Shown here: in pieces, positions 1-40,000 of the stretch
How positions within the stretch are numbered: the stretch's first letter is position 1
Layout: each line of letters opens with the position of its first letter
NCBI RefSeq assembly: GCF_015840335.1
Contig: NZ_CP060395.1
Location: 1,609,277 to 1,649,276 of the forward strand
Length of the DNA stretch: 40,000 nucleotides
Direction of reading: 5' to 3'
Source of the DNA: Synechococcus sp. CBW1108
Lineage (GTDB): Bacteria > Cyanobacteriota > Cyanobacteriia > PCC-6307 > Cyanobiaceae
Made by a program: the position numbers and the translations under genes
The notes under the pieces: model-generated
Seen by the model: only the letters and a program-made list of their open reading frames with translations
What the model was told of the DNA's origin: nothing
The model's database searches: none

Positions 1-2
1 GC

Positions 3-365
3 CGCACCGGCCACCCCAGGGAAGACCTTGAGCAGCTGGCGGCGATCGGTCTGATCAAGGCCTCGCGCCGCTACGACATGCATCGCCCCGGCCGCAGCCC
101 TAACCACTTCATCGCCTACGCCCGGCCGTATGTGAACGGCGAGATCACCCACTACCTGCGCGATAAGGGCTTTGCGCTCACCGTGCCGGGCCGCTGGCGG
201 GAACTGCATGCGCGGGGGCAGAAGTTGCTGCGTGAGGGCCAGTCGCTGGAGCTGATGCTGCAACGGCTGGGGATCACGCCGGAGCGCTGGCGGGAGATCG
301 TTCAGGCCTGCAGCGTGCGGGTGGTGGCGATGGCAGTGCGTGAGGCGGATCCAGAGCTGGAGTGA
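3..365 (+). CDS. sigma-70 family sigma factor, 5'-partial (runs off the window start), ending just after region 3 with no region 4; possibly truncated
   Basis: Frame 3 from nt 3 reads EDLEQLAAIGLIKASRRYD...FIAYARPYVNGEITHYLRD (region 2-like), then TVPGRWRELHARGQKL and LGITPERWREIV (region 3-like). Stop at 363-365. Paralogous to 11736..12332, which continues into a region-4 HTH that this ORF lacks. Confidence 0.65.
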   Translation, partial: RTGHPREDLEQLAAIGLIKASRRYDMHRPGRSPNHFIAYARPYVNGEITHYLRDKGFALTVPGRWRELHARGQKLLREGQSLELMLQRLGITPERWREIVQACSVRVVAMAVREADPELE

Positions 366-386
366 GCAGCTCTGCAACAGCACGCC

Positions 387-920
387 TCAGTGCTCAGGGA
401 ACGCGGCGGCGGCGATGTCCGTGAGGTCGTCGTGATACCCCCAGCCGATTCCTGAGGACGAGCGCACGACCTCGGCCAGCCGCTCCCTGAAGGGCTCCTG
501 CAAGACGACGGGCAGGCTGACGATCGCCTCGACGGCGCGGCGGGCCATGGCCACCAAGGCGCTGTAGAAGCCTGCATCGATGTCGCCGTACTCCACGGTG
601 AAGGCATTGCCCTGCTCCAGGAAGAACAGCATCAGTTCGGCATGGGCCGCTGGATCGGCAACCGCCTTGCAGAAATCGGCAACGACCTTTTTCGCCTTGG
701 CGACCTGCAGCGGGCGATCGCGCTGCACATCCGGATACAGACATTCAGTGACGATCGCCTTGCACTCCTCCATCGCGCCTTCTGCATCCGCGAAGCGGGC
801 ATGGAGGAAGACTTGATTGTCCTTGGAGAGTCGGTAAAGCTCGCCGATCAAACTGAGCAGCTCTCTCTGGCTCAGCTCGGAAGCAGCAGATTTAACGGTT
901 GACCACGTTGGCTTGGGCAT
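387..920 (-). CDS. hypothetical protein (177 aa)
   Basis: ATG-initiated ORF with GC-rich third positions and a sensible helical amino-acid composition. Convergent with the sigma gene. No motif recognised. Confidence 0.55.
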   Translation of the reverse strand: MPKPTWSTVKSAASELSQRELLSLIGELYRLSKDNQVFLHARFADAEGAMEECKAIVTECLYPDVQRDRPLQVAKAKKVVADFCKAVADPAAHAELMLFFLEQGNAFTVEYGDIDAGFYSALVAMARRAVEAIVSLPVVLQEPFRERLAEVVRSSSGIGWGYHDDLTDIAAAAFPEH

Positions 921-1046
921 TCTGAATGCCAGTTGAGGAGATGGGAATAACGTGTTAGCTCACCGGTTTTCGGCGAATTCTGAGGATCAAATACCACAGG
1001 CAGTTCAAGCCGAAAATCCGGTGCAGCTGGTTGTTATGCCTCAATG

Positions 1047-1871
1047 CTATGCAGGTGGCTTTCGTCCTACGGCTATATACGCAGTAAGTGCACAGGTAAA
1101 GCCGCCGCCTTTCGTAAGCTCAACCAACTCGGAAATCCACGCGGCCCCTTCTTCTTCGGAAATCATATTGTTGCCGACTGCGCGCCGAAGAGTCTGACGG
1201 AGATTATATACTTTATCAGCAATATCGAACTCGCAAATAATCGAATTGCTGGGATAGATAACTACTTCAGCCAGACCTGCTTGGACAAAATAGGGCCTTA
1301 GATAGCGTCCAATCCAGGGACTCGTGAACGAACTAGTCCAAAGATCTTGGACAATCCGAGTAACTTCAACATTGCCGGAGTTGATAGAAAAAGTCCCCCA
1401 ATCATTGTCATAGGCAACGATGAGGCCACCGGGCTTTAACGCACGTACCATTTCCGATATAGAAACCGTTGGTTCAGAAATATGCTGCAGTACCCGATCG
1501 ATCCTGCATCGATCAAATGCTGAATCCCCAAACGGAAGCGCTTTAGCATCACATTGGCGAAACTCCAAAAGGCCGCTAGGTAAATCATCACGAGCAGTTG
1601 CTCGTTCGATCATTGATGCGCTCGCGTCGACACCAACTATCCGACCATTCGGCGAGACGAGCTCGGCCATACGAACCACATCATCGCCAACACCACATCC
1701 AACATCTAGTACGGAGGTGCCATTGGAAAGGTTGAGTAATTCATAGGTGTGCTGCTTGTATTCTCGAAAATAGGGCAGGGAATCAAGAAGGACGAGACAA
1801 TCGGAAAAAGCGTCAGTATTCGAAGAAGCGTCTACATCGGCAAATCCGGAGGCTAAATAGGTGTCATCCAT
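1047..1871 (-). CDS. class I SAM-dependent methyltransferase
   Basis: Motif I VLDVGCGVGDD, post-I VGVDAS and LKPGGLIV. Start chosen at the internal ATG (cat at 1869-1871), where AT-rich composition begins. The ORF-track start at 2090 lies in GC-rich DNA and is probably not translated. Confidence 0.8.
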   Translation of the reverse strand: MDDTYLASGFADVDASSNTDAFSDCLVLLDSLPYFREYKQHTYELLNLSNGTSVLDVGCGVGDDVVRMAELVSPNGRIVGVDASASMIERATARDDLPSGLLEFRQCDAKALPFGDSAFDRCRIDRVLQHISEPTVSISEMVRALKPGGLIVAYDNDWGTFSINSGNVEVTRIVQDLWTSSFTSPWIGRYLRPYFVQAGLAEVVIYPSNSIICEFDIADKVYNLRQTLRRAVGNNMISEEEGAAWISELVELTKGGGFTCALTAYIAVGRKPPA

Positions 1872-2154
1872 GAGAAGAAGAATACGTTCAGAGGCATAAC
1901 TTGATTTTCGATGGTTCCGAGAACCCCATCGGCACGCCGATTGTTGTCCGATAACCAACCGCAGGGTGACAATCAAGGGATCATCGCGGGCTGTGATAGC
2001 AGTGGCTTTGTGTCGACCTTCGTCAACCGTACGTGTGGTTCGCGGGTCTGAGAACCATCCAGCACCAAGGTCTTGGCTCAGCTGCGCCATGCCTTCCAGC
2101 TCGGGGACTGCGGTACAGCGCAGGGGAGCACCGGCAATAGCCAGCAGCCGCTGA

Positions 2155-3579
2155 TTGGGCTTGGCCCAGCTCCCCTCGGATTCATTCCCCTGGCCGCTGC
2201 ACCCCAGCCTGGCGGCGCTGCTGCCGCGGCTGGAGCTGGTGCAGGACTGCTGGCAGCTGCTGGCGGGGCGGCGGGAGCAGTACCTGCCGAGGGGTGAGCG
2301 GGAGCCGGAGGCGGCCTACCGCCGGCGGGTGGAGGCGGCGTTGCCATCGGGGTTCTTCCGGGATGCGCTGCGCACCTTTGCGGGGATGCTGGCTTCCAGC
2401 CACTGGCGAGAGCTGCCGGCGTCCCTGCAGGCGGTGATCAGCGATGTGGATGGTTGCGGCACCGACCTGGGGGTGTTCCTTGAGGCGGCTGATCTGCTGG
2501 TGCTACGGGACGGTGCTGCCTTGGTGGGGGTGATTTCGCCGGTGCACCACTGGCCGAGTGAGGGGGACCGTCAGCAGGCGTTGCGCAGCGGTGATCGGCT
2601 GTCGTTGCCGCGGTTGCTGTTGCTGGAGCGCCGCAACGTGTTGCACTGGCACCTGCCCGGTAATCATGCGCTGCCAGATGCGATCACCTGGCGCGAGCGC
2701 CGGGTCGATGGCCTGCCCGCAGATGCAGAGCGCGCAGCAGGGCAAGAGCCCCCTCTCCACCCCTGGACCTACCTGACGGCCGCACTGGCGGCGGACGGTC
2801 CCGGGGGACCGGGTATGGACCTCACCACCGAGGCACTGGTGGCGGATCCCCAGGCCCCCAGCGGCTGGCGGCGGCAGCGCCTCGATCATCGCCACTACCG
2901 CGGCATCCGCCAGCTGCCGGCCATCTGGTACGCCAGCCATGGCACTGCCTTTGGAGAGGGGGAGCTGCCGCACCTGGGTCTGGCGCACCAGTACCTCAAC
3001 CACTTCCGCTGCCAGAGCGATTACCAGGAGCTGCTGTATCGCACGGCCCTGCCGGTGGGGGTGCGCACCGGGGTGGCCGGCCCGATGGGCAGCAGTGCCA
3101 CCTCAGAGCCGGTGGTGCTGGGTCCGAACACGGTGCTCGATCTGCCGGAGGGTGCCAGCTTCCAGTTCGTGGAGATCCAGGCCCGCTCCCTGGCGGAGCA
3201 CCGCGCCTGGCTGGAATCGCTCGATCAGGGCATGCGCCGCGATGCCCTGATCCCCGCGGCGGCCCAGGGGGCGCCGCGCACAGCCACCGAGATCTCGATG
3301 GCGGCGTCCCAGGCCTATGCGCTGCTGCAGAGCCAGGCGATTCAGAAGGCCTCGATGTTCTCCTCCCTTCTGCAGCACTGGTGCGCGATCACCGGTGAAC
3401 CGCTTCCTGTGCAGGAGGGCCCTGCACTGCTGGTGGAGATCAGCCCGCTGGCACCAGCCCCCAAACCGCAGCCCACGGTGACGGAAATGCTGCAGCTGTA
3501 TGAGCGGGGGATCGTGAGCGATGGGGCCCTGCGGCAATGGCTGGGGGATCTGGCCGGCATCGCACCGGCTTCTGCATGA
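2155..3579 (+). CDS. phage portal-like protein (DUF4055-type pattern)
   Basis: N-terminal pattern YLPRGEREPEAAYRRRVEAA...FRDALRTFAGML...DVDGCGTDLGVFL...LLVLRDGAALVGV resembles DUF4055 portal proteins. About 470 aa and first gene of the head cluster. TTG start at 2155, directly after an in-frame stop, so the start is uncertain. Confidence 0.55.
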   Translation: MGLAQLPSDSFPWPLHPSLAALLPRLELVQDCWQLLAGRREQYLPRGEREPEAAYRRRVEAALPSGFFRDALRTFAGMLASSHWRELPASLQAVISDVDGCGTDLGVFLEAADLLVLRDGAALVGVISPVHHWPSEGDRQQALRSGDRLSLPRLLLLERRNVLHWHLPGNHALPDAITWRERRVDGLPADAERAAGQEPPLHPWTYLTAALAADGPGGPGMDLTTEALVADPQAPSGWRRQRLDHRHYRGIRQLPAIWYASHGTAFGEGELPHLGLAHQYLNHFRCQSDYQELLYRTALPVGVRTGVAGPMGSSATSEPVVLGPNTVLDLPEGASFQFVEIQARSLAEHRAWLESLDQGMRRDALIPAAAQGAPRTATEISMAASQAYALLQSQAIQKASMFSSLLQHWCAITGEPLPVQEGPALLVEISPLAPAPKPQPTVTEMLQLYERGIVSDGALRQWLGDLAGIAPASA

Positions 3580-4067
3580 CCAGCTGGCAACCGAGCGACC
3601 CCGAGGCGATCCGGCTGCTGCTGGCGCTGCCGGCGACGGTGCCCTGCCTGGCGGCGATCGGTCGAGCGATGGCGGATCTGGAGCGGCATCACCCCACCGG
3701 CGTGCTGAGCGTCCGGGCGCTGCTCGATGCGGCGGCGCTGATCGATCAGCAGCTGCTGGCCGGTGGAGTGGAACAGGAGCAGGCGATCGAGCGGCAGAGC
3801 CTCTCGGGGCCGATCGCCGGCTCGGTGGCGGCCGCCGGTGATGCGCCGCTGCAGAAGGCGGATGTAATCGCCTACGACACGGCGCTGCTGCGCCAGGAGA
3901 GCGAGACCGTCTACGCCAATCCCTGCTCCAACGCCTCAGCGCTGCTGAGCCAGCGGCGGCGCTACGGCGACCAGCTGCTGCTCCTGCTGCCGGGGCTGGC
4001 CAGCTGGGTGGCGTTCACCACTGCTGCTGCAGGTTCGATGGGGACAACGGCCCTGCTGCGGAGCTGA
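3576..4067 (+). CDS. hypothetical protein (163 aa), head-cluster gene
   Basis: ATG at 3576 overlaps the portal stop (ATGA). Strong GC3 bias. Confidence 0.5.
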   Translation: MTSWQPSDPEAIRLLLALPATVPCLAAIGRAMADLERHHPTGVLSVRALLDAAALIDQQLLAGGVEQEQAIERQSLSGPIAGSVAAAGDAPLQKADVIAYDTALLRQESETVYANPCSNASALLSQRRRYGDQLLLLLPGLASWVAFTTAAAGSMGTTALLRS

Positions 4068-4070
4068 ACG

Positions 4071-4718
4071 ATGGCCGCCTCGCGCCCTGGACCGATCGTC
4101 AGCCCGCGGCGCTTCTCCAGCGGCCAGCACCAGCGCAACACCGCGGCCTGGGGCGCCACCCCCCTGCAGCCCTTGGCCAATGCCCGCCTGCTGCTGGCTG
4201 AAAATGCCATCCCCGGCGACACCACCTCGGCGGTGGTGGCCAGCCACGTGCTCGAGTGTTTTCTGGAGCGGGCCAACTACATCTCGGCCAAGGAGAACGG
4301 CCCTGGGGTGGAGACCGGTGACTTCACCTACAACGGCTATCTGACCCGCGCCGCCCGGCTGCCGCCGAATCCAGGGGCGATCTGGCTGAGCAGCGAGCTG
4401 GCGTGGCAGCAGCACGGCCGGCGGGTGGCCGCAGATGGCAGCACCCTGGTGGCTCCCTGCGAGGGACTCATCTGGCTGGGGGATCTGGCCCTGCTCAACC
4501 CCGCCGGCGATGCCGCCGTGGACCCCTACGCGCAGCACACCGCCTTTGTGGTGCTGGAGTTCGGCGCCAACTACGGCTCCGGCGGCATCGGTGCGTTGGT
4601 GCAGCCGCTGATCGGTGAGCGGGTGTTCGGCACGCTCAAGCCGAACCGGCTGCCAGCAGCAGCTCGATCCGCTCCCGCTGACCGAGGTGGCCACGGCGGA
4701 TCGGCTGCGGCAGGTTGA
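4071..4718 (+). CDS. hypothetical protein (215 aa), head-cluster gene
   Basis: ATG 3 nt after the previous stop. Co-oriented, with coding-like GC3. Confidence 0.5.
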   Translation: MAASRPGPIVSPRRFSSGQHQRNTAAWGATPLQPLANARLLLAENAIPGDTTSAVVASHVLECFLERANYISAKENGPGVETGDFTYNGYLTRAARLPPNPGAIWLSSELAWQQHGRRVAADGSTLVAPCEGLIWLGDLALLNPAGDAAVDPYAQHTAFVVLEFGANYGSGGIGALVQPLIGERVFGTLKPNRLPAAARSAPADRGGHGGSAAAG

Positions 4719-4762
4719 TGCCGGAGCGGTCTGCAGGACCTTTGACCGCCCGCAGCTTTTCC

Positions 4763-5041
4763 ATGACAACAGAAGATCGACGCAGAAGCCGGATGGCCGT
4801 TGATGCCGTCCGGGAGCACGACCAACACCTGGCCTCTGTTCTGCTGCAGCTCTACCGGTTGCAGGAGCAGACCTACCGCCATTGCCCGCAATACCGGCAG
4901 ATGGTGGATCGCTATCCCGTTCTCAGGCGCTCGATCGCCCACTGCCGGGCGGGGGAGGTGGTTGCTGATCCGCCTGCCGGGCAGCCGCTCAGGCGGCAGG
5001 CGACCCCGCTGCAATGGGACCGCAGCCACGGCGAGGGATGA
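4763..5041 (+). CDS. hypothetical small protein (92 aa)
   Basis: Internal ATG of the 4715..5041 ORF (MTTEDRRRSRMAVDAV...). Co-oriented, but competing overlapping frames exist. Confidence 0.35.
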   Translation: MTTEDRRRSRMAVDAVREHDQHLASVLLQLYRLQEQTYRHCPQYRQMVDRYPVLRRSIAHCRAGEVVADPPAGQPLRRQATPLQWDRSHGEG

Positions 5042-5125
5042 CGCGCAACTTGCTGCGCCTGCCTCGGCAACAGGGAATGGCAGCGCCGCGATGGGCTGCC
5101 GATCCACTGACAGCCGAGACGGGTC

Positions 5126-6001
5126 ATGGCCAACGGAACCACCCCTAGCAGCAGCAGCAGCACTGCCGCCAGCGCCACGGGCAGCAGCAGCACCAGCAGC
5201 AGCGATCTCCTCGATGCCCAGGCCGCGGACGCTGCTGAGCAGCCCCTCAGCAGCGATGGGGCCACGACCACCACGGCGGCTGATCGCCCTGCTGCCGAGG
5301 CGGAGGCCGGCAACGGCCAGGGCAGCGACGGCCTCAGCGAGGCCCTCAAGGCCGAACGCCGCCGCAGCAACAACTTGGAAAAAGAGCTGCGCGGCCTGCG
5401 GCAGCAGCTGACCCGCTTCTCGGAGATCAACCCGGAGGAGTACGCCCGCCTGCAGGAGGCCGAACGGCAGAAGCAGCTGCTGGAGCAGCAGGTGGAGCTG
5501 CGCGAGCGGCAGATGGAGGAGGCCTCCGCCCGGAAGGTGGCGGCCGTGGCCGCTGAGCGGGACGGCGCCCAGGCCCAGGTGCTGGCGTTGCGCAAGGAGC
5601 GGCTGCTGGAGCGCGCCTTCTCAGAAGCCGAGGGCCGCACCGGCGGCGATGGGCGCGGCACCTTCTTTGATGTGTTCAAGGGTCAGCTGGGGGAGAGCTT
5701 TCGGCTCAGCACCGGCAAGGACGGCAGCGATCTGCTCGAACCGCTCGATGGCCAGGGGCAGCCGCTGCTGGGGGATGACGGCCGGCCGATGACCACCGCG
5801 GAGTTCCTCGATCAGCTGCGGCTGCATCCGGTGTATGGCTTCCTGTTCCAGCAGCGCGGGGCGATGGGCAGTGCCAATGGGATGGGCGCTGCAGCGGCAC
5901 CAGCCGGTGGCTTTGGCGAAGTGCTCAACCCCCACAGCATGAGCGCCAGTGAGCTGTACCGAGCTGGCTTTGTGGGCGCCGGCCGGAGCTCCCGCCGTTG
6001 A
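5126..6001 (+). CDS. scaffolding-like coiled-coil protein
   Basis: Ser/Thr/Ala-rich N-terminus, then a long charged heptad-like region (AERRRSNNLEKELRGLRQQL...QKQLLEQQVELRERQMEEA). Located between the portal and capsid genes. Confidence 0.5.
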   Translation: MANGTTPSSSSSTAASATGSSSTSSSDLLDAQAADAAEQPLSSDGATTTTAADRPAAEAEAGNGQGSDGLSEALKAERRRSNNLEKELRGLRQQLTRFSEINPEEYARLQEAERQKQLLEQQVELRERQMEEASARKVAAVAAERDGAQAQVLALRKERLLERAFSEAEGRTGGDGRGTFFDVFKGQLGESFRLSTGKDGSDLLEPLDGQGQPLLGDDGRPMTTAEFLDQLRLHPVYGFLFQQRGAMGSANGMGAAAAPAGGFGEVLNPHSMSASELYRAGFVGAGRSSRR

Positions 6002-6006
6002 CCTCG

Positions 6007-6291
6007 ATGGCGAGCTGGCGGTACTACCTGGCCTTCTGGAGCCGTCGCTCCACCGCCACCGTGGTGCCGGCCGGCAGCACCAGCCAGGCCCGCCGCTGCG
6101 CGCAGGCTCATCACAAGGCCGGCTACGGCACGCTGGTGTCGGTGCAGCAGGCCTCGGCGGCTGATCGCCAGCTGATCCGCCAAGGCGTGTGGGTGCGCCG
6201 CCGCCGGGATGGATCCAGCCCTCAGTTCGGCACCACGGCTGAGCGCGCCGCCGCCAGACGGCAGCGCAGCCGCTACCGCAGCTGGCTTTGA
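6007..6291 (+). CDS. hypothetical basic small protein (94 aa)
   Basis: ATG at 6007 (the ORF-track start at 5998 is TTG). High GC3. Followed by a strong hairpin. Confidence 0.35.
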   Translation: MASWRYYLAFWSRRSTATVVPAGSTSQARRCAQAHHKAGYGTLVSVQQASAADRQLIRQGVWVRRRRDGSSPQFGTTAERAAARRQRSRYRSWL

Positions 6292-6310
6292 GGCCCGGCA
6301 ACGCCGGGCC
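6292..6310. terminator. GC-rich hairpin between convergent ORFs (bidirectional terminator candidate)
   Basis: ggcccggc (6292-6299) pairs perfectly with gccgggcc (6303-6310) around a 3-nt loop. It lies between the stops of 6007..6291(+) and 6322..6537(-). Confidence 0.45.
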
Positions 6311-6321
6311 AGGCCGCCGCC

Positions 6322-6537
6322 TCAGAGCACCGAGACGGTGCCGAGGTGCTTGGCGGCCAGCTTGCGGGCCAGCTGATGGGCCAGCGCCGCGGGGATGTAG
6401 CGGGGCTTTTTGACGGGGCGACCGCGGCGGCCATAGAAGACCGTGAGCCGCTCGGTGCCAGCGACCTTGCAGCCAGCGGGATAGGTGTGCAGCACCAGCT
6501 GACGGATCGGGCAGGCCAGGGGAGCAGAGGAGGCCAT
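6322..6537 (-). CDS. hypothetical small protein (71 aa)
   Basis: ATG start and very high GC3 (hand-read codons). Basic C-terminal half. Confidence 0.4.
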   Translation of the reverse strand: MASSAPLACPIRQLVLHTYPAGCKVAGTERLTVFYGRRGRPVKKPRYIPAALAHQLARKLAAKHLGTVSVL

Positions 6538-6926
6538 GGGATGGAGGCGAGGAACACCCGCCCCATGCCCCGGACGACGCGGCCTGGCAAGGGTCGGCGT
6601 AGCCGACTCGCGTCAGCCCTTGCCAGGCCGTGGCGAGCAGGGCGTAGCCCTGCGCTCCGGGGCAGTGCTGGTGATTCCTCGCCGACCCCATGGCCGGGCG
6701 ACTGGCCAGACCGGGACCTGCTGCGCTGCGGCTGCCTGGGCAGCCTTGAGCCGGGCATCGATCTCTGCTCTGCGGGAACGGTGACGTCGTCATCGCCGTA
6801 GGGATAGTCGATGCAGTAGCGCGGGATGGGTTGGCTCTGGTGGCTGCCCGGTCCCGCCACTTGTCAGCTCGCAAGAGGGAGCCATCAGGGCCCCTGCTTT
6901 AGAGCAGAGGCCCTGGATGCGAGACC

Positions 6927-7124
6927 TCAGAAGGGCAGCTCGCTCTCGGGGATGGGGCTCACAACAACGGGATTGAGGAGCTGCCGATCGAACAGCAGAT
7001 CAGCGCAGAGCCGCTCCAGCCGATCGAGGGGAACCGGGCGATGGGCGGCGGCTTCCTCGCAGAGCAGCTCCAGGGTGCGGGAGCTGAGGGACTGGAAGAA
7101 GCGGAGGCGGGATGCGGTAGCCAC
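6927..7124 (-). CDS. hypothetical small protein (65 aa)
   Basis: ATG start, high GC3, same strand as the peptidase block. Confidence 0.35.
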   Translation of the reverse strand: MATASRLRFFQSLSSRTLELLCEEAAAHRPVPLDRLERLCADLLFDRQLLNPVVVSPIPESELPF

Positions 7125-7305
7125 AGCAGGCGCAGCGAAGACCCCGAAGCAGGCCGGGCGGGGTCAAGGGGCAGTCACCGCTGAAAGGCGGAGCGCAGCG
7201 CAGCCAACGCAGGCCAGCGGCTGCCTCGCGTCAGCCCTTGAGGCCGCCCGGACCATGAGGAGGGCTGCGCGTAGCCGATCCACTAAGGGCTGATGGTGCG
7301 GCTGT

Positions 7306-7560
7306 TCAGCGGTCTGGATCCTGGCGGCGTGTGGCGAGGCTGCTGCCGCCGAGCAGGGCCAGGGCGGTGCCGAGGGCCGTTTCAAACGTGCGCTGCAGGT
7401 GCTCGGCGTAGCGGCTGCAGGCCGGGCCATGCCGTTGCTGCAGGCCCAGCCAGAAGCAACCGCCCAGGCCGGCGGCATAGAGCGCGAACTGGGCGATGAA
7501 CACCCCCGCCACGGCCCGCAGCAGGAAGCGCTCGCGATCAAAGCCCGCTGGATTCGCCAT
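7306..7560 (-). CDS. small hydrophobic/membrane protein (84 aa), holin-like position
   Basis: Internal ATG (cat at 7558-7560) of ORF 7306..8040, giving MANPAGFDRERFLLRAVAGVFIAQFALYAAGLGGCFWLGL...TALGTALALLGG, with two hydrophobic stretches. Starts 23 nt downstream of the peptidase stop. Confidence 0.45.
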   Translation of the reverse strand: MANPAGFDRERFLLRAVAGVFIAQFALYAAGLGGCFWLGLQQRHGPACSRYAEHLQRTFETALGTALALLGGSSLATRRQDPDR

Positions 7561-7583
7561 GGCTGCCGGCTGTGCCCCTGGGC

Positions 7584-8330
7584 TCAAGGGCAGCAGGTGA
7601 GCAGCCAGCCGGTGCCGGGGCCGTCGGCTTCCCAGCGGGGCAGCCAGTTCGTCCAGCTGTAGTGCTGGCCGGCGCCATTGGTGTTGGCGGTGTAGCCGCC
7701 GTGCACCAGATCGGCCTCGCCGTTGGGGTCGTGGTGGATGGCGTGACTGGCGGAGAAGCCGATCACGACACTCCAGTGGCCGCCGCCGGTGGGAGCCGTG
7801 GCGGGGCCGTGATGCAACCAGCCGACGGCGACAGGACGGCCGGCCTGGATCTCGGCCTCCAGGACGGTGCGATCCCCGTTGGTAGCGAAGTTCGCCGTCA
7901 GCCCGAGGGAGCGCAGGGCCGCCAGCTGGGCCTCGGCGGAGGTGGTGTCGCCGTAGCGGGCGCGGATGAGGTTGTACGCGTCGTCGCTGCTGACCTTGCC
8001 CCAGTAGCGGGCGAGCATGGCGCAGCTGCTGGAGAAGCACTCGCGGTAGCCGGTACCGGAGGCGTTGTCGTTCTGGTTCTCCCAGATCACGGGCAGCGGA
8101 TTGGCATGAACCGCTGCGGGTGGCGGCGAGGAGAAGGTCTGCCGCCAGGGAGCCGCCTCAGTCAGAACCGCAGGGTCTGCCGCGATGACGGCCTGGCGCA
8201 GCTGCTCGATGCCGTCCAGCTGCTGGGGCTGAGCCTGCCAGTGGTCCCAGAACTGGCGCCAGCGCTCCGCGCTGAATGGCGCCTGGGCTGCAGGCGATGG
8301 CGGGGATTCAGAGGCGGCGGTGGCGGTCAT
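7584..8330 (-). CDS. papain-like cysteine peptidase, C39-like domain protein
   Basis: The C-terminal 248 aa of the 658-aa ORF, with ATG at cat 8328-8330. Candidate Cys/His/Asp triad: FSSSCAML, GGGHWSVVIG, HHDPNG. The upstream part of the long ORF is antisense to the capsid gene and was rejected. Confidence 0.6.
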   Translation of the reverse strand: MTATAASESPPSPAAQAPFSAERWRQFWDHWQAQPQQLDGIEQLRQAVIAADPAVLTEAAPWRQTFSSPPPAAVHANPLPVIWENQNDNASGTGYRECFSSSCAMLARYWGKVSSDDAYNLIRARYGDTTSAEAQLAALRSLGLTANFATNGDRTVLEAEIQAGRPVAVGWLHHGPATAPTGGGHWSVVIGFSASHAIHHDPNGEADLVHGGYTANTNGAGQHYSWTNWLPRWEADGPGTGWLLTCCP

Positions 8331-8411
8331 GGCAGCTGGGCAGTCCTCTGCTGTTGCCGCCTCGGCAATAGCCGGTGACCTGCATGGGGCCGGGCCCCAC
8401 CTCTCCCTGTC

Positions 8412-9335
8412 ATGGGCCTCACCCTGATCGAGGCGGCCAAGTACGAAACCCGCCTGGAGCACCTCGCTGTGCTCAAGACCTTTGCGGAGGGTGAACTGCT
8501 GGCACGGCTGCCGTTTCTGAACATCAACGGCAGCGGTCTTTTTTATGCCGCCGAGCAGGAGCTGCCCTCGGTGGGGTTCCGGGCGGTGAACGAGGGCTAC
8601 AGCCAGAGCTACGGCGTGATCGACCAGCGGGCTGAGGCGGTGCACCTCTTTGGTGGGGATGTGGATGTGGACCGCTCGATCGTGGATCTGATGGGTCCGG
8701 AGGCCCGGGCCAGCCAGATCGAAATGAAGATCCGCTCGATGCGCCTCACCCTGGAGGCGACGATCGTGAATGGTGATGCCAGTGCCGATGCGCGGGCGTT
8801 TGATGGCCTGGCCCGGCGGCTGCCGGCAGGCGATGGGATGGCGATTGACAACGGCAACCAGCCGCTGGGCTTTGACCTGCTCGATGAACTGATCGATGCG
8901 GTGGACGGCATGGGCCGGCCCAAGGTGCTGCTGATGGGCCGTGCGATGCGTCGCCAGCTCAATGCCCTGGCGCGCAGCAGCAACTGCTGCTCCTACGTGG
9001 CGGAAACCAACGCCCTGGGGATGACGGTGCATCGCTACCAGGACTGCGAGATCCTGACGGTCGATCGCGACGCCCAGGGCCGTGAGGTGCTGGGCTATGG
9101 CGAGGCGGGCGGCAGCAGCTCGATCTACTGCCTGGCGCTGGGCGATCAGGGGGTGACCGGCCTGCAGGGACCGTTCCAGGGGCGCTATGGGATCTCGGTG
9201 CGGGATCTGGGGGAGGTGCCGGATGCCCCGGTGTTCCGCACGCGGGTGGATTGGTACGTGGGCTTTGCGGTGCTGCATCCGCGCGCGGCGGGGCGGCTGC
9301 ATGGGATCACGCCACCGCTGATCGCAACGCCCTGA
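8412..9335 (+). CDS. phage major capsid protein (HK97-fold type)
   Basis: N-terminus MGLTLIEAAKYE...LARLPFLNINGSGLFYAAEQELPSVGFRAVNEGY...LFGGDVDVDRSIV...IEMKIRSM...IVNGDASADARAFDGLARRL follows the conserved pattern of this capsid family. 307 aa. Confidence 0.7.
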   Translation: MGLTLIEAAKYETRLEHLAVLKTFAEGELLARLPFLNINGSGLFYAAEQELPSVGFRAVNEGYSQSYGVIDQRAEAVHLFGGDVDVDRSIVDLMGPEARASQIEMKIRSMRLTLEATIVNGDASADARAFDGLARRLPAGDGMAIDNGNQPLGFDLLDELIDAVDGMGRPKVLLMGRAMRRQLNALARSSNCCSYVAETNALGMTVHRYQDCEILTVDRDAQGREVLGYGEAGGSSSIYCLALGDQGVTGLQGPFQGRYGISVRDLGEVPDAPVFRTRVDWYVGFAVLHPRAAGRLHGITPPLIATP

Positions 9336-9403
9336 TCGCTGTGCGCTGACCCGATCCCGACCCTCGGCCTCAGCCCCCTGATTGCACGTTCCGGAGTTTC
9401 TCC

Positions 9404-9853
9404 ATGCCCTCGATTCCCCAGGCCCATCGCGGCAACCCGTTGATCGATGCCGAAACCACGCTGGTGGGGGTGATCGCCCACGGCGCCCTGCGCCCCGCCC
9501 CCAAAAAGTTCGTGAGCGGCGAGGTGGTGCGGTTGACCACCAAGCTCGATGCGGCGGCACGCTTCACGCTGGTGGCCAGCCACTCCAGCCACACCGCAGC
9601 GGTGACGGTGGATCTGCAGCTGGCGCCGCTGCTGATCGACGGTGCCACCGGCACGTTCGTGAGCGCCGTGAAGGTGTCGCTGCCCGCAGAAGGTGGCCGG
9701 GTGGAGGCGTATCTGAGTGGGCGTGACATCAGCATCGCCGCCGCCGATCAGACGCGGGTGCAGTGGCCGTGCATCTGTTTCGCCAAGGTCGTGGTAACGC
9801 CCTCGACGCCGGCGGATCTGCACGTGGGCCTGACCGCAACCATCCCTGCCTGA
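9404..9853 (+). CDS. hypothetical protein (149 aa), downstream of the capsid gene
   Basis: ATG start, co-oriented with the capsid gene, GC3-biased. Confidence 0.45.
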   Translation: MPSIPQAHRGNPLIDAETTLVGVIAHGALRPAPKKFVSGEVVRLTTKLDAAARFTLVASHSSHTAAVTVDLQLAPLLIDGATGTFVSAVKVSLPAEGGRVEAYLSGRDISIAAADQTRVQWPCICFAKVVVTPSTPADLHVGLTATIPA

Positions 9854-9858
9854 TCGCC

Positions 9859-10377
9859 ATGACCAGCACGATCATCAGCAGCGCCACCCCGATCGATCCG
9901 CGCACGGGCTGGGTGCTGCTGCACAAGGGCGAGGAGGAGATCTACGTGTGGGCGGTGCATGCCGCCGGCTGGCAGGCGCTGGGCTGGAGCATGGGATCAG
10001 CGCCGGTGAAGGCGCCTGAACCGGAGCCGGAGCTGCCGCTTACTCCCAGCCCGGAGCCGCCGATTGAGGACCAGCCGGCTGATGCCCCTGCAACCGATCC
10101 TGTCCTCGCCCCCGAGGTTGATTCCGCCTTCGACCGTGAGCTGGACGCCGAGCACAACGCTGAGGTGGAGCCAGGGCCAGACGCCATCGCTGATCCCGTT
10201 GCCGCCGTGCCGGACTTCGGGGCGATGACCAAGGCCGAGATCATCGAGCACTGCTCCCGTGACTACGGGGTGCTGCTGGACAACAGCCTGACCAAGGCCG
10301 CCCTGGTGACAGAGGCCGAGGCCCTGGCCGCTGCCGCCCCCCTACCGGATGCGCTGGTGGATGACCTGATGCGCTGA
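9859..10377 (+). CDS. hypothetical protein with Pro/Glu-rich linker and C-terminal Rho-N/SAP-like helical motif
   Basis: ATG at 9859 (internal to ORF 9763..10377). PEPEPELPLTPSPEPP linker. C-terminal MTKAEIIEHCSRDYGVLLDNSLTKAALV resembles HeH/Rho-N DNA-binding motifs. Confidence 0.5.
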   Translation: MTSTIISSATPIDPRTGWVLLHKGEEEIYVWAVHAAGWQALGWSMGSAPVKAPEPEPELPLTPSPEPPIEDQPADAPATDPVLAPEVDSAFDRELDAEHNAEVEPGPDAIADPVAAVPDFGAMTKAEIIEHCSRDYGVLLDNSLTKAALVTEAEALAAAAPLPDALVDDLMR

Positions 10378-10418
10378 GCAGCTGGATCCCCTCAGCTGCA
10401 GTGGGCCACCTGCAGCTG
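10378..10418 (+). terminator. overlapping hairpins built from three GCAGCTG/CAGCTGC copies (terminator candidate)
   Basis: gcagctg (10378-10384) pairs with cagctgc (10393-10399), and cagctgca (10393-10400) pairs with tgcagctg (10411-10418). Begins immediately after the stop at 10375-10377. No clear U-tract. Confidence 0.3.
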
Positions 10419-10599
10419 CTCATTGGCCCCACAACGTTGATGGTGGCGGTGGGGAAAGGGGATCTGAGCCTGCGGCGTTCGAGCCCCCAAGGAGGTTGTT
10501 CCAGCTGAAAGCAACGGATCGCGCCCAGCGTGCCCTGCTGAACCTGGCCAACCTCGCCACCTGCGCGATGGTGCCAATGCCCCCCCAGAGCGCAGGGAG

Positions 10600-10827
10600 A
10601 TGAGCTGGTCGGATCTGGAGCGGTTGGTGGTTGATGCAGAAGCCAGTGCCCAACTCCAGGGCGTCCTGCGCCGTTGCAGCTCCCGCAATGAGCTGCTGCA
10701 GACCGCACGGCGGCTGGGCTATCGGGTGACCCACACCGATCTGCGCCAGGCCTGGGTGCAGCACCTGCAGGACGCCGAGGCCCAGGAGATCAGCCAGCCC
10801 CAGCCGGCCGCTGGAACTGGACACTGA
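10600..10827 (+). CDS. Nif11-domain protein (Nif11-like leader-type peptide, 75 aa)
   Basis: MSWSDLERLVVDAEASAQLQGVLRRCSSRNELLQTARRLGYRVTHTDL matches the Nif11 N-terminal domain pattern. AGGGAG Shine-Dalgarno sequence directly upstream of the ATG. Confidence 0.7.
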   Translation: MSWSDLERLVVDAEASAQLQGVLRRCSSRNELLQTARRLGYRVTHTDLRQAWVQHLQDAEAQEISQPQPAAGTGH

Positions 10828-11281
10828 GCCGGCTGGCTTCTACACGCTCCAGCGCAGCGGTTCCTCCCAGGCGGCCTCTGGGCAGATCAGATCCCAGCAG
10901 CAGCCGATCGGCTGTGGAACCGGCAGGGAGAACAGCACCAGCTGCCGGGCAACTTGCACTGGGTGACGGCGCTGTGGCTTGCGCTGGCGGGACCGGCAGG
11001 AAGTGGTGGTGGTGGCTTCCATGGCGAACGGGAGAAGAAACGCCCCCCTCCACGCCCCCAAGCCACGGGGTCAAGGCCACCGCTCAGGTGCTCGTCTTGG
11101 CCTTGACGCTGGGGCGCTGCCAGCCCACCGCAACTGGTGGCTGCTGGCCGCGGGGCGGACCATCGGGGACGTGCTCTCCTGCGTCATCGACCACCGCCAC
11201 CCCCGGACTGCCCTACCGGTGCCGGAGAGGCACAGCAGGGGAGAGAAGCCGGGATCAGGGCTCCCGGCAGGCCCTTGGGCA

Positions 11282-11605
11282 TCAGGCCATCTGCAGCCGC
11301 AGCTCACTCAGCGCCTCACGATCGGCCTCCAGCTGGCAGCGGTGCAGCAACTCCTGCTGGGCCAGCAGCCGCTCATCGAGCTCATCCACCCGCGCCAGGC
11401 ATTGCTGGATCGCTGGGATCACCTCCTCTTCCAGGATCGTGATCTCCTCCTCGCCATAGGGCTGCTCGATCCAGGTGCGGCGCAGCGGCAGCCCCCGCCG
11501 CAGCTGCAGGATCCGCTCGATCGCCTTGAGGCTGGATTCGAGCAGCAGAAACGGATCCTCTTCTGGCCGGCAGAACGGGGAGGCAGCGGCAGAAAGCATG
11601 GCCAT
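11282..11605 (-). CDS. hypothetical acidic helical protein (107 aa)
   Basis: Internal ATG (cat at 11603-11605) of ORF 11282..11695. Coding-like composition, no motif recognised. Confidence 0.45.
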   Translation of the reverse strand: MAMLSAAASPFCRPEEDPFLLLESSLKAIERILQLRRGLPLRRTWIEQPYGEEEITILEEEVIPAIQQCLARVDELDERLLAQQELLHRCQLEADREALSELRLQMA

Positions 11606-11698
11606 GGAATCGGCGCCGAGAGCGGCGCAGCGACGGGACCGATCCCAGCAGGGGCCTGACGCAGGAAGGCCCCAGACTGGAGAGGACCCGAGCAAGCC

Positions 11699-11736
11699 CT
11701 TTTCAGGACTGAGGTTCTGAAAAGGGCCAGAGGCCC
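11699..11736 (-). terminator. tandem hairpins downstream of the sigma-factor stop
   Basis: On the minus strand, GGGCC-TCT-GGCCC followed by TTTT. Then CTTTTCAG (11699-11706) pairs with CTGAAAAG (11717-11724), an 8-bp stem with a 10-nt loop. Confidence 0.4.
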
Positions 11737-12332
11737 TAGACCTCCAGCTGCAGCCTCAGGGAGGCGATGGCCTTTTTCTGGGCTCTCTGCACGGACATGG
11801 CACTGATTTCCAGCCGCTCGGCCGCTTGCCGGAGCGACAGGCCCTCGAGGAGAGTGAGCCGGAGGGCTGTGGCCTGGGCAGCAGGCAGCTGCTCGACCAG
11901 CTGCTCCAGCGCCAGGCCATGGATGGCTTCGCTGAGAGCCTGCCCGGCTTCTGGAGCGACCAGCTGATCGAGCAGGCAGGGCTCGCCATCAACGCTGGCA
12001 TCAAGACTGAGGTGCCCCAGCGGGCAATGGCCTTGCTCATGCAGCCGGCGCGGCACGCGCACCAGCCGCACCCGATCGCGCAGGTGGTGCTGCAGGGCCC
12101 CGCTGATGCAGCGGCGCAGATAAGGCCAAGCGGGCTCACCAGCTCTGCAGCGGGGAGCGGAGCGGACCAGGGCCTCCCGGGCCACCTGGATCAGATCCTC
12201 TCGCTCCACCAGCGGGAACAGACGCCGGGCGGCGGCGGAGGCAATGGCATCAGCCAGAGGCAGGTGCTCCAGCACCAGGGCATCACGGGCCTTGAGGGCC
12301 GAGCTGCTGAGGGGGGAAGCGGGGGAAGCCAT
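11736..12332 (-). CDS. sigma-70 family RNA polymerase sigma factor (group-3/SigF-like, 198 aa)
   Basis: Region 2 (EDLIQVAREALVRSAPR...WPYLRRCISGALQHHLRD) and region 4 HTH (LRLTLLEGLSLRQAAERLEISAMSVQRAQKKAIASLR). Start set at the ATG MASPAS (cat at 12330-12332). Confidence 0.8.
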   Translation of the reverse strand: MASPASPLSSSALKARDALVLEHLPLADAIASAAARRLFPLVEREDLIQVAREALVRSAPRCRAGEPAWPYLRRCISGALQHHLRDRVRLVRVPRRLHEQGHCPLGHLSLDASVDGEPCLLDQLVAPEAGQALSEAIHGLALEQLVEQLPAAQATALRLTLLEGLSLRQAAERLEISAMSVQRAQKKAIASLRLQLEV

Positions 12333-12940
12333 CGGCAGGACGGCGAAGAACCCCACCCCCACCGGCCGGCCGCAGCGCCGCGGCAAGGACGCCCCACAGG
12401 GGCGCATGGCCTGATCCGTGACGCGGCGTGAGGACTGGCCGAGGGATGCGGTGGGTGTGCGCCGGCCCTGGTGGCAATCCCCCTCCGCTGTTCTTTCGAC
12501 CAGCCAGCTAAGACCCCACAGCAACGCCCTCACCCGGGGCCGTGTGCTCAGGCCTGCTGGAGATTCCCGCTCCGATGCAAATCCCCAGCGTTCAGACCGG
12601 GATCAAGTTCAGGAATCTGATCCACGGCCTTGGGGATTGGCCGGCAGTTCCTCCAACTGTTCGGCCAATGCCCAGACGTTGTTAATCAGCGGTCCTATCG
12701 GGATCAGCAAAGCATCCCGCTCAAGCGATCCCATGGCGGTGACCCACACCTGGGCAGTGAGCTCAGCCAGCTACTTGCGGAGCTCGGCAAGGCGCTGTTA
12801 GCGATAGTCCATGAACGCATGCGTATCTGCGCTTAGTGCTCCTACAATCACCGCTTCCTGCCGCGAAGGACTGATGAGCAAGAATCAGCCAAAAGACGGC
12901 CCAATAGCAAACCGATGCAGGGCCAAGAAATAGCCCGGCA

Positions 12941-13615
12941 CTATTCATTATTCTGATCCTCTTGGATCGCGCCAGTCAAGCTGATTGGACGAGCTGCTTC
13001 CCCATCGCCAACATCAGTCGGAGCCCTGGAAAAGATTTCCGTCAATGAACTGGGGTAGTCCACAATATAATCACTGCCATCGTCAATCAGCGCGAAAAGC
13101 CTGCCAGATGGCTGCGAGTCTTGCACTCTTCCTATGCCAACAATAGATCGCTCAGATAGGCTTGTGATCCCCGAAGAAATGCTTATTTCCCGGAGCATTT
13201 TTTCCCTGGTTTGCTGGTCGACATTGATTAGCTGAGCCAGCCCATAGCCTTCGGTCTGAATTCCAGCATTAAAGGGCTTTGAGAGCTCGCTGAGCAGGCC
13301 CAATGGCATCTCAGCGTCATCACTTATTTTAATTCGCATCGTCTTATCTTTTCCAAGCTCAGCGACCCTACCCGGCAGCCCCATTTCCGCGCTGACCTTG
13401 TCTTTCCCCAGGGTTATGCCGCTTAGACGAGCACCATTGAAAGATAGCAATGCAAATAGGGATCCCACCAGAAACATCAGGGTGTTCACTTCCTTTATAG
13501 AAAGCGAGCCCAGAATAAAGAGCAGCCCGACACAGGCAAGCCAGATCCTTCCAATTGGATCCAAAAGGCGTTCTGCCTGGGACTGGCTATCGGGTGAGTG
13601 ACTGGGTTGACGCAT
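12941..13615 (-). CDS. hypothetical membrane protein (2 predicted TM helices plus a soluble C-terminal domain, 224 aa)
   Basis: IWLACVGLLFILGSLSI and LMFLVGSLFALLSF are hydrophobic helices. Starts 15 nt downstream of the brxL stop. Clearly AT-richer than brxL (hand-counted lines at 13201 and 13441: 52% and 42% GC). Confidence 0.55.
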   Translation of the reverse strand: MRQPSHSPDSQSQAERLLDPIGRIWLACVGLLFILGSLSIKEVNTLMFLVGSLFALLSFNGARLSGITLGKDKVSAEMGLPGRVAELGKDKTMRIKISDDAEMPLGLLSELSKPFNAGIQTEGYGLAQLINVDQQTREKMLREISISSGITSLSERSIVGIGRVQDSQPSGRLFALIDDGSDYIVDYPSSLTEIFSRAPTDVGDGEAARPISLTGAIQEDQNNE

Positions 13616-13629
13616 TGGATTTACTACTT

Positions 13630-15687
13630 CTATTCCTCCAGCCCCTTAAACACTGCATCCTCCGGATCCTTGTAGAACTCAATCGAGATCTTGGTCCAGA
13701 GGTCATCGGGTAGGTCGTTGAGGCCGCGGCGGGCTGAGACGGGCATCAACAGCACTTTGGCCTGCTTCTCCACGGCCAACTCGGCAATGGCGACGGCGTT
13801 GGGGATCATCTCAACGGAACCGCCGAGATTGAGGGAGCCGACGACGATGGTGCTGCCTCGGGTGTTGCGGTCGAGCAGGCCGCCGACCAGGGCAACCATC
13901 ACCGGCAGGCCGAGGCCGGCGCCGCTGCGATCGTTGTCCATGGCGCGGAGCTGGATCGAGAACTCATGGCCGCGGGGGTCGCGGTCACCCAGCAGGTTCT
14001 TGGCCCGGGCGTAGACGTTCTGCTCACCCACCTTGGTGCTCTCTCGGAAGGCAGGTGGCACGGGCTGGTTGAGGATCTTGACGCCGCTGCCCGGGCCGAC
14101 GGCCACCTCGATCCGGTAGAGGCTGGGGCCGGTTTCGCCGGTGCCGGGGCTGATGGCCCACACCTGGCCGGGCGGCAGGGGATCGCCATCAATGGCGTCG
14201 TCGCTGTGGAGCTCGGGCGTGGCCACGAACTTCTCCACCCCATCAAGGCCGAGGGTGTAGCTGAAGTGGGTGTTGCGGAACTCGCTCTTGAGGCAGCGCT
14301 TCTGCTGCTCTTTGACCCGGCGACGTGATTCGAGCGCCAGGCGCACGATCCATTCGAGATCCTCGTCGGGGATCTCCATCTCGGGATCGGGGAACAGCAG
14401 CTTGATCAGGGCGCTCACCGTTTTGTTGACGCCCTCGATGTCGCGGCCGCTGAGGGCACCGCCGAGGTGTATCCGGTTTTGCAACGCCGCCAGGCGGCTG
14501 CCATCGCGCAGGCGGCTCCAGCACTCGCTGAGGAAGTCGCTAACCAATCCGAAGTGACTGGTCAGGTGCTCGTTGGGGTTGAGCTTGGGGAAATCCCAGC
14601 CGGGGGCGTAAGCGTGGATGCGGTCCTGGAAGGCCGTGTCATCGCGCATCTCCCGCGGCAATGGGCTGAGCAGGTGGCCGATCCGCTGCTGCTGCTCCAC
14701 ATCAACATCGAAGTTGCCCACCATCACGATGCCGCCTTCAGCACGAATGCTCTCCTTGCCGCGGCTGAACTCACCGGAGGCCATGTAGCCCTTGAGGATA
14801 TTGACGCCGTCTTTCTGGTCGAACGACACTCCGGCCACCTCGTCGAAGCAGACCACGTCGTATTGGCAGACCAGGCCGCGCTGGCCATTGCTGTTGTTGA
14901 CGAACATCTTGGCGACGGTGGCCTTGCCGCCAGAGATCAGGTGGGAGTAGGGGGAAATCTGCTGGAACAGGTGGCTTTTGCCCGTACCTCGCGGGCCCAG
15001 CTCCACCAGGTTGAAGTTGCGCTCCACGAAGGGAGCCATGCGCAACAGCACCACCATCTTGGCCCGCTCATCGAGGGCTGTTGGCTCGAGGCCGATGGAG
15101 CGAATCAGGAAGTCACGCCACTCCTCTGTGGTGAATGAAGCGCGGCCCTTGGCCAGGATCCCCAGCACGTTGGGGTTGGACATCTGGATCGGCCGCAGCC
15201 CAGCAATGCGGAAGGGCCGGCCGTTGCGCTCCTGGGCGATCACCGGGTCGTATTCCAGTGACACCTCGGCGTAGAAGCCATCGGTGAGCATGCGCTCGTT
15301 GGCGCGCACCAGCTCGTCGTCGATCTGGGCGTCCTTGATGGCGAGGCTGGGCACCTCCGCCATGTAGGAGTCGCTGCGGGTGTCGAGTCGAGCTCGCACA
15401 ATGTCGATGATCTTGACGCTGCCCTGATCCCGGGCCCTGGCTTTGAACAGCTCCTCCTCGCCGGTGCGCACCGTTCGGCCCTGGAGCTGCTTTTCCACGA
15501 TCTGCAGCCCTTCTTCGATTTCGCCCGGATCGGTGCTGGCGCAGTAGCGGCCCAGCAGGAACTCCACCACGTAGGTGGGTACCGGGTATTGGCGGGAGTA
15601 CTTGCGGACCAGGAAGCCATCAAAGGCCTTGGCGCCGAGCTGGTCGAGCTGGTCCATCTCGCTGGTGGCAGCGGGTGTGCTGGTCAT
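13630..15687 (-). CDS. brxL: BREX-type Lon protease-like ATPase BrxL
   Basis: N-terminal VRKYSRQYPVPTYVVEFLLGRYC...EEGLQIVEKQL pattern of BrxL. AAA+ Walker A GPRGTGKSH and Walker B VVCFDEV. C-terminal Lon-protease-like domain (RSGAGLGLPVMVALVGGLL...EKQAKVLLMP). 685 aa. Confidence 0.85.
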   Translation of the reverse strand: MTSTPAATSEMDQLDQLGAKAFDGFLVRKYSRQYPVPTYVVEFLLGRYCASTDPGEIEEGLQIVEKQLQGRTVRTGEEELFKARARDQGSVKIIDIVRARLDTRSDSYMAEVPSLAIKDAQIDDELVRANERMLTDGFYAEVSLEYDPVIAQERNGRPFRIAGLRPIQMSNPNVLGILAKGRASFTTEEWRDFLIRSIGLEPTALDERAKMVVLLRMAPFVERNFNLVELGPRGTGKSHLFQQISPYSHLISGGKATVAKMFVNNSNGQRGLVCQYDVVCFDEVAGVSFDQKDGVNILKGYMASGEFSRGKESIRAEGGIVMVGNFDVDVEQQQRIGHLLSPLPREMRDDTAFQDRIHAYAPGWDFPKLNPNEHLTSHFGLVSDFLSECWSRLRDGSRLAALQNRIHLGGALSGRDIEGVNKTVSALIKLLFPDPEMEIPDEDLEWIVRLALESRRRVKEQQKRCLKSEFRNTHFSYTLGLDGVEKFVATPELHSDDAIDGDPLPPGQVWAISPGTGETGPSLYRIEVAVGPGSGVKILNQPVPPAFRESTKVGEQNVYARAKNLLGDRDPRGHEFSIQLRAMDNDRSGAGLGLPVMVALVGGLLDRNTRGSTIVVGSLNLGGSVEMIPNAVAIAELAVEKQAKVLLMPVSARRGLNDLPDDLWTKISIEFYKDPEDAVFKGLEE

Positions 15688-16130
15688 GCCAACACCTCCA
15701 GCTGAAGGAGCTGGGCGGCCTGATTCAGACGCCGGTCGTAGCAGGCGAAGGTGACCGATTCACCGAAGGTGAGTCGTAACTCATGGGCTGCCGCCAGCTG
15801 CACACTGTCGTAACCCCTGAGCGCAAATCCATCTGCGAAACGCCCAGCCGCTTCGACTAATTGCTGGCTGACTTCAACAATGGTGAACGACGGCCAAAGC
15901 TTGATTAGACGTTGACGTGCCAAGTCGATTTCATCAGCACTGGTTGAATCTTCCCGCTGACGACGTGCCATCGCAGCCATGGCCTCGGCCCAGGTCATTC
16001 TGCAGGCTGCGATCACGCCCGCACGTTCGCTGGCCTGGTGGATCTGAGCTGAGTCAGGCTCATCAATCAAAAGCTTGATCAGGGCACTCGTATCGCAGAA
16101 CAGAAGCACGCGCTTAACCCCGGTCTTCAA
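15684..16130 (-). CDS. vapC: PIN-domain toxin (VapC family)
   Basis: VLLFCDTSALIKLLIDE (N-terminal acidic PIN motif) and later GYDSVQLAAA. The stop overlaps the brxL ATG (ATGA at 15684-15687). The start is either TTG at 16130 or GTG at 16109. Confidence 0.75.
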   Translation of the reverse strand: MKTGVKRVLLFCDTSALIKLLIDEPDSAQIHQASERAGVIAACRMTWAEAMAAMARRQREDSTSADEIDLARQRLIKLWPSFTIVEVSQQLVEAAGRFADGFALRGYDSVQLAAAHELRLTFGESVTFACYDRRLNQAAQLLQLEVLA

Positions 16131-16407
16131 TCACGATCTCGCTGATGAGCTTCCCTTTGCCTCTGAGCTTGATGGGCGGGGGGAACACGGGCTTCTGCCC
16201 GCTCCAGCTGATCAGGCCCGCATCAATCGCCTTCTGCAGCGGGCTGGTGATCCCTGAGTCCGCTGGCTTCACAGCTGTGATGCGGGCGATGGGCTTGCGA
16301 TGGGAGGTGACTTCCACCACCTCGCCCGCCTGGGCACGGGCCAGCCACTCGGAGAGGTGGGTCTTGAGATCCCGCACCGACACCTGACTTGCGACCACAT
16401 CGGCCAT
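16114..16407 (-). CDS. Phd/YefM-family antitoxin
   Basis: MADVVASQVSVRDLKTHLSEWLARAQAGEVVEVTSHRKPIARI is the typical Phd/YefM N-terminus. C-terminus ...GKLISEIVIEDRG. ATG at cat 16405-16407. Overlaps or abuts the vapC start. Confidence 0.7.
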   Translation of the reverse strand: MADVVASQVSVRDLKTHLSEWLARAQAGEVVEVTSHRKPIARITAVKPADSGITSPLQKAIDAGLISWSGQKPVFPPPIKLRGKGKLISEIVIEDRG

Positions 16408-16510
16408 GGCTGTCTCCGATTCCGCGACCACGCTAGGTCTGATTTCGCTGGTCATGCTTCTCCTCCAACCACGGTGCGGCGCTGGGCGATGACGCGCCCC
16501 TCAGGGCTGA

Positions 16511-16813
16511 TCAACACGGCCACGACCACGGCTCCTTCCTGTCCTCGTCGTGGTTGGAGCGGAACTGACCGAGCCGGTTTCGCGGCGGCAGGTGCCGCAC
16601 CACAGGCGACGGCACGCCGCCATCGGGGCCGCCACCACCAGGGCCCCTGGCCCCGGGGCGGCCGGAGTCCATGAAGTAGGTGGCGGCCGATTGCCCGGCC
16701 AGGGCGATGGCGGGAAGGGCCAGGGACCAGCGGCTATCGCACAGGGCGATGTCGGTGGCGCGGGCCTCACAGACGCCCACAAAGGCCATCAACGAAAAGA
16801 TCTCCGCACCCAC
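16511..16813 (-). CDS. possible small hydrophobic/Gly-rich protein (100 aa); weak call
   Basis: GTG-initiated ORF with two hydrophobic stretches (IFSLMAFVGV, WSLALPAIALAG). Competing ORFs exist in other frames of this GC-rich stretch. Confidence 0.2.
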   Translation of the reverse strand: MGAEIFSLMAFVGVCEARATDIALCDSRWSLALPAIALAGQSAATYFMDSGRPGARGPGGGGPDGGVPSPVVRHLPPRNRLGQFRSNHDEDRKEPWSWPC

Positions 16814-16907
16814 CAGGGCCAGGATCGGGGCGGAGTTGCTGCTCAGCTGCGGTTAGCCCTCTATGGGCCTTTGCCAGGCAGCCCAGCGGCTGAGCTGGGA
16901 AGGGGCC

Positions 16908-17069
16908 TCAGCCCCCGCCAGAGAGCTGCTGCCGCATGGCGGCGATGGCCTTCTTCTGGGCCCGTATCACCGACATGGCGCTGACCTCAAGCCGCTCGGC
17001 CGCAGCCCACAGTGACAAGCCCTCGGGGACGATAAGCCTGAGAAAGGGGCCTGAGCTGCCGGGAACGGT
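16908..17069 (-). pseudogene. orphan 3' remnant of a sigma-70 family gene (region 4 only)
   Basis: Hand translation of the minus strand gives (stop)TVPGSSGPFLRLIVPEGLSLWAAAERLEVSAMSVIRAQKKAIAAMRQQLSGGG(stop). This aligns with LRLTLLEGLSLRQAAERLEISAMSVQRAQKKAIASLRLQLEV of 11736..12332 (about three-quarters nucleotide identity by eye). There is no upstream region 2/3, and an in-frame stop sits at 17070-17072. Confidence 0.6.
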
Positions 17070-17094
17070 TCAACAAGCAGCATGGACCCAACGA

Positions 17095-17137
17095 ACACTC
17101 CCTCAGCTCTGGGTTTCGGGCCCGCAGGAGGGAGTGT
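17095..17137. repeat. perfect 10-bp inverted repeat (hairpin) at the island's left junction
   Basis: acactccctc (17095-17104) pairs with gagggagtgt (17128-17137) around a 23-nt loop. It lies between the sigma remnant and queD. Confidence 0.4.
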
Positions 17138-17338
17138 GCCAGGGGACGCACCGTGGCACACATGGCTAGCCTGCCCTCAACTTCGTAGGCCTAGTGAGAG
17201 ACCTCCGCGAGAGGACAAAGCAAAGGAGCGGGGACCACAACGCTCAGGTGCAGTTGCTTGGAAATCCAGACCCGTCAAGCTGGGCAGGATTGAGCAACAA
17301 CCAGTTTGGGCATAAATCAAACCCACACTCGCAATAAC

Positions 17339-17716
17339 ATGGAAATATTTAAGGACTTCACGTTTGAGGCCGCTCACTATCTGCCAAACGTCCCAGAAGG
17401 ACACAAATGCAGGCGACTTCACGGCCATTCCTTCAAGGTACGCATCTATGTGAAAGGGCCGACGGGATTGGAATCTGGTTGGGTGCAGGACTTTGCTGAA
17501 ATAAAAAGAGCCTTCAAGCCATACTACGAGCAACTAGACCACCATTACCTGAATGAGATAAAGGGGCTCGAAAATCCTACGTGTGAGAACCTAGCGGTCT
17601 GGATCTGGAGCAAGTTGAAAACAGACCTACCTCTATTGAGTCGCGTAGAGACCTTTGAGACTTGCACGAGTGGATGCATCTACTTCGGGCCGGACTTGGA
17701 AGGAGCTGAGCAATGA
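17339..17716 (+). CDS. queD: 6-carboxy-5,6,7,8-tetrahydropterin synthase QueD
   Basis: [34 protein letters not shown]...LDHHYLNEI is the classic QueD/PTPS signature. ATG at 17339 (internal to ORF 17306..17716). Confidence 0.85.
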
Positions 17717-19770
17717 AAGTAGTTGTTATCACGTCGTGCACTGGTGAAAAGACTGCTTCTCATAGCCGTCAGCTAACACTGGACGACTTCCAAGCAGGAC
17801 CGGAACATGTGCGAATGCGGGAGGCTGAACTCGCGGAGAATCTCGTTGACGCCGAAAGGCTCTACAGCGGCCAGCAACATCTTCGGCTGATGAGGGGAGT
17901 GGAGGCCTTCCGGTCGGCATATCCCCCCAATGGAACAGGACCAAGCCTTGATCTCCATATTCTCTCCGCAGGGTATGGCCTAGTACCAGGAGACAGGCAC
18001 ATCGCTCCATACGAGGCCACCTTTCAAGGGATGAAGGCCAAGGAGCTGGAGTCATGGGCATCCCAACTGCAGGTGGCTGCGTCATTGCGGAGGTGTCTTG
18101 ATCAACCTTATGACATAGGTCTTGTCCTCCTGGGCGACTCGTACCTCAAGGCTTGCCGGCTGGATGAGATTGAGAGAGTGGGAGGACCGACCCTGTTGTT
18201 ATGCGGAAAGAATGCCGCGGGCAGGATACCGAAAGTCGCCAATTTGAAGGTAGTCATTCTTACCAATGAAGAAGCTAAGCGCTTTTCATGCGGGTTAGTT
18301 GCGTTAAAAGGTGAAATGGCATCTCGAATCCTGCATGGTCTCGCAGACTCAACACTAGACCCCTTACAACTGGTGAATACTGATGAGCTTCTGGACGAGA
18401 TCTACCGCAACAATAAAGTGACACCAGGGACCCCTGGGCGGAGGGCTGCAACGCCAAAACCGGACGTTGATCAAGTTATTTCTCTACCGGACACCTGGCT
18501 CCAAAAGCCTCACAGGGAGAAGCTCAGCTACTTCATCCCAGAATGGGACGACCTGGTCGACCGTGATTTCGACTTTGGCAACGACATTCACTCAGGTGGA
18601 GGTGGAGATTGGTCAAACGAAGTCTATGCACATCAGCTGTATCCAGAACCAAACTATGATGGAATCTTGATTTCCAAAGTGGTAGCGGAAAAAAGCAAGA
18701 GGAAGAAAGAGCGCATCAATCGGCTTGGTGTACATCGTTATCTCCGTGTGCCACGCGAGTTTCCAATCATGGGAGACTGTGGGGCGTTTGGCTATATACA
18801 AGAAGCCGTTCCACCGTACAGCACAGAAGAAATTTTAGACTACTACACCCGCCTAGATTTTGACATGGGTGTATCTATTGATCATCTCATTGTATCTGCA
18901 ACAGAGTCCGTAAAGCAGGAGAGATATGGGCTTACTATCGCTAACGCGGAGGAGTTCCTTAAGGAACACAGAAAAGCAAAGCTTCCGTGGACACCAATCG
19001 GCGCCGTCCAAGGTTGGGATCCCAAAAGCTACGCAGCAGCGGCTAAGGACTATGTGGCCATGGGGTACCAGTACATCGGACTGGGTGGCCTCGTTAGAAC
19101 TTCAACCAGGGATATTCTTGAACTGTTGACGGCAGTTCATGAGGTGGTTCCATCCAATGTCAAGATCCATCTCTTTGGTCTGGCAAGAATAGATTCAATG
19201 AAGACTTTCTCTGATCTTGGGGTCAGCTCGGTTGATAGCGCCTCATTGCTCCGAAGGGCATGGATGGGTACAGGCCAGAACTATCTCAGCATTGAAGGTA
19301 AATTCTTCACCGCCATTCGCATTCCCGAAGCTAACAAGAGCTTTCGCGCCAAACGAATGGTCTCCGAGCGTCGAGCAAGCTCCTCAGAGGTCGAGAAGCT
19401 GGAACGGATATCACTCCATGCGCTACGCGAGTACGACGCTGGCAGAAAAAACATCGACGAGGTCCTCGATGCTGTAGAAGAGTATGACCGCCTAATTACA
19501 CCAGACCGAGATCCAACAAGAACTCTAATACGAGAAACACTAGAAGCCGCCCCCTGGAAGAGATGCCCTTGCGAGATCTGCAAACGCGATGGCATTGAGG
19601 TAGTGATCTTTAGGGGTAACAACCGTAATCGGCGCAGAGGATTTCATAATACTTATGTATTTTACCGTTTGCTTCAGAAAGTATTGGCTGGTGAGGCTGT
19701 GAGCTTCAAACGCAAACCGGACCAGCTGAACCTGTTTGGCGAGCCGGGGGAGATATCGGATGAGGTTTGA
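17713..19770 (+). CDS. fusion protein: uncharacterised N-terminal domain (about 230 aa) plus C-terminal TGT/DpdA-family transglycosylase domain with Zn motif
   Basis: C-terminal half carries TGT-family motifs: MGDCGAFGY (the DSGGFQ position), [11 protein letters not shown] (the GYAIGGL position), HLFGLAR...GVSSVDSAS (the nucleophile-Asp position) and CPCEIC...H (CxCxxC...H Zn site). N-terminal half reads ITSCTGEK...YSGQQH...ILSAGYGLV...IAPYEATF, which from memory resembles the DUF6884-type pattern. ATGA overlap with queD. Confidence 0.75.
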
Positions 19771-20941
19771 TGTGCACCTCCGTAAGACGGTACAACGTCA
19801 ACTTGCTTCCGTTGCCCAATCCATGGCTGATTGGGATTCGCATCAAAGCAATGTCGATATTCAAAAACGCCTTGCCTCAGCGATTCGCCCCTTTAGTCAT
19901 ACAACACGTTGGACGGGATACTGCGGTGGTGTTGATGGTACGGGCGACTTTCCTGCGATTTCCTATGCCGACTCCTTCGTGTACGTGAGCGTGGCGGCAG
20001 GAGCTCTTTACCGGTCGGACCCCGTGAGTGGCCTTAAGGAACTCGAGCAGGAGGCAAGTCCGTTGGTGGAATTCACCTGGCTGACATCTAGCCACCAGCA
20101 GCGCCAGAGTGCGCTGTTGGCTTCATTTGAGCAACTGGTAGGGACATCGGTGGACGATGTACTTCAGCATTCTGACTATGCTGATCTTGGCTCTTCAAGT
20201 GTGGAGAAGCGCAGGATTAACTCACTGATCATCCCTCCAGCCTATGACGCTGGAAATCTGGGCATACAATTACGAACCACGGCAGAACTGGCCGTAGCTC
20301 TTAAATTGATCGAATCGGCGCCCAAGGGGACGCTAGTTCTTACCGATGGCACGATGTCGCTCCCGCTTGCGGGCCGCTCGAAGCAGAGCCTGTTCTTTGA
20401 GCATCTGCGCCGCTATTGCTGCGTTCGAGCACGGGAGCGGGGAGTGGTCTTCGCTTCTCTCTCGAAGTCGAGTGGCTTACCCACTGGAATCAGGATTGAG
20501 GATGCAGCTAAGGCCGCTCTAGGAATCAATGAACCGGAACACTGGTTCGTAAGAGTACCCACGAAACAGCTCGACGACTGGAGTCTGTTCCCAGATGATG
20601 GTCCGCAGGTTCCTCCGACGGGAGCGGTGAGCTACTTGGTTCGCTTGCACCGCAAAAGCCCGGTCATGCGGCTCGACCTTGATCAGCAGTACTGGCAATC
20701 CGCAATTGCCACAGGCGACGTCGAGAAGAATGAGCAAAAGCTGTTTGCTTCACTCGACTACGTGAGCCACGATCAGCGTTCCTATGGGTATCCTTATCCC
20801 ATCAAGGCAGCTCATGATCGTGCTTCTCTCACAGAACACGAACGTACAGTGTTGCGTCAACAACTTGTTGAGTCTGCCGTTCAAGCAGGCATATCTCGAG
20901 ATGCCTTTCGTGACCCTTCTCAAATGACCGGGCATCGATAG
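19760..20941 (+). CDS. nurA: NurA-domain nuclease
   Basis: GGVDGTGDF, LVLTDGTMSL and SYGYPYPIKAAHDRASLT match the conserved NurA motifs. ATG at 19760 overlaps the upstream gene by 11 nt (the ORF-track start at 19736 is TTG). Immediately upstream of herA. Confidence 0.7.
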   Translation: MRFDVHLRKTVQRQLASVAQSMADWDSHQSNVDIQKRLASAIRPFSHTTRWTGYCGGVDGTGDFPAISYADSFVYVSVAAGALYRSDPVSGLKELEQEASPLVEFTWLTSSHQQRQSALLASFEQLVGTSVDDVLQHSDYADLGSSSVEKRRINSLIIPPAYDAGNLGIQLRTTAELAVALKLIESAPKGTLVLTDGTMSLPLAGRSKQSLFFEHLRRYCCVRARERGVVFASLSKSSGLPTGIRIEDAAKAALGINEPEHWFVRVPTKQLDDWSLFPDDGPQVPPTGAVSYLVRLHRKSPVMRLDLDQQYWQSAIATGDVEKNEQKLFASLDYVSHDQRSYGYPYPIKAAHDRASLTEHERTVLRQQLVESAVQAGISRDAFRDPSQMTGHR

Positions 20942-20949
20942 GAGGCAGG

Positions 20950-22761
20950 ATGGCATCACTCGAGCAACTTGTAGAGATTCTAGGCCAACGGTTTGGCGTG
21001 TTAGCTGAAAGCAGCACAACGCAGCTCACCGTCATCGCTCAGAACTCTGATGTAGCGATTGGAGACCTGTTCCTATTGCCGTGTCGACGAGGACCAGATC
21101 GCTTCTATGTGTTCCGGGCAACCGAGTATGCCAATGTCCTGAATCGAACGATCGACATCGGCGACGTCGCGCGCAACAAGTTGACGATGCCTGACTCCTA
21201 TTTTTCTGAAAACCTTGCTGAAGAGCAGCTGGTGGAGTTACGAGGTTTGATTCTGGGCTATGCGCAGCACGATCAGGATCAAGACGTCTGGCTGTTCTAC
21301 CGGCCTAGACGCTTGCCACAGCATCTTACGGATGTGTTCCGAGTTGATCCAAGCCGTGATGCATGTGGCCACGTCGTGGGTGAACTCCTCAGGTCTCAAC
21401 TGGGCTCAGCTGGCCTCCATATCGGGAATCTGCTGGCTGGAGAGGACGCTCTGACATCAGTACCGGTTTATCTACCGATCGCTGCATTGGCACATCACCT
21501 GGCTGTGTTTGGCAGGACAGGCTGTGGTAAGAGCAACTTGATCATGACCCTGCTCCACGAAGTGCTTCGCCACAACTTGGAGGTTAACCGGGGGCAACTG
21601 ATCGAAAGACGAGCATCCATCTTTGCGATTGACCCACACGATGAATTTCGGACATGGCACTCCAATTCGGGAGGGGCGGATGGCATCAGAGGACTAGTCA
21701 CTGCTCTTTCTGAGGGCGAAACAGAAGAGCTAGCAGCCCCTTTCTACTACCTGACCTCTCGCGATGTCCTTGATGGTCCGCTGGAGGCCCGGGTAACCCT
21801 GTCGAGAGCTGATATCACGCCCGATGATGTCGTGAGCATCATGGACTTCTCCGAACAGCAGGTGGCGTTCGCAAGACAGTTGTTTGGTGAGCATGGGGAA
21901 CGGTGGATCGGACGGCTCTTTGCAGGGGACGTGGATGACCCGAATGGTGACGAGGGGGGAGCACAGTTCCTTCCGGGAAGCATTGCAGCGGTGGAACGGC
22001 GCATGGGTTTCCTCGCCCATGGCGCGACCCGCTTGGTGAGCAGGTTTGATCCAGACGCAGGTCTGGCTTATCAGTCCAAGTTGCCTGACATCCTGTCCTC
22101 ACTCGAGCGAGGGCGACTGCTGATCGTGGACACGACTCTCCTAGGCGAACTCGAGCAGTTTTTGCTAAACACGATTGTCGCCCGTACACTGTTTGCTATG
22201 CGAAGAGCACTCCGTCTGGCCGATACCCCAGAGCGCCTGCGGCACGAGCTGTTTGGAGTCCTCGGAGTAGATGACGAAAACGGACGCATCGGACAGCGGA
22301 CCCTCGCTGACTCTCTATGGGAGCGCATTGAAAATGATGACGTTCCGTACCTTGATGGTACAAGGGTTCGCTCACCCGATGAACTGCCAGTCGTTCATAT
22401 TCTTGTTGAAGAAGCGCCGAGTGTTCTAAACCCTGTACGAATGAAGTTCGGAAGCGTCTTCCGCGACATCAGCCGTCAAGGTCGAAAGTTTGGCATTGGC
22501 CTGGGGTTAGTTAGCCAACAGGTTTCGGAGATCGATCGGGGGATTTTGACGCAGGTAAATACGCAGCTTACAATGGCACTAGGTAATGCAGATGAACGAC
22601 GTGAGGCTGTGCGAGTTGCCTCTACAGATATCGGCGGCTTTGCCCAGGAGCTACAAGTCCTTAGCCGCGGACAATTGGTGATGTCTACCAGTCTAAGAGA
22701 TGTAGCTTTGCCTGTACAAGTTGCAAGTTATGAGGGGACGAGAAGTAGACATGGCTGGTGA
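20950..22761 (+). CDS. herA: HerA/FtsK-class ATPase (HerA helicase-like)
   Basis: Walker A FGRTGCGKSN, Walker B-like VVHILVEEAPS, RKFGIGLGLVSQQVSEID...VNTQLTMAL is the typical HerA C-terminal region. GGAGG Shine-Dalgarno sequence at 20941-20945. Confidence 0.8.
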   Translation: MASLEQLVEILGQRFGVLAESSTTQLTVIAQNSDVAIGDLFLLPCRRGPDRFYVFRATEYANVLNRTIDIGDVARNKLTMPDSYFSENLAEEQLVELRGLILGYAQHDQDQDVWLFYRPRRLPQHLTDVFRVDPSRDACGHVVGELLRSQLGSAGLHIGNLLAGEDALTSVPVYLPIAALAHHLAVFGRTGCGKSNLIMTLLHEVLRHNLEVNRGQLIERRASIFAIDPHDEFRTWHSNSGGADGIRGLVTALSEGETEELAAPFYYLTSRDVLDGPLEARVTLSRADITPDDVVSIMDFSEQQVAFARQLFGEHGERWIGRLFAGDVDDPNGDEGGAQFLPGSIAAVERRMGFLAHGATRLVSRFDPDAGLAYQSKLPDILSSLERGRLLIVDTTLLGELEQFLLNTIVARTLFAMRRALRLADTPERLRHELFGVLGVDDENGRIGQRTLADSLWERIENDDVPYLDGTRVRSPDELPVVHILVEEAPSVLNPVRMKFGSVFRDISRQGRKFGIGLGLVSQQVSEIDRGILTQVNTQLTMALGNADERREAVRVASTDIGGFAQELQVLSRGQLVMSTSLRDVALPVQVASYEGTRSRHGW

Positions 22762-24541
22762 ACGTAAAGGACTAACCTACGAAGCTATTGTCAGGATCGC
22801 GCTTGACAAACTTGCCACACAGACTAAGGATTCACGCAATATCTTCTGGAATGCAAAGCCTGCTTCAATGACCATTGAGCCAGACTTTACTATTGGCCAA
22901 GAGGCTAATTCACCAGATGCAGTAATACTGGTAACGCATAGTGGCTCTGCCAAAGATTCTGAGAAGAAGTTCTGGAGGAATCTTGGAGAGCTCGTCGAGG
23001 CTAAGACAAGGCTTCTAAAGTCCCCTCTCGTCTACTCAATTGCTTTTGACTCAGTCATCAAGGAAGATCTCAAGCAGATACAGGCCTGTGCATTTGATGG
23101 CCAACTTGTAGTTGGTGATCACGCCTATGGATCAGCACTTCTAAGTTTTGTCTCGCAGTTCCACAATAAACTACCAAAGGACAAGGACGACAAGGTTGAT
23201 GCAATCAAGAATATAATATCAGATCGCGACTATTCTGATATTCTGAATGCGATCCTTCGACTGTCTGAACATATAGCAGACCTGCTAATTGGCCAAAATG
23301 ACGACCTCCAAGGAGCATGGGAGCTCCATAAGAGTCACGTTGCGGGCCGGATGCCAATGGCGCATGATTCATTAGTTAGACGTGGCATGCTCAAAGCAGC
23401 TCTTCTTGGAGAAATACCGGACCATTCAAAGCCAATGTCGAAAACGGCAACACTCATTGCGCAACAACTTCGACTGGCGCGTAAGGAAGATATCGCTACT
23501 CGCTCGATTGTAGGTTCGCGATTAGCTGACAAAGACCTGGTCTGGTTATCAAGGTCCAATCTAAATGCGATTGATGTCGCTAGGCTTGTTGAAAAGTTTG
23601 GGACTCAAGGATTCCAACGTCAGCTCATAAAGCTAAGATCTGTAGCACTACTTCCTGAGTTCTTGAGATATACACAGGCAAACCGATCAAAGCTCATTAC
23701 TCCAGAAGGGATGAAAGCTGCTTTGCAACAGCTTCATAAAGATCCATCTGACGCACTCTCGATCCAAGACGGAATTCCGTCCCCATCCACTGTCTGGATG
23801 TATGACTTTATTGCAGCAGTTGTAAAGGCTCGTTCAAAACGAGCGCAAGACTTCGGCTACTCCACGTTCGCGAAGTCACCGGATCCCAAAGGAAGAATGA
23901 TAGGCAATATGGATGTCGGCACATGGTGCAGTTGCTTCATGAACCAGTATTTTAACCGGAGTCCTAATTTTAGTGCCCCACCTGCTGCAATTGAACATTG
24001 CGCATCCATTCTTGCAGGTGCCCTTGCATCTGGTGATCCAGCCGAACTCAGGGGACCTATCGATGAGATCAGAGAACAATATATCAATAAAGAACTTGAG
24101 GTGGGCCTGCTTACTCATCGCGGATTCGATCCAGTTGGCTCGCTTATTATTGAAGCTCTTGAAGAGGCAGGTCTATCCCACCAATTAGAAACATGTCCAG
24201 GTATTTTTGCAGAACGTGCAAGATGCGATGGCCGCATCAGCAATCAACGCTCAGGTTCGACAACCTTGCTACGAACTAAGAATACATTGGTCAACTGGCA
24301 GTCTGCACATGACTCTCATACCAATGACAAGCGAAAGGAACTATGCGGTCGCATATCAGCAATTCGTTATTCCTGGAACCCCGTAGAAAGCAGGTGCACA
24401 AAAAAGGAAGGAATAGATAAGTTTATCTTAGTTGTTGACGGAACATGGTGTGAGGCCGACTTGCAAGCACTTGCAGCTTCTGGTTGGGACGAGATCTACT
24501 ATCCAGACGAAGTGGCAATCCTTATTAAGGCAATCGTCTGA
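22751..24541 (+). CDS. hypothetical protein (596 aa), no family recognised; possible nuclease-like terminal domains
   Basis: ATG at 22751 overlaps herA by 11 nt. N-terminus EPDFTIG...DAVILVTHSGSAKDSEKKFWRNLGEL and C-terminus TLVNWQSAHDSHTNDKRKELCGRI share a similar motif, which might indicate a restriction-endonuclease-like fold. This is very tentative. Confidence 0.6.
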   Translation: MAGERKGLTYEAIVRIALDKLATQTKDSRNIFWNAKPASMTIEPDFTIGQEANSPDAVILVTHSGSAKDSEKKFWRNLGELVEAKTRLLKSPLVYSIAFDSVIKEDLKQIQACAFDGQLVVGDHAYGSALLSFVSQFHNKLPKDKDDKVDAIKNIISDRDYSDILNAILRLSEHIADLLIGQNDDLQGAWELHKSHVAGRMPMAHDSLVRRGMLKAALLGEIPDHSKPMSKTATLIAQQLRLARKEDIATRSIVGSRLADKDLVWLSRSNLNAIDVARLVEKFGTQGFQRQLIKLRSVALLPEFLRYTQANRSKLITPEGMKAALQQLHKDPSDALSIQDGIPSPSTVWMYDFIAAVVKARSKRAQDFGYSTFAKSPDPKGRMIGNMDVGTWCSCFMNQYFNRSPNFSAPPAAIEHCASILAGALASGDPAELRGPIDEIREQYINKELEVGLLTHRGFDPVGSLIIEALEEAGLSHQLETCPGIFAERARCDGRISNQRSGSTTLLRTKNTLVNWQSAHDSHTNDKRKELCGRISAIRYSWNPVESRCTKKEGIDKFILVVDGTWCEADLQALAASGWDEIYYPDEVAILIKAIV

Positions 24542-24543
24542 CC

Positions 24544-26859
24544 ATGATTACTCTTGCTGATCTCATTCGAGCTGTCTCGAGCTTCCGCCCTCCACCGGAC
24601 TCACAACAGTTTCAAGCTGTTAATAGCTCCGCAAATACTGGTCTTTTCATCGTTGCGGGTCCAGGAACAGGCAAAACAGCAAGTATCACACTTCGAATTC
24701 TTAAGTTGGCGCTTGTCGATGGAATTCCACCTCGCGGTATTCTTGCAACGACCTTTACGAAGAAAGCAGCCGAAGAGTTACGCTCTAGAATCCTGGGTTG
24801 GGGGTTTAGGATCATCGATGCGTTAAGGGAAGATAAAACTCTCTCACTAGATCAAGCTGCATTTCTGGGCTCTATCGATATCAATCAGATTCGAACTGGA
24901 ACAGTCGATAGCCTTTGCGAGCAACTCCTGCGTGAGTTTCGAGCACCAGGTACACAACCACCAGTACTTGTCGATGACTTCGTCAGCAAGACCCTCATGC
25001 TACGGGAAGGAATGTTTGGTGATGGCCGGTATCAGAACAATGATCTAGACGCATTCCTACTTGATCTCCACTCAGAGACGGGCAGTAGGTACAATTTCCA
25101 CGCCGGCACTAAGTCGGCAATCGTCAAACAGATTTGGGAGAGGAGATTCCAGGATCAAGTTGATTGGCACAGCTTCTCAACCCTAGGCCCAGCCGTCGAG
25201 CAGCTAGCCAGAACAAAGCTGGAGGAAGCACATAGTGCCTATGAGTCAGCGTTGTCATCAGCGGGCTTGGTTGACTTCTCCCTGCTGGAGAATGAAGTAC
25301 TCCAGCGGTTGAAGGCTGGCCAACTCACCGAGTTCACGGATCAGCTGCAAGTTGTGCTGGTCGATGAGTACCAGGACACCAATCTCCTTCAGGAAGAACT
25401 TTACTTTGAGCTAGCCAATGCCTGTGGCGGGGCTCTCACTGTTGTTGGAGATGATGACCAGAGCCTCTATCGATTTCGTGGAGCAACTGTTGACCTCTTC
25501 AGAGACTTCCCCACTCGCTACAATCAACGGTTTGAAGAAGAGCCAGAGCAGGTCTTTCTTGCCAACAACTATAGATCGAGTAAAAGTATTATCTCTTTCG
25601 TTAATGGATACGCAACCCTGGATGCGGGCTACCAGGCCGTGCGTGTTTCTGGGAAGCCACCCTTGGCACATGGCCCCAAGGCTCCAGACGGGATCCCTGT
25701 GCTTGGCATGTTTCGCGACACACTTGACCTCCTGGCTACAGATCTTGCTGCCTTCATCCATGACGTGTTTCGTGGCACTGGCAGCGCAGTCCCTGGCGGC
25801 CGCGTCAAATCTGACCCTACTGGGGGTAATGTTGGAGATTGTGCATTGCTCTGTAGCAGCCCTGCTGAGTACTCCGCATCCGACAGGCCACGGCTTCCCT
25901 TGCTTCTCCGCCAAGAGCTAGCTTCGCTGAATCCTCCAATCGATGTTTTTAATCCGCGTGGAGAAGAGATCGCAACAGTCGAAGTCGTTGAGCGCTTTGG
26001 AGGCCTGCTCTTAGAAGCTCTTGATCCTGGTGGGGTGGTCCAAGGCCAGACGAATGGAATCTCCCTAAATGCCCAGCAGGTTTTTACCGTTTGGAGACAA
26101 CGAGCTATAAATTACACCCAGGATCCCTCAGCACCTATGGGTCTTTTGGCCTATGCGCAAGGGTGGGCGAATCGAGACCCTGCAAGGAATGGCTATCGAT
26201 GGCCTGGTAGTACTTCAGTAATTGAACTAGTTTACGGACTCGTTCACTACTTTCCTGAACTTCATGATGACCCTGAGGGCCAGGTCTACCTCGAGGTTTT
26301 CACCCGTCAACTTGGTGCCTGTGCACAAGTTGGCAAGTTTGATGGTCGGGTTGTTGCTGACCCCTCAAATGTAGATCTTTCAGATGCATCTATTAAGGAA
26401 CTGCTACGAGACTTTCTCTCTCCCATTGCCGATGGGGTTGTGGGTGTCAATGAAGACCTGATGGAGTCATTTCCTAGAAATCGCCTTTCTGTTCTCTCAA
26501 TTCACCAGTCAAAAGGTCTTGAGTTTCCGTTAACCATCGTTGACGTTGGCTCTGATTTCAAAGACTTGCGATCTCCAAAATTCAAGCGTCACCCAGACGC
26601 AGGCTCACCAGCTCACAGGATGGAGAATCTGCTTCGCCAGAACTCCGCCCTTGGCGTACCAACACGGTCAGAGGTTAATCGAGCATTTGATGACCTCTAT
26701 CGCCAGTTCTTCGTCGCCTTCTCTCGACCCCAGGATGTTCTCCTGCTTGTGGGGGTGACACCCACTCAACCTGGAGGCCGTGTTCCGAATGTTGCGACAG
26801 GTTGGGATAGAGACGGAGTCTGCCGATGGGCAAGGAATCTTCCATACCAGCTGATTTAA
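24544..26859 (+). CDS. UvrD/Rep/PcrA-type superfamily 1 helicase
   Basis: Walker A AGPGTGKT, ATTFTKKAA, VLVDEYQDTN, VGDDDQSLYRFRGA, NYRSS, SIHQSKGLEF and FFVAFSRP form the full SF1A motif set. Starts 3 nt after the previous stop. Confidence 0.85.
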   Translation: MITLADLIRAVSSFRPPPDSQQFQAVNSSANTGLFIVAGPGTGKTASITLRILKLALVDGIPPRGILATTFTKKAAEELRSRILGWGFRIIDALREDKTLSLDQAAFLGSIDINQIRTGTVDSLCEQLLREFRAPGTQPPVLVDDFVSKTLMLREGMFGDGRYQNNDLDAFLLDLHSETGSRYNFHAGTKSAIVKQIWERRFQDQVDWHSFSTLGPAVEQLARTKLEEAHSAYESALSSAGLVDFSLLENEVLQRLKAGQLTEFTDQLQVVLVDEYQDTNLLQEELYFELANACGGALTVVGDDDQSLYRFRGATVDLFRDFPTRYNQRFEEEPEQVFLANNYRSSKSIISFVNGYATLDAGYQAVRVSGKPPLAHGPKAPDGIPVLGMFRDTLDLLATDLAAFIHDVFRGTGSAVPGGRVKSDPTGGNVGDCALLCSSPAEYSASDRPRLPLLLRQELASLNPPIDVFNPRGEEIATVEVVERFGGLLLEALDPGGVVQGQTNGISLNAQQVFTVWRQRAINYTQDPSAPMGLLAYAQGWANRDPARNGYRWPGSTSVIELVYGLVHYFPELHDDPEGQVYLEVFTRQLGACAQVGKFDGRVVADPSNVDLSDASIKELLRDFLSPIADGVVGVNEDLMESFPRNRLSVLSIHQSKGLEFPLTIVDVGSDFKDLRSPKFKRHPDAGSPAHRMENLLRQNSALGVPTRSEVNRAFDDLYRQFFVAFSRPQDVLLLVGVTPTQPGGRVPNVATGWDRDGVCRWARNLPYQLI

Positions 26860-26865
26860 CCTGCC

Positions 26866-28050
26866 ATGCCCCTATCCATCCGTCCCAAGGTCTATTCACT
26901 ACCGTCTTACAGCCTCACAGGGGATCTGCTGGGCTACCTTCGCTGTGGCCTTCAGTACCGTTACAGCAGACTGGGTAAACTGCCTCCATCCCGCCCAGTA
27001 CAGCAGTGGTTTGGTGAGTATATCCATGGGGTGCTTGAGGAAGCCTTTCGCCGGTTCAAGGAATCTATTGATAATGGATCTCCATCCCTACCTCCGTGGT
27101 CTCAAGATGAACTTCAAGACATTCAGGCACTGATCAAGAAGCGACTAGAAGCAAGAGGGCTGTATGCCTGGAATGGTGAGGTTGAGCGGCTTGGCTCACG
27201 CCGCGGAGAATCTGCAATTCAGGAGCTCGGGCCCCACCTATTCCCTCTCATCCATAGAGCAGAGGTGCGCCTGACTGGGGCCAGACTTCTTCCCGAGATA
27301 GACCCTCAATTCCAATTCAGAACGGCTGACCGCTACGAGGTGGTTGGTGTTGTCGATGTGGTCACTCATATTGAGATTGATGATCCCGCATTGGCGGGGA
27401 ATCCGATCGTTAGCTACCTAAATCAAGCTCTTGGGGAGGGGCTTCCTGACCAGTTTGAAATCATTGTTGATTACAAGGGTATGCGACGTCCGCCTGTGAG
27501 CTCAGCTGGTTCTGGCTCCTTATGGACGCAGTATCAGTGGCAGATCCAGACGTATGGTGAGCTCCGTCGTGTCCAGCCAGATGCCCTTCATGTTGCTGGA
27601 GGCGTCTTGCTCTATATCAATGAACTTTCGCCTACTAGAGGTGACCTGGAGCGTCTCAAGGCCGAAATCGCCAGCGGTACTACTGACGTGCCACCTCCGC
27701 CAGGTTCAGCGGATGAGTTTGCCATGAGGAATTGGAAGACCCGCGATAAAAGCCTACCTAAACTTTCCTTCGGCTATCGTCTCTTACGGGCACTTCGCGT
27801 CGTGCCGATTTCGCCACAATCAATCAAAGTAGCACTTGAAGCCTTTGACGGAGTGGTTCAGGAGATCGAGACTTGCCGAGGGAGAGAAGCCAATGGAGGC
27901 AGCGTGATCCAATCTTGGACAAGGAACTCAAACGAGGAGAGCACGTGTGTGGTGTGTGACTCCCGAACGTATTGCCCCAATTATCAGTCCCAATACTCCT
28001 CCAAGCATGGTGGCACTGAACCTCGACTACCAGGCGTAAAGGATACGTAA
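26866..28050 (+). CDS. PD-(D/E)xK nuclease, Cas4/RecB/AddB-like, with a 4-Cys (Fe-S type) arrangement
   Basis: VGVVDVV, IVDYKG (the D-x-K position) and QIQTYGEL (QxxxY). One N-terminal Cys (LRCGLQY) plus C-terminal CVVCDSRTYC, as in Cas4/AddB nuclease domains. Confidence 0.7.
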   Translation: MPLSIRPKVYSLPSYSLTGDLLGYLRCGLQYRYSRLGKLPPSRPVQQWFGEYIHGVLEEAFRRFKESIDNGSPSLPPWSQDELQDIQALIKKRLEARGLYAWNGEVERLGSRRGESAIQELGPHLFPLIHRAEVRLTGARLLPEIDPQFQFRTADRYEVVGVVDVVTHIEIDDPALAGNPIVSYLNQALGEGLPDQFEIIVDYKGMRRPPVSSAGSGSLWTQYQWQIQTYGELRRVQPDALHVAGGVLLYINELSPTRGDLERLKAEIASGTTDVPPPPGSADEFAMRNWKTRDKSLPKLSFGYRLLRALRVVPISPQSIKVALEAFDGVVQEIETCRGREANGGSVIQSWTRNSNEESTCVVCDSRTYCPNYQSQYSSKHGGTEPRLPGVKDT

Positions 28051-28067
28051 TCGATTGCACTTTACGC
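28034..28067. terminator. hairpin spanning both stop codons of the convergent genes
   Basis: gcgtaaag (28034-28041) pairs with ctttacgc (28060-28067) around an 18-nt loop. Only 11 nt separate the two stops. Confidence 0.3.
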
Positions 28068-28973
28068 TCCTACCAGTCCAGTATGAAAGTACATGCTTGA
28101 ACTAGAAAGTGGCATGCTTGTGCGACTTGCCGTGGCCAGATTGCACAGGGCCAGGTGCAGCCGCTCCAAGGGAGAAGGCTCGACGAGGGCCGAATTCTTG
28201 GCTCCCCAGAGCTTTCCATCAGCAGCAAGCTTGACGTAGGAGCTGGAATCGACGGACTGCACCCCCCGTTTATAAAGCTGTTCGACAATGTCCGGTTGTC
28301 CGATGCCGAACACGTGTAGTGGACGGTCTTCTATAGCCTCTCGCACCGCATCCACGATGGCGAACAGGTGCTCCCGATCAAGCATGCGAGGAACCAGGCC
28401 TCCGATCGCGTATCCGTCGAACTCATGTGGGGCAAGCGCTTTAGCGCAGGTCCGGTAACTGTCAACATCCCATCCCTGCACGCAGGCGTAAAGCACGAGA
28501 TCACGTCGACGACGGTTCTCGAGAGCCCAGAGTGCATTGGCGATGGTTAGAGCAAGCCTTCGCTTGGCTTCCCGATTGGCCATAGAGGGGGGGATCGGAA
28601 AGTCAAGAGTGAAGGCGATATCCGCGTGAGCCTCTTGGAACTCAAGCACCTCCTTGGGATGGAGTGTCTCCGTGCCCTCCTCAAACACCCGCTCGAGGAT
28701 GCCCAGTCCTCCTCGCATCCGCACTTTGGCGTCTTTGAAAAGAGACGCAAACCCACCCGAGTCGATCATTAGGGGCAGATTAGGCCGCTCCTTCATCTGT
28801 CTCGCGTAGTGAAGGCTTACCATCACTGCCGGTGCCAGACGACGAAGATAGGGCCGAACCAAGTCATCGAGCGGGTACTTGTCCCCGAATGTGGTCACTG
28901 GTACGTAGGCCGGAAACGGAACGCAACCGTGAGCTGTTTGGATCTGGGCAGGTGCTGAGGATTCGGTTCCCAT
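28062..28973 (-). CDS. dpdA: stand-alone TGT-family transglycosylase, DpdA-like (303 aa), lacking the C-terminal Zn motif
   Basis: MIDSGGFASLF (the DSGGFQ catalytic-Asp motif), FDGYAIGGLVP (GYAIGGL), PLHVFGIGQP...GVQSVDSSSY (the nucleophile-Asp position). No CxCxxC...H. The start lies 2 nt after the stop of the upstream helicase. Confidence 0.8.
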   Translation of the reverse strand: MGTESSAPAQIQTAHGCVPFPAYVPVTTFGDKYPLDDLVRPYLRRLAPAVMVSLHYARQMKERPNLPLMIDSGGFASLFKDAKVRMRGGLGILERVFEEGTETLHPKEVLEFQEAHADIAFTLDFPIPPSMANREAKRRLALTIANALWALENRRRRDLVLYACVQGWDVDSYRTCAKALAPHEFDGYAIGGLVPRMLDREHLFAIVDAVREAIEDRPLHVFGIGQPDIVEQLYKRGVQSVDSSSYVKLAADGKLWGAKNSALVEPSPLERLHLALCNLATASRTSMPLSSSSMYFHTGLVGA

Positions 28974-28975
28974 GT

Positions 28976-31378
28976 TCAGCGCCCCTCAAACCAAAGTTGG
29001 AAAACATCAAGTCCCTTTGTGGTGCCCGGAGTGCTTTGGAGCAGCTCGCGGAGCTCCAAGAGATCAGGTTCCTTTCTGTGGAGCCGCACCGCAAGCAGGT
29101 GCTTGCAGTGGTTCCCTTTGGCGAAGTCGGCACAGTCGCATTGAATTGGTCTTTCGGGATGAGCGACGATCCGGTGTGGTTCAAGACCTCCACTCACCTC
29201 GTACTGATACCTACGCCGAAGTGTGACCTTGAGCTCAAGCGATCTGCGGAACCGATAGGGATCAACGATTGAAGGCCAGTCAGCACATGACGACTCTACG
29301 TATTCTCCTGACCTCATTTCACGGAATGCGAAGGCCGAACGTGTCTTGATCATTTCAGTTGCCGCTTCAATCCATTTCTTGGCTCGCTCGAGGGATACCC
29401 CACGGACCATCGCCACTTCCTCGGGCTCGGCGATGCAGAGGTCATCAATACTGCTGATGCCCACCTCGTGGAGCCTCCGTGCCAGTGTGCCACCAACCCC
29501 GGGCAGAAAGGTGAGCGTGACGGCTTCCTCATCGATACCGTGAGCCACCATGCTTGTCAAGGCGCGCACACGCTCCTGCAGCGTTGCTTCCTCCTCAAGC
29601 GGGATGCGCTGCTTCTCCTCGTCTTCGCCATCCTTCGGTGGAGTGATAACCGCAGTGCCTGCCGTCAGAATGCGTTCCAGGTTTTCGGTCAGGCGTCGAA
29701 TCTCGAAGGTGTAGCAGCCATACTCCTTGGCGACTGACTCAGCATCTCCGCTTCGTGTCCATGCCCGGGCCACGAGTGCCGTCTTCACGCATGACAGCAA
29801 ACGACGCCCCTTGCATCGGAGATGGGCCGTCGTACCTGCTTTGTCTCTCGAAAGAAGCGCTGAAGGTTCTGCAGATAGTGCGCTTGCCAACATCTCGAGG
29901 TCTTCGAAACCGGCCGGGATCAACGGCTCGCAGTCAGGTGTGTCTGTACAGAGCAGAAGGAGATCAAACAGAGTCAACTGATCCCGATCTTCTCCCAACA
30001 AGGCTTCCGATAGCCGCAGCGCGGTGTCTGGGCTCAGCATCTGGCGAACGGCAATGCGTCCGAGCCGTGTTGCCCGCAGCGTGAGCTTGTCTCCCCCCTC
30101 GTTTGGGGTCTCGATGAGCATCTGCGAGTTCAGCATCTTGTCAATCACAAGGCTGATCTTTGGAAGAGCCCTTTGATGATGAGCCAGGCTCCCAGTGAAG
30201 ACCCGATCTAGCTGGATGCGGGTCCGTGCCATCCCACTGGCCACTTCGGAGAGAATCTGCTCAGCGACGGCAGCCTCATGTCGCAGCCCTGACATGATCC
30301 GCTCAAACATTCCAGCCAGGTAGCGGCCTGTTTTCTGGCCCCAGCTCGGAGCAAGGAGCACCACCTCCCCTTGCTCGTCGAATCCTCGACGACCCGCCCG
30401 ACCTGCACGCTGCCAAACAGTGTTCACGTCCAACGGGACAAAGTCGTGTCCGTCAAACCCCTGGAGGTCGTACAGCACAACCTGCCTTGCTGGAAGGTTG
30501 AGACCCATTTCCAGAGTGCTTGTAGCGACGAGCACCTGCAGGCATTTTGCCCGGAAGCGTCCCTCGACCTCATGCCTCACGTCGGTTTGCAGACCAGCAT
30601 GGTGGTGTCTTGCATTCAGCCCCCCTTGACGCAGGTGTTCCGAAAGCTGTTCAGCTCGCCGGCGGCTCTGCACGAACACAAGGCTCTGTCCACCAGCCGC
30701 TACGCATTGACGTACCTGCTCCTCGAGGAGCCCCGGCTTGTCGGTGGCCTTCTGAAAGCTGACAACCTTCCATTCCAGGGGCAATGGTCGCCAGTCATTC
30801 CGATAGCTGACTCCCCCAAGCCAGTCAGCCAGCTCATCAGCATTGCCCAAGGTGGCAGACAGACCCACGATGCGCGCATGGGGGTTCAATCGACGGATAC
30901 GAGACAGCGCGCCCTCAAGCCGTGCACCACGGCTCGGATCCCCGAGCAGGTGGAACTCATCGGCCACGATCAGGTCAACTGCGGGGATCCAGGCCCAATG
31001 ACTCCTCCAGTGGCGCGTGCAAGCGTCCAGCCGTTCCGGGGTCATGATCAGCACGCTGGCGCGCTCAAAGGGGACCGGATACCGCTGCCTCCCTCCGTAC
31101 TCCCCTGTAAACACACCGATCTCATGCCCGGAGAAGCTCCGCTTCCATCGTTCGACAAGCTCATTGGCCAAGGCTCGAAGGGGGGTGAGGTAGATGGCAC
31201 GTCCACCCCGCTCGATGGTTTCGGCGATCGCCCTCTCGGCGAGCCAGGTTTTGCCGGTCCCAGTAGGAAGCTGAAGCACGCAGCTGAATCCGCTGCCGAG
31301 CAGATCCCTGTCTACGACTTCCTGCTGGGCCGGATTCAGGCGGGCCGCTGGTTCCGAGATCATCGCAGTCCTTCGCAT
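28976..31378 (-). CDS. Hel308/Ski2-like SF2 helicase with C-terminal HhH and SWIM zinc finger
   Basis: LQLPTGTGKT (motif I), VADEFH (motif II), LSATLGN, VATSTLEMGLNLP and QRAGRAGRRG (motif VI). HhH: LPGVGGTLARRLHEVGISSIDDL. SWIM: CDCADFAKGNHCKH. Start set at the ATG MRRTAMISEP (cat at 31376-31378), because the longer ORF to 31606 overlaps the divergent HTH gene. Confidence 0.8.
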   Translation of the reverse strand: MRRTAMISEPAARLNPAQQEVVDRDLLGSGFSCVLQLPTGTGKTWLAERAIAETIERGGRAIYLTPLRALANELVERWKRSFSGHEIGVFTGEYGGRQRYPVPFERASVLIMTPERLDACTRHWRSHWAWIPAVDLIVADEFHLLGDPSRGARLEGALSRIRRLNPHARIVGLSATLGNADELADWLGGVSYRNDWRPLPLEWKVVSFQKATDKPGLLEEQVRQCVAAGGQSLVFVQSRRRAEQLSEHLRQGGLNARHHHAGLQTDVRHEVEGRFRAKCLQVLVATSTLEMGLNLPARQVVLYDLQGFDGHDFVPLDVNTVWQRAGRAGRRGFDEQGEVVLLAPSWGQKTGRYLAGMFERIMSGLRHEAAVAEQILSEVASGMARTRIQLDRVFTGSLAHHQRALPKISLVIDKMLNSQMLIETPNEGGDKLTLRATRLGRIAVRQMLSPDTALRLSEALLGEDRDQLTLFDLLLLCTDTPDCEPLIPAGFEDLEMLASALSAEPSALLSRDKAGTTAHLRCKGRRLLSCVKTALVARAWTRSGDAESVAKEYGCYTFEIRRLTENLERILTAGTAVITPPKDGEDEEKQRIPLEEEATLQERVRALTSMVAHGIDEEAVTLTFLPGVGGTLARRLHEVGISSIDDLCIAEPEEVAMVRGVSLERAKKWIEAATEMIKTRSAFAFREMRSGEYVESSCADWPSIVDPYRFRRSLELKVTLRRRYQYEVSGGLEPHRIVAHPERPIQCDCADFAKGNHCKHLLAVRLHRKEPDLLELRELLQSTPGTTKGLDVFQLWFEGR

Positions 31379-31414
31379 CGAACGCCTCTCAATCCGACTG
31401 ACCACTAGCCTAGT

Positions 31415-32050
31415 ATGCGTGAGCCGGCTGGACGCCAAGGAAGTGCCAATAAACATGGCGTGGAACGCGCCGAGAGCGGTTTGCTCTCCCGGAACACCCG
31501 CTTCCTGCTGTGGAAGCAGGAGATTCCACGAGATCAGTGGGGCACCTGGCTGGAGGCCCGGCTCAGTTGGTCGGCCACTCGAATCAAGCAGCTCGTGCGG
31601 GGTCAACTTGACGACAGCCGACTTGGGTACGAGGAAGTCAGCGAACTCTCAGGCCTGTTCAGGATGAACGCTGACGAACAGGAGCTCCGCTACCGGGATT
31701 TGGTCACGGAACGCTGCGACATCCTTCGTGAAAATCTGACGTTTCTGTTCGACAGCCTGGAGCGAGGTGGCAAGAAGCTGCTGGCCGAAGCTCTCAGTAT
31801 TGATCCCACCACTGTGTCCCGTTGGCTCAACGGGTCTTTTGCGCCGAACAATCTCACGCTTGCCTCGCTAAGCAATTACTTCGGGCTCCCCCCTGGTACG
31901 GATCTAACTAAGGATCCCATTTTTCTTTCTGTTGATCCAGTCGCCGAAGCAGAGCAGCGCCAGTGGGTGGCCAACCATCTGAAGGAACTCTCAGCAGAGG
32001 AGTTTCGTTTGCTCTATCCCGCCTTCCGCCGGCTCCTTGAAGACCGATGA
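31415..32050 (+). CDS. XRE-type helix-turn-helix regulator (two HTH-like segments)
   Basis: LLAEALSIDPTTVSRWLNGSFAPN is a classic XRE HTH. N-terminal NTRFLLWKQEIPRDQWGTWLEARLSWSATRIKQLVRG looks like a second one. The stop overlaps the next gene's ATG (ATGA at 32047). The start is ATG 31415 or GTG 31457. Confidence 0.65.
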   Translation: MREPAGRQGSANKHGVERAESGLLSRNTRFLLWKQEIPRDQWGTWLEARLSWSATRIKQLVRGQLDDSRLGYEEVSELSGLFRMNADEQELRYRDLVTERCDILRENLTFLFDSLERGGKKLLAEALSIDPTTVSRWLNGSFAPNNLTLASLSNYFGLPPGTDLTKDPIFLSVDPVAEAEQRQWVANHLKELSAEEFRLLYPAFRRLLEDR

Positions 32051-34386
32051 AGCGTTTCAGTGCTGGAACCACAGGCGAAGCTCCAGCGGCGACTTTGGCC
32101 TCCGCGAAGAGGTTACGAGTCTCATGCAAATGGAAATCAGTGATTGATGTTTGTACGAAGGGGAATCCGCTTCGCCCTGTTCAGGCCAAAGCCCTTCTTG
32201 AGTACCGGATGCTGGATAGCCGGCGTCACATGGTCGTCTGTGCTCCGACGAACAGTGGGAAGTCATTGATCGGTAATCTCGCGTTGTTTGAGGCACTCCT
32301 GGCGGGCAAGCGTGCCGTACTCCTCGAGCCTCTGCGCTCTCTTGCCCAAGAGAAAGCCGATGAACTCGCTGAGCTTCTTGTCCCATTGAGCACTTCCCTT
32401 GGGAAAGTCAACCTATGTCTGACAACAGGGGATTACAGGCTTGAAAACTCCACCTTCCAAGATACCGCCCCTGATCGTGGCGAATTGGTCATCGCCACTC
32501 CTGAACGGTTCGAGGCCATTCTTCGTAATCCAGCCAACCATCCTTGGGTGGACTCCATTGGCTGTGTCGTTGTCGACGAGGCGCACCTAATCGGGTCCCC
32601 TCGGCGTGGCCCAACGCTTGAGTTATTAATTGCGACTCTTCTGAGCTCGACGTTACCACCCCGTCTCGTTCTGTTGACGGCTACAGCTGGCCAACCTGAA
32701 CGCTTAAGTGAGTGGCTCTCGCCATGTGATCTTGTTCAAGAACATTGTCGAACACCTCCGCTCAGCACTGAAGTGTGGAGCCTGGACGAGGCTGACGATG
32801 TAGATACGGTTCTGGCACAGTCGATTTCTAAGACGCTAAGCGATCCCTGTGCTTCTGTGCTCATTTTCGTCTTTAAGCGAGCATCAGCGAACGCCTTGGC
32901 TGTGTTTTTGCAGAAATCCCTCGGTATTCCTGCCGGTGCATATCACTCTGGGATGACGGCAGAGCAACGTCGGGAGGTACGCCATCGTTTTTCAGATGGC
33001 CGACTCCGCTGCGTTGTGACAACGTCTGCGTTAGCGATGGGCGTGAATCTCCCCGCAACCCACGTCTACGTTCGAGACACCACATTCTTTGGTCATGGCG
33101 CCCTTGGCGCGGACGAAGTCCTTCAGATGGTTGGGCGTGCTGGCCGCGGTGATCGTGCTGGGCATGCGGTAGTGCTGCTTCGTGCCAGTGATACCTGGAC
33201 AGGCCTGGAGCTTGCGAACGCTCTGCGAACACAAGATCTTCCACGCTTACGGTCTGCCTTTGACCCTGTTTTCACCAAGCGCTCTGTGCCAGGTCACGAG
33301 GACGACTCTGGTGTAGCAGCACAAGCTATTGCCTCTTGCCTGAGCCGATGTGGAGAGAAGGGTCTCAGTTTGGCTGATCTCAACATCATCCTTGGCAACT
33401 CCTTGGCAGGACCTGCCCTCACCCGTCGAATAGAGCCTGCCCTTCGCTGGTTAGAAGATCCTGCTCGTGTCCTGGCGTACTGCGGTGAGGACCAGAATCA
33501 CCACCTGACAGTGCTCGGTCTTCGTGGCGTTCGCTCAGTGCTACCCCTGGGATACGTTGCAGGCCTGGGCCAGCTTGTACGCGACTTGATGTGGTTGGAT
33601 CCAACTGATCGAATGCTGTCCCAGTGGTCAGCCCTCGATCATCTGCTGGTGATGACTTTGCTCAGTGACAGAACACCTTGCCTGCGCCGCTTCAGTTCCA
33701 AGCTGGCCGAGCAGATTGACGGATGGCATGAGAGCCGGATCCACCTTGATAAGTCACTCTTGTTCCGTGAGTGGATTTGTGGAGCTGAAGGCTCATCAAG
33801 ACCTGATGAGCTCTTTGGATCCCTCGGCCTCTGTTCGAACCACCGAGAAAACTTGGCTTCTTCACACCATAAGAACGCATACCTCGCGATGCTTGGTGCG
33901 ATTCTGTTGGACGAAAGGTCTCGCGGTGTCCCAGTTATTGATCTAGAGCGAAGATGGGGGATTGCGGGGCTTGAGGGCATGCAGGAGTCTTGGAGAGACA
34001 CAGCGTTATGGCTTCTTGCGGGTCAGGCGCAGATTTTTGAGCTCCGAACCTTCTACCATCACCTCGTTGAGCATTGCGAAGCCGACCGCGAGCGTATTCA
34101 GCGAGTGAAGAAACAGCTGCGAATCATTCGCCATCAAACCTTCGATTTGATGGAACGGATTAAGTATTGCTCTGCACTCGGGCCTCTGATGCGTGGCGTG
34201 CGAGGCATGCTCAGCTCAAGCACTTCCCAATCAGTGGGGCCTGGCACCATCAAGAGGCTTGAAGAAGCTGGCATCCTCACCTTCGCTGACGTCGCTGCTC
34301 TCGATGTCGAAGCGATGGTGGATCTTGGAGTTCAACGCCGCTACGCAAAACAAATCCGTGCCTATGTACGACGACGTCTCAGATAA
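32047..34386 (+). CDS. Hel308/Ski2-like SF2 helicase (second copy, no SWIM)
   Basis: CAPTNSGKS (motif I), VVDEAH (motif II), LTATAG, TTSALAMGVNLP and QMVGRAGRG (motif VI). C-terminal HhH-like VGPGTIKRLEEAGILTFADV. Confidence 0.8.
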   Translation: MKRFSAGTTGEAPAATLASAKRLRVSCKWKSVIDVCTKGNPLRPVQAKALLEYRMLDSRRHMVVCAPTNSGKSLIGNLALFEALLAGKRAVLLEPLRSLAQEKADELAELLVPLSTSLGKVNLCLTTGDYRLENSTFQDTAPDRGELVIATPERFEAILRNPANHPWVDSIGCVVVDEAHLIGSPRRGPTLELLIATLLSSTLPPRLVLLTATAGQPERLSEWLSPCDLVQEHCRTPPLSTEVWSLDEADDVDTVLAQSISKTLSDPCASVLIFVFKRASANALAVFLQKSLGIPAGAYHSGMTAEQRREVRHRFSDGRLRCVVTTSALAMGVNLPATHVYVRDTTFFGHGALGADEVLQMVGRAGRGDRAGHAVVLLRASDTWTGLELANALRTQDLPRLRSAFDPVFTKRSVPGHEDDSGVAAQAIASCLSRCGEKGLSLADLNIILGNSLAGPALTRRIEPALRWLEDPARVLAYCGEDQNHHLTVLGLRGVRSVLPLGYVAGLGQLVRDLMWLDPTDRMLSQWSALDHLLVMTLLSDRTPCLRRFSSKLAEQIDGWHESRIHLDKSLLFREWICGAEGSSRPDELFGSLGLCSNHRENLASSHHKNAYLAMLGAILLDERSRGVPVIDLERRWGIAGLEGMQESWRDTALWLLAGQAQIFELRTFYHHLVEHCEADRERIQRVKKQLRIIRHQTFDLMERIKYCSALGPLMRGVRGMLSSSTSQSVGPGTIKRLEEAGILTFADVAALDVEAMVDLGVQRRYAKQIRAYVRRRLR

Positions 34387-34441
34387 TCATTGTCTCGCTG
34401 ACAGTTCGGAATACACCCTTCTCTCAGATACAGAAGTTAGG

Positions 34442-35122
34442 TCAGGTTCCGCTGCTGGTCAGATCGGGGCGACCAGCTTCCCGTAGGGCCTCATCGCGGA
34501 TACGGCAGCTGTCGCAGACACCACATGGATGGTCGCCACCCGCATAGCAGCTCCAGGTGCGTTCGGTCGGCACCCCAAGCCGCAATGCCTCTTGCACGAT
34601 TCGGGCCTTGTTCCATTGCACCAATGGAGCCCATAGCAGGGGAGCTCTTCCTTCCCTCCCTGCCTTGCTCGCCAGTTGGGCAAGCTCCTGGTATGCCTTC
34701 AAGTAGTCCGGACGACAGTCCGGATACCCCGAATAGTCGACTGCGTTGAAGCCCAGGATGATCCGCTCAGCACCTCGGGCCTCAGCAAGGCTGAGAGCAA
34801 GCGCAATGAACACCGTATTGCGGCCAGGGACGTAGGTACTGGGGATACCTCCGCCGAGTACCCCTTCAGCAGGCAGTGACTGCTTCAAATCGGTCAGGGA
34901 GGAGCCACCCCATGCGGAGAGGTCCACCGAGATGGTGACATGTTCAACGAGCTCAAGCGCGTTGGCCAACTCGGCAGCGGCTTTGAGCTCACGCCGATGT
35001 CGCTGCCCGTAGTCGAAGGAGAGCCCGATCACACTCAGCCCTTCCTCGCAGGCCAGTGCAGCCGCAGTTGCGGAGTCAAGCCCACCGGAGAACAGGGCAA
35101 TGGCTTTGGGCTTGTCAAGCAT
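34442..35122 (-). CDS. queC: 7-cyano-7-deazaguanine (preQ0) synthase QueC
   Basis: [15 protein letters not shown] (PP-loop SGGxDS), [13 protein letters not shown], and the C-terminal Zn cysteines WSCY...CGVCDSC. ATG at cat 35120-35122 (the ORF-track start at 35146 is GTG). Confidence 0.9.
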
Positions 35123-35249
35123 TCTTCCGCGCTTGCCTGTGACCACGCCCCATCATCGCGTGGCGACCCGCTCGATTGCACACAATTCCAGGCCTTTTGG
35201 TGCTTGGTTGCCCGCAAAAGTTCAAAGTGAACGTTCTGTGTCTATGCGT

Positions 35250-35924
35250 TCACAAGATGCCCAGCCATTTATGGGCTTGCAGGCTCAGGCGCCAGGCAGG
35301 GTGGCTTTTAACGAAGTCGATCGAGAGCCGCAAACCTTCAGAGCTTTCCCATCCAGGCTGGAGGAACAACTTGGCATCGCCATCACACCTTGAGTGAATC
35401 GTGGATTCAGCCATCAGGAGCGCAAACTCCAAGTCTGCGGGTTCATGCACAATGACCTTTAGCTCGTGACACGCATCAAGCAGTTCCTGCCGCGGGGGCG
35501 CATGGCGCTTCGGGGAAAGCGTGATCCAATCAGGTGATCCAGAAATTGGGTCAACGCCACTTGTTTCGAGATGGATCGGGAGTGAAGTGGCACTCCGAAG
35601 CTCGCTTGCTAGCGGAGCCAGGTCGTGGTGCAATGGTTCTCCGCCGGTGATCACAATAAACGCGGCTCCATTCGCTTGTGCGTGGTGTGCTTCTCTTGCT
35701 GTCTCAATAAGAGTTTGATGGGGGTGTAGGTCTTTCGGCCATGAGTGCTTGGTATCACACCAAGTGCACCCGACTGTGCATCCCCCAAGTCGGATGAAGA
35801 AAGCACTTCGACCTGCATGAGCTCCCTCCCCCTGCAGAGAATGGAATGTCTCAACGATCGGGAGTGACCCGGGGTTTATGCCTTCATTCTTGGCATGGCC
35901 ATGCTTTGTAGACATAACGGTCAT
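35250..35924 (-). CDS. queE: 7-carboxy-7-deazaguanine synthase QueE (radical SAM)
   Basis: ETFHSLQGEGAHAGRSAFFIRLGGCTVGCTWCDT is the QueE radical-SAM cluster motif (Cx14CxxC type), with ITGGEP. Alternative ATG at 35915. Confidence 0.85.
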   Translation of the reverse strand: MTVMSTKHGHAKNEGINPGSLPIVETFHSLQGEGAHAGRSAFFIRLGGCTVGCTWCDTKHSWPKDLHPHQTLIETAREAHHAQANGAAFIVITGGEPLHHDLAPLASELRSATSLPIHLETSGVDPISGSPDWITLSPKRHAPPRQELLDACHELKVIVHEPADLEFALLMAESTIHSRCDGDAKLFLQPGWESSEGLRLSIDFVKSHPAWRLSLQAHKWLGIL

Positions 35925-37036
35925 AGTTTCTTCCCCATTTGCTCTTGCAGACGCATCGCCTCCTGGTACTCCGCCTCGATCCCCAGGCCTGAGTCATCAT
36001 CCGGCGTCAGCCGTTTCATACCCACGTGGATCAGGCAAGCGAGGGCCAGGTCGCTCCAGCTGCCGGGCAGGTTCTTGAGGCTGCGCGCGGTGCCGGGTTC
36101 ATTGATCTGCAGCCCGCCCTGGCCCACGGCTGCCACTTCGCTGAGCACGGCAATGAAGCGCTGCTGGTCCATCCCCTCGAACAGCTGCAGGGCCTGGAGG
36201 CAGTAGCTCACGGCGTCCTGCCGGAGGCCCTCCGGCTGATCGACGCGCAGATCGCGGGCGGCGATGCTGCCCCGCAGATCCTTGGCCTTGTTCGCCAGCT
36301 CGCCGTAGGGCTGGGCCTCGATCACCTGCAGCAGCAGCCGATCGGCCTCGCCTCTGTGCTCTTCGGGATCGAGCTGCAGCAACGCCCGGGCCAGGTTGAA
36401 GGTGGTGATCAGGTCATCCGGCGCCACCGCCAGGGCTTGGCGGAACCGCTCGACGCCAGCGGCAAAGGCCCCGGCGATCACCAGCAGGCTGCCGAGGCTG
36501 CGCAGGGCAAAGCTGTTCTGCGGCTCCAACTCGATCGCCGCTTCCAGGGCCTGGCGGGCTTCTGCCTTGTCGCCCAGCCGCATCGCGGCCAGGGCCAGCG
36601 CCACCAAAGCATTCGCCTGGGCGTGGGCATTGCTGGCGTTGGCGACCACTGCCCGGCGCAGCAGCAGCCGGGCTTCTTCTGGCTTGCCCTCTTCGCTGGC
36701 GAGCACGCCGAGGTTGTAGAGGGCTTCGGGGTGCTCGGGCTCCAGCTGCAGCAGGGTTTCCAGCAGCGGCCGGGCTTCATCGAACCGGCGCTGCTGCAGC
36801 AGTGGGCCGATGGAGGCCATCGCAGGGGCCTCAGGCGCCGTGGGCTCCCAGGCCACCTCGATGCGGCCGGCGGCGAACACCACCGACAGCTGCCCGCCAA
36901 TGGAGGCGTAGGACTTCTGGAAGTAGTCGGTCACCGCCCGGCGGAAGGCCTCGGTGCCGGGGGTGCGGCTGCCTTCCGGCAGCAGCGAGTCATCAAAGCC
37001 GGCCTCTTCGATCGAAAACGCAGTGCCTTCCATCAC
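35921..37036 (-). CDS. TPR-repeat protein (371 aa)
   Basis: Repeated 34-aa Ala/Leu-rich units (EALYNLGVLASEEGKPEEARLLLRRAV..., ALVALALAAMRLGDKAEARQALEAAIELEP...). High GC. GTG at 37036 or ATG at 37033. The stop overlaps the queE ATG. Confidence 0.75.
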   Translation of the reverse strand: MMEGTAFSIEEAGFDDSLLPEGSRTPGTEAFRRAVTDYFQKSYASIGGQLSVVFAAGRIEVAWEPTAPEAPAMASIGPLLQQRRFDEARPLLETLLQLEPEHPEALYNLGVLASEEGKPEEARLLLRRAVVANASNAHAQANALVALALAAMRLGDKAEARQALEAAIELEPQNSFALRSLGSLLVIAGAFAAGVERFRQALAVAPDDLITTFNLARALLQLDPEEHRGEADRLLLQVIEAQPYGELANKAKDLRGSIAARDLRVDQPEGLRQDAVSYCLQALQLFEGMDQQRFIAVLSEVAAVGQGGLQINEPGTARSLKNLPGSWSDLALACLIHVGMKRLTPDDDSGLGIEAEYQEAMRLQEQMGKKL

Positions 37037-37797
37037 GGCGTCTTCCAGACGTACCAGCGGCTCAGGCCCAGCTTCTCGGCCCAGCCATCGATGATCTCCC
37101 GGTCGGGATCCGCCGTGGTGGGCTCGGCGCGGGTGAGGGCGATGAGCTCCCTGGCCAGCGCCTCAAACCCTGCCGCCTGGTACGGAATCGCCAGCGGCGG
37201 GATGCCCACCAGCTCGGCGGCCTGGAAGGCATAGGCGGCATTCATCGCCCGGCTGGCCTTCACCACCGCAGCGGGGCTCATCTTGTCGACCTCGGCGTTG
37301 AGGCAGGGCACGTTCTGCTGCACCTGGCCCTGCAGCACCGCCGCCTGCAGGCCCCGCAGCTCCGGCAGCTGCTCGAACAGCCAGCGATCAGCCCAGAGGC
37401 CAGGGCCCGTCGAGCGCAGCTGCAGCATCAGCCCGTCGTAGAAGCGCAGCCCGGCCTGCCTTGCCTGGGCCAGGCCGATGGAGCCCTTGAACATCTTCTC
37501 CACCTGGGCCACCACCTTCTCTCTGGCCTCCCGCTTCTCAGTGAGGTTCACCCGCTGCTCGGGCGGCACCTGCACGATGCGCAGCAGCAGGGCGGCCTCA
37601 AAGGCCACGTGGTAGCTGCTGGCCTCATCGGCATCGCGGTAGGCGATCAGGTGGGCCTGGTAACCCTCCGTCGCCGGTCGCACCGTGGCCAGGGTGCCCA
37701 GGTCGGCCTGCTGGGCCACCGCCACCGGCAGACCGCTGACCTCCTCCACCTGCTGGAGCAGGCGGTTCACAGCCGGCAGGAGCGCATGGGCAGGCAT
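37033..37797 (-). CDS. hypothetical protein (254 aa), translationally coupled to the TPR gene
   Basis: Internal ATG (cat at 37795-37797) of ORF 37033..37974. Coding-like GC3. The stop overlaps the TPR gene start. Confidence 0.55.
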   Translation of the reverse strand: MPAHALLPAVNRLLQQVEEVSGLPVAVAQQADLGTLATVRPATEGYQAHLIAYRDADEASSYHVAFEAALLLRIVQVPPEQRVNLTEKREAREKVVAQVEKMFKGSIGLAQARQAGLRFYDGLMLQLRSTGPGLWADRWLFEQLPELRGLQAAVLQGQVQQNVPCLNAEVDKMSPAAVVKASRAMNAAYAFQAAELVGIPPLAIPYQAAGFEALARELIALTRAEPTTADPDREIIDGWAEKLGLSRWYVWKTP

Positions 37798-37862
37798 TGC
37801 CAGGCTGCAACGGGCAGGGACGCCCCCACGGTATCCAGCGCTAAAGCAGATCTCCCATACCT

Positions 37863-38273
37863 TCAGCCGAAACCCTTGGCCGGCCCGCGGGACCCTGGCG
37901 GCAGCAGCGGGATTTCGATCACCGCGTCCTGCTCCACCGGGTAGCCCTCCATCTCCAGATGGATGTCGCTGCACACCAGCGTCAACGGCGGCTCCAGATC
38001 CTGGGCCTCCATGAACACCAGCACCACGTCTTGCCCTGGCCCGGCGGCATCGGGATGGCGCTTGACGTCCTGCTGGAACCGCAAGGACGTGTACTTCTTG
38101 AGGTCGGGCCGGGCCGAGAGCACGTTCGTGCGCAGGAAGCGGGCGTTGCCGTACTCGGTCTGGTTGACGAACGTGTCGTAGGGCTCATCGCCATCGGGCC
38201 CGGGCAGGTCGTCCTGGGTGGTGATCCGGATGTCCTTCACGGCAGGGCTGGGCGTGGGCACTGCACCCAGCAT
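37863..38273 (-). CDS. hypothetical protein (136 aa)
   Basis: ATG start and balanced amino-acid composition (many D/E/K/Y/F), unlike the spurious GC-rich frames around it. Confidence 0.5.
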   Translation of the reverse strand: MLGAVPTPSPAVKDIRITTQDDLPGPDGDEPYDTFVNQTEYGNARFLRTNVLSARPDLKKYTSLRFQQDVKRHPDAAGPGQDVVLVFMEAQDLEPPLTLVCSDIHLEMEGYPVEQDAVIEIPLLPPGSRGPAKGFG

Positions 38274-38315
38274 CCGTGATCCAGCCAGGATGGGGAACGC
38301 CCGCCAGAGAGCACC

Positions 38316-38573
38316 GTGAGCGCACCCCTGCAGATCGGCGACACCGTGCGCTTCTCCCGGGCCTTCCTGCAGTCGATGGCGATGGTGAGCGGCCCTGATG
38401 CCCCCACCAGCAGCGGACCCTTCGCGCGGGGCACGGTGACCGCCATCGCACCGATCACCCCCAACAGCCCGATGGTGGTGGCGACGGTGAGTTGGGCTGA
38501 TGGCGCCACCACCCAGGTGAACGTGACCAACCTCGAGGTTCAGCCTGGCCCCCCCCCGCTCACGCCTCGATGA
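38316..38573 (+). CDS. hypothetical small protein (85 aa)
   Basis: GTG start. The stop overlaps the next ATG (ATGA at 38570-38573). Contains a C9 homopolymer near its 3' end. Confidence 0.4.
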   Translation: MSAPLQIGDTVRFSRAFLQSMAMVSGPDAPTSSGPFARGTVTAIAPITPNSPMVVATVSWADGATTQVNVTNLEVQPGPPPLTPR

Positions 38574-39544
38574 GCCGGCTGACGCCTGAATCGATCCGCG
38601 CCTCCCAGGCCGAACTGCCGCCGATCGGGACGGTGATCACCGAGCTGCGGCGCCAGGACCCTTACATCCAGCAGGAGCAGCACCGCTACCGCTCGCCGCG
38701 GGGCTTTCAGAGCTGGGCCAATCACCTGGCTTATGCCGCTCTCATCGAGGGCGGGCTGCAGGTGATGGATGAGCTCAACGATCCGATCGGCTTCTGGGCC
38801 GCCACCACCTGCCGCTGGGCCCGGATCGTGGAGGCCCCGCCCCGGTTCCTGGCGCCGGAGCTGGCCGAGGCCTTCCGCCGCACACCCTCTCCTCGGCTGG
38901 ATGAGGACTTCCCGCAGGTGCTGCCCTGCTTCCGGTTGATGCTCCCGGATGGCGCCCTGTTCACCGAGGACAAGGTGCCGATCCCGGTGGTGATCGTGGC
39001 CGACCTGCGGGCGATGGCCGACTGGCTGCCGCCCCAGGCCCAGCGGATCGGCGGCATCAGCTGCGTGGGCCTGGCCCTCGATGGCACCAGCTACCTCACC
39101 CGCCACTCCTTTGAGCAGATCGGCGAGCGCAACCCCACCGTGGACGACCTCAGCCATCCAGCCTGGCAGTGGGACGAGCAGGCCGTGCAGAGCACCAACC
39201 AGCGGATGGAGGGCCTGGCCATCAACGCCCTGCTGGTGCAGCTCTACCAGCCGGAACTGCTGACCACCGGCCCCGCCGCCAAGGTGCGCAGCGGTAAGGG
39301 GTTCGCCGGTGCTGCAGATACAGAAGGCACAGTGAGCCCGCAGGGTCCGGTGTGGATCGGCAAGGACTTCCGGCTGGATCGCACCCCCAGGGCTGCCGCC
39401 AGCAACAGCACCTCAGGGGGGGGCGGCGGTGCCGCCCGGCGGCCCCACTGGCGCCGGGGCCATTGGCACACCGTTCTGCATGGTGAGAAGCGTCAGAGCC
39501 GGCGGATGCAGTGGTTCCAGCCGGTGTATGTGGGGCTCAGCTGA
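38570..39544 (+). CDS. hypothetical protein (324 aa) with a basic His/Arg/Trp-rich C-terminus
   Basis: ATG start, coding-like composition. C-terminus RRPHWRRGHWHTVLHGEKRQSRRMQWFQPVYVG. Confidence 0.55.
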   Translation: MSRLTPESIRASQAELPPIGTVITELRRQDPYIQQEQHRYRSPRGFQSWANHLAYAALIEGGLQVMDELNDPIGFWAATTCRWARIVEAPPRFLAPELAEAFRRTPSPRLDEDFPQVLPCFRLMLPDGALFTEDKVPIPVVIVADLRAMADWLPPQAQRIGGISCVGLALDGTSYLTRHSFEQIGERNPTVDDLSHPAWQWDEQAVQSTNQRMEGLAINALLVQLYQPELLTTGPAAKVRSGKGFAGAADTEGTVSPQGPVWIGKDFRLDRTPRAAASNSTSGGGGGAARRPHWRRGHWHTVLHGEKRQSRRMQWFQPVYVGLS

Positions 39545-39920
39545 GCAGCCGGTGGCCGTTCAGCACCATCATCAGCACGTGGCGCGCCTCCAGGTTGTCG
39601 GGTTCACGCTCCAACAGCTGCTCCAGCAGAGGGATGGCCTCCTCATGGCGGCCGTCTTCCAGGAGCCAACGCACTTGCATCAGTTCGGTGCCGGGATCGC
39701 CCAGGGGGATCCAGCTGATTTCAAACAGTCCCTCGGTGTAGGAGCAGGAGAAGCTGCCCTCCATCCCCTCATACGGCTCCTGATACAGGGCAAACACCGC
39801 ATCCACAAAGGCCTGGGACTCGATATCGCGGCTGTCCTCCGGCAGCCGCGAGAGATCCACGTCCTCCTCCCGAAACGAGACGGACATGGCAGGCAGTGCT
39901 GGAACCGTGGTCTCAGCCAT
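39537..39920 (-). CDS. short paralogue of the N-terminal part of the 35921..37036 TPR protein (127 aa)
   Basis: VSFREEDVDLSRLPEDSRD..AFVDAV..Y...G.FSCSYTEGLFEISWIP...LLEDGRHEEAIPLLEQLLEREPDNLEA aligns by eye with FSIEEAGFDDSLLPEGSRT..AFRRAV..Y...GQLSVVFAAGRIEVAWEP...LLQQRRFDEARPLLETLLQLEPEHPEA. Confidence 0.5.
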   Translation of the reverse strand: MAETTVPALPAMSVSFREEDVDLSRLPEDSRDIESQAFVDAVFALYQEPYEGMEGSFSCSYTEGLFEISWIPLGDPGTELMQVRWLLEDGRHEEAIPLLEQLLEREPDNLEARHVLMMVLNGHRLLS

Positions 39921-40000
39921 TGAAACGGTGGGGACTCCCCTCAGGTTGCTGCCCCTGCAGATCCTCCCGCAGCTACTGGATCCAGTTGGACTGCTGCACG

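Follow-up and report, generated by a model that had tools for sequence, protein, structure and literature searches.

Type 1 BREX, a phage-defence system exemplified by those of Acinetobacter and E. coli, is reported to have the gene order brxA-brxB-brxC-pglX-pglZ-brxL, as Goldfarb et al. are said to have described it in 2015. Effectors can be embedded in BREX loci: BrxU in pEFER is one case (PMC8565348), and PIN, HEPN and OLD-ABC/PARIS-like modules are others, the PIN and other nucleases being regarded as auxiliary or backup effectors (PMC12839542). Among picocyanobacteria, patchy and truncated BREX has been described for populations of Ca. Regnicoccus frigidus (PMC9716671).

A minus-strand operon of Synechococcus sp. 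CBW1108, consisting of phd, vapC, brxL and a gene for a protein with two transmembrane helices (2-TM gene), is compared here with these systems. The whole stretch of DNA analysed (40 kb) is referred to as the window. With a probability of about 85 %, the operon is the surviving 3' tail of an ordinary type 1 BREX locus that has lost its front part. Its likeness to type 1 BREX lies in a clear brxL orthologue, in the 3' end of pglZ upstream and in the retained position of brxL as the last core gene (PADLOC BrxL, TIGR02688). It differs in that the window lacks brxA, brxB, brxC and pglX, that only 28 codons of pglZ are left, that neither methylation nor restriction is possible as in BREX, and that BrxL carries a private N-terminal deletion of five residues. 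As in BREX loci with embedded effectors, a PIN RNase and its antitoxin are inserted between pglZ and brxL; here, however, the core is gone and the auxiliary module and brxL remain, and the Phd-VapC insert is lineage-specific, with its stop coupled to the brxL start. Comparable to the window, the BREX loci of natural Synechococcus-like populations (Ca. Regnicoccus frigidus) include truncated pglX or brxL, and pglZ and brxL vary in presence, but that study (PMC9716671) covers gene presence and coverage and contains no TA-anchored 3' tail or junction of the kind seen here.

Gene organisation

The coordinates of the features are given in Table 1. The four co-directional genes listed in the earlier note were found as described, and matches to the phd, PIN and BrxL families confirmed them. 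The overlap of the vapC stop with the brxL start (ATGA, 15684-15687) was borne out. The phd gene had been said to abut or overlap vapC; its stop lies 4 nt before the vapC GTG (16109), and the two overlap if the alternative TTG at 16130 is used. The close adjacency of brxL and the 224-aa gene also stood, although the gap is 14 nt and not 15 nt. The stop codon of pglZ shares nucleotides with an ATG (16455) situated 48 nt before phd begins.

Table 1. Features of the BREX-derived operon and its flanks (positions in the window).
Feature	Position	Strand	Description and basis
pglZ 3' stub	16452..16549	-	last 28 codons and TGA stop; tblastn, DNA alignment, blastn ends
phd/yefM-family antitoxin gene	16114..16407	-	97 aa, ATG start at 16407; PF02604, TIGR01552
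vapC (PIN-domain toxin)	15684..16109	-	141 aa from GTG at 16109; PF01850
brxL	13630..15687	-	685 aa; PADLOC BrxL, TIGR02688, PDB 8EMC
Private in-frame 15-nt deletion in brxL	15598..15612	-	motif alignment with homologues
2-TM gene	12941..13615	-	224 aa; small uncharacterised brxL-linked family
Filler (~340 nt) between sigma scar and pglZ junction	16550..16888	.	no blastn match
Orphan 3' fragment of a sigma-70-family gene	16889..17081	-	repeat and sigma 3' end matches
Intact sigma-70-family (SigF-like) gene	11736..12335	-	Sigma70 region 2 and region 4 matches

The 61-aa ORF at 12763-12948, proposed as a possible further gene, was rejected, its reading frame being broken by a frame change and three stops in L024-L027, which are the closest relatives (about 94 % nucleotide identity). 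A 93-aa ORF called on the opposite strand in these relatives is interrupted by a stop codon in the window. A scan for promoter and terminator consensus sequences (11.5-17.5 kb) gave nothing above shuffled expectation and no sigma-70-type promoter consensus upstream of phd, a result that is uninformative for a cyanobacterium. Pairwise dN/dS was < 0.4 for phd (0.16-0.33), vapC (about 0.15), brxL and the 2-TM gene (0.25-0.36).

Phd was identified by matches to PF02604 (E 3.9e-07, 30.2 bits; cutoff 29.8) and TIGR01552 (30.8 bits; cutoff 20.8), and its start is common to the orthologues in L003, L028 and L029 (66-92 % identity). The PIN domain of VapC matched PF01850 (E 3.1e-11, 44.4 bits; cutoff 23.6), and its acidic residues D6, E42, D101 and D125 are invariant in four orthologues; the catalytic residues of the pair are intact. 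The antitoxin gene lies directly upstream of the PIN gene with its four acidic residues, in the order and close spacing of Phd/YefM-VapC type II pairs. Unlike these, the pair in the window does not stand on its own: its translation is coupled to that of brxL downstream.

The two hydrophobic helices noted earlier in the 224-aa protein were confirmed (residues 20-37 and 44-59); they form an N-terminal hairpin with the FLVG...NG motif, which is followed by a soluble C-terminal domain, and the gene lies directly 3' of brxL on the same strand. No match to the protein was found in Pfam, NCBIfam or PADLOC, and no PDB match to its AF2 model (mean pLDDT 61) was found by Foldseek. The family comprises 52 clusters at 90 % identity and eight representatives at 50 % identity, and its HMM matched solely the ORF directly after brxL in the 33 loci compared and in the window. 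No relatives were obtained from the search of genome contigs, and one short locus (L019) was obtained from metagenome contigs. This tiny, uncharacterised family, occurring directly after brxL alone, is a candidate BrxL partner. The gene is AT-richer than brxL, as had been observed (GC 50.5 % vs 64.1 %), but its later recruitment, suggested on these grounds, was rejected: the same contrast (43-53 % vs 62-64 %) is present in every BREX locus that carries the gene, so low GC is a trait of the family and provides no evidence for recruitment.

BrxL

BrxL was matched by PF13337 (E 6.7e-127), PF20442, PADLOC BrxL (E 4e-281), TIGR02688 (435.9 bits; cutoff 329.3) and PDB 8EMC (E 5e-152), and is 77-98 % identical to BrxL of other phyla. 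BrxL_N, the BrxL AAA+ ATPase and a Lon-like C-terminal domain are present (PF13541 and PF05362 weak), and the Walker A (GPRGTGKS) and Walker B (VVCFDEV) motifs align to 8EMC, including E280. Both the Walker and the Lon-like motifs had been thought intact, which holds for the former only. The C-terminal domain has the Lon-C fold and weak sequence similarity to Lon (1RR9, E about 1e-5; PF05362, E 0.0024; Pfam Lon_C, 17.9 bits, below the 21.1 cutoff), but the catalytic Ser-Lys dyad of Lon (S16) is replaced, E. coli Lon Ser679 and Lys722 aligning to Gly and Val. The brxL product is a DNA-binding AAA+ factor of BREX whose Lon-like C-terminal domain is non-proteolytic. In the classical activation model of type II TA pairs, labile antitoxins are degraded by Lon protease. 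Degradation of the labile Phd by BrxL, as put forward in the earlier note, was rejected: it is unlikely because the dyad is missing, and the solved BrxL homologue is a DNA-loading AAA+ ring without a protease motif (PMC10164562).

The 15-nt deletion in brxL, whose site is flanked by imperfect direct repeats, takes five residues from the conserved LVRKDLVRK segment (N-terminal VRKDL motif) and is private to the window. The [VIL][VIL]RKD[LIVM] motif is present in 120/120 top homologues and lost in the window's BrxL; the spacing between this motif and VPxYV is 11 residues in 119/120 (one homologue is not matched by the spacing pattern) vs six in the window.

The pglZ stub and the truncation junction

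The 3' end of pglZ was found directly upstream of phd, so the statement that nothing resembling this gene lies nearby was wrong. PglZ residues 751-778 map to 16538-16455 (tblastn, 89 % identity, E 5e-9), and the stub is also backed by DNA alignment to L003. In over 30 blastn alignments to independent BREX loci, the match without exception breaks off at 16535-16549, while pglZ runs on for another 2.3 kb in the loci concerned; the truncation junction is therefore placed there, at about 16549/16550. Full-length pglZ is lacking, and these 28 residues alone remain. No Pfam or PADLOC match to brxA, brxB, brxC or pglX was obtained in the window, and tblastn searches of the 40 kb with PglX and with the presumed BrxC (the C-terminus of a large protein upstream of pglX in L032) gave no match; pglX and brxC, as well as brxA and brxB, are thus missing from the window. 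The DEAD-box helicase at 28976-31606 matches the generic HamB, BrxHI and DpdF helicase models and sits in a Dpd-like island.

BrxL loci in other genomes

BrxL loci from GTDB species representatives were surveyed (80 loci; 71 with usable upstream DNA, nine cut by a contig edge). A pglZ sequence lies directly upstream of brxL in 71/71 evaluable loci, and no orphan BrxL was found among them. Phd-VapC is located between pglZ and brxL in 14/21 evaluable cyanobacterial species and in 0/55 others, and in no other phylum. Phd-VapC and the 2-TM gene recur as neighbours of brxL, but the gene order is kept solely inside BREX loci, which does not speak for autonomy. The order pglZ-phd-vapC-brxL is present in L003/L004, L028, L036, L039, L040, L042, L045, L047, L048 and L098. 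PglX lies upstream where examined (L003/4, L028, L036, L039, L045, L047), but L098 has no more than a short fragment of PglX. The 2-TM gene is found behind brxL in L003/4, L029 and L052. It occurs without the TA pair in L020 and L017/18, and the pair occurs without it in L036-L048; the two are independent, optional add-ons. In sister loci the place between pglZ and brxL is taken by an AAA_15/21 ATPase with a 142-aa protein, by a Fic protein or by a 478-aa protein. In freshwater picocyanobacteria the pglZ-brxL junction is a slot for accessory modules, occupied in two thirds of the evaluable species by Phd-VapC, with the stop of the pair coupled to the start of brxL.

Two of the loci are remnants independent of that in the window. 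L029 consists of a sigma 5' fragment, PglZ residues 434-778, the TA pair, brxL and the 2-TM gene, and is located downstream of a second pglZ-Fic-brxL set. In L070, PglZ residues 1-102 are fused to residues 669-777, followed by an intact TA pair and a brxL with two frameshifts; pglX was not found in the 8 kb upstream, which hold housekeeping-type genes. Across the three independent cases, decay of BREX proceeds from the 5' side and spares the 3' end with the TA pair, a pattern that fits TA-mediated retention of neighbouring DNA.

Origin of the operon

The derivation from a BREX locus, one of two readings offered in the earlier note, is strongly supported by the pglZ stub, by the gene order in relatives and by the absence of orphan BrxL from the 71 evaluable loci. 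The ancestral order, which related freshwater Cyanobium and Synechococcus genomes still show in their readable sequence, is pglX-(extra genes)-pglZ-phd-vapC-brxL-2TM, then a sigma-factor gene; brxA, brxB and brxC are expected further upstream, beyond the flanks compared. Everything upstream of the last 28 pglZ codons was lost at the junction. Since the window lacks PglX, PglZ and BrxC, this genome has presumably lost BREX methylation and restriction, and Phd-VapC would be the only self-sufficient unit left. Loss of a labile antitoxin frees the RNase toxin (addiction). Addiction by Phd-VapC would disfavour deletions that remove the pair, so that brxL and the 2-TM gene would persist as passengers. 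Some protection by abortive infection may still come from the pair. The deletion in the invariant motif of brxL would be its first private lesion, and the gene is probably heading for the pseudogene state of L070. Kept together with a TA pair, the operon is genome debris rather than a novel autonomous defence system; this decaying BREX tail has probably been retained through the pair. Counter to decay, all four ORFs are intact, and the 2 nonsynonymous vs 17 synonymous substitutions on the window-specific brxL branch indicate either a recent truncation or continued selection on the genes. Survival of the same tail in at least three independent truncations could also mean that it has a function of its own.

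Such a function is the core of two improbable explanations. According to one, a self-sufficient defence system is made up of Phd-VapC, BrxL and the 2-TM protein: BrxL would act as a DNA sensor or would degrade Phd, and the cell would be killed by VapC, by the membrane protein or by both. The intact, translationally coupled ORFs, the low dN/dS of all four genes, the retention of the tail in independent truncations (window, L029) and the fact that the 2-TM gene was never seen away from brxL are in keeping with it. It is not supported, however, by a BrxL without the Lon dyad and with a solved homologue free of protease motifs, by a gene order that is kept solely inside BREX loci, with pglZ before brxL in every evaluable case, or by add-ons that occur independently of each other; furthermore, the L070 remnant has a frameshifted brxL, yet an intact TA pair, and the window's brxL has a deletion in an invariant motif. 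The other explanation, also doubtful, is a minimal abortive-infection unit, in which BrxL would be loaded onto DNA that is invading or replicating, with VapC, the 2-TM protein or both as effectors; if true, it would explain why a tail of intact ORFs survived in the window and in L029.

It is very unlikely that brxL was displaced and serves in trans a BREX locus elsewhere that lacks its own copy. Several BREX loci per genome do occur (L036 and L047, both containing brxL, lie on one Cyanobium MAG contig), but in the known two-copy cases each has its own brxL, and the pglZ stub still attached to the tail points to truncation in place and not to translocation. Just as unlikely is a chimeric join at about 16550, with a complete BREX locus really lying upstream: the exact proteins (BrxL was looked up by its sequence) have no record in public assemblies, the junction is near a repeated sigma fragment, and repeats are typical sites of mis-joins, but the breakpoint falls outside the repeat, at a distance of about 340 nt, and analogous truncated architectures are found in the independent assemblies of L029 and L070.

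Taken alone, the truncated BREX tail matters little; it adds one more decayed locus to a defence-island hotspot. Annotation pipelines should respond to a lone "BrxL" call by looking for stubs of pglZ.

Flanking DNA

The DNA next to the pglZ stub is now a segment of about 340 nt without matches (GC 70.7 %; no blastn match among the 114 loci compared), followed by the 3' scar of a sigma gene and by the Dpd-like island (19 kb). The sigma fragment shares 82-83 % identity with the 3' ends of the sigma genes in L018 and L041 and forms a 148-nt direct repeat with 11717-11864 (72 % identity); it represents a recombination scar separating the BREX stub from the Dpd-like island. The two copies were considered as att-like ends of a 5-kb mobile element, and this was rejected since they are just 72 % identical, their orientation is unfit for integration into the 3' end of a gene, and the pglZ junction is 340 nt away from the repeat. 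An intact sigma-70-family gene is syntenic after brxL in L018, L041 and L044, and sigma fragments follow brxL in L003 and L036; the SigF-like gene recurs in relatives as a chromosomal neighbour on the downstream side of BREX loci.

Gene organisation of the probable BREX tail

The four genes phd, vapC, brxL and a 224-aa ORF run in one direction on the minus strand of a high-GC picocyanobacterial host (see the table). The GTG start of vapC lies 4 nt past the phd stop codon, with an alternative TTG start further upstream at 16130. The vapC stop codon overlaps the brxL start codon (ATGA), as the earlier note had described, and brxL and the 224-aa gene are separated by 14 nt. The two hydrophobic helices noted for the 224-aa protein were also found (residues 20–37 and 44–59); its gene has a GC content of 50.5 %, compared with 64.1 % for brxL. 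All four acidic residues of the PIN domain are kept in VapC, and the Phd sequence is conserved. A possible further ORF of 61 aa (12763–12948) was rejected because ∼94 % identical contigs carry three stop codons and a frame change in it. A consensus scan for promoters and terminators, of little use in a cyanobacterium, gave nothing above shuffled expectation. The nearest BrxL proteins (96–98 % identity) belong to freshwater metagenomes and to genomes of Synechococcus and Cyanobium; the closest relatives stem from metagenomes of the Lake Mendota type.

Features of the window and of fetched brxL-carrying loci (L numbers)
Feature	Position	Strand	Remarks
DUF4055 portal-like protein	2155–3579		
C39-like peptidase domain	7584–9560		on the opposite strand
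GP7/SU10-type major capsid protein	8412–9335		
224-aa ORF (2-TM gene)	12941–13615	minus	no curated family matched
brxL	13630–15687	minus	685 aa; PADLOC BrxL E 4e-281; TIGR02688 435.9 bits (cutoff 329.3)
vapC, PIN-domain	15684–16109	minus	141 aa from GTG
phd	16114–16407	minus	97 aa; PF02604, TIGR01552
Filler	16550–16888		340 nt long, adjoining pglZ stub on its upstream side; without counterpart
Sigma-factor gene 3′ fragment	16889–17081		beyond filler
DUF1810 gene, L010	12708–12980		
DUF1810 gene, L029	10509–11036		
DUF1810 gene, L032	10612–11064		

Truncation of pglZ

The absence of pglZ from the neighbourhood, as reported previously, could not be upheld: its last 28 codons and stop codon sit directly upstream of phd. 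Residues 751–778 of a relative's PglZ were aligned by tblastn with positions 16538–16455 (89 % identity, E 5e-9), and in a DNA alignment the homology to the relative's pglZ–phd junction starts abruptly at ∼16549. When the 114 fetched loci were compared by blastn, independent BREX loci gave more than 30 alignments that stopped at 16535–16549 and none that extended beyond; in these loci pglZ runs on for another 2.3 kb. As judged from these alignments, ∼16549 is a truncation junction. Remnants of PglX or BrxC were found nowhere in the 40-kb window.

The sigma-gene fragment beyond the filler shares 72 % identity with the intact sigma gene (11736–12335) and 82–83 % with the sigma genes that follow BREX in two fetched loci (L018, L041); past it comes the 19-kb lower-GC Dpd-like island. 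A sigma gene is located downstream of BREX in L018, L041 and L044, brxL is followed by sigma fragments in L003 and L036, and in L029 a sigma fragment separates an incoming BREX locus from a truncated one. We infer that the islands at this hotspot are swapped by recombination that has its anchor close to the sigma gene, and that the 3′ end of the resident locus stays behind after illegitimate joining.

BREX loci of relatives and survey of brxL

The metagenomic loci L003 and L004 carry, in this order, PglX, three or four extra genes, PglZ, Phd, VapC, BrxL and a 226-aa 2-TM homologue; the order in L028 is PglX…PglZ-Phd-PIN-BrxL. In the close relatives L017, L018, L020 and L032, pglZ is joined straight to brxL with a 4-nt overlap. 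The slot between the two genes is occupied by an AAA_15/21 ATPase and a 142-aa protein in L010–L015, by a 478-aa protein in Synechococcus BA-124 and by a Fic protein in L029. In L010–L015 (∼7952–9825 in L010), as well as in L049 and L051, this cargo, an AAA_23/AAA_15/AAA_21 ATPase of 424 aa and the 142-aa protein, stands in the place of Phd–VapC; it is similar to backup modules of the OLD-ABC type that are known from BREX.

The survey covered 80 BrxL loci from GTDB species-representative genomes, nine of which were cut by contig ends, so that 71 were usable upstream. pglZ sequence lay immediately upstream of brxL in all 71; an orphan BrxL is thus not a recurring architecture. Of the 21 cyanobacterial species that could be evaluated, 14 have Phd–VapC inserted between pglZ and brxL, as against none of 55 loci from other phyla.

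Two side observations were made on these loci. One Cyanobium MAG contig (JBIKMU010000012.1) carries two BREX loci ∼60 kb apart (L036, L047), each with PglX, PglZ, its own Phd–VapC insert and its own brxL (BrxL 94–96 % identical to that of the window). BrxL shows 77–82 % protein identity between picocyanobacteria and Planctomycetota, Acidobacteriota, Bacillota and Myxococcota (window versus L057–L114), whereas the adjoining PglZ is only 40–51 % identical across the same comparison, an unusually large conservation gap for operon neighbours.

Other remnants

Two further truncated loci were identified. L029 has the order PglZ-Fic-BrxL, sigma-gene 5′ fragment, PglZ residues 434–778, Phd, PIN, BrxL and 2-TM gene; here the front of the resident BREX locus has given way to an incoming one. 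In L070 (Cyanobacteriota MAG, 8185–11680), PglZ residues 1–102 are joined to residues 669–777 by an in-frame internal deletion, phd–vapC is undamaged, and the brxL coding sequence is spread over three reading frames; PglX was not found in the 8 kb upstream, which hold housekeeping-type genes. The window, L029 and L070 are three independent 5′-side erosions that spared the tail bearing the toxin–antitoxin (TA) pair, and in one of the three brxL is already a pseudogene beside an intact TA pair. The L029 contig is of the Lake Mendota metagenome type (1–10522); its first BrxL has 674 aa, the second 690 aa, and the 2-TM protein (173 aa) is followed by DUF1810.

State of BrxL

Walker A and Walker B are kept in BrxL. 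The Lon-like motifs, previously read as intact, are not: the catalytic residues Ser679 and Lys722 of Lon are aligned with Gly and Val, respectively. In agreement with this, a structural study described BrxL as an AAA+ ring that loads onto DNA and found no protease motif in it (PMC10164562). In addition, the window brxL has lost 15 nt in frame between imperfect direct repeats, a deletion private to it that takes away five residues of the LVRKDLVRK segment; the motif of this segment is kept in 120 of the 120 top homologues, and the motif spacing, fixed at 11 residues in 119 of them, is 6 in the window protein. Both the substitutions and the deletion count against the proposed mechanism, in which BrxL would work with the PIN toxin, possibly by degrading the Phd antitoxin. 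The window-specific brxL branch holds two nonsynonymous (conservative) versus 17 synonymous changes, so either brxL remains under constraint or the truncation happened recently.

The 2-TM gene family

The family is very small, with 52 clusters at 90 % identity and just eight representatives at 50 % identity among 1.84 billion proteins. Its members fall into two length classes (173–183 aa and 224–231 aa) with a common TM hairpin. The family HMM matched only the ORF immediately 3′ of brxL on the same strand; this held for the window and for 33 fetched loci, several of them duplicate contigs. Loci with the gene may have the TA pair or lack it. Given this exclusive linkage, the product is a candidate BrxL-associated accessory protein. 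Later recruitment, suggested earlier from the AT-rich composition, does not hold, as the gene is low in GC in every carrying locus (43–53 % versus 62–64 % for brxL). Pairwise dN/dS values of 0.25–0.36 indicate a real coding gene. The AlphaFold2 model was of moderate quality, and no solved fold was matched by Foldseek. Where the short form (173–183 aa) stands after brxL, the next gene is repeatedly a DUF1810 gene.

Interpretation of the segment

We read the segment as the eroded remains of an ordinary type 1 BREX locus, with accessory genes of known kinds; the probability that it is a BREX tail without function is put at about 0.85. Methylation and restriction by BREX require PglX, PglZ, BrxC and BrxB (PMC12839542). 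The only self-contained unit left is Phd–VapC. Type II TA systems are reported to stabilise chromosomal islands (Szekeres et al. 2007; Wozniak and Waldor 2009), and Phd–VapC would likewise disfavour deletions that remove it; this would explain the persistence of the tail, in which brxL and the 2-TM gene would be carried along as co-transcribed passengers. Phd–VapC may also keep the role of a 'backup suicidal effector', which PIN nucleases have been suggested to play in BREX loci.

The autonomous module offered as one option in the earlier note is improbable in view of the survey, in which all 71 usable loci had pglZ upstream of brxL, of a BrxL without the protease dyad and of the L070 remnant. 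It is also very unlikely that brxL has been displaced and serves a BREX locus elsewhere, and a chimeric assembly is very unlikely as well. Of modest interest are the picocyanobacterial Phd–VapC insert coupled to brxL, the 2-TM family linked to brxL and the repeated survival of the TA-bearing tail.

Other features of the window

A 148-nt direct repeat of the sigma-gene 3′ end (11717–11864 and 16895–17042, 72 % identity) flanks the BREX tail, its upstream copy (16895–17042) being a 5′-truncated gene fragment. The lower-GC island (17306–35924; 46–60 % versus ∼69 % in the flanks) carries a Dpd-like 7-deazaguanine DNA-modification and restriction set: a DUF6884/DpdC-like and DpdA fusion (685 aa, NF041059 E 6e-133), QueD, NurA, HerA, a 606-aa unknown protein, a UvrD helicase, a PD-(D/E)XK nuclease, a second, short TGT/DpdA-like protein, an HTH protein, QueC, a radical-SAM QueE-like protein and two DEAD-box helicases with HhH, one additionally with SWIM. 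Neither the NurA–HerA pairing nor the DpdC–DpdA fusion looks canonical for a dpd cluster. About 3 kb past the right end of this island there is a single tRNA-Gly(TCC) gene (38854–38937). The phage-like genes at 2155–9560, of host-like GC, are possibly a degraded prophage adjoining the sigma gene. A small low-GC islet (387–2090, ∼49–53 %) encodes a DUF6155 protein and a SAM-dependent methyltransferase, the latter matching the PADLOC mad2 model (E 4e-16).

Follow-up and report, generated by a model that had tools for sequence, protein, structure and literature searches.

A putative Dpd-related defence system of non-canonical gene content in a genomic island of Synechococcus sp. CBW1108

Introduction

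The 7-deazaguanine restriction-modification system Dpd is encoded by dpdA-K of Salmonella enterica serovar Montevideo, in which the ParB-like ATPase DpdB is essential for insertion (PMC10164549, PMC12235509). Dpd-like systems with YprA-family helicases, termed BRIGADE, have been described in haloarchaea (bioRxiv 10.1101/2025.09.15.676423), and BREX-related capture (BRC) combines HerA/FtsK, GNAT, TGT, PglZ, BrxC-like, STAND NTPase and DUF4007 components (PMC12839542). The locus considered here lies in a 40,000-nt stretch of the Synechococcus sp. CBW1108 genome (the window) and probably represents a single multi-gene defence system, acquired horizontally and related to Dpd, of a type not found described, with no published description of its gene set found in the searchable literature. 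Our analysis suggests that the system most likely marks its own DNA with 7-deazaguanine and destroys DNA without the mark.

The genomic island

The island is a GC-poor block of 18.6 kb (approximately 17.25-35.95 kb) with 46-61% GC against 62-70% in the flanks. Within the block GC rises from 46-55% at 17-28 kb to 54-61% at 28-36 kb, in keeping with the AT-rich left operon and intermediate right half described in the initial annotation. The left edge had been set at 17070, but positions 17070-17338 are intergenic with queD starting at 17339, and the compositional edge falls at about 17.2-17.3 kb. Taken as a whole, the block is probably best explained by horizontal acquisition. It contains 13 intact, closely packed genes:

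17339..17716, + strand: queD, 6-carboxytetrahydropterin synthase, 125 aa (Pfam PTPS, 3.7e-36)
17713..19770, + strand: g2, DpdC-like::DpdA fusion, 685 aa (DUF6884 and TGT PF01702 domains)
19760..20941, + strand: NurA-type RNase H-fold nuclease, 393 aa (Pfam NurA, 21.2 bits against a cut-off of 21)
20950..22761, + strand: HerA/FtsK-type hexameric translocase ATPase, 603 aa (Pfam DUF87, 2e-15)
22751..24541, + strand: g5, hypervariable cassette protein, family unannotated, 596 aa (no Pfam match)
24544..26859, + strand: UvrD/PcrA/AddA-like SF1 helicase, 771 aa (Pfam UvrD-helicase, 5.9e-46)
26866..28050, + strand: Cas4/RecB/AddB-type PD-(D/E)xK nuclease, 394 aa (Pfam PDDEXK_1, 8.5e-10)
28062..28973, - strand: TGT2, compact TGT-superfamily paralogue, 303 aa (Pfam TGT PF01702, 1e-25)
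28976..31378, - strand: HelSWIM, Hel308/Ski2-like SF2 helicase with HHH and a SWIM-like finger (DEAD, 2.4e-28)
31415..32050, + strand: XRE-family HTH protein, 211 aa (Pfam HTH_3, 8.3e-7)
32047..34386, + strand: Hel2, second Hel308-like SF2 helicase (DEAH), 779 aa (DEAD 5.4e-25, Helicase_C 3.5e-15)
34442..35146, - strand: queC, preQ0 synthase, 234 aa (Pfam QueC, 4.2e-69)
35250..35924, - strand: queE, 7-carboxy-7-deazaguanine synthase, radical SAM, 224 aa (Radical_SAM 4.7e-9, Fer4_12)

The gene positions and couplings first reported were confirmed, with stop and start codons overlapping by 4 nt (ATGA) at 17713 (queD/g2) and 32047 (HTH/Hel2) and overlaps of 11 nt at 19760 (g2/NurA) and 22751 (HerA/g5); the remaining spacers between packed genes are 8, 2, 6, 11 and 2 nt. 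The family calls likewise held, Pfam matches being obtained for all but the 596-aa ORF (with SWIM sub-threshold), and as originally noted queF, queA, queG/H and an integrase were not found within the island. Catalytic motifs are kept in every island enzyme, and the island adjoins BrxL and a PIN/Phd toxin-antitoxin pair.

The preQ0 and DNA modification genes

QueD, read from the ATG at 17339 (a TTG lies upstream at 17306), carries CRRLHGH, corresponding to the CxxxHGH motif, while QueC contains SGGLDS and CGVCDSC. QueE contains CTVGCTWC, the Cx3Cx2C radical SAM motif, and was matched by tblastn to the QueE genes of related loci. From these family assignments QueD, QueE and QueC would turn the product of a host GTP cyclohydrolase into preQ0. 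The island had been proposed to be self-contained, and the preQ0 synthesis genes QueD/E/C are indeed present, but no FolE was found in the island whereas FolE2 is present in related loci, such that the island is not fully self-contained.

That g2 carries a bona fide bacterial DpdA is supported by its sequence, with residues 266-659 forming a bacterial-type DpdA DNA-guanine transglycosylase domain that matches PADLOC DpdA (1.2e-121), the NCBIfam DpdA equivalog (443.7 bits, cut-off 200) and PDB 7UI4 (5.9e-81). The catalytic Asp and zinc site are retained (GDCGAF, SIDH, SVDS and CPCEIC..H, the last being CxCxxC..H). DpdC had gone unrecognised in the initial annotation; a DpdC-like DUF6884 domain does occur in g2, as an N-terminal fusion to DpdA spanning residues 1 to about 180-260. 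This domain matches Pfam DUF6884 (34.9 bits, cut-off 30) and PADLOC DpdC (4.5e-9, the alignment spanning only model positions 3-186 of 299) with no NCBIfam match, and judged by these profiles it is distant from canonical DpdC. The same fusion is found in loci L003, L004, L007, L010, L015, L097, L098, L100 and L101. The DpdA domain of g2 would swap guanine for preQ0 in the DNA of its own cell and the fused DpdC-like domain would convert preQ0 to the amide (dADG). PADLOC and NCBIfam profiles detected neither DpdB, which had not been recognised previously, nor DpdD-K in the island, so the restriction half is non-canonical, as the initial annotation had proposed for the gene set.

The helicase-nuclease pairs and the variable cassette

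The NurA AF2 model (pLDDT 88.5) returned NurA proteins as its top 13 Foldseek matches in the PDB (2YGK, E 3.9e-10), including the HerA-NurA complexes 7F6D and 9X1N, and residues D59, E176, D196 and H352-D353 are invariant. HerA carries the Walker A motif GRTGCGKS with PADLOC matches to HerA (1.1e-21) and mad8 (9.8e-16). UvrD has a GajB-like PADLOC match (1.2e-36) and lies far under the cut-offs of all NCBIfam equivalogs. In the adjoining PD-(D/E)xK nuclease the four-Cys Cas4/AddB cluster (C27, C361, C364, C370) is invariant, as are D164, E198, D202-Y-K204 and Q226..Y230 (D..E..DYK..QxxxY motifs).

The g5 family comprises 582 representatives with no match in Pfam, PADLOC, NCBIfam, PHROGs or PDB sequences. 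The AF2 model (pLDDT 91) gave only weak Foldseek matches to restriction endonucleases, its N-terminal domain having the restriction-endonuclease-like alpha-beta-beta-beta-alpha-beta topology with conserved E11, P44-D45, K73, E80, E83 and K85. Median identity of g5 is 31%, most other components having 46-63%, and in the metagenome contig L017, elsewhere 88-89% identical at the DNA level, precisely the g5 ORF is replaced; such a precise swap in a near-identical island is typical of arms-race components.

The helicase-nuclease pairs are best read, from this analysis, as effectors of modification-restriction on the Dpd theme. The Hel308-like motors would engage unmarked DNA, and two helicase-nuclease machines would degrade it: UvrD with the Cas4-type nuclease (split AddAB/RecB-like) and HerA-NurA (end resection). 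The swappable g5 would be a variable component acting as nuclease-like effector or as sensor. The restriction logic is drawn by analogy with Dpd, since no component is assigned as reader of the modification.

Recurrence of the gene set

Searches seeded with g5, TGT2 and NurA each recovered the same gene set, which argues against a chance mosaic. Hosts include cyanobacteria, Acidobacteriota, Planctomycetota, Verrucomicrobiota, Bacillota and Proteobacteria as well as cyanobacterial plasmids (Picosynechococcus PCC 73109 and Nostoc). The set occurs in the same or similar order (13 genes; 14 with FolE2) on these plasmids and in Desulfosporosinus, Vicinamibacterales, Chthoniobacteraceae, a deltaproteobacterial MAG, Singulisphaera, an Acidobacteriia MAG and many metagenome contigs. 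Among loci with enough flank, TGT2 co-occurs with HelSWIM in 49/50 (adjacent), the HTH protein in 34/42, Hel2 in 26/30, PDDEXK in 21/33, UvrD in 19/30, HerA in 13/18, NurA in 12/18 and DpdC::DpdA in 7/9, no part of the system being more constant than the TGT2-HelSWIM pair.

Roughly one third of loci lack the UvrD-nuclease and HerA-NurA pairs, whose position can also shift; for this reason they may be semi-independent, a point counting against a single defence system. In an alternative reading, the island would be a mosaic of independent units (modification-only DpdC::DpdA with que, HerA-NurA, UvrD-Cas4-like and TGT2/Hel308/HTH) sharing an integration hot-spot without cooperating. Variable module content (UvrD-PDDEXK in about 63% and HerA-NurA in about 70% of loci), the position of UvrD-PDDEXK at the opposite end in L004 and the minimal UvrD-hyp-TGT2-like-helicase set of Deinococcus plasmids are consistent with this, as is the unrelated cargo gathered in the g5/HerA slot: AbiEii and PIN toxin-antitoxin pairs in Picosynechococcus, LlaJI and another restriction endonuclease in Nostoc, GmrSD_N in Desulfosporosinus and SACS/NOV_C in L014. 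However, in all contexts examined, whichever seed was used, the NurA-like, g5 and TGT2 families occurred nowhere outside this gene set, gene order is kept over at least seven phyla at 47-74% identity, the 11-nt overlaps join genes of different modules and the que genes and DpdC::DpdA share an operon with NurA-HerA in most loci, leaving the mosaic improbable. As for the initial suggestion of an undescribed variant or a hybrid, the first part probably holds and the second is the less likely; the set recurs with synteny in many phyla and reads more as a single system than as a hybrid of several defence modules.

NurA, HerA, UvrD and Hel308 also belong to the classical repair repertoire, which counts against defence and raises the further alternative of a repair or epigenetic module, or of self-protection by a plasmid or integrative element, in which 7-deazaguanine would shield element DNA from host restriction with the helicases and nucleases serving repair or replication. 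In keeping with this, plasmids carry the system in Nostoc, Picosynechococcus and Deinococcus, L015 adjoins an integrase gene and one resembling an HTH_17 excisionase, and phage DpdA systems serve anti-restriction (PMC6884629). Against this, a search of 2.9 million viral contigs yielded no relatives of either TGT2 or g5, and a TGT2 search of 50,697 phage genomes gave only matches of at most 27% identity, disfavouring a phage self-protection module. The hypervariable cassette and the toxin-antitoxin and restriction-endonuclease cargo embedded in such islands are characteristic of defence loci, BrxL and PIN/Phd adjoin the island, and the sporadic, HGT-like rather than lineage-wide distribution is as for defence and unlike housekeeping repair, making a non-defence role very unlikely.

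The reading as a Dpd-related defence system thus draws on the presence of a true DpdA, its catalytic and zinc residues intact, beside preQ0 genes, the foreign composition and neighbouring defence genes, the recurrence in similar order across distant hosts, the TGT2 co-occurrence counts together with the overlapping stop and start codons, the retained catalytic motifs and the precisely replaced g5 cassette. The distance of the DpdC-like domain from canonical DpdC, the lack of FolE in the island, the reliance on analogy for the restriction logic and the presence together of two TGT paralogues that are both catalytically intact count against it.

The TGT2-HelSWIM pair

TGT2 exceeds the NCBIfam tgt_general cut-off (90.4, cut-off 47.6) and falls below those for DpdA (56.9/200), arcTGT (75/350) and bacterial Tgt (63/307), scoring nearer to tRNA TGTs than to DpdA (PDB 1IQ8 8.6e-15; DpdA 7UI4 2.4e-6). 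All base-exchange catalytic residues are kept (D71 in DSGGF, D124, Q166 and G191-G192 invariant; D242 at least 90% conserved) without the zinc subdomain that is conserved across the DpdA family. HelSWIM, encoded 2 nt upstream of TGT2, has additional matches to Helicase_C (4e-19), HHH_5 (4e-10) and Helicase_dom4_arc (1.4e-3) and a C-terminal CxC..CxH finger with a sub-threshold SWIM match (2.1e-3; 18.0 against 19.6 bits). Its best NCBIfam models, both Hel308-type archaeal and both under cut-off, are PRK02362.1 (347.4/887 bits) and helicase_Hel308 (232.9/1200). The listed ORF of 876 aa from TTG 31606 overlaps with the divergently oriented HTH gene. Since homologues align from residue 76-90, translation more likely begins at ATG 31378 or 31363, giving about 800 aa. 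Hel2 likewise has a C-terminal HHH (HHH_5, 8e-4) and matches PRK02362.1 best, at 170 bits under the cut-off of 887. The HTH protein would regulate the divergent operons.

The pair is most likely a helicase-assisted second base-exchange unit working beside or aiding DpdA, in which the helicase would expose the target guanine for TGT2. A possible though doubtful alternative is that the pair is reader and effector rather than writer, restricting by base excision or transglycosylation: the helicase would scan DNA and TGT2 attack guanines, DpdA-inserted 7-deazaguanine not being excisable, such that unmodified invader DNA would acquire a covalent TGT2-DNA adduct or abasic site converted to breaks by the helicase-nuclease pairs. 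Insertion of 7-deazaguanine by TGT enzymes is irreversible. DpdC::DpdA and TGT2 co-occur rather than replace each other, in the 7/9 fully flanked loci and in those named above for the fusion, suggesting non-redundant roles. TGT2 is also strongly conserved, with a mean column identity of 66% across phyla, in contrast to the fast evolution of g5 and the HTH protein (median identity 34% for the latter), and its lack of a zinc subdomain and nearness to tRNA TGTs point the same way, as does the minimal Deinococcus set, with no que or dpdA annotated in a 28.8-kb D. ficus stretch. On the other side, the conserved residues of TGT2 are those required for full base exchange, excision and exchange being inseparable by sequence; TGT2 is the sole candidate writer in the Desulfosporosinus variant, where QueC/D/E and TGT2 were found with no DpdA in the 21.7 kb read (contig upstream not covered); and we know of no precedent for a TGT as a restriction enzyme.

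Comparison with known systems

The island resembles Dpd in its preQ0 genes, a bDpdA-type transglycosylase with identical catalytic Asp and zinc site, a DUF6884 (DpdC-family) domain, many helicase-like proteins and HGT-island character. It differs in lacking DpdB, in the fusion to DpdA of a DpdC-like domain distant from canonical DpdC and in having no DpdD-K, with helicase-core similarity only (DpdF 45.9/550 bits for Hel2, DpdE 27.9/500 bits), and it adds a second TGT, the Hel308-like pair, UvrD/Cas4-like, HerA-NurA and the variable cassette. BRIGADE is likewise a non-canonical Dpd relative with a 7-deazaguanine cluster, two paralogous SF2 helicases and a PD-(D/E)xK or PLD nuclease. However, its helicases are YprA-like (DUF1998 module), it has DpdG and DpdHI/BrxC and it is reported only in halophilic archaea, whereas the island has Hel308/Ski2-like helicases with HHH, no DUF1998, DpdG or BrxC, and bacterial hosts. 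BRC shares a HerA/FtsK translocase and a TGT homologue without DpdB, but the island lacks PglZ, DUF6079/BrxC-like, STAND NTPase, DUF4007 and GNAT, while BRC lacks NurA, UvrD, the Cas4-like nuclease and the Hel308 pair.

As in archaeal and bacterial HerA-NurA complexes, HerA (DUF87) and NurA are adjacent with fold matches to 2YGK, 3TAZ, 7F6D and 9X1N, but unlike the end-resection complex the pair lies inside a modification island without Mre11 or Rad50, and its NurA has marginal sequence similarity to repair NurA (12-14% identity in structural alignments). The Hel308-like helicases score best against HamB of Hachiman (PADLOC, 9.3e-44) and UvrD against GajB of Gabija, although these matches cover motor cores only and HamA (DUF1837) and GajA (OLD/TOPRIM) are absent. 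The idea from Hachiman and Gabija that a helicase detects aberrant DNA and in turn licenses a nuclease may nonetheless apply to this system.

Organization of the island and its flanks

The GC content of the window is 62-70% outside a block at ~17.25-35.95 kb, which has a GC content of 46-55% on the left side and 54-61% over the right half and is occupied by 13 intact genes.

Genes of the island (window coordinates, strand, assignment)
17339-17716, +, queD, clear family member with signature motif
17713-19770, +, g2 (DpdC-like::DpdA), DUF6884 plus bacterial DpdA
19760-20941, +, NurA (g3), marginal in Pfam, AlphaFold model matches NurA structures
20950-22761, +, HerA (g4), DUF87
22751-24541, +, g5, 596-aa cassette protein without match in sequence libraries
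24544-26859, +, UvrD (g6), UvrD/AddA-like SF1 helicase
26866-28050, +, Cas4/RecB-like nuclease (g7), PDDEXK_1 with invariant motifs
28062-28973, -, TGT2 (g8), TGT superfamily
28976-31378 (listed ORF to 31606), -, HelSWIM (g9), Hel308/Ski2-like SF2 helicase
31415-32050, +, HTH (g10), XRE-type HTH protein
32047-34386, +, Hel2 (g11), Hel308/Ski2-like SF2 helicase with helix-hairpin-helix
34442-35146, -, queC, clear family member with signature motifs
35250-35924, -, queE, clear family member with signature motif

Every gene overlap and short spacer reported in the initial annotation is present in the sequence, while the left edge, previously placed at 17070, falls in non-coding DNA with queD beginning at 17339. 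The GC content drops from ~70% to ~50% across 17.1-17.3 kb, and the ~880 bp separating queD from the Phd gene (16456-17338) contain no convincing gene and no Rfam match. At the right end, the start of queE (56% GC) overlaps the stop of an upstream host-like TPR gene (35921-37036, 69.5% GC) by 4 nt (35921-35924), such that the compositional boundary lies exactly at a translationally coupled junction. A search for att-like direct repeats at the island ends gave only chance-level repeats of 15-29 nt, no tRNA target for integration was confirmed there and no integrase was found at the ends, in keeping with the earlier reading. No preQ1 riboswitch or other Rfam family was detected anywhere in the window, and a scan for sigma-70 promoters and terminators was uninformative because it returned fewer sites than shuffled sequence. 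ARAGORN placed an 84-nt tRNA-Gly(tcc) at 38854-38937, with no tRNA found by Rfam in the whole window; lying inside an ORF (38570-39544) and unconfirmed by Rfam, it is probably a false positive.

To the left of the island, the stretch 13630-16455 carries a full-length BrxL (PADLOC 4e-281) that stands alone, with a PIN/Phd toxin-antitoxin pair (15684-16130 and 16114-16455) directly upstream on the same strand and an unannotated 224-aa ORF (12941-13615) just downstream; PglX, PglZ and BrxA-C are found nowhere in the window. Further left, the flank at 1-12600 includes a 48.8%-GC pocket at 1-2 kb with a SAM methyltransferase (1047-2090), a DUF4055 portal-like protein (2155-3579), a Peptidase_C39-like protein of 658 aa (7584-9560) and a sigma-70/ECF-type factor (11736-12533), and looks like a mobile or prophage remnant.

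The predicted modification genes

Residues 266-659 of g2 match bacterial DpdA, scoring 443.7 bits with the NCBIfam DpdA equivalog (cut-off 200), 1.2e-121 in PADLOC and 5.9e-81 with the crystal structure of Salmonella DpdA (7UI4). Essential to the Salmonella enzyme are Asp95 as general acid/base, Asp130, Asp256 as nucleophile and a CxCx2C..H zinc site (PMC10164549). Equivalents of D95, D130 and D256 and of the CxCxxC..H zinc site are kept in g2, with His181 replaced by Gln as in tRNA TGTs. This part of g2 is a bona fide bacterial DpdA, with predicted activity. The initial annotation had recognised no DpdC, which must be revised, since the N-terminal ~180-260 residues of g2 match Pfam DUF6884 above its cut-off (34.9 bits versus 30), DUF6884 being the family of DpdC (PMC12235509), which converts preQ0-DNA to ADG-DNA. 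This N-terminus also matched the PADLOC DpdC models (4.5e-9, covering model positions 3-186 of 299) and gave no NCBIfam DpdC match at 1e-3. The DpdC-like unit of the island is a domain joined to DpdA, with no separate protein, and is distant from canonical DpdC. Two further arrangements of the domain were considered and dropped: one relative (L016), taken for a DUF6884-only protein that would leave TGT2 as sole writer, aligned as a truncated DpdC::DpdA fusion, and an apparent DUF6884-g5 fusion in another (L012) proved to be a degraded locus.

QueD, QueE and QueC are encoded in the island with their signature motifs. No FolE or FolE2 was found among the 13 island genes, the four-enzyme preQ0 set being therefore incomplete, so that the self-contained preQ0 synthesis originally proposed holds for QueD, QueE and QueC and fails for FolE. 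GCHY-1/FolE2 is carried by three relatives (L003, L004 and L100). In the contig of a related picocyanobacterium (L017, Ga0164292_10001308), window positions 34386-35478, comprising queC and the 3′ part of queE, are missing, and the right junction, host TPR gene included, is retained at 78.7% identity (compared with window 34386-36552). The island occupies the same chromosomal site in this organism and its own queC and queE have decayed there, implying that preQ0 can come from the host pathway.

TGT2 and its helicase partner

TGT2 (303 aa) is a compact TGT paralogue that passes only the tgt_general superfamily model of NCBIfam (90.4 versus 47.6 bits) and falls below every equivalog cut-off, including that of DpdA (56.9 bits versus 200). 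Among PDB sequences, DpdA is more distant from it than are the archaeosine (arcTGT) and bacterial tRNA TGTs. It lacks a zinc subdomain and falls in none of the described DNA-transglycosylase subfamilies (bDpdA, DpdA1-4). PHROGs yielded no more than a match at 1e-3 to a generic tgt family, and identity reached 27% at most in 50,697 phage genomes. Across 28 family members the base-exchange positions D71 (DSGGF), D124, Q166 and G191-G192 are invariant, with D242 conserved in at least 90% of them. At E <1e-10 the family exceeds 2,000 members, some of which may be TGT-family proteins of other kinds.

The adjoining HelSWIM and the more distant Hel2 carry helix-hairpin-helix domains (HHH_5) and archaeal-helicase domain 4 and have no DUF1998, with a C-terminal CxC..CxH finger in HelSWIM scoring just under the SWIM threshold. 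The listed HelSWIM ORF (876 aa) shares 192 bp with the divergent HTH gene solely through an upstream TTG (31379-31606). With the ATG at 31378 as start, the divergent intergenic region is 36 bp, a layout also seen in L017, and both promoters must then lie inside coding sequence.

Recurrence of the gene set

With g5 as seed, the same set of genes was recovered in Desulfosporosinus fructosivorans and on two long contigs from metagenomes; of these, one is fully colinear with the window and additionally carries FolE2. A g5 profile scan of 185,579 species genomes extended this to Vicinamibacterales, a deltaproteobacterial MAG, Competibacter, Chthoniobacteraceae, Oscillospiraceae, Methylotetracoccus and others, with gene order matching at 45-74% identity by tblastn mapping. 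Likewise, seeding with TGT2 returned 80 metagenome loci as well as an Acidobacteriia MAG and further contigs in which the neighbouring genes are the same, and seeding with NurA returned Singulisphaera sp. GP187 and another long contig with the full set in each. Among metagenome TGT2 loci with enough flank, TGT2 co-occurs with HelSWIM in 49/50, HTH in 34/42, Hel2 in 26/30, the PDDEXK nuclease in 21/33, UvrD in 19/30, HerA in 13/18, NurA in 12/18 and DpdC::DpdA in 7/9. It is concluded from this distribution that the island is a recurrent, horizontally mobile functional unit whose constant core is TGT2-HelSWIM (with HTH-Hel2), the UvrD-nuclease and HerA-NurA pairs being frequent and non-obligatory. 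The initial annotation had left open an undescribed variant or a hybrid of several modules; three seeds recovering one recurrent set favour the variant and speak against the hybrid, and a mosaic of independent modules is accordingly the less likely explanation.

The system is also plasmid-borne in Picosynechococcus sp. PCC 73109 (38-kb plasmid), Nostoc sp. NIES-3756 and Nostoc sp. MS1, where PGAP names its parts singly ('tRNA-guanine transglycosylase DpdA', 'NurA', 'DEAD/DEAH box helicase') and recognises no system. Deinococcus plasmids carry a minimal set of UvrD, a hypothetical protein, a TGT2-like protein and a DEAD helicase, as in Deinococcus ficus pDFI3 (L099, 11230-16873), with no que or dpdA gene annotated in the stretch of pDFI3 examined. 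In D. gobiensis P2 (L102), a 430-aa CDS annotated as helicase (5974-7266) spans the TGT2-like match and may be a (truncated) TGT2-helicase fusion. No relatives of TGT2 or g5 were found in 2.9 million viral contigs.

The g5 cassette

No match to g5 was obtained in Pfam, PADLOC, NCBIfam, PHROGs or PDB sequences, with its family numbering 582 representatives. The structural model (pLDDT 91) has only weak, non-significant Foldseek resemblances to restriction endonucleases, its N-terminal domain showing the alpha-beta-beta-beta-alpha-beta order of the restriction-endonuclease fold with a conserved E, P-D and K/E-rich helix; a nuclease-like g5 is taken as a lead and not as a result. Over 16 loci the median identity of g5 to the window protein is 31%, with the HTH protein (34%) and QueE (32%) similarly low, compared with 46-63% for most other components.

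The DNA of L017 is 88-89% identical to the window over 18257-22733 and 24544-34385, and the gap between these stretches coincides with the g5 ORF (22751-24541), in place of which stands a 635-aa gene whose only resemblance to g5 is an N-terminal motif of 50 residues (hhalign E 0.003). In other loci the g5 neighbourhood holds 610-716-aa proteins without family, SACS/NOV_C, GmrSD_N, LlaJI-type restriction endonucleases and toxin-antitoxin pairs. The slot behaves as an arms-race component or a cargo hot-spot within the system, and its precise replacement in L017 offers a natural experiment on which part faces arms-race selection. Between UvrD and HerA-NurA, the PCC 73109 plasmid (L097, 16131-21108) carries a DUF6088-AbiEii pair, a PIN-RHH pair and a further PIN gene, and the NIES-3756 plasmid (L098, 21173-24499) a LlaJI-family and another restriction endonuclease; this slot is a cargo hot-spot. 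The Desulfosporosinus locus (L001) encodes two divergent g5 paralogues of 580 and 581 aa (8208-13753), the latter 23% identical to g5, together with a GmrSD_N (DUF262) protein.

Nuclease partners and a proposed mechanism

NurA scores only just over the Pfam cut-off, the model covering its family of 427 proteins only marginally. Its AlphaFold model (pLDDT 88.5) has NurA structures as all 13 best Foldseek PDB matches (2YGK 3.9e-10), with D59, E176 and D196 invariant. HerA (DUF87, 58 bits versus 23.2) follows after an 8-nt spacer, so that an RNase H-like NurA fold with a catalytic acidic triad adjoins a HerA ATPase as in HerA-NurA pairs. The g7 nuclease (Pfam PDDEXK_1, 8.5e-10) has D164, E198, D202-Y-K204, Q226..Y230 and C27/C361/C364/C370 invariant in 7 homologues, RecB-type motifs and a predicted C..CxxCx5C iron-sulfur cluster that mark it as a Cas4/AddB-type nuclease.

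Family membership, active sites, operon coupling, conservation and co-occurrence make it probable that the island is a single 7-deazaguanine-based modification-restriction system; the observations of the initial annotation stand with small corrections, its interpretation being supported only in part. QueD, QueE and QueC would make preQ0, drawing on host FolE. DpdA would place this base in the cell's own DNA, and the DpdC-like domain joined to it would yield dADG. With g5 as a putative variable effector or sensor, unmarked DNA would be broken down by HerA-NurA and by UvrD paired with the Cas4-like nuclease. These candidate effectors belong to well-understood helicase-nuclease machines, and a non-defence role for the island is considered less likely. 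Salmonella DpdA requires the ATPase DpdB, and helicase-like DNA opening has been suggested as the use of ATP (PMC10164549). If ATP is spent in this way, an ATP-driven motor of the island may replace DpdB, and the obvious choice for a putative helicase-assisted base-exchange unit is TGT2, tightly coupled and tRNA-TGT-like, together with its Hel308-type helicase.

Within this system, the balance tips slightly towards TGT2 as a writer or helper, consistent with the Desulfosporosinus variant from Bacillota, which has que genes and TGT2 and no DpdC::DpdA or other DpdA within the 21.7 kb read. A reader or effector role fits the consistent co-occurrence of two TGT paralogues and the far greater conservation of TGT2 than of the arms-race parts, and is unlikely on present evidence. 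Speculative, and improbable, is that the near-universal core, TGT2 in translational coupling with its Hel308-like helicase, is a new restriction device probing DNA by base exchange, in which 7-deazaguanine would be inert and unmodified foreign DNA would be de-guanylated or adduct-trapped and passed to the HerA-NurA and UvrD-Cas4-like machines. Were this so, one enzyme superfamily would both write (DpdA) and read (TGT2) the self mark, and TGT2 would represent a sixth, undescribed DNA-acting TGT subfamily. Carriers in culture, namely Picosynechococcus sp. PCC 73109, Nostoc sp. NIES-3756, Singulisphaera sp. GP187, Desulfosporosinus fructosivorans and Synechococcus sp. CBW1108, are partly tractable and make these questions directly testable.

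Comparison with known systems

PADLOC and Pfam scans covered the 13 island proteins in full, and NCBIfam scans 10 of them (QueD, QueC and QueE excluded). DpdB, the ParB/DndB-like ATPase on which preQ0 insertion depends, had no match in any of these scans, nor had ParB or DndB, and the intergenic gaps are too short for a hidden DpdB gene, which agrees with the failure to recognise DpdB initially. To DpdD-K, the restriction genes comprising SNF2 DpdE, DpdF, DpdG, BrxC-like DpdH/I, YprA-like DpdJ and the PLD nuclease DpdK, there was helicase-core similarity only (NCBIfam DpdF 45.9 bits versus 550, DpdE 27.9 versus 500), PADLOC DpdF matches ranking under those of HamB and BrxH, and PLD, BrxC, DUF1998 and SNF2 domains are absent from the island proteins. 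Gene by gene, dpdA-K models thus matched DpdA and left DpdB and DpdD-K unmatched, bearing out the non-canonical set. PADLOC-DB v2 had no matches for NurA, g5 or the Cas4/RecB-like nuclease, and NCBIfam 20.0 none for NurA, g5, the nuclease or the HTH protein, with only the TGT superfamily model for TGT2. The g5 and TGT2 families have no specific model in Pfam, NCBIfam, PADLOC v2 or PHROGs, and with models missing or, for NurA-like proteins, marginal, defence-system finders would see only 'DpdA' and generic helicases.

Membership of other systems was rejected. BRC joins HerA to PglZ, BrxC-like DUF6079, a STAND NTPase and DUF4007, GNAT and TGT being optional, whereas none of PglZ, DUF6079, STAND or DUF4007 occurs in the 13 island proteins, and the sole BREX-type gene in the window is the stand-alone BrxL outside the island. 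BRIGADE combines YprA-family helicases with DUF1998, DpdG and DpdHI in haloarchaea, whereas the island helicases are Hel308-like, have no DUF1998 and are found in bacterial hosts. Defining components of both systems are therefore missing, and the partner nucleases of Hachiman and Gabija are absent from the island. No description of the gene set was found in an incomplete coverage of the literature on Dpd, GATOR-GC, BREX/BRC, YprA/BRIGADE, Dnd/HerA and phage DpdA, and it is rather unlikely that the system has already been described somewhere. Because the GATOR-GC survey of dpd islands asked for dpdA in company with dpdB, it would have missed this type of island.

The closest comparison is with Dpd of Salmonella enterica serovar Montevideo: by gene content the island is related to Dpd, differs from it in the restriction half and carries a second TGT paralogue as well as a swappable cassette. 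To our knowledge Dpd is the only characterised bacterial system that marks self with 7-deazaguanine, and how it restricts DNA is yet to be established. Writer and chemistry are common to both, but DpdB and DpdD-K, the defining features of the canonical cluster, are absent from the island, which appears to keep the writer (DpdA with a DpdC-like domain) and swap all other Dpd parts. DpdB would be dispensable here or replaced, and a second, very conserved TGT paralogue is paired almost always (49/50 loci) with a Hel308-like helicase. Comparison of the two architectures could as such reveal the functions that are essential to deazaguanine-based discrimination between self and non-self.

Follow-up and report, generated by a model that had tools for sequence, protein, structure and literature searches.

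In the genome of Synechococcus sp. CBW1108, the gene of a Hel308-like helicase is followed directly by that of a TGT-family transglycosylase, and both diverge from a gene pair coding an HTH protein and a second helicase. What does a helicase do beside such a transglycosylase, and do the four genes belong together? These questions are addressed here for a 40,000-nucleotide stretch of contig NZ_CP060395.1 (positions 1,609,277 to 1,649,276), hereafter the window. The four genes are a conserved unit of what appears to be an undescribed variant of bacterial DNA 7-deazaguanine marking; a literature search found no published description of the helicase-transglycosylase module. We lean towards a reading in which the helicase, HelSWIM, feeds unwound DNA to the short transglycosylase, sTGT, which would write 7-deazaguanine. 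The window would then hold the horizontally acquired four-gene core of a DpdB-less, two-transglycosylase relative of the Dpd modification-restriction system.

Gene organization

The minus-strand gene of HelSWIM, a Hel308-fold helicase of 800 amino acids with a C-terminal SWIM finger (28976-31378; Pfam, AF2, Foldseek), ends 2 nt before the ATG of sTGT, a zinc-less TGT-family enzyme of 303 amino acids (28062-28973, minus strand; Pfam TGT, TIGR00449). On the plus strand, the gene of the tandem-XRE HTH protein (31415-32050, 211 amino acids from ATG 31415; Pfam HTH_3, hhalign, AF2) is joined by an ATGA overlap (32047 versus 32050) to that of Hel2, a second Hel308/Ski2-like helicase of 779 amino acids without SWIM finger (32047-34386, plus strand; DEAD, Helicase_C and C-terminal HHH_5). 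A sequence-only reading of this DNA had given the same coordinates for all four ORFs, the 2-nt spacing and the ATGA coupling, all of which hold; it had also called both helicases Hel308-like, in agreement with the DEAD, Helicase_C and HHH_5 domains that Pfam finds in each.

The divergent control region spans 31364-31480 (no strand assigned; minimum 31379-31414) by start-codon comparison with 19 loci, its limits varying with the start codons picked. A left operon on the plus strand (17306-28050) codes QueD, a DpdC-DpdA fusion, NurA, HerA, an unknown protein of 606 amino acids, a UvrD-like helicase and a PD-(D/E)XK nuclease. QueC and QueE, for preQ0 synthesis, are coded on the minus strand at 34442-35924 (Pfam QueC 232.7 bits; Radical_SAM 37.1 bits), and this QueC is of full-length canonical type.

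The helicase HelSWIM

HelSWIM features DEAD, Helicase_C, HHH_5 and SWIM domains (Pfam). Its HhH domain (residues 621-673; 29360-29518, minus strand) scores 40.7 bits against HHH_5, and its SWIM domain (residues 717-767; 29078-29230, minus strand) 18.2 bits, slightly below the Pfam cut-off of 19.6 that homologues exceed. The AF2 model (pLDDT 88.9) matches A. fulgidus Hel308 (2p6r) over 723 columns (Foldseek E = 6e-40, TM 0.74, 30% identity) and shows three strands and a helix in the SWIM region. The zinc ligands C747, C749, C758 and H760 lie in the motif CDCxDx6CKH, which is at least 95% conserved (n=112 HelSWIM family members) and has the spacing CxCx8CxH rather than the CxCx9CxH originally read. 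With helicase motifs I, II, III and VI invariant in 112 homologues, a Hel308 DNA-helicase fold and an HhH domain, HelSWIM looks active; it would be a five-domain 3'-5' DNA helicase of Hel308 type with an additional SWIM zinc finger.

Archaeal Hel308/Hjm enzymes (2p6r, 2zj8, 2va8) share the five domains, namely two RecA domains, winged helix, ratchet and HhH. In contrast to them, HelSWIM has a 120-amino-acid SWIM domain, a defence-island setting and an obligate TGT partner, and the NCBIfam Hel308 equivalog models give 233-348 bits against cut-offs of 887-1216. The top PADLOC matches of the motor core are the Ski2/Hel308-like defence helicases HamB of Hachiman and BrxHI of BREX (148 and 142 bits), but these matches are partial, covering the core only, and the module has no HamA or BREX partner.

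Orthology of HelSWIM and Hel2 to DpdE, DpdF or DpdJ was rejected. Comparison with these models, named beforehand as the check for a canonical Dpd arm, found no orthologue: the NCBIfam DpdE model gave 28 bits on the helicases (cut-off 500), DpdF 46 and 16 bits (cut-off 550), and DpdJ no match to either.

The transglycosylase sTGT

sTGT scores 91 bits against Pfam TGT and 90 bits against TIGR00449 (cut-off 47.6). The gene coupled to the helicase had been read as DpdA-like. This assignment was rejected: the DpdA model NF041059 scores it at 57 bits (cut-off 200), and it belongs to a separate zinc-less TGT clade; DpdA is instead part of the DpdC-DpdA fusion (17713-19770), which lies 9 kb from the pair and reaches 443.7 bits with that model. 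The presence of this fusion in the island speaks against a writing role for sTGT, a second writer requiring a reason.

The closest solved relative of sTGT is arcTGT (1iq8), while DpdA (7ui4) gives just 30 bits, and the sequence is nearer to the tRNA enzymes (arcTGT and bacterial TGT) than to DpdA. sTGT has no CxCxxC...H zinc site. Its catalytic motifs, DSGGF (D71) and DSSSY (D242), and those of the base pocket show little or no variation across 20 homologues. Judged from these residues sTGT looks active, and because both catalytic aspartates are retained it does not appear to be a dead paralogue.

The substrate of sTGT is probably DNA, with preQ0 as the inserted base. Its top solved relatives being tRNA enzymes, it might instead have RNA or tRNA as substrate, paired with a Ski2-like RNA helicase, such helicases occurring within the Ski2 family, or handle a protein-linked 7-deazaguanine, as Cap10 does. 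Cap10 of type IV CBASS is a TGT that also lacks zinc and in which an Asp/His catalytic pair is conserved (bioRxiv 10.1101/2025.04.06.647259); both proteins are TGT-family barrels of about 300-330 amino acids that lost the zinc site and kept the catalytic Asp and base pocket. This non-DNA alternative is nevertheless very unlikely. The top fold match of HelSWIM is the DNA helicase Hel308, with its HhH domain, and every conserved neighbour is a DNA enzyme, one of them a bona fide DNA transglycosylase. The locus has neither the CD-NTase nor the QueC-like Cap9 that accompany Cap10, its own QueC being canonical, and Cap10, which handles a protein-linked base, has no sequence match to sTGT: its PADLOC matches were limited to DpdA and a marginal one to IetS, and the sTGT family profile matched no Cap10 chain in the PDB copy searched. 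That Ski2/Hel308 folds also include RNA helicases is an observation against a DNA writer.

Linkage of HelSWIM and sTGT

Among 28 related loci from many phyla, 24 were assessable for helicase-TGT order. In 23 of these, which span Proteobacteria, Acidobacteriota, Myxococcota, Planctomycetota, Verrucomicrobiota, Bacteroidota and Cyanobacteria, the HelSWIM gene immediately precedes that of sTGT. The two genes overlap by ATGA in 13 loci, and overlaps of the ATGA or GTGA type are found repeatedly both at this junction and between the HTH and Hel2 genes. With its order kept in 23 of 24 loci and overlaps at both junctions, the layout is far beyond chance. Natural HelSWIM-sTGT fusions exist in both orders (7 representative clusters), and the helicase portion of these proteins aligns from end to end, SWIM motif included, with HelSWIM and not with Hel2. 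The proposed functional tie between the SWIM helicase and the adjoining TGT-family enzyme is thus upheld by strict adjacency, ATGA coupling and fusions in both orders. Locus L019 has sTGT without HelSWIM.

The surroundings of the pair vary. Most complete loci have a DpdC-DpdA fusion no more than about 12 kb away from it. The pair is also found in genomes without canonical DpdA, several of them metagenome bins of uncertain completeness. The fused forms have no nucleases nearby, their neighbours being DNA methyltransferases or plasmid genes. In locus L021 the pair adjoins FolE2, QueD, QueE and QueC, a full preQ0 pathway, and a search there for a further TGT besides sTGT found none.

A proposed role in DNA modification

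HelSWIM and the minimal TGT barrel coded downstream of it would operate as one unit, in which ATP-driven unwinding or translocation exposes guanines and pass them to sTGT, and sTGT swaps them for preQ0 supplied by the QueC, QueD and QueE of the island. HelSWIM, because it would present guanines to sTGT, would be the counterpart of the ParB-like ATPase DpdB. DpdA requires ATP hydrolysis by DpdB, for which a helicase-like role was proposed as one option, and the two proteins form no stable complex (Gedara et al. 2023, PMC10164549). The likeness concerns the proposed role, an ATP-driven helper exposing DNA guanines to a transglycosylase. HelSWIM differs from DpdB in its SF2 helicase fold, DpdB being ParB/DndB-like, with no homology detected between them, and in its occasional fusion with sTGT into one polypeptide.

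DpdB is absent from the 98.5%-complete single-contig genome. The earlier suggestion that the SWIM helicase replaces DpdB for DpdA therefore stands as to the missing DpdB and the tie to the adjoining TGT, while the partner is not DpdA. HelSWIM could still substitute for DpdB in assisting the canonical DpdC-DpdA, with sTGT accessory or non-catalytic, as QTRT2 is to QTRT1; the ATPase need of Salmonella DpdA (PMC10164549) and the usual proximity of DpdC-DpdA would fit. We consider this highly improbable, since linkage, translational coupling and fusions all involve sTGT and never DpdA, the pair occurs without canonical DpdA, cyanobacterial DpdC-DpdA sits in a separate operon together with queC, queD and queE, and sTGT retains its catalytic aspartates.

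Insertion of a 7-deaza base by TGT enzymes is effectively irreversible, while guanine exchange is reversible, a difference that would permit discrimination between self and non-self. It could underlie restriction by transglycosylation, with HelSWIM-sTGT as reader and effector: HelSWIM would scan incoming DNA and sTGT attack unmodified target guanines, leaving covalent adducts or abasic sites processed by NurA-HerA and UvrD-PD-(D/E)XK, and host sites carrying 7-deazaguanine from DpdC-DpdA would be inert. With a canonical writer present, the second TGT may have another job, and the module has two conserved nuclease-motor pairs as neighbours. This alternative is unlikely, however. The pair and its fusions exist without canonical DpdA and nucleases, which would leave an attacking TGT without a protective writer; the L021 pair adjoins genes of preQ0 synthesis, and no other TGT was found there; and the fully conserved base pocket of sTGT fits a base-inserting enzyme.

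The reading of HelSWIM-sTGT as a writer invites comparison with the Dpd system (dpdA-K) of Salmonella enterica serovar Montevideo, reportedly described by Thiaville in 2016 and Yuan in 2018. Both islands have preQ0 genes, a DpdA DNA-guanine transglycosylase, a DpdC domain and several helicase or nuclease genes, and base insertion depends on an ATPase, here by proposal. Unlike the Salmonella system, this island lacks DpdB and DpdD-K orthologues, has DpdC and DpdA fused, binds a second, zinc-less TGT to a Hel308-SWIM helicase, and has NurA-HerA and UvrD-PD-(D/E)XK as its nuclease side. The GATOR-GC survey of dpd islands made dpdAB mandatory (PMC11888242) and would therefore miss this variant.

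The HTH protein and the divergent control region

The two HTH-like segments noticed in the translation are real: the protein is a tandem XRE duplication, residues 22-96 aligning with 100-165 (hhalign profile-profile, probability 96%, E = 3.6e-9). Residues 121-160 match Pfam HTH_3 (29.4 bits). The AF2 model (pLDDT 88) has two four-helix modules and a C-terminal helical hairpin, with weak Foldseek matches only (E > 0.2) to XRE repressors, C.BclI and POU domains.

The start codon is probably GTG 31460 (196 amino acids), with TTG 31481 as the alternative. These codons are favoured by the family length (mostly 185-197 amino acids), the low pLDDT of residues 1-20 and the helicase start, which gene callers place at M6 (ATG 31363, giving a HelSWIM of 795 amino acids) in 91%-identical relatives. 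The divergent gap is therefore about 80-117 nt, and the value of some 36 nt reported before applies to the longest ATG starts of both genes.

In the divergent region of the 9 closest loci, GCATA/TATGC motifs number 23 against 2.5 expected, with a spacing of 21 bp in L001, L002, L004, L005, L018 and L020; other lineages have their own 8-10-nt inverted repeats in the same position. The window carries a single good GCATA-type site (31411-31421), a weaker inverted site (31372-31382), the palindrome ACTAGnCTAGT (31404-31414) and the inverted repeat ACGCCA-N18-TGGCGT (31432-31461), retained in 91%-identical relatives. No sigma-70-like promoter was found in this region of the window. The weakness of the window motif, with its one good site, counts against an operator here. 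The operator first proposed at 31379-31414 gains from the conserved phased motifs and long inverted repeats of related loci, but the corresponding window positions lie mostly at 31411-31461, outside that interval. The tandem-XRE protein would occupy such phased sites and set the expression of both arms, possibly as a repressor.

C proteins of restriction-modification systems, such as C.BclI (a weak fold match, Foldseek probability 0.87), are also XRE-type regulators whose gene overlaps a downstream gene, and their C-R operon likewise diverges from M with repeated operators between the arms. They differ in being 80-amino-acid single-HTH dimers, while the protein here has about 190 amino acids and two tandem HTH modules, 21-bp phased putative operators and a helicase gene, not an endonuclease gene, downstream.

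The second helicase

Hel2 is 32% identical to HelSWIM across a 357-amino-acid motor core, and their C-terminal halves are colinear (hhalign, probability 78%, E = 1.8e-5). Its top solved relatives are ASCC3, Slh1, Brr2 and Hel308. In 10 of 14 loci the HTH and Hel2 genes overlap by ATGA or GTGA, as genes of proteins that form a complex typically do, and the HTH protein, with two HTH modules and an additional helical hairpin, might be a stoichiometric DNA-targeting subunit of Hel2 rather than mainly a transcription factor. That role is improbable, as cyanobacterial loci have Hel2 moved behind sTGT in the same operon while the HTH gene stayed divergent, L022 has Hel2 and no HTH protein, and the lineage-specific repeats lie precisely in the promoter region.

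Hel2 would be a second motor of the same module, which more probably takes part in sensing or restriction, alongside NurA-HerA and UvrD-PD-(D/E)XK. Its cyanobacterial position behind sTGT blurs the split between a writer and a restriction arm.

Organization of the Dpd island

The segment at ~17.3-35.9 kb of the window has 50-60% G+C, compared to ~68% G+C in the window flanks. At its centre lie four genes arranged in two divergent arms. The minus strand codes for an 800-aa Hel308-fold helicase with a carboxyl-terminal SWIM finger (HelSWIM, 28976-31378), whose stop codon is followed after 2 nt by the gene of a 303-aa enzyme of the TGT family (the short TGT, 28062-28973). The plus strand codes for a 211-aa tandem-XRE protein (HTH protein, 31415-32050) and for a second Hel308-like helicase of 779 aa (Hel2, 32047-34386), whose ATG overlaps the stop codon of the HTH gene (ATGA). 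All four ORFs lie exactly where the initial sequence-only reading had placed them. The genes to their left code for QueD, a DpdC-DpdA fusion, NurA, HerA, a 606-aa unknown protein, a UvrD-like helicase and a PD-(D/E)XK nuclease, and those to their right for QueC and QueE. No match to the SWIM helicase was found in any of the 24 same-genus and 16 same-class genomes searched, from which we conclude that the island was acquired horizontally.

The canonical DpdA of the island is not the 303-aa gene but the DpdC-DpdA fusion (17713-19770), which scores 443.7 bits with model NF041059 (cut-off 200) and carries the DpdC domain DUF6884 at its amino terminus. QueC, QueE and QueD are proteins of preQ0 synthesis. 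Two metagenome relatives with 91%-identical proteins (L037:1413-4192 and L038:510-3289) have lost queC and keep a 154-aa queE stub overlapping the end of the Hel2 gene, so that the island's own preQ0 genes are dispensable or decaying there. The DpdB model NF041060 found no match across the whole 3.23-Mb, 98.5%-complete genome, control genomes likewise giving none, and for the ten island proteins put through PADLOC, DpdB was absent from the 25 best families listed for each.

DpdB is present in 92% of dpdA genomes according to a 2016 review; not being in all, it leaves room for a DpdB-less variant. The GATOR-GC survey of dpd islands demanded dpdA and dpdB together (PMC11888242), so surveys of this type are built to miss such a variant. 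Neither a TGT-Hel308 pairing nor a Dpd island containing NurA-HerA was found described in full-text literature searches. The gene set of the BREX-related TGT-HerA system differs from the one described here.

The two helicases

HelSWIM features the Pfam domains DEAD, Helicase_C, HHH_5 and SWIM. Its AlphaFold2 model (pLDDT 88.9) aligns in Foldseek with A. fulgidus Hel308 (PDB access code 2p6r) over 723 columns (E = 6e-40, TM 0.74, 30% identity), and the protein is thus predicted to have the five-domain Hel308 fold. The ~120 carboxyl-terminal residues beyond this match form, in the model, three strands plus one helix that surround the zinc ligands. They provide the CxCxnCxH signature following a short beta-sheet that characterizes SWIM domains, with the spacing CxCx8CxH and not CxCx9CxH as first read from the sequence. 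The SWIM model (PF04434) gives 18.2 bits in the window copy, slightly below its gathering score of 19.6, and 23.5 bits in P0257, a homologue fused to a TGT. Across 112 HelSWIM homologues, conservation of at least 95% is seen in the finger motif CDCxDx6CKH and in helicase motifs I, II, III and VI.

Hel2 keeps every motor motif and ends in the HhH domain, without SWIM; its fold was judged from sequence and hhalign colinearity, the AlphaFold2/Foldseek comparison having covered HelSWIM only. The two helicases share 32% identity across a 357-aa motor core and their carboxyl-terminal halves have a distant but colinear relation (hhalign probability 78%, E = 1.8e-5). Their previous description as twins is therefore fair for the architecture, provided that the duplication is understood to be an old one.

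Hel308 equivalog models (NF040935 and related) give 233-348 bits for HelSWIM and 105-170 bits for Hel2 versus cut-offs of 887-1216, scores by which both proteins are Hel308-like helicases and neither is a Hel308 orthologue. Orthology to DpdE, DpdF or DpdJ, which would have made this arm a canonical one, was also rejected, as the scores are far below the cut-offs or nil: 28 bits for DpdE (cut-off 500); with DpdF (cut-off 550), 45.9 bits in Hel2 and 16.4 bits in HelSWIM, both less than the genome's RecQ-like genes attain; and no match of the DpdJ profile on either helicase. Orthology to the Hachiman and BREX helicases was excluded by scores and absent partners; the Hachiman partner HamA (DUF1837) has no Pfam or PADLOC match in the genes around the helicase.

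The short TGT

The 303-aa protein was initially taken for a DpdA. It scores 90.4 bits with the general TGT model TIGR00449 (cut-off 47.6) and 91 bits with Pfam TGT (PF01702), compared to 56.9 bits with the DpdA model NF041059 / PF23859, whose cut-off is 200. Its nearest solved relatives are arcTGT (58 bits) and bacterial TGT, the DpdA structure (PDB access code 7ui4) giving just 30 bits. The protein stops at the barrel, with nothing present beyond the TIM-barrel TGT domain, and the zinc cluster CxCxxC...H is absent from it and from 20 homologues. These features are not those of a DpdA. The motifs DSGGF, LDFP, GGLVP, the His of PLHVFG and DSSSY are retained and include both catalytic aspartates; D71 is invariant and D242 nearly invariant in the protein and 20 homologues. 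Motifs and profile scores together assign it to the TGT superfamily.

The family has >4,800 homologues with ~65% identity across phyla. Relatives in a phage collection reach only ~24% identity, which puts the short TGT outside the described phage DpdA groups within that collection. Haloarchaeal plasmids (Halomicrobium, Haloarcula, Natronococcus, Haloferax and others; matches H14-H22) code for TGT proteins 28-31% identical to it.

Cap10 is likewise a zinc-less TGT and the short TGT may have a similar role, or an RNA-directed one, but neither finds contextual support here. There is no CD-NTase in the island, and Cap10 gave no match in PADLOC or in the PDB copy, its presence in either library being unconfirmed.

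Conservation of the helicase-TGT module

Using the short TGT, 28 loci from seven or more phyla were recovered and the window proteins were mapped onto them. HelSWIM is encoded directly upstream of the short TGT, in the same orientation, in 23 of the 24 loci having upstream DNA, and the junction of the two genes is an ATGA overlap in 13 loci. The exception is a Phormidium locus (L019, 476-5391) where the short TGT gene, lacking a SWIM helicase partner, follows those of a 623-aa family-A DNA polymerase with a 3'-5' exonuclease domain and of a CAAD protein and is convergent with that of an AAA ATPase; a DpdC-DpdA fusion is found on another contig of the same genome. The HTH gene is divergent from HelSWIM in 20/28 loci. 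Hel2 follows it with an ATGA or GTGA overlap in 10/14 loci and is found after the short TGT instead in five cyanobacterial-type loci (L008, L011, L012, L014 and L015). In locus L022 (3366-18945) there is no HTH gene, Hel2 is directly divergent from HelSWIM, and DpdC and a divergent DpdA-like gene are separate.

In the related loci, the genes for NurA, HerA, the unknown protein, UvrD and the nuclease lie as a rule within 10 kb. DpdC-DpdA fusions of 682-722 aa are present in 6 of the 11 genomes checked, the window's own included. A canonical DpdA was not found in the other five, four of which are metagenome bins where its absence is tentative. The system is also carried by a 38-kb plasmid of the cultured cyanobacterium Picosynechococcus sp. 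PCC 73109 (L059:1074-15940, NZ_CP014001.1), with genes for a DpdA fusion, HTH protein, helicase, TGT, helicase, PD-(D/E)XK nuclease and UvrD-like helicase; AbiEii and PIN/RHH toxin-antitoxin pairs adjoin it. Plasmids of Nostoc sp. NIES-3756 and Nostoc sp. MS1 code for the short TGT as well.

A search of 1.84 billion representative proteins yielded seven clusters of fusions between a short TGT and a helicase, arranged as helicase-HhH-SWIM-TGT in one (P0257) and as TGT-helicase-HhH-SWIM in six (943-1025 aa). The helicase part of all fusions aligns with HelSWIM over ~750 residues at 31-45% identity, SWIM motif included, and much more poorly with Hel2. Fusions were seen only in this search, none being found among the 120 best HelSWIM homologues. 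Such gene architectures provide evidence that the helicase and the short TGT act as one unit.

Several pairs and fusions stand alone. One is encoded by a Pseudanabaena plasmid (L028) and another adjoins a Mu-like transposase (L023). Fusion P0357 lies on a 131-kb contig (L055:4253-21127) amid genes for a C5 DNA methylase, an N6 methylase, a D12-class methylase and IS605 OrfB, an accumulation of DNA-modifying genes suggestive of a mobile element. One fusion is found among plasmid-like genes with DdrB and RecD2, and another beside MoxR/VWA genes. In an Akkermansiaceae bin (L021:2392-10462) the genes after the pair code for an XRE-M78 (IrrE-like) regulator, FolE2, QueD, QueE and QueC, the carboxyl-terminal part of this FolE2 resembling DpdC. 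This locus thus has the full preQ0 pathway and the short TGT is the sole transglycosylase found, with no canonical DpdA in that assembly. It also codes for a 602-aa SNF2 helicase ending in a SWIM finger; the SNF2 proteins beside stand-alone pairs are not DpdE.

Proposed function of the module

TGT enzymes act on an exposed, flipped guanine. Hel308 translocates 3'-5' on ssDNA and its HhH domain is located where the strand emerges. DpdA, the only characterised DNA 7-deazaguanine writer, requires ATP hydrolysis by its partner ATPase DpdB, possibly for DNA opening (PMC10164549). The reading that we favour, by a modest degree, is that HelSWIM replaces DpdB and unwinds DNA for the short TGT, which would exchange G for preQ0. 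The SWIM domain after HhH might position the TGT on the emerging strand, or give the nucleic-acid grip that the zinc subdomain affords to other TGTs. The proposal that a helicase stands in for DpdB was already part of the sequence-only reading; it was right in kind and wrong as to the partner, the coupled enzyme being the short TGT and not DpdA.

The presence in the island of a canonical writer and of two nuclease modules fits the main rival explanation, namely that the pair reads instead of writing and attacks unmodified guanines in foreign DNA, whereas the stand-alone pairs and fusions fit poorly with a reader. A scheme with both uses appears rather improbable to us: HelSWIM and the short TGT would be a self-contained ATP-driven base-exchange machine on unwound DNA, serving as writer in mobile elements and as reader in the island. 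Alone or fused, on plasmids and mobile elements, the pair would write 7-deazaguanine and allow escape from restriction. In the island it would attempt exchange at target guanines of incoming DNA, and unmodified foreign DNA, adducted or abasic, would be passed to NurA-HerA and UvrD-PD-(D/E)XK. DpdC-DpdA would then be the protective writer in a form of restriction by transglycosylation.

A TGT barrel bound or fused to a true DNA helicase in a widespread family offers a direct model for the ATP need of DNA transglycosylation. If the role of ATP is to make guanines accessible in unwound DNA, one fused polypeptide would be assayable in vitro. Carriers such as Picosynechococcus sp. PCC 73109 and Nostoc sp. 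NIES-3756 are culturable, so these questions can be addressed now. The finding enlarges the known repertoire of Dpd-type defence.

The HTH protein and its control region

The AlphaFold2 model of the HTH protein (pLDDT 88) has two four-helix modules and a carboxyl-terminal helical hairpin, residues 1-20 being disordered; Foldseek gave no match to it below E = 0.2. HTH_3 (PF01381) is recognized at residues 121-160 (29.4 bits, gathering score 23), while it takes a profile-profile comparison to detect the amino-terminal module. hhalign shows the modules to be homologous (probability 96%, E = 3.6e-9), so the protein is a tandem XRE duplication.

Most homologues of the HTH protein have 185-197 aa and begin 3-10 residues ahead of a conserved N-x-R-x-L-L-W motif, an argument for GTG 31460 or TTG 31481 as the start codon. 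In close relatives, gene callers begin the helicase at the second ATG (31363). On this basis the non-coding gap probably measures 81-117 nt; other loci have gaps of 70-116 nt. Relatives with 91%-identical proteins are too similar for their alignment to allow footprinting or to fix the HTH start. A sigma-70 consensus scan of 27900-34600, with a consensus that may not be the host's, found no promoter.

Plain k-mer enrichment over all 20 intergenic regions was not above shuffles, the signal being confined to the pentamer GCATA in the closest loci. Among the nine loci whose HTH proteins are the most similar, GCATA/TATGC was counted 23 times, with 2.5 expected. The arrangement GCATA-N16-TATGC-N16-GCATA is found at a fixed distance from the HTH start in four loci (L001, L002, L018 and L020), and only its first two sites in L004 and L005. 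With a phase of 21 bp, the sites share one helix face. At the same position, other lineages feature inverted repeats of their own (8-10 nt, with 3-17-nt loops), and 9 of the 20 regions beat 95% of shuffles. We infer that the HTH protein binds to the control region and regulates its own synthesis. Controller-protein R-M systems have a similar layout, in which the C gene runs into the following gene and is transcribed away from the second arm; the likeness is one of analogy and not of membership.

The window itself illustrates the GCATA pattern weakly. Its one good site (31411-31421) overlaps ATG 31415, sites at least as good occurring eight times over the 40 kb, and the inverted site at 31372-31382 is poorer. 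Just before ATG 31415 lies the perfect palindrome ACTAG-n-CTAGT (31404-31414), which contains two CTAG tetranucleotides; a relative whose proteins are 91% identical keeps it with another base at the centre. An inverted repeat of six bases (31432-31461) is unchanged in the 91%-identical relatives. In one Pseudanabaena locus (L008:4907-5461) the HTH gene is apparently interrupted: its frame closes after 19 codons and tblastn aligns residues 24-210 downstream.
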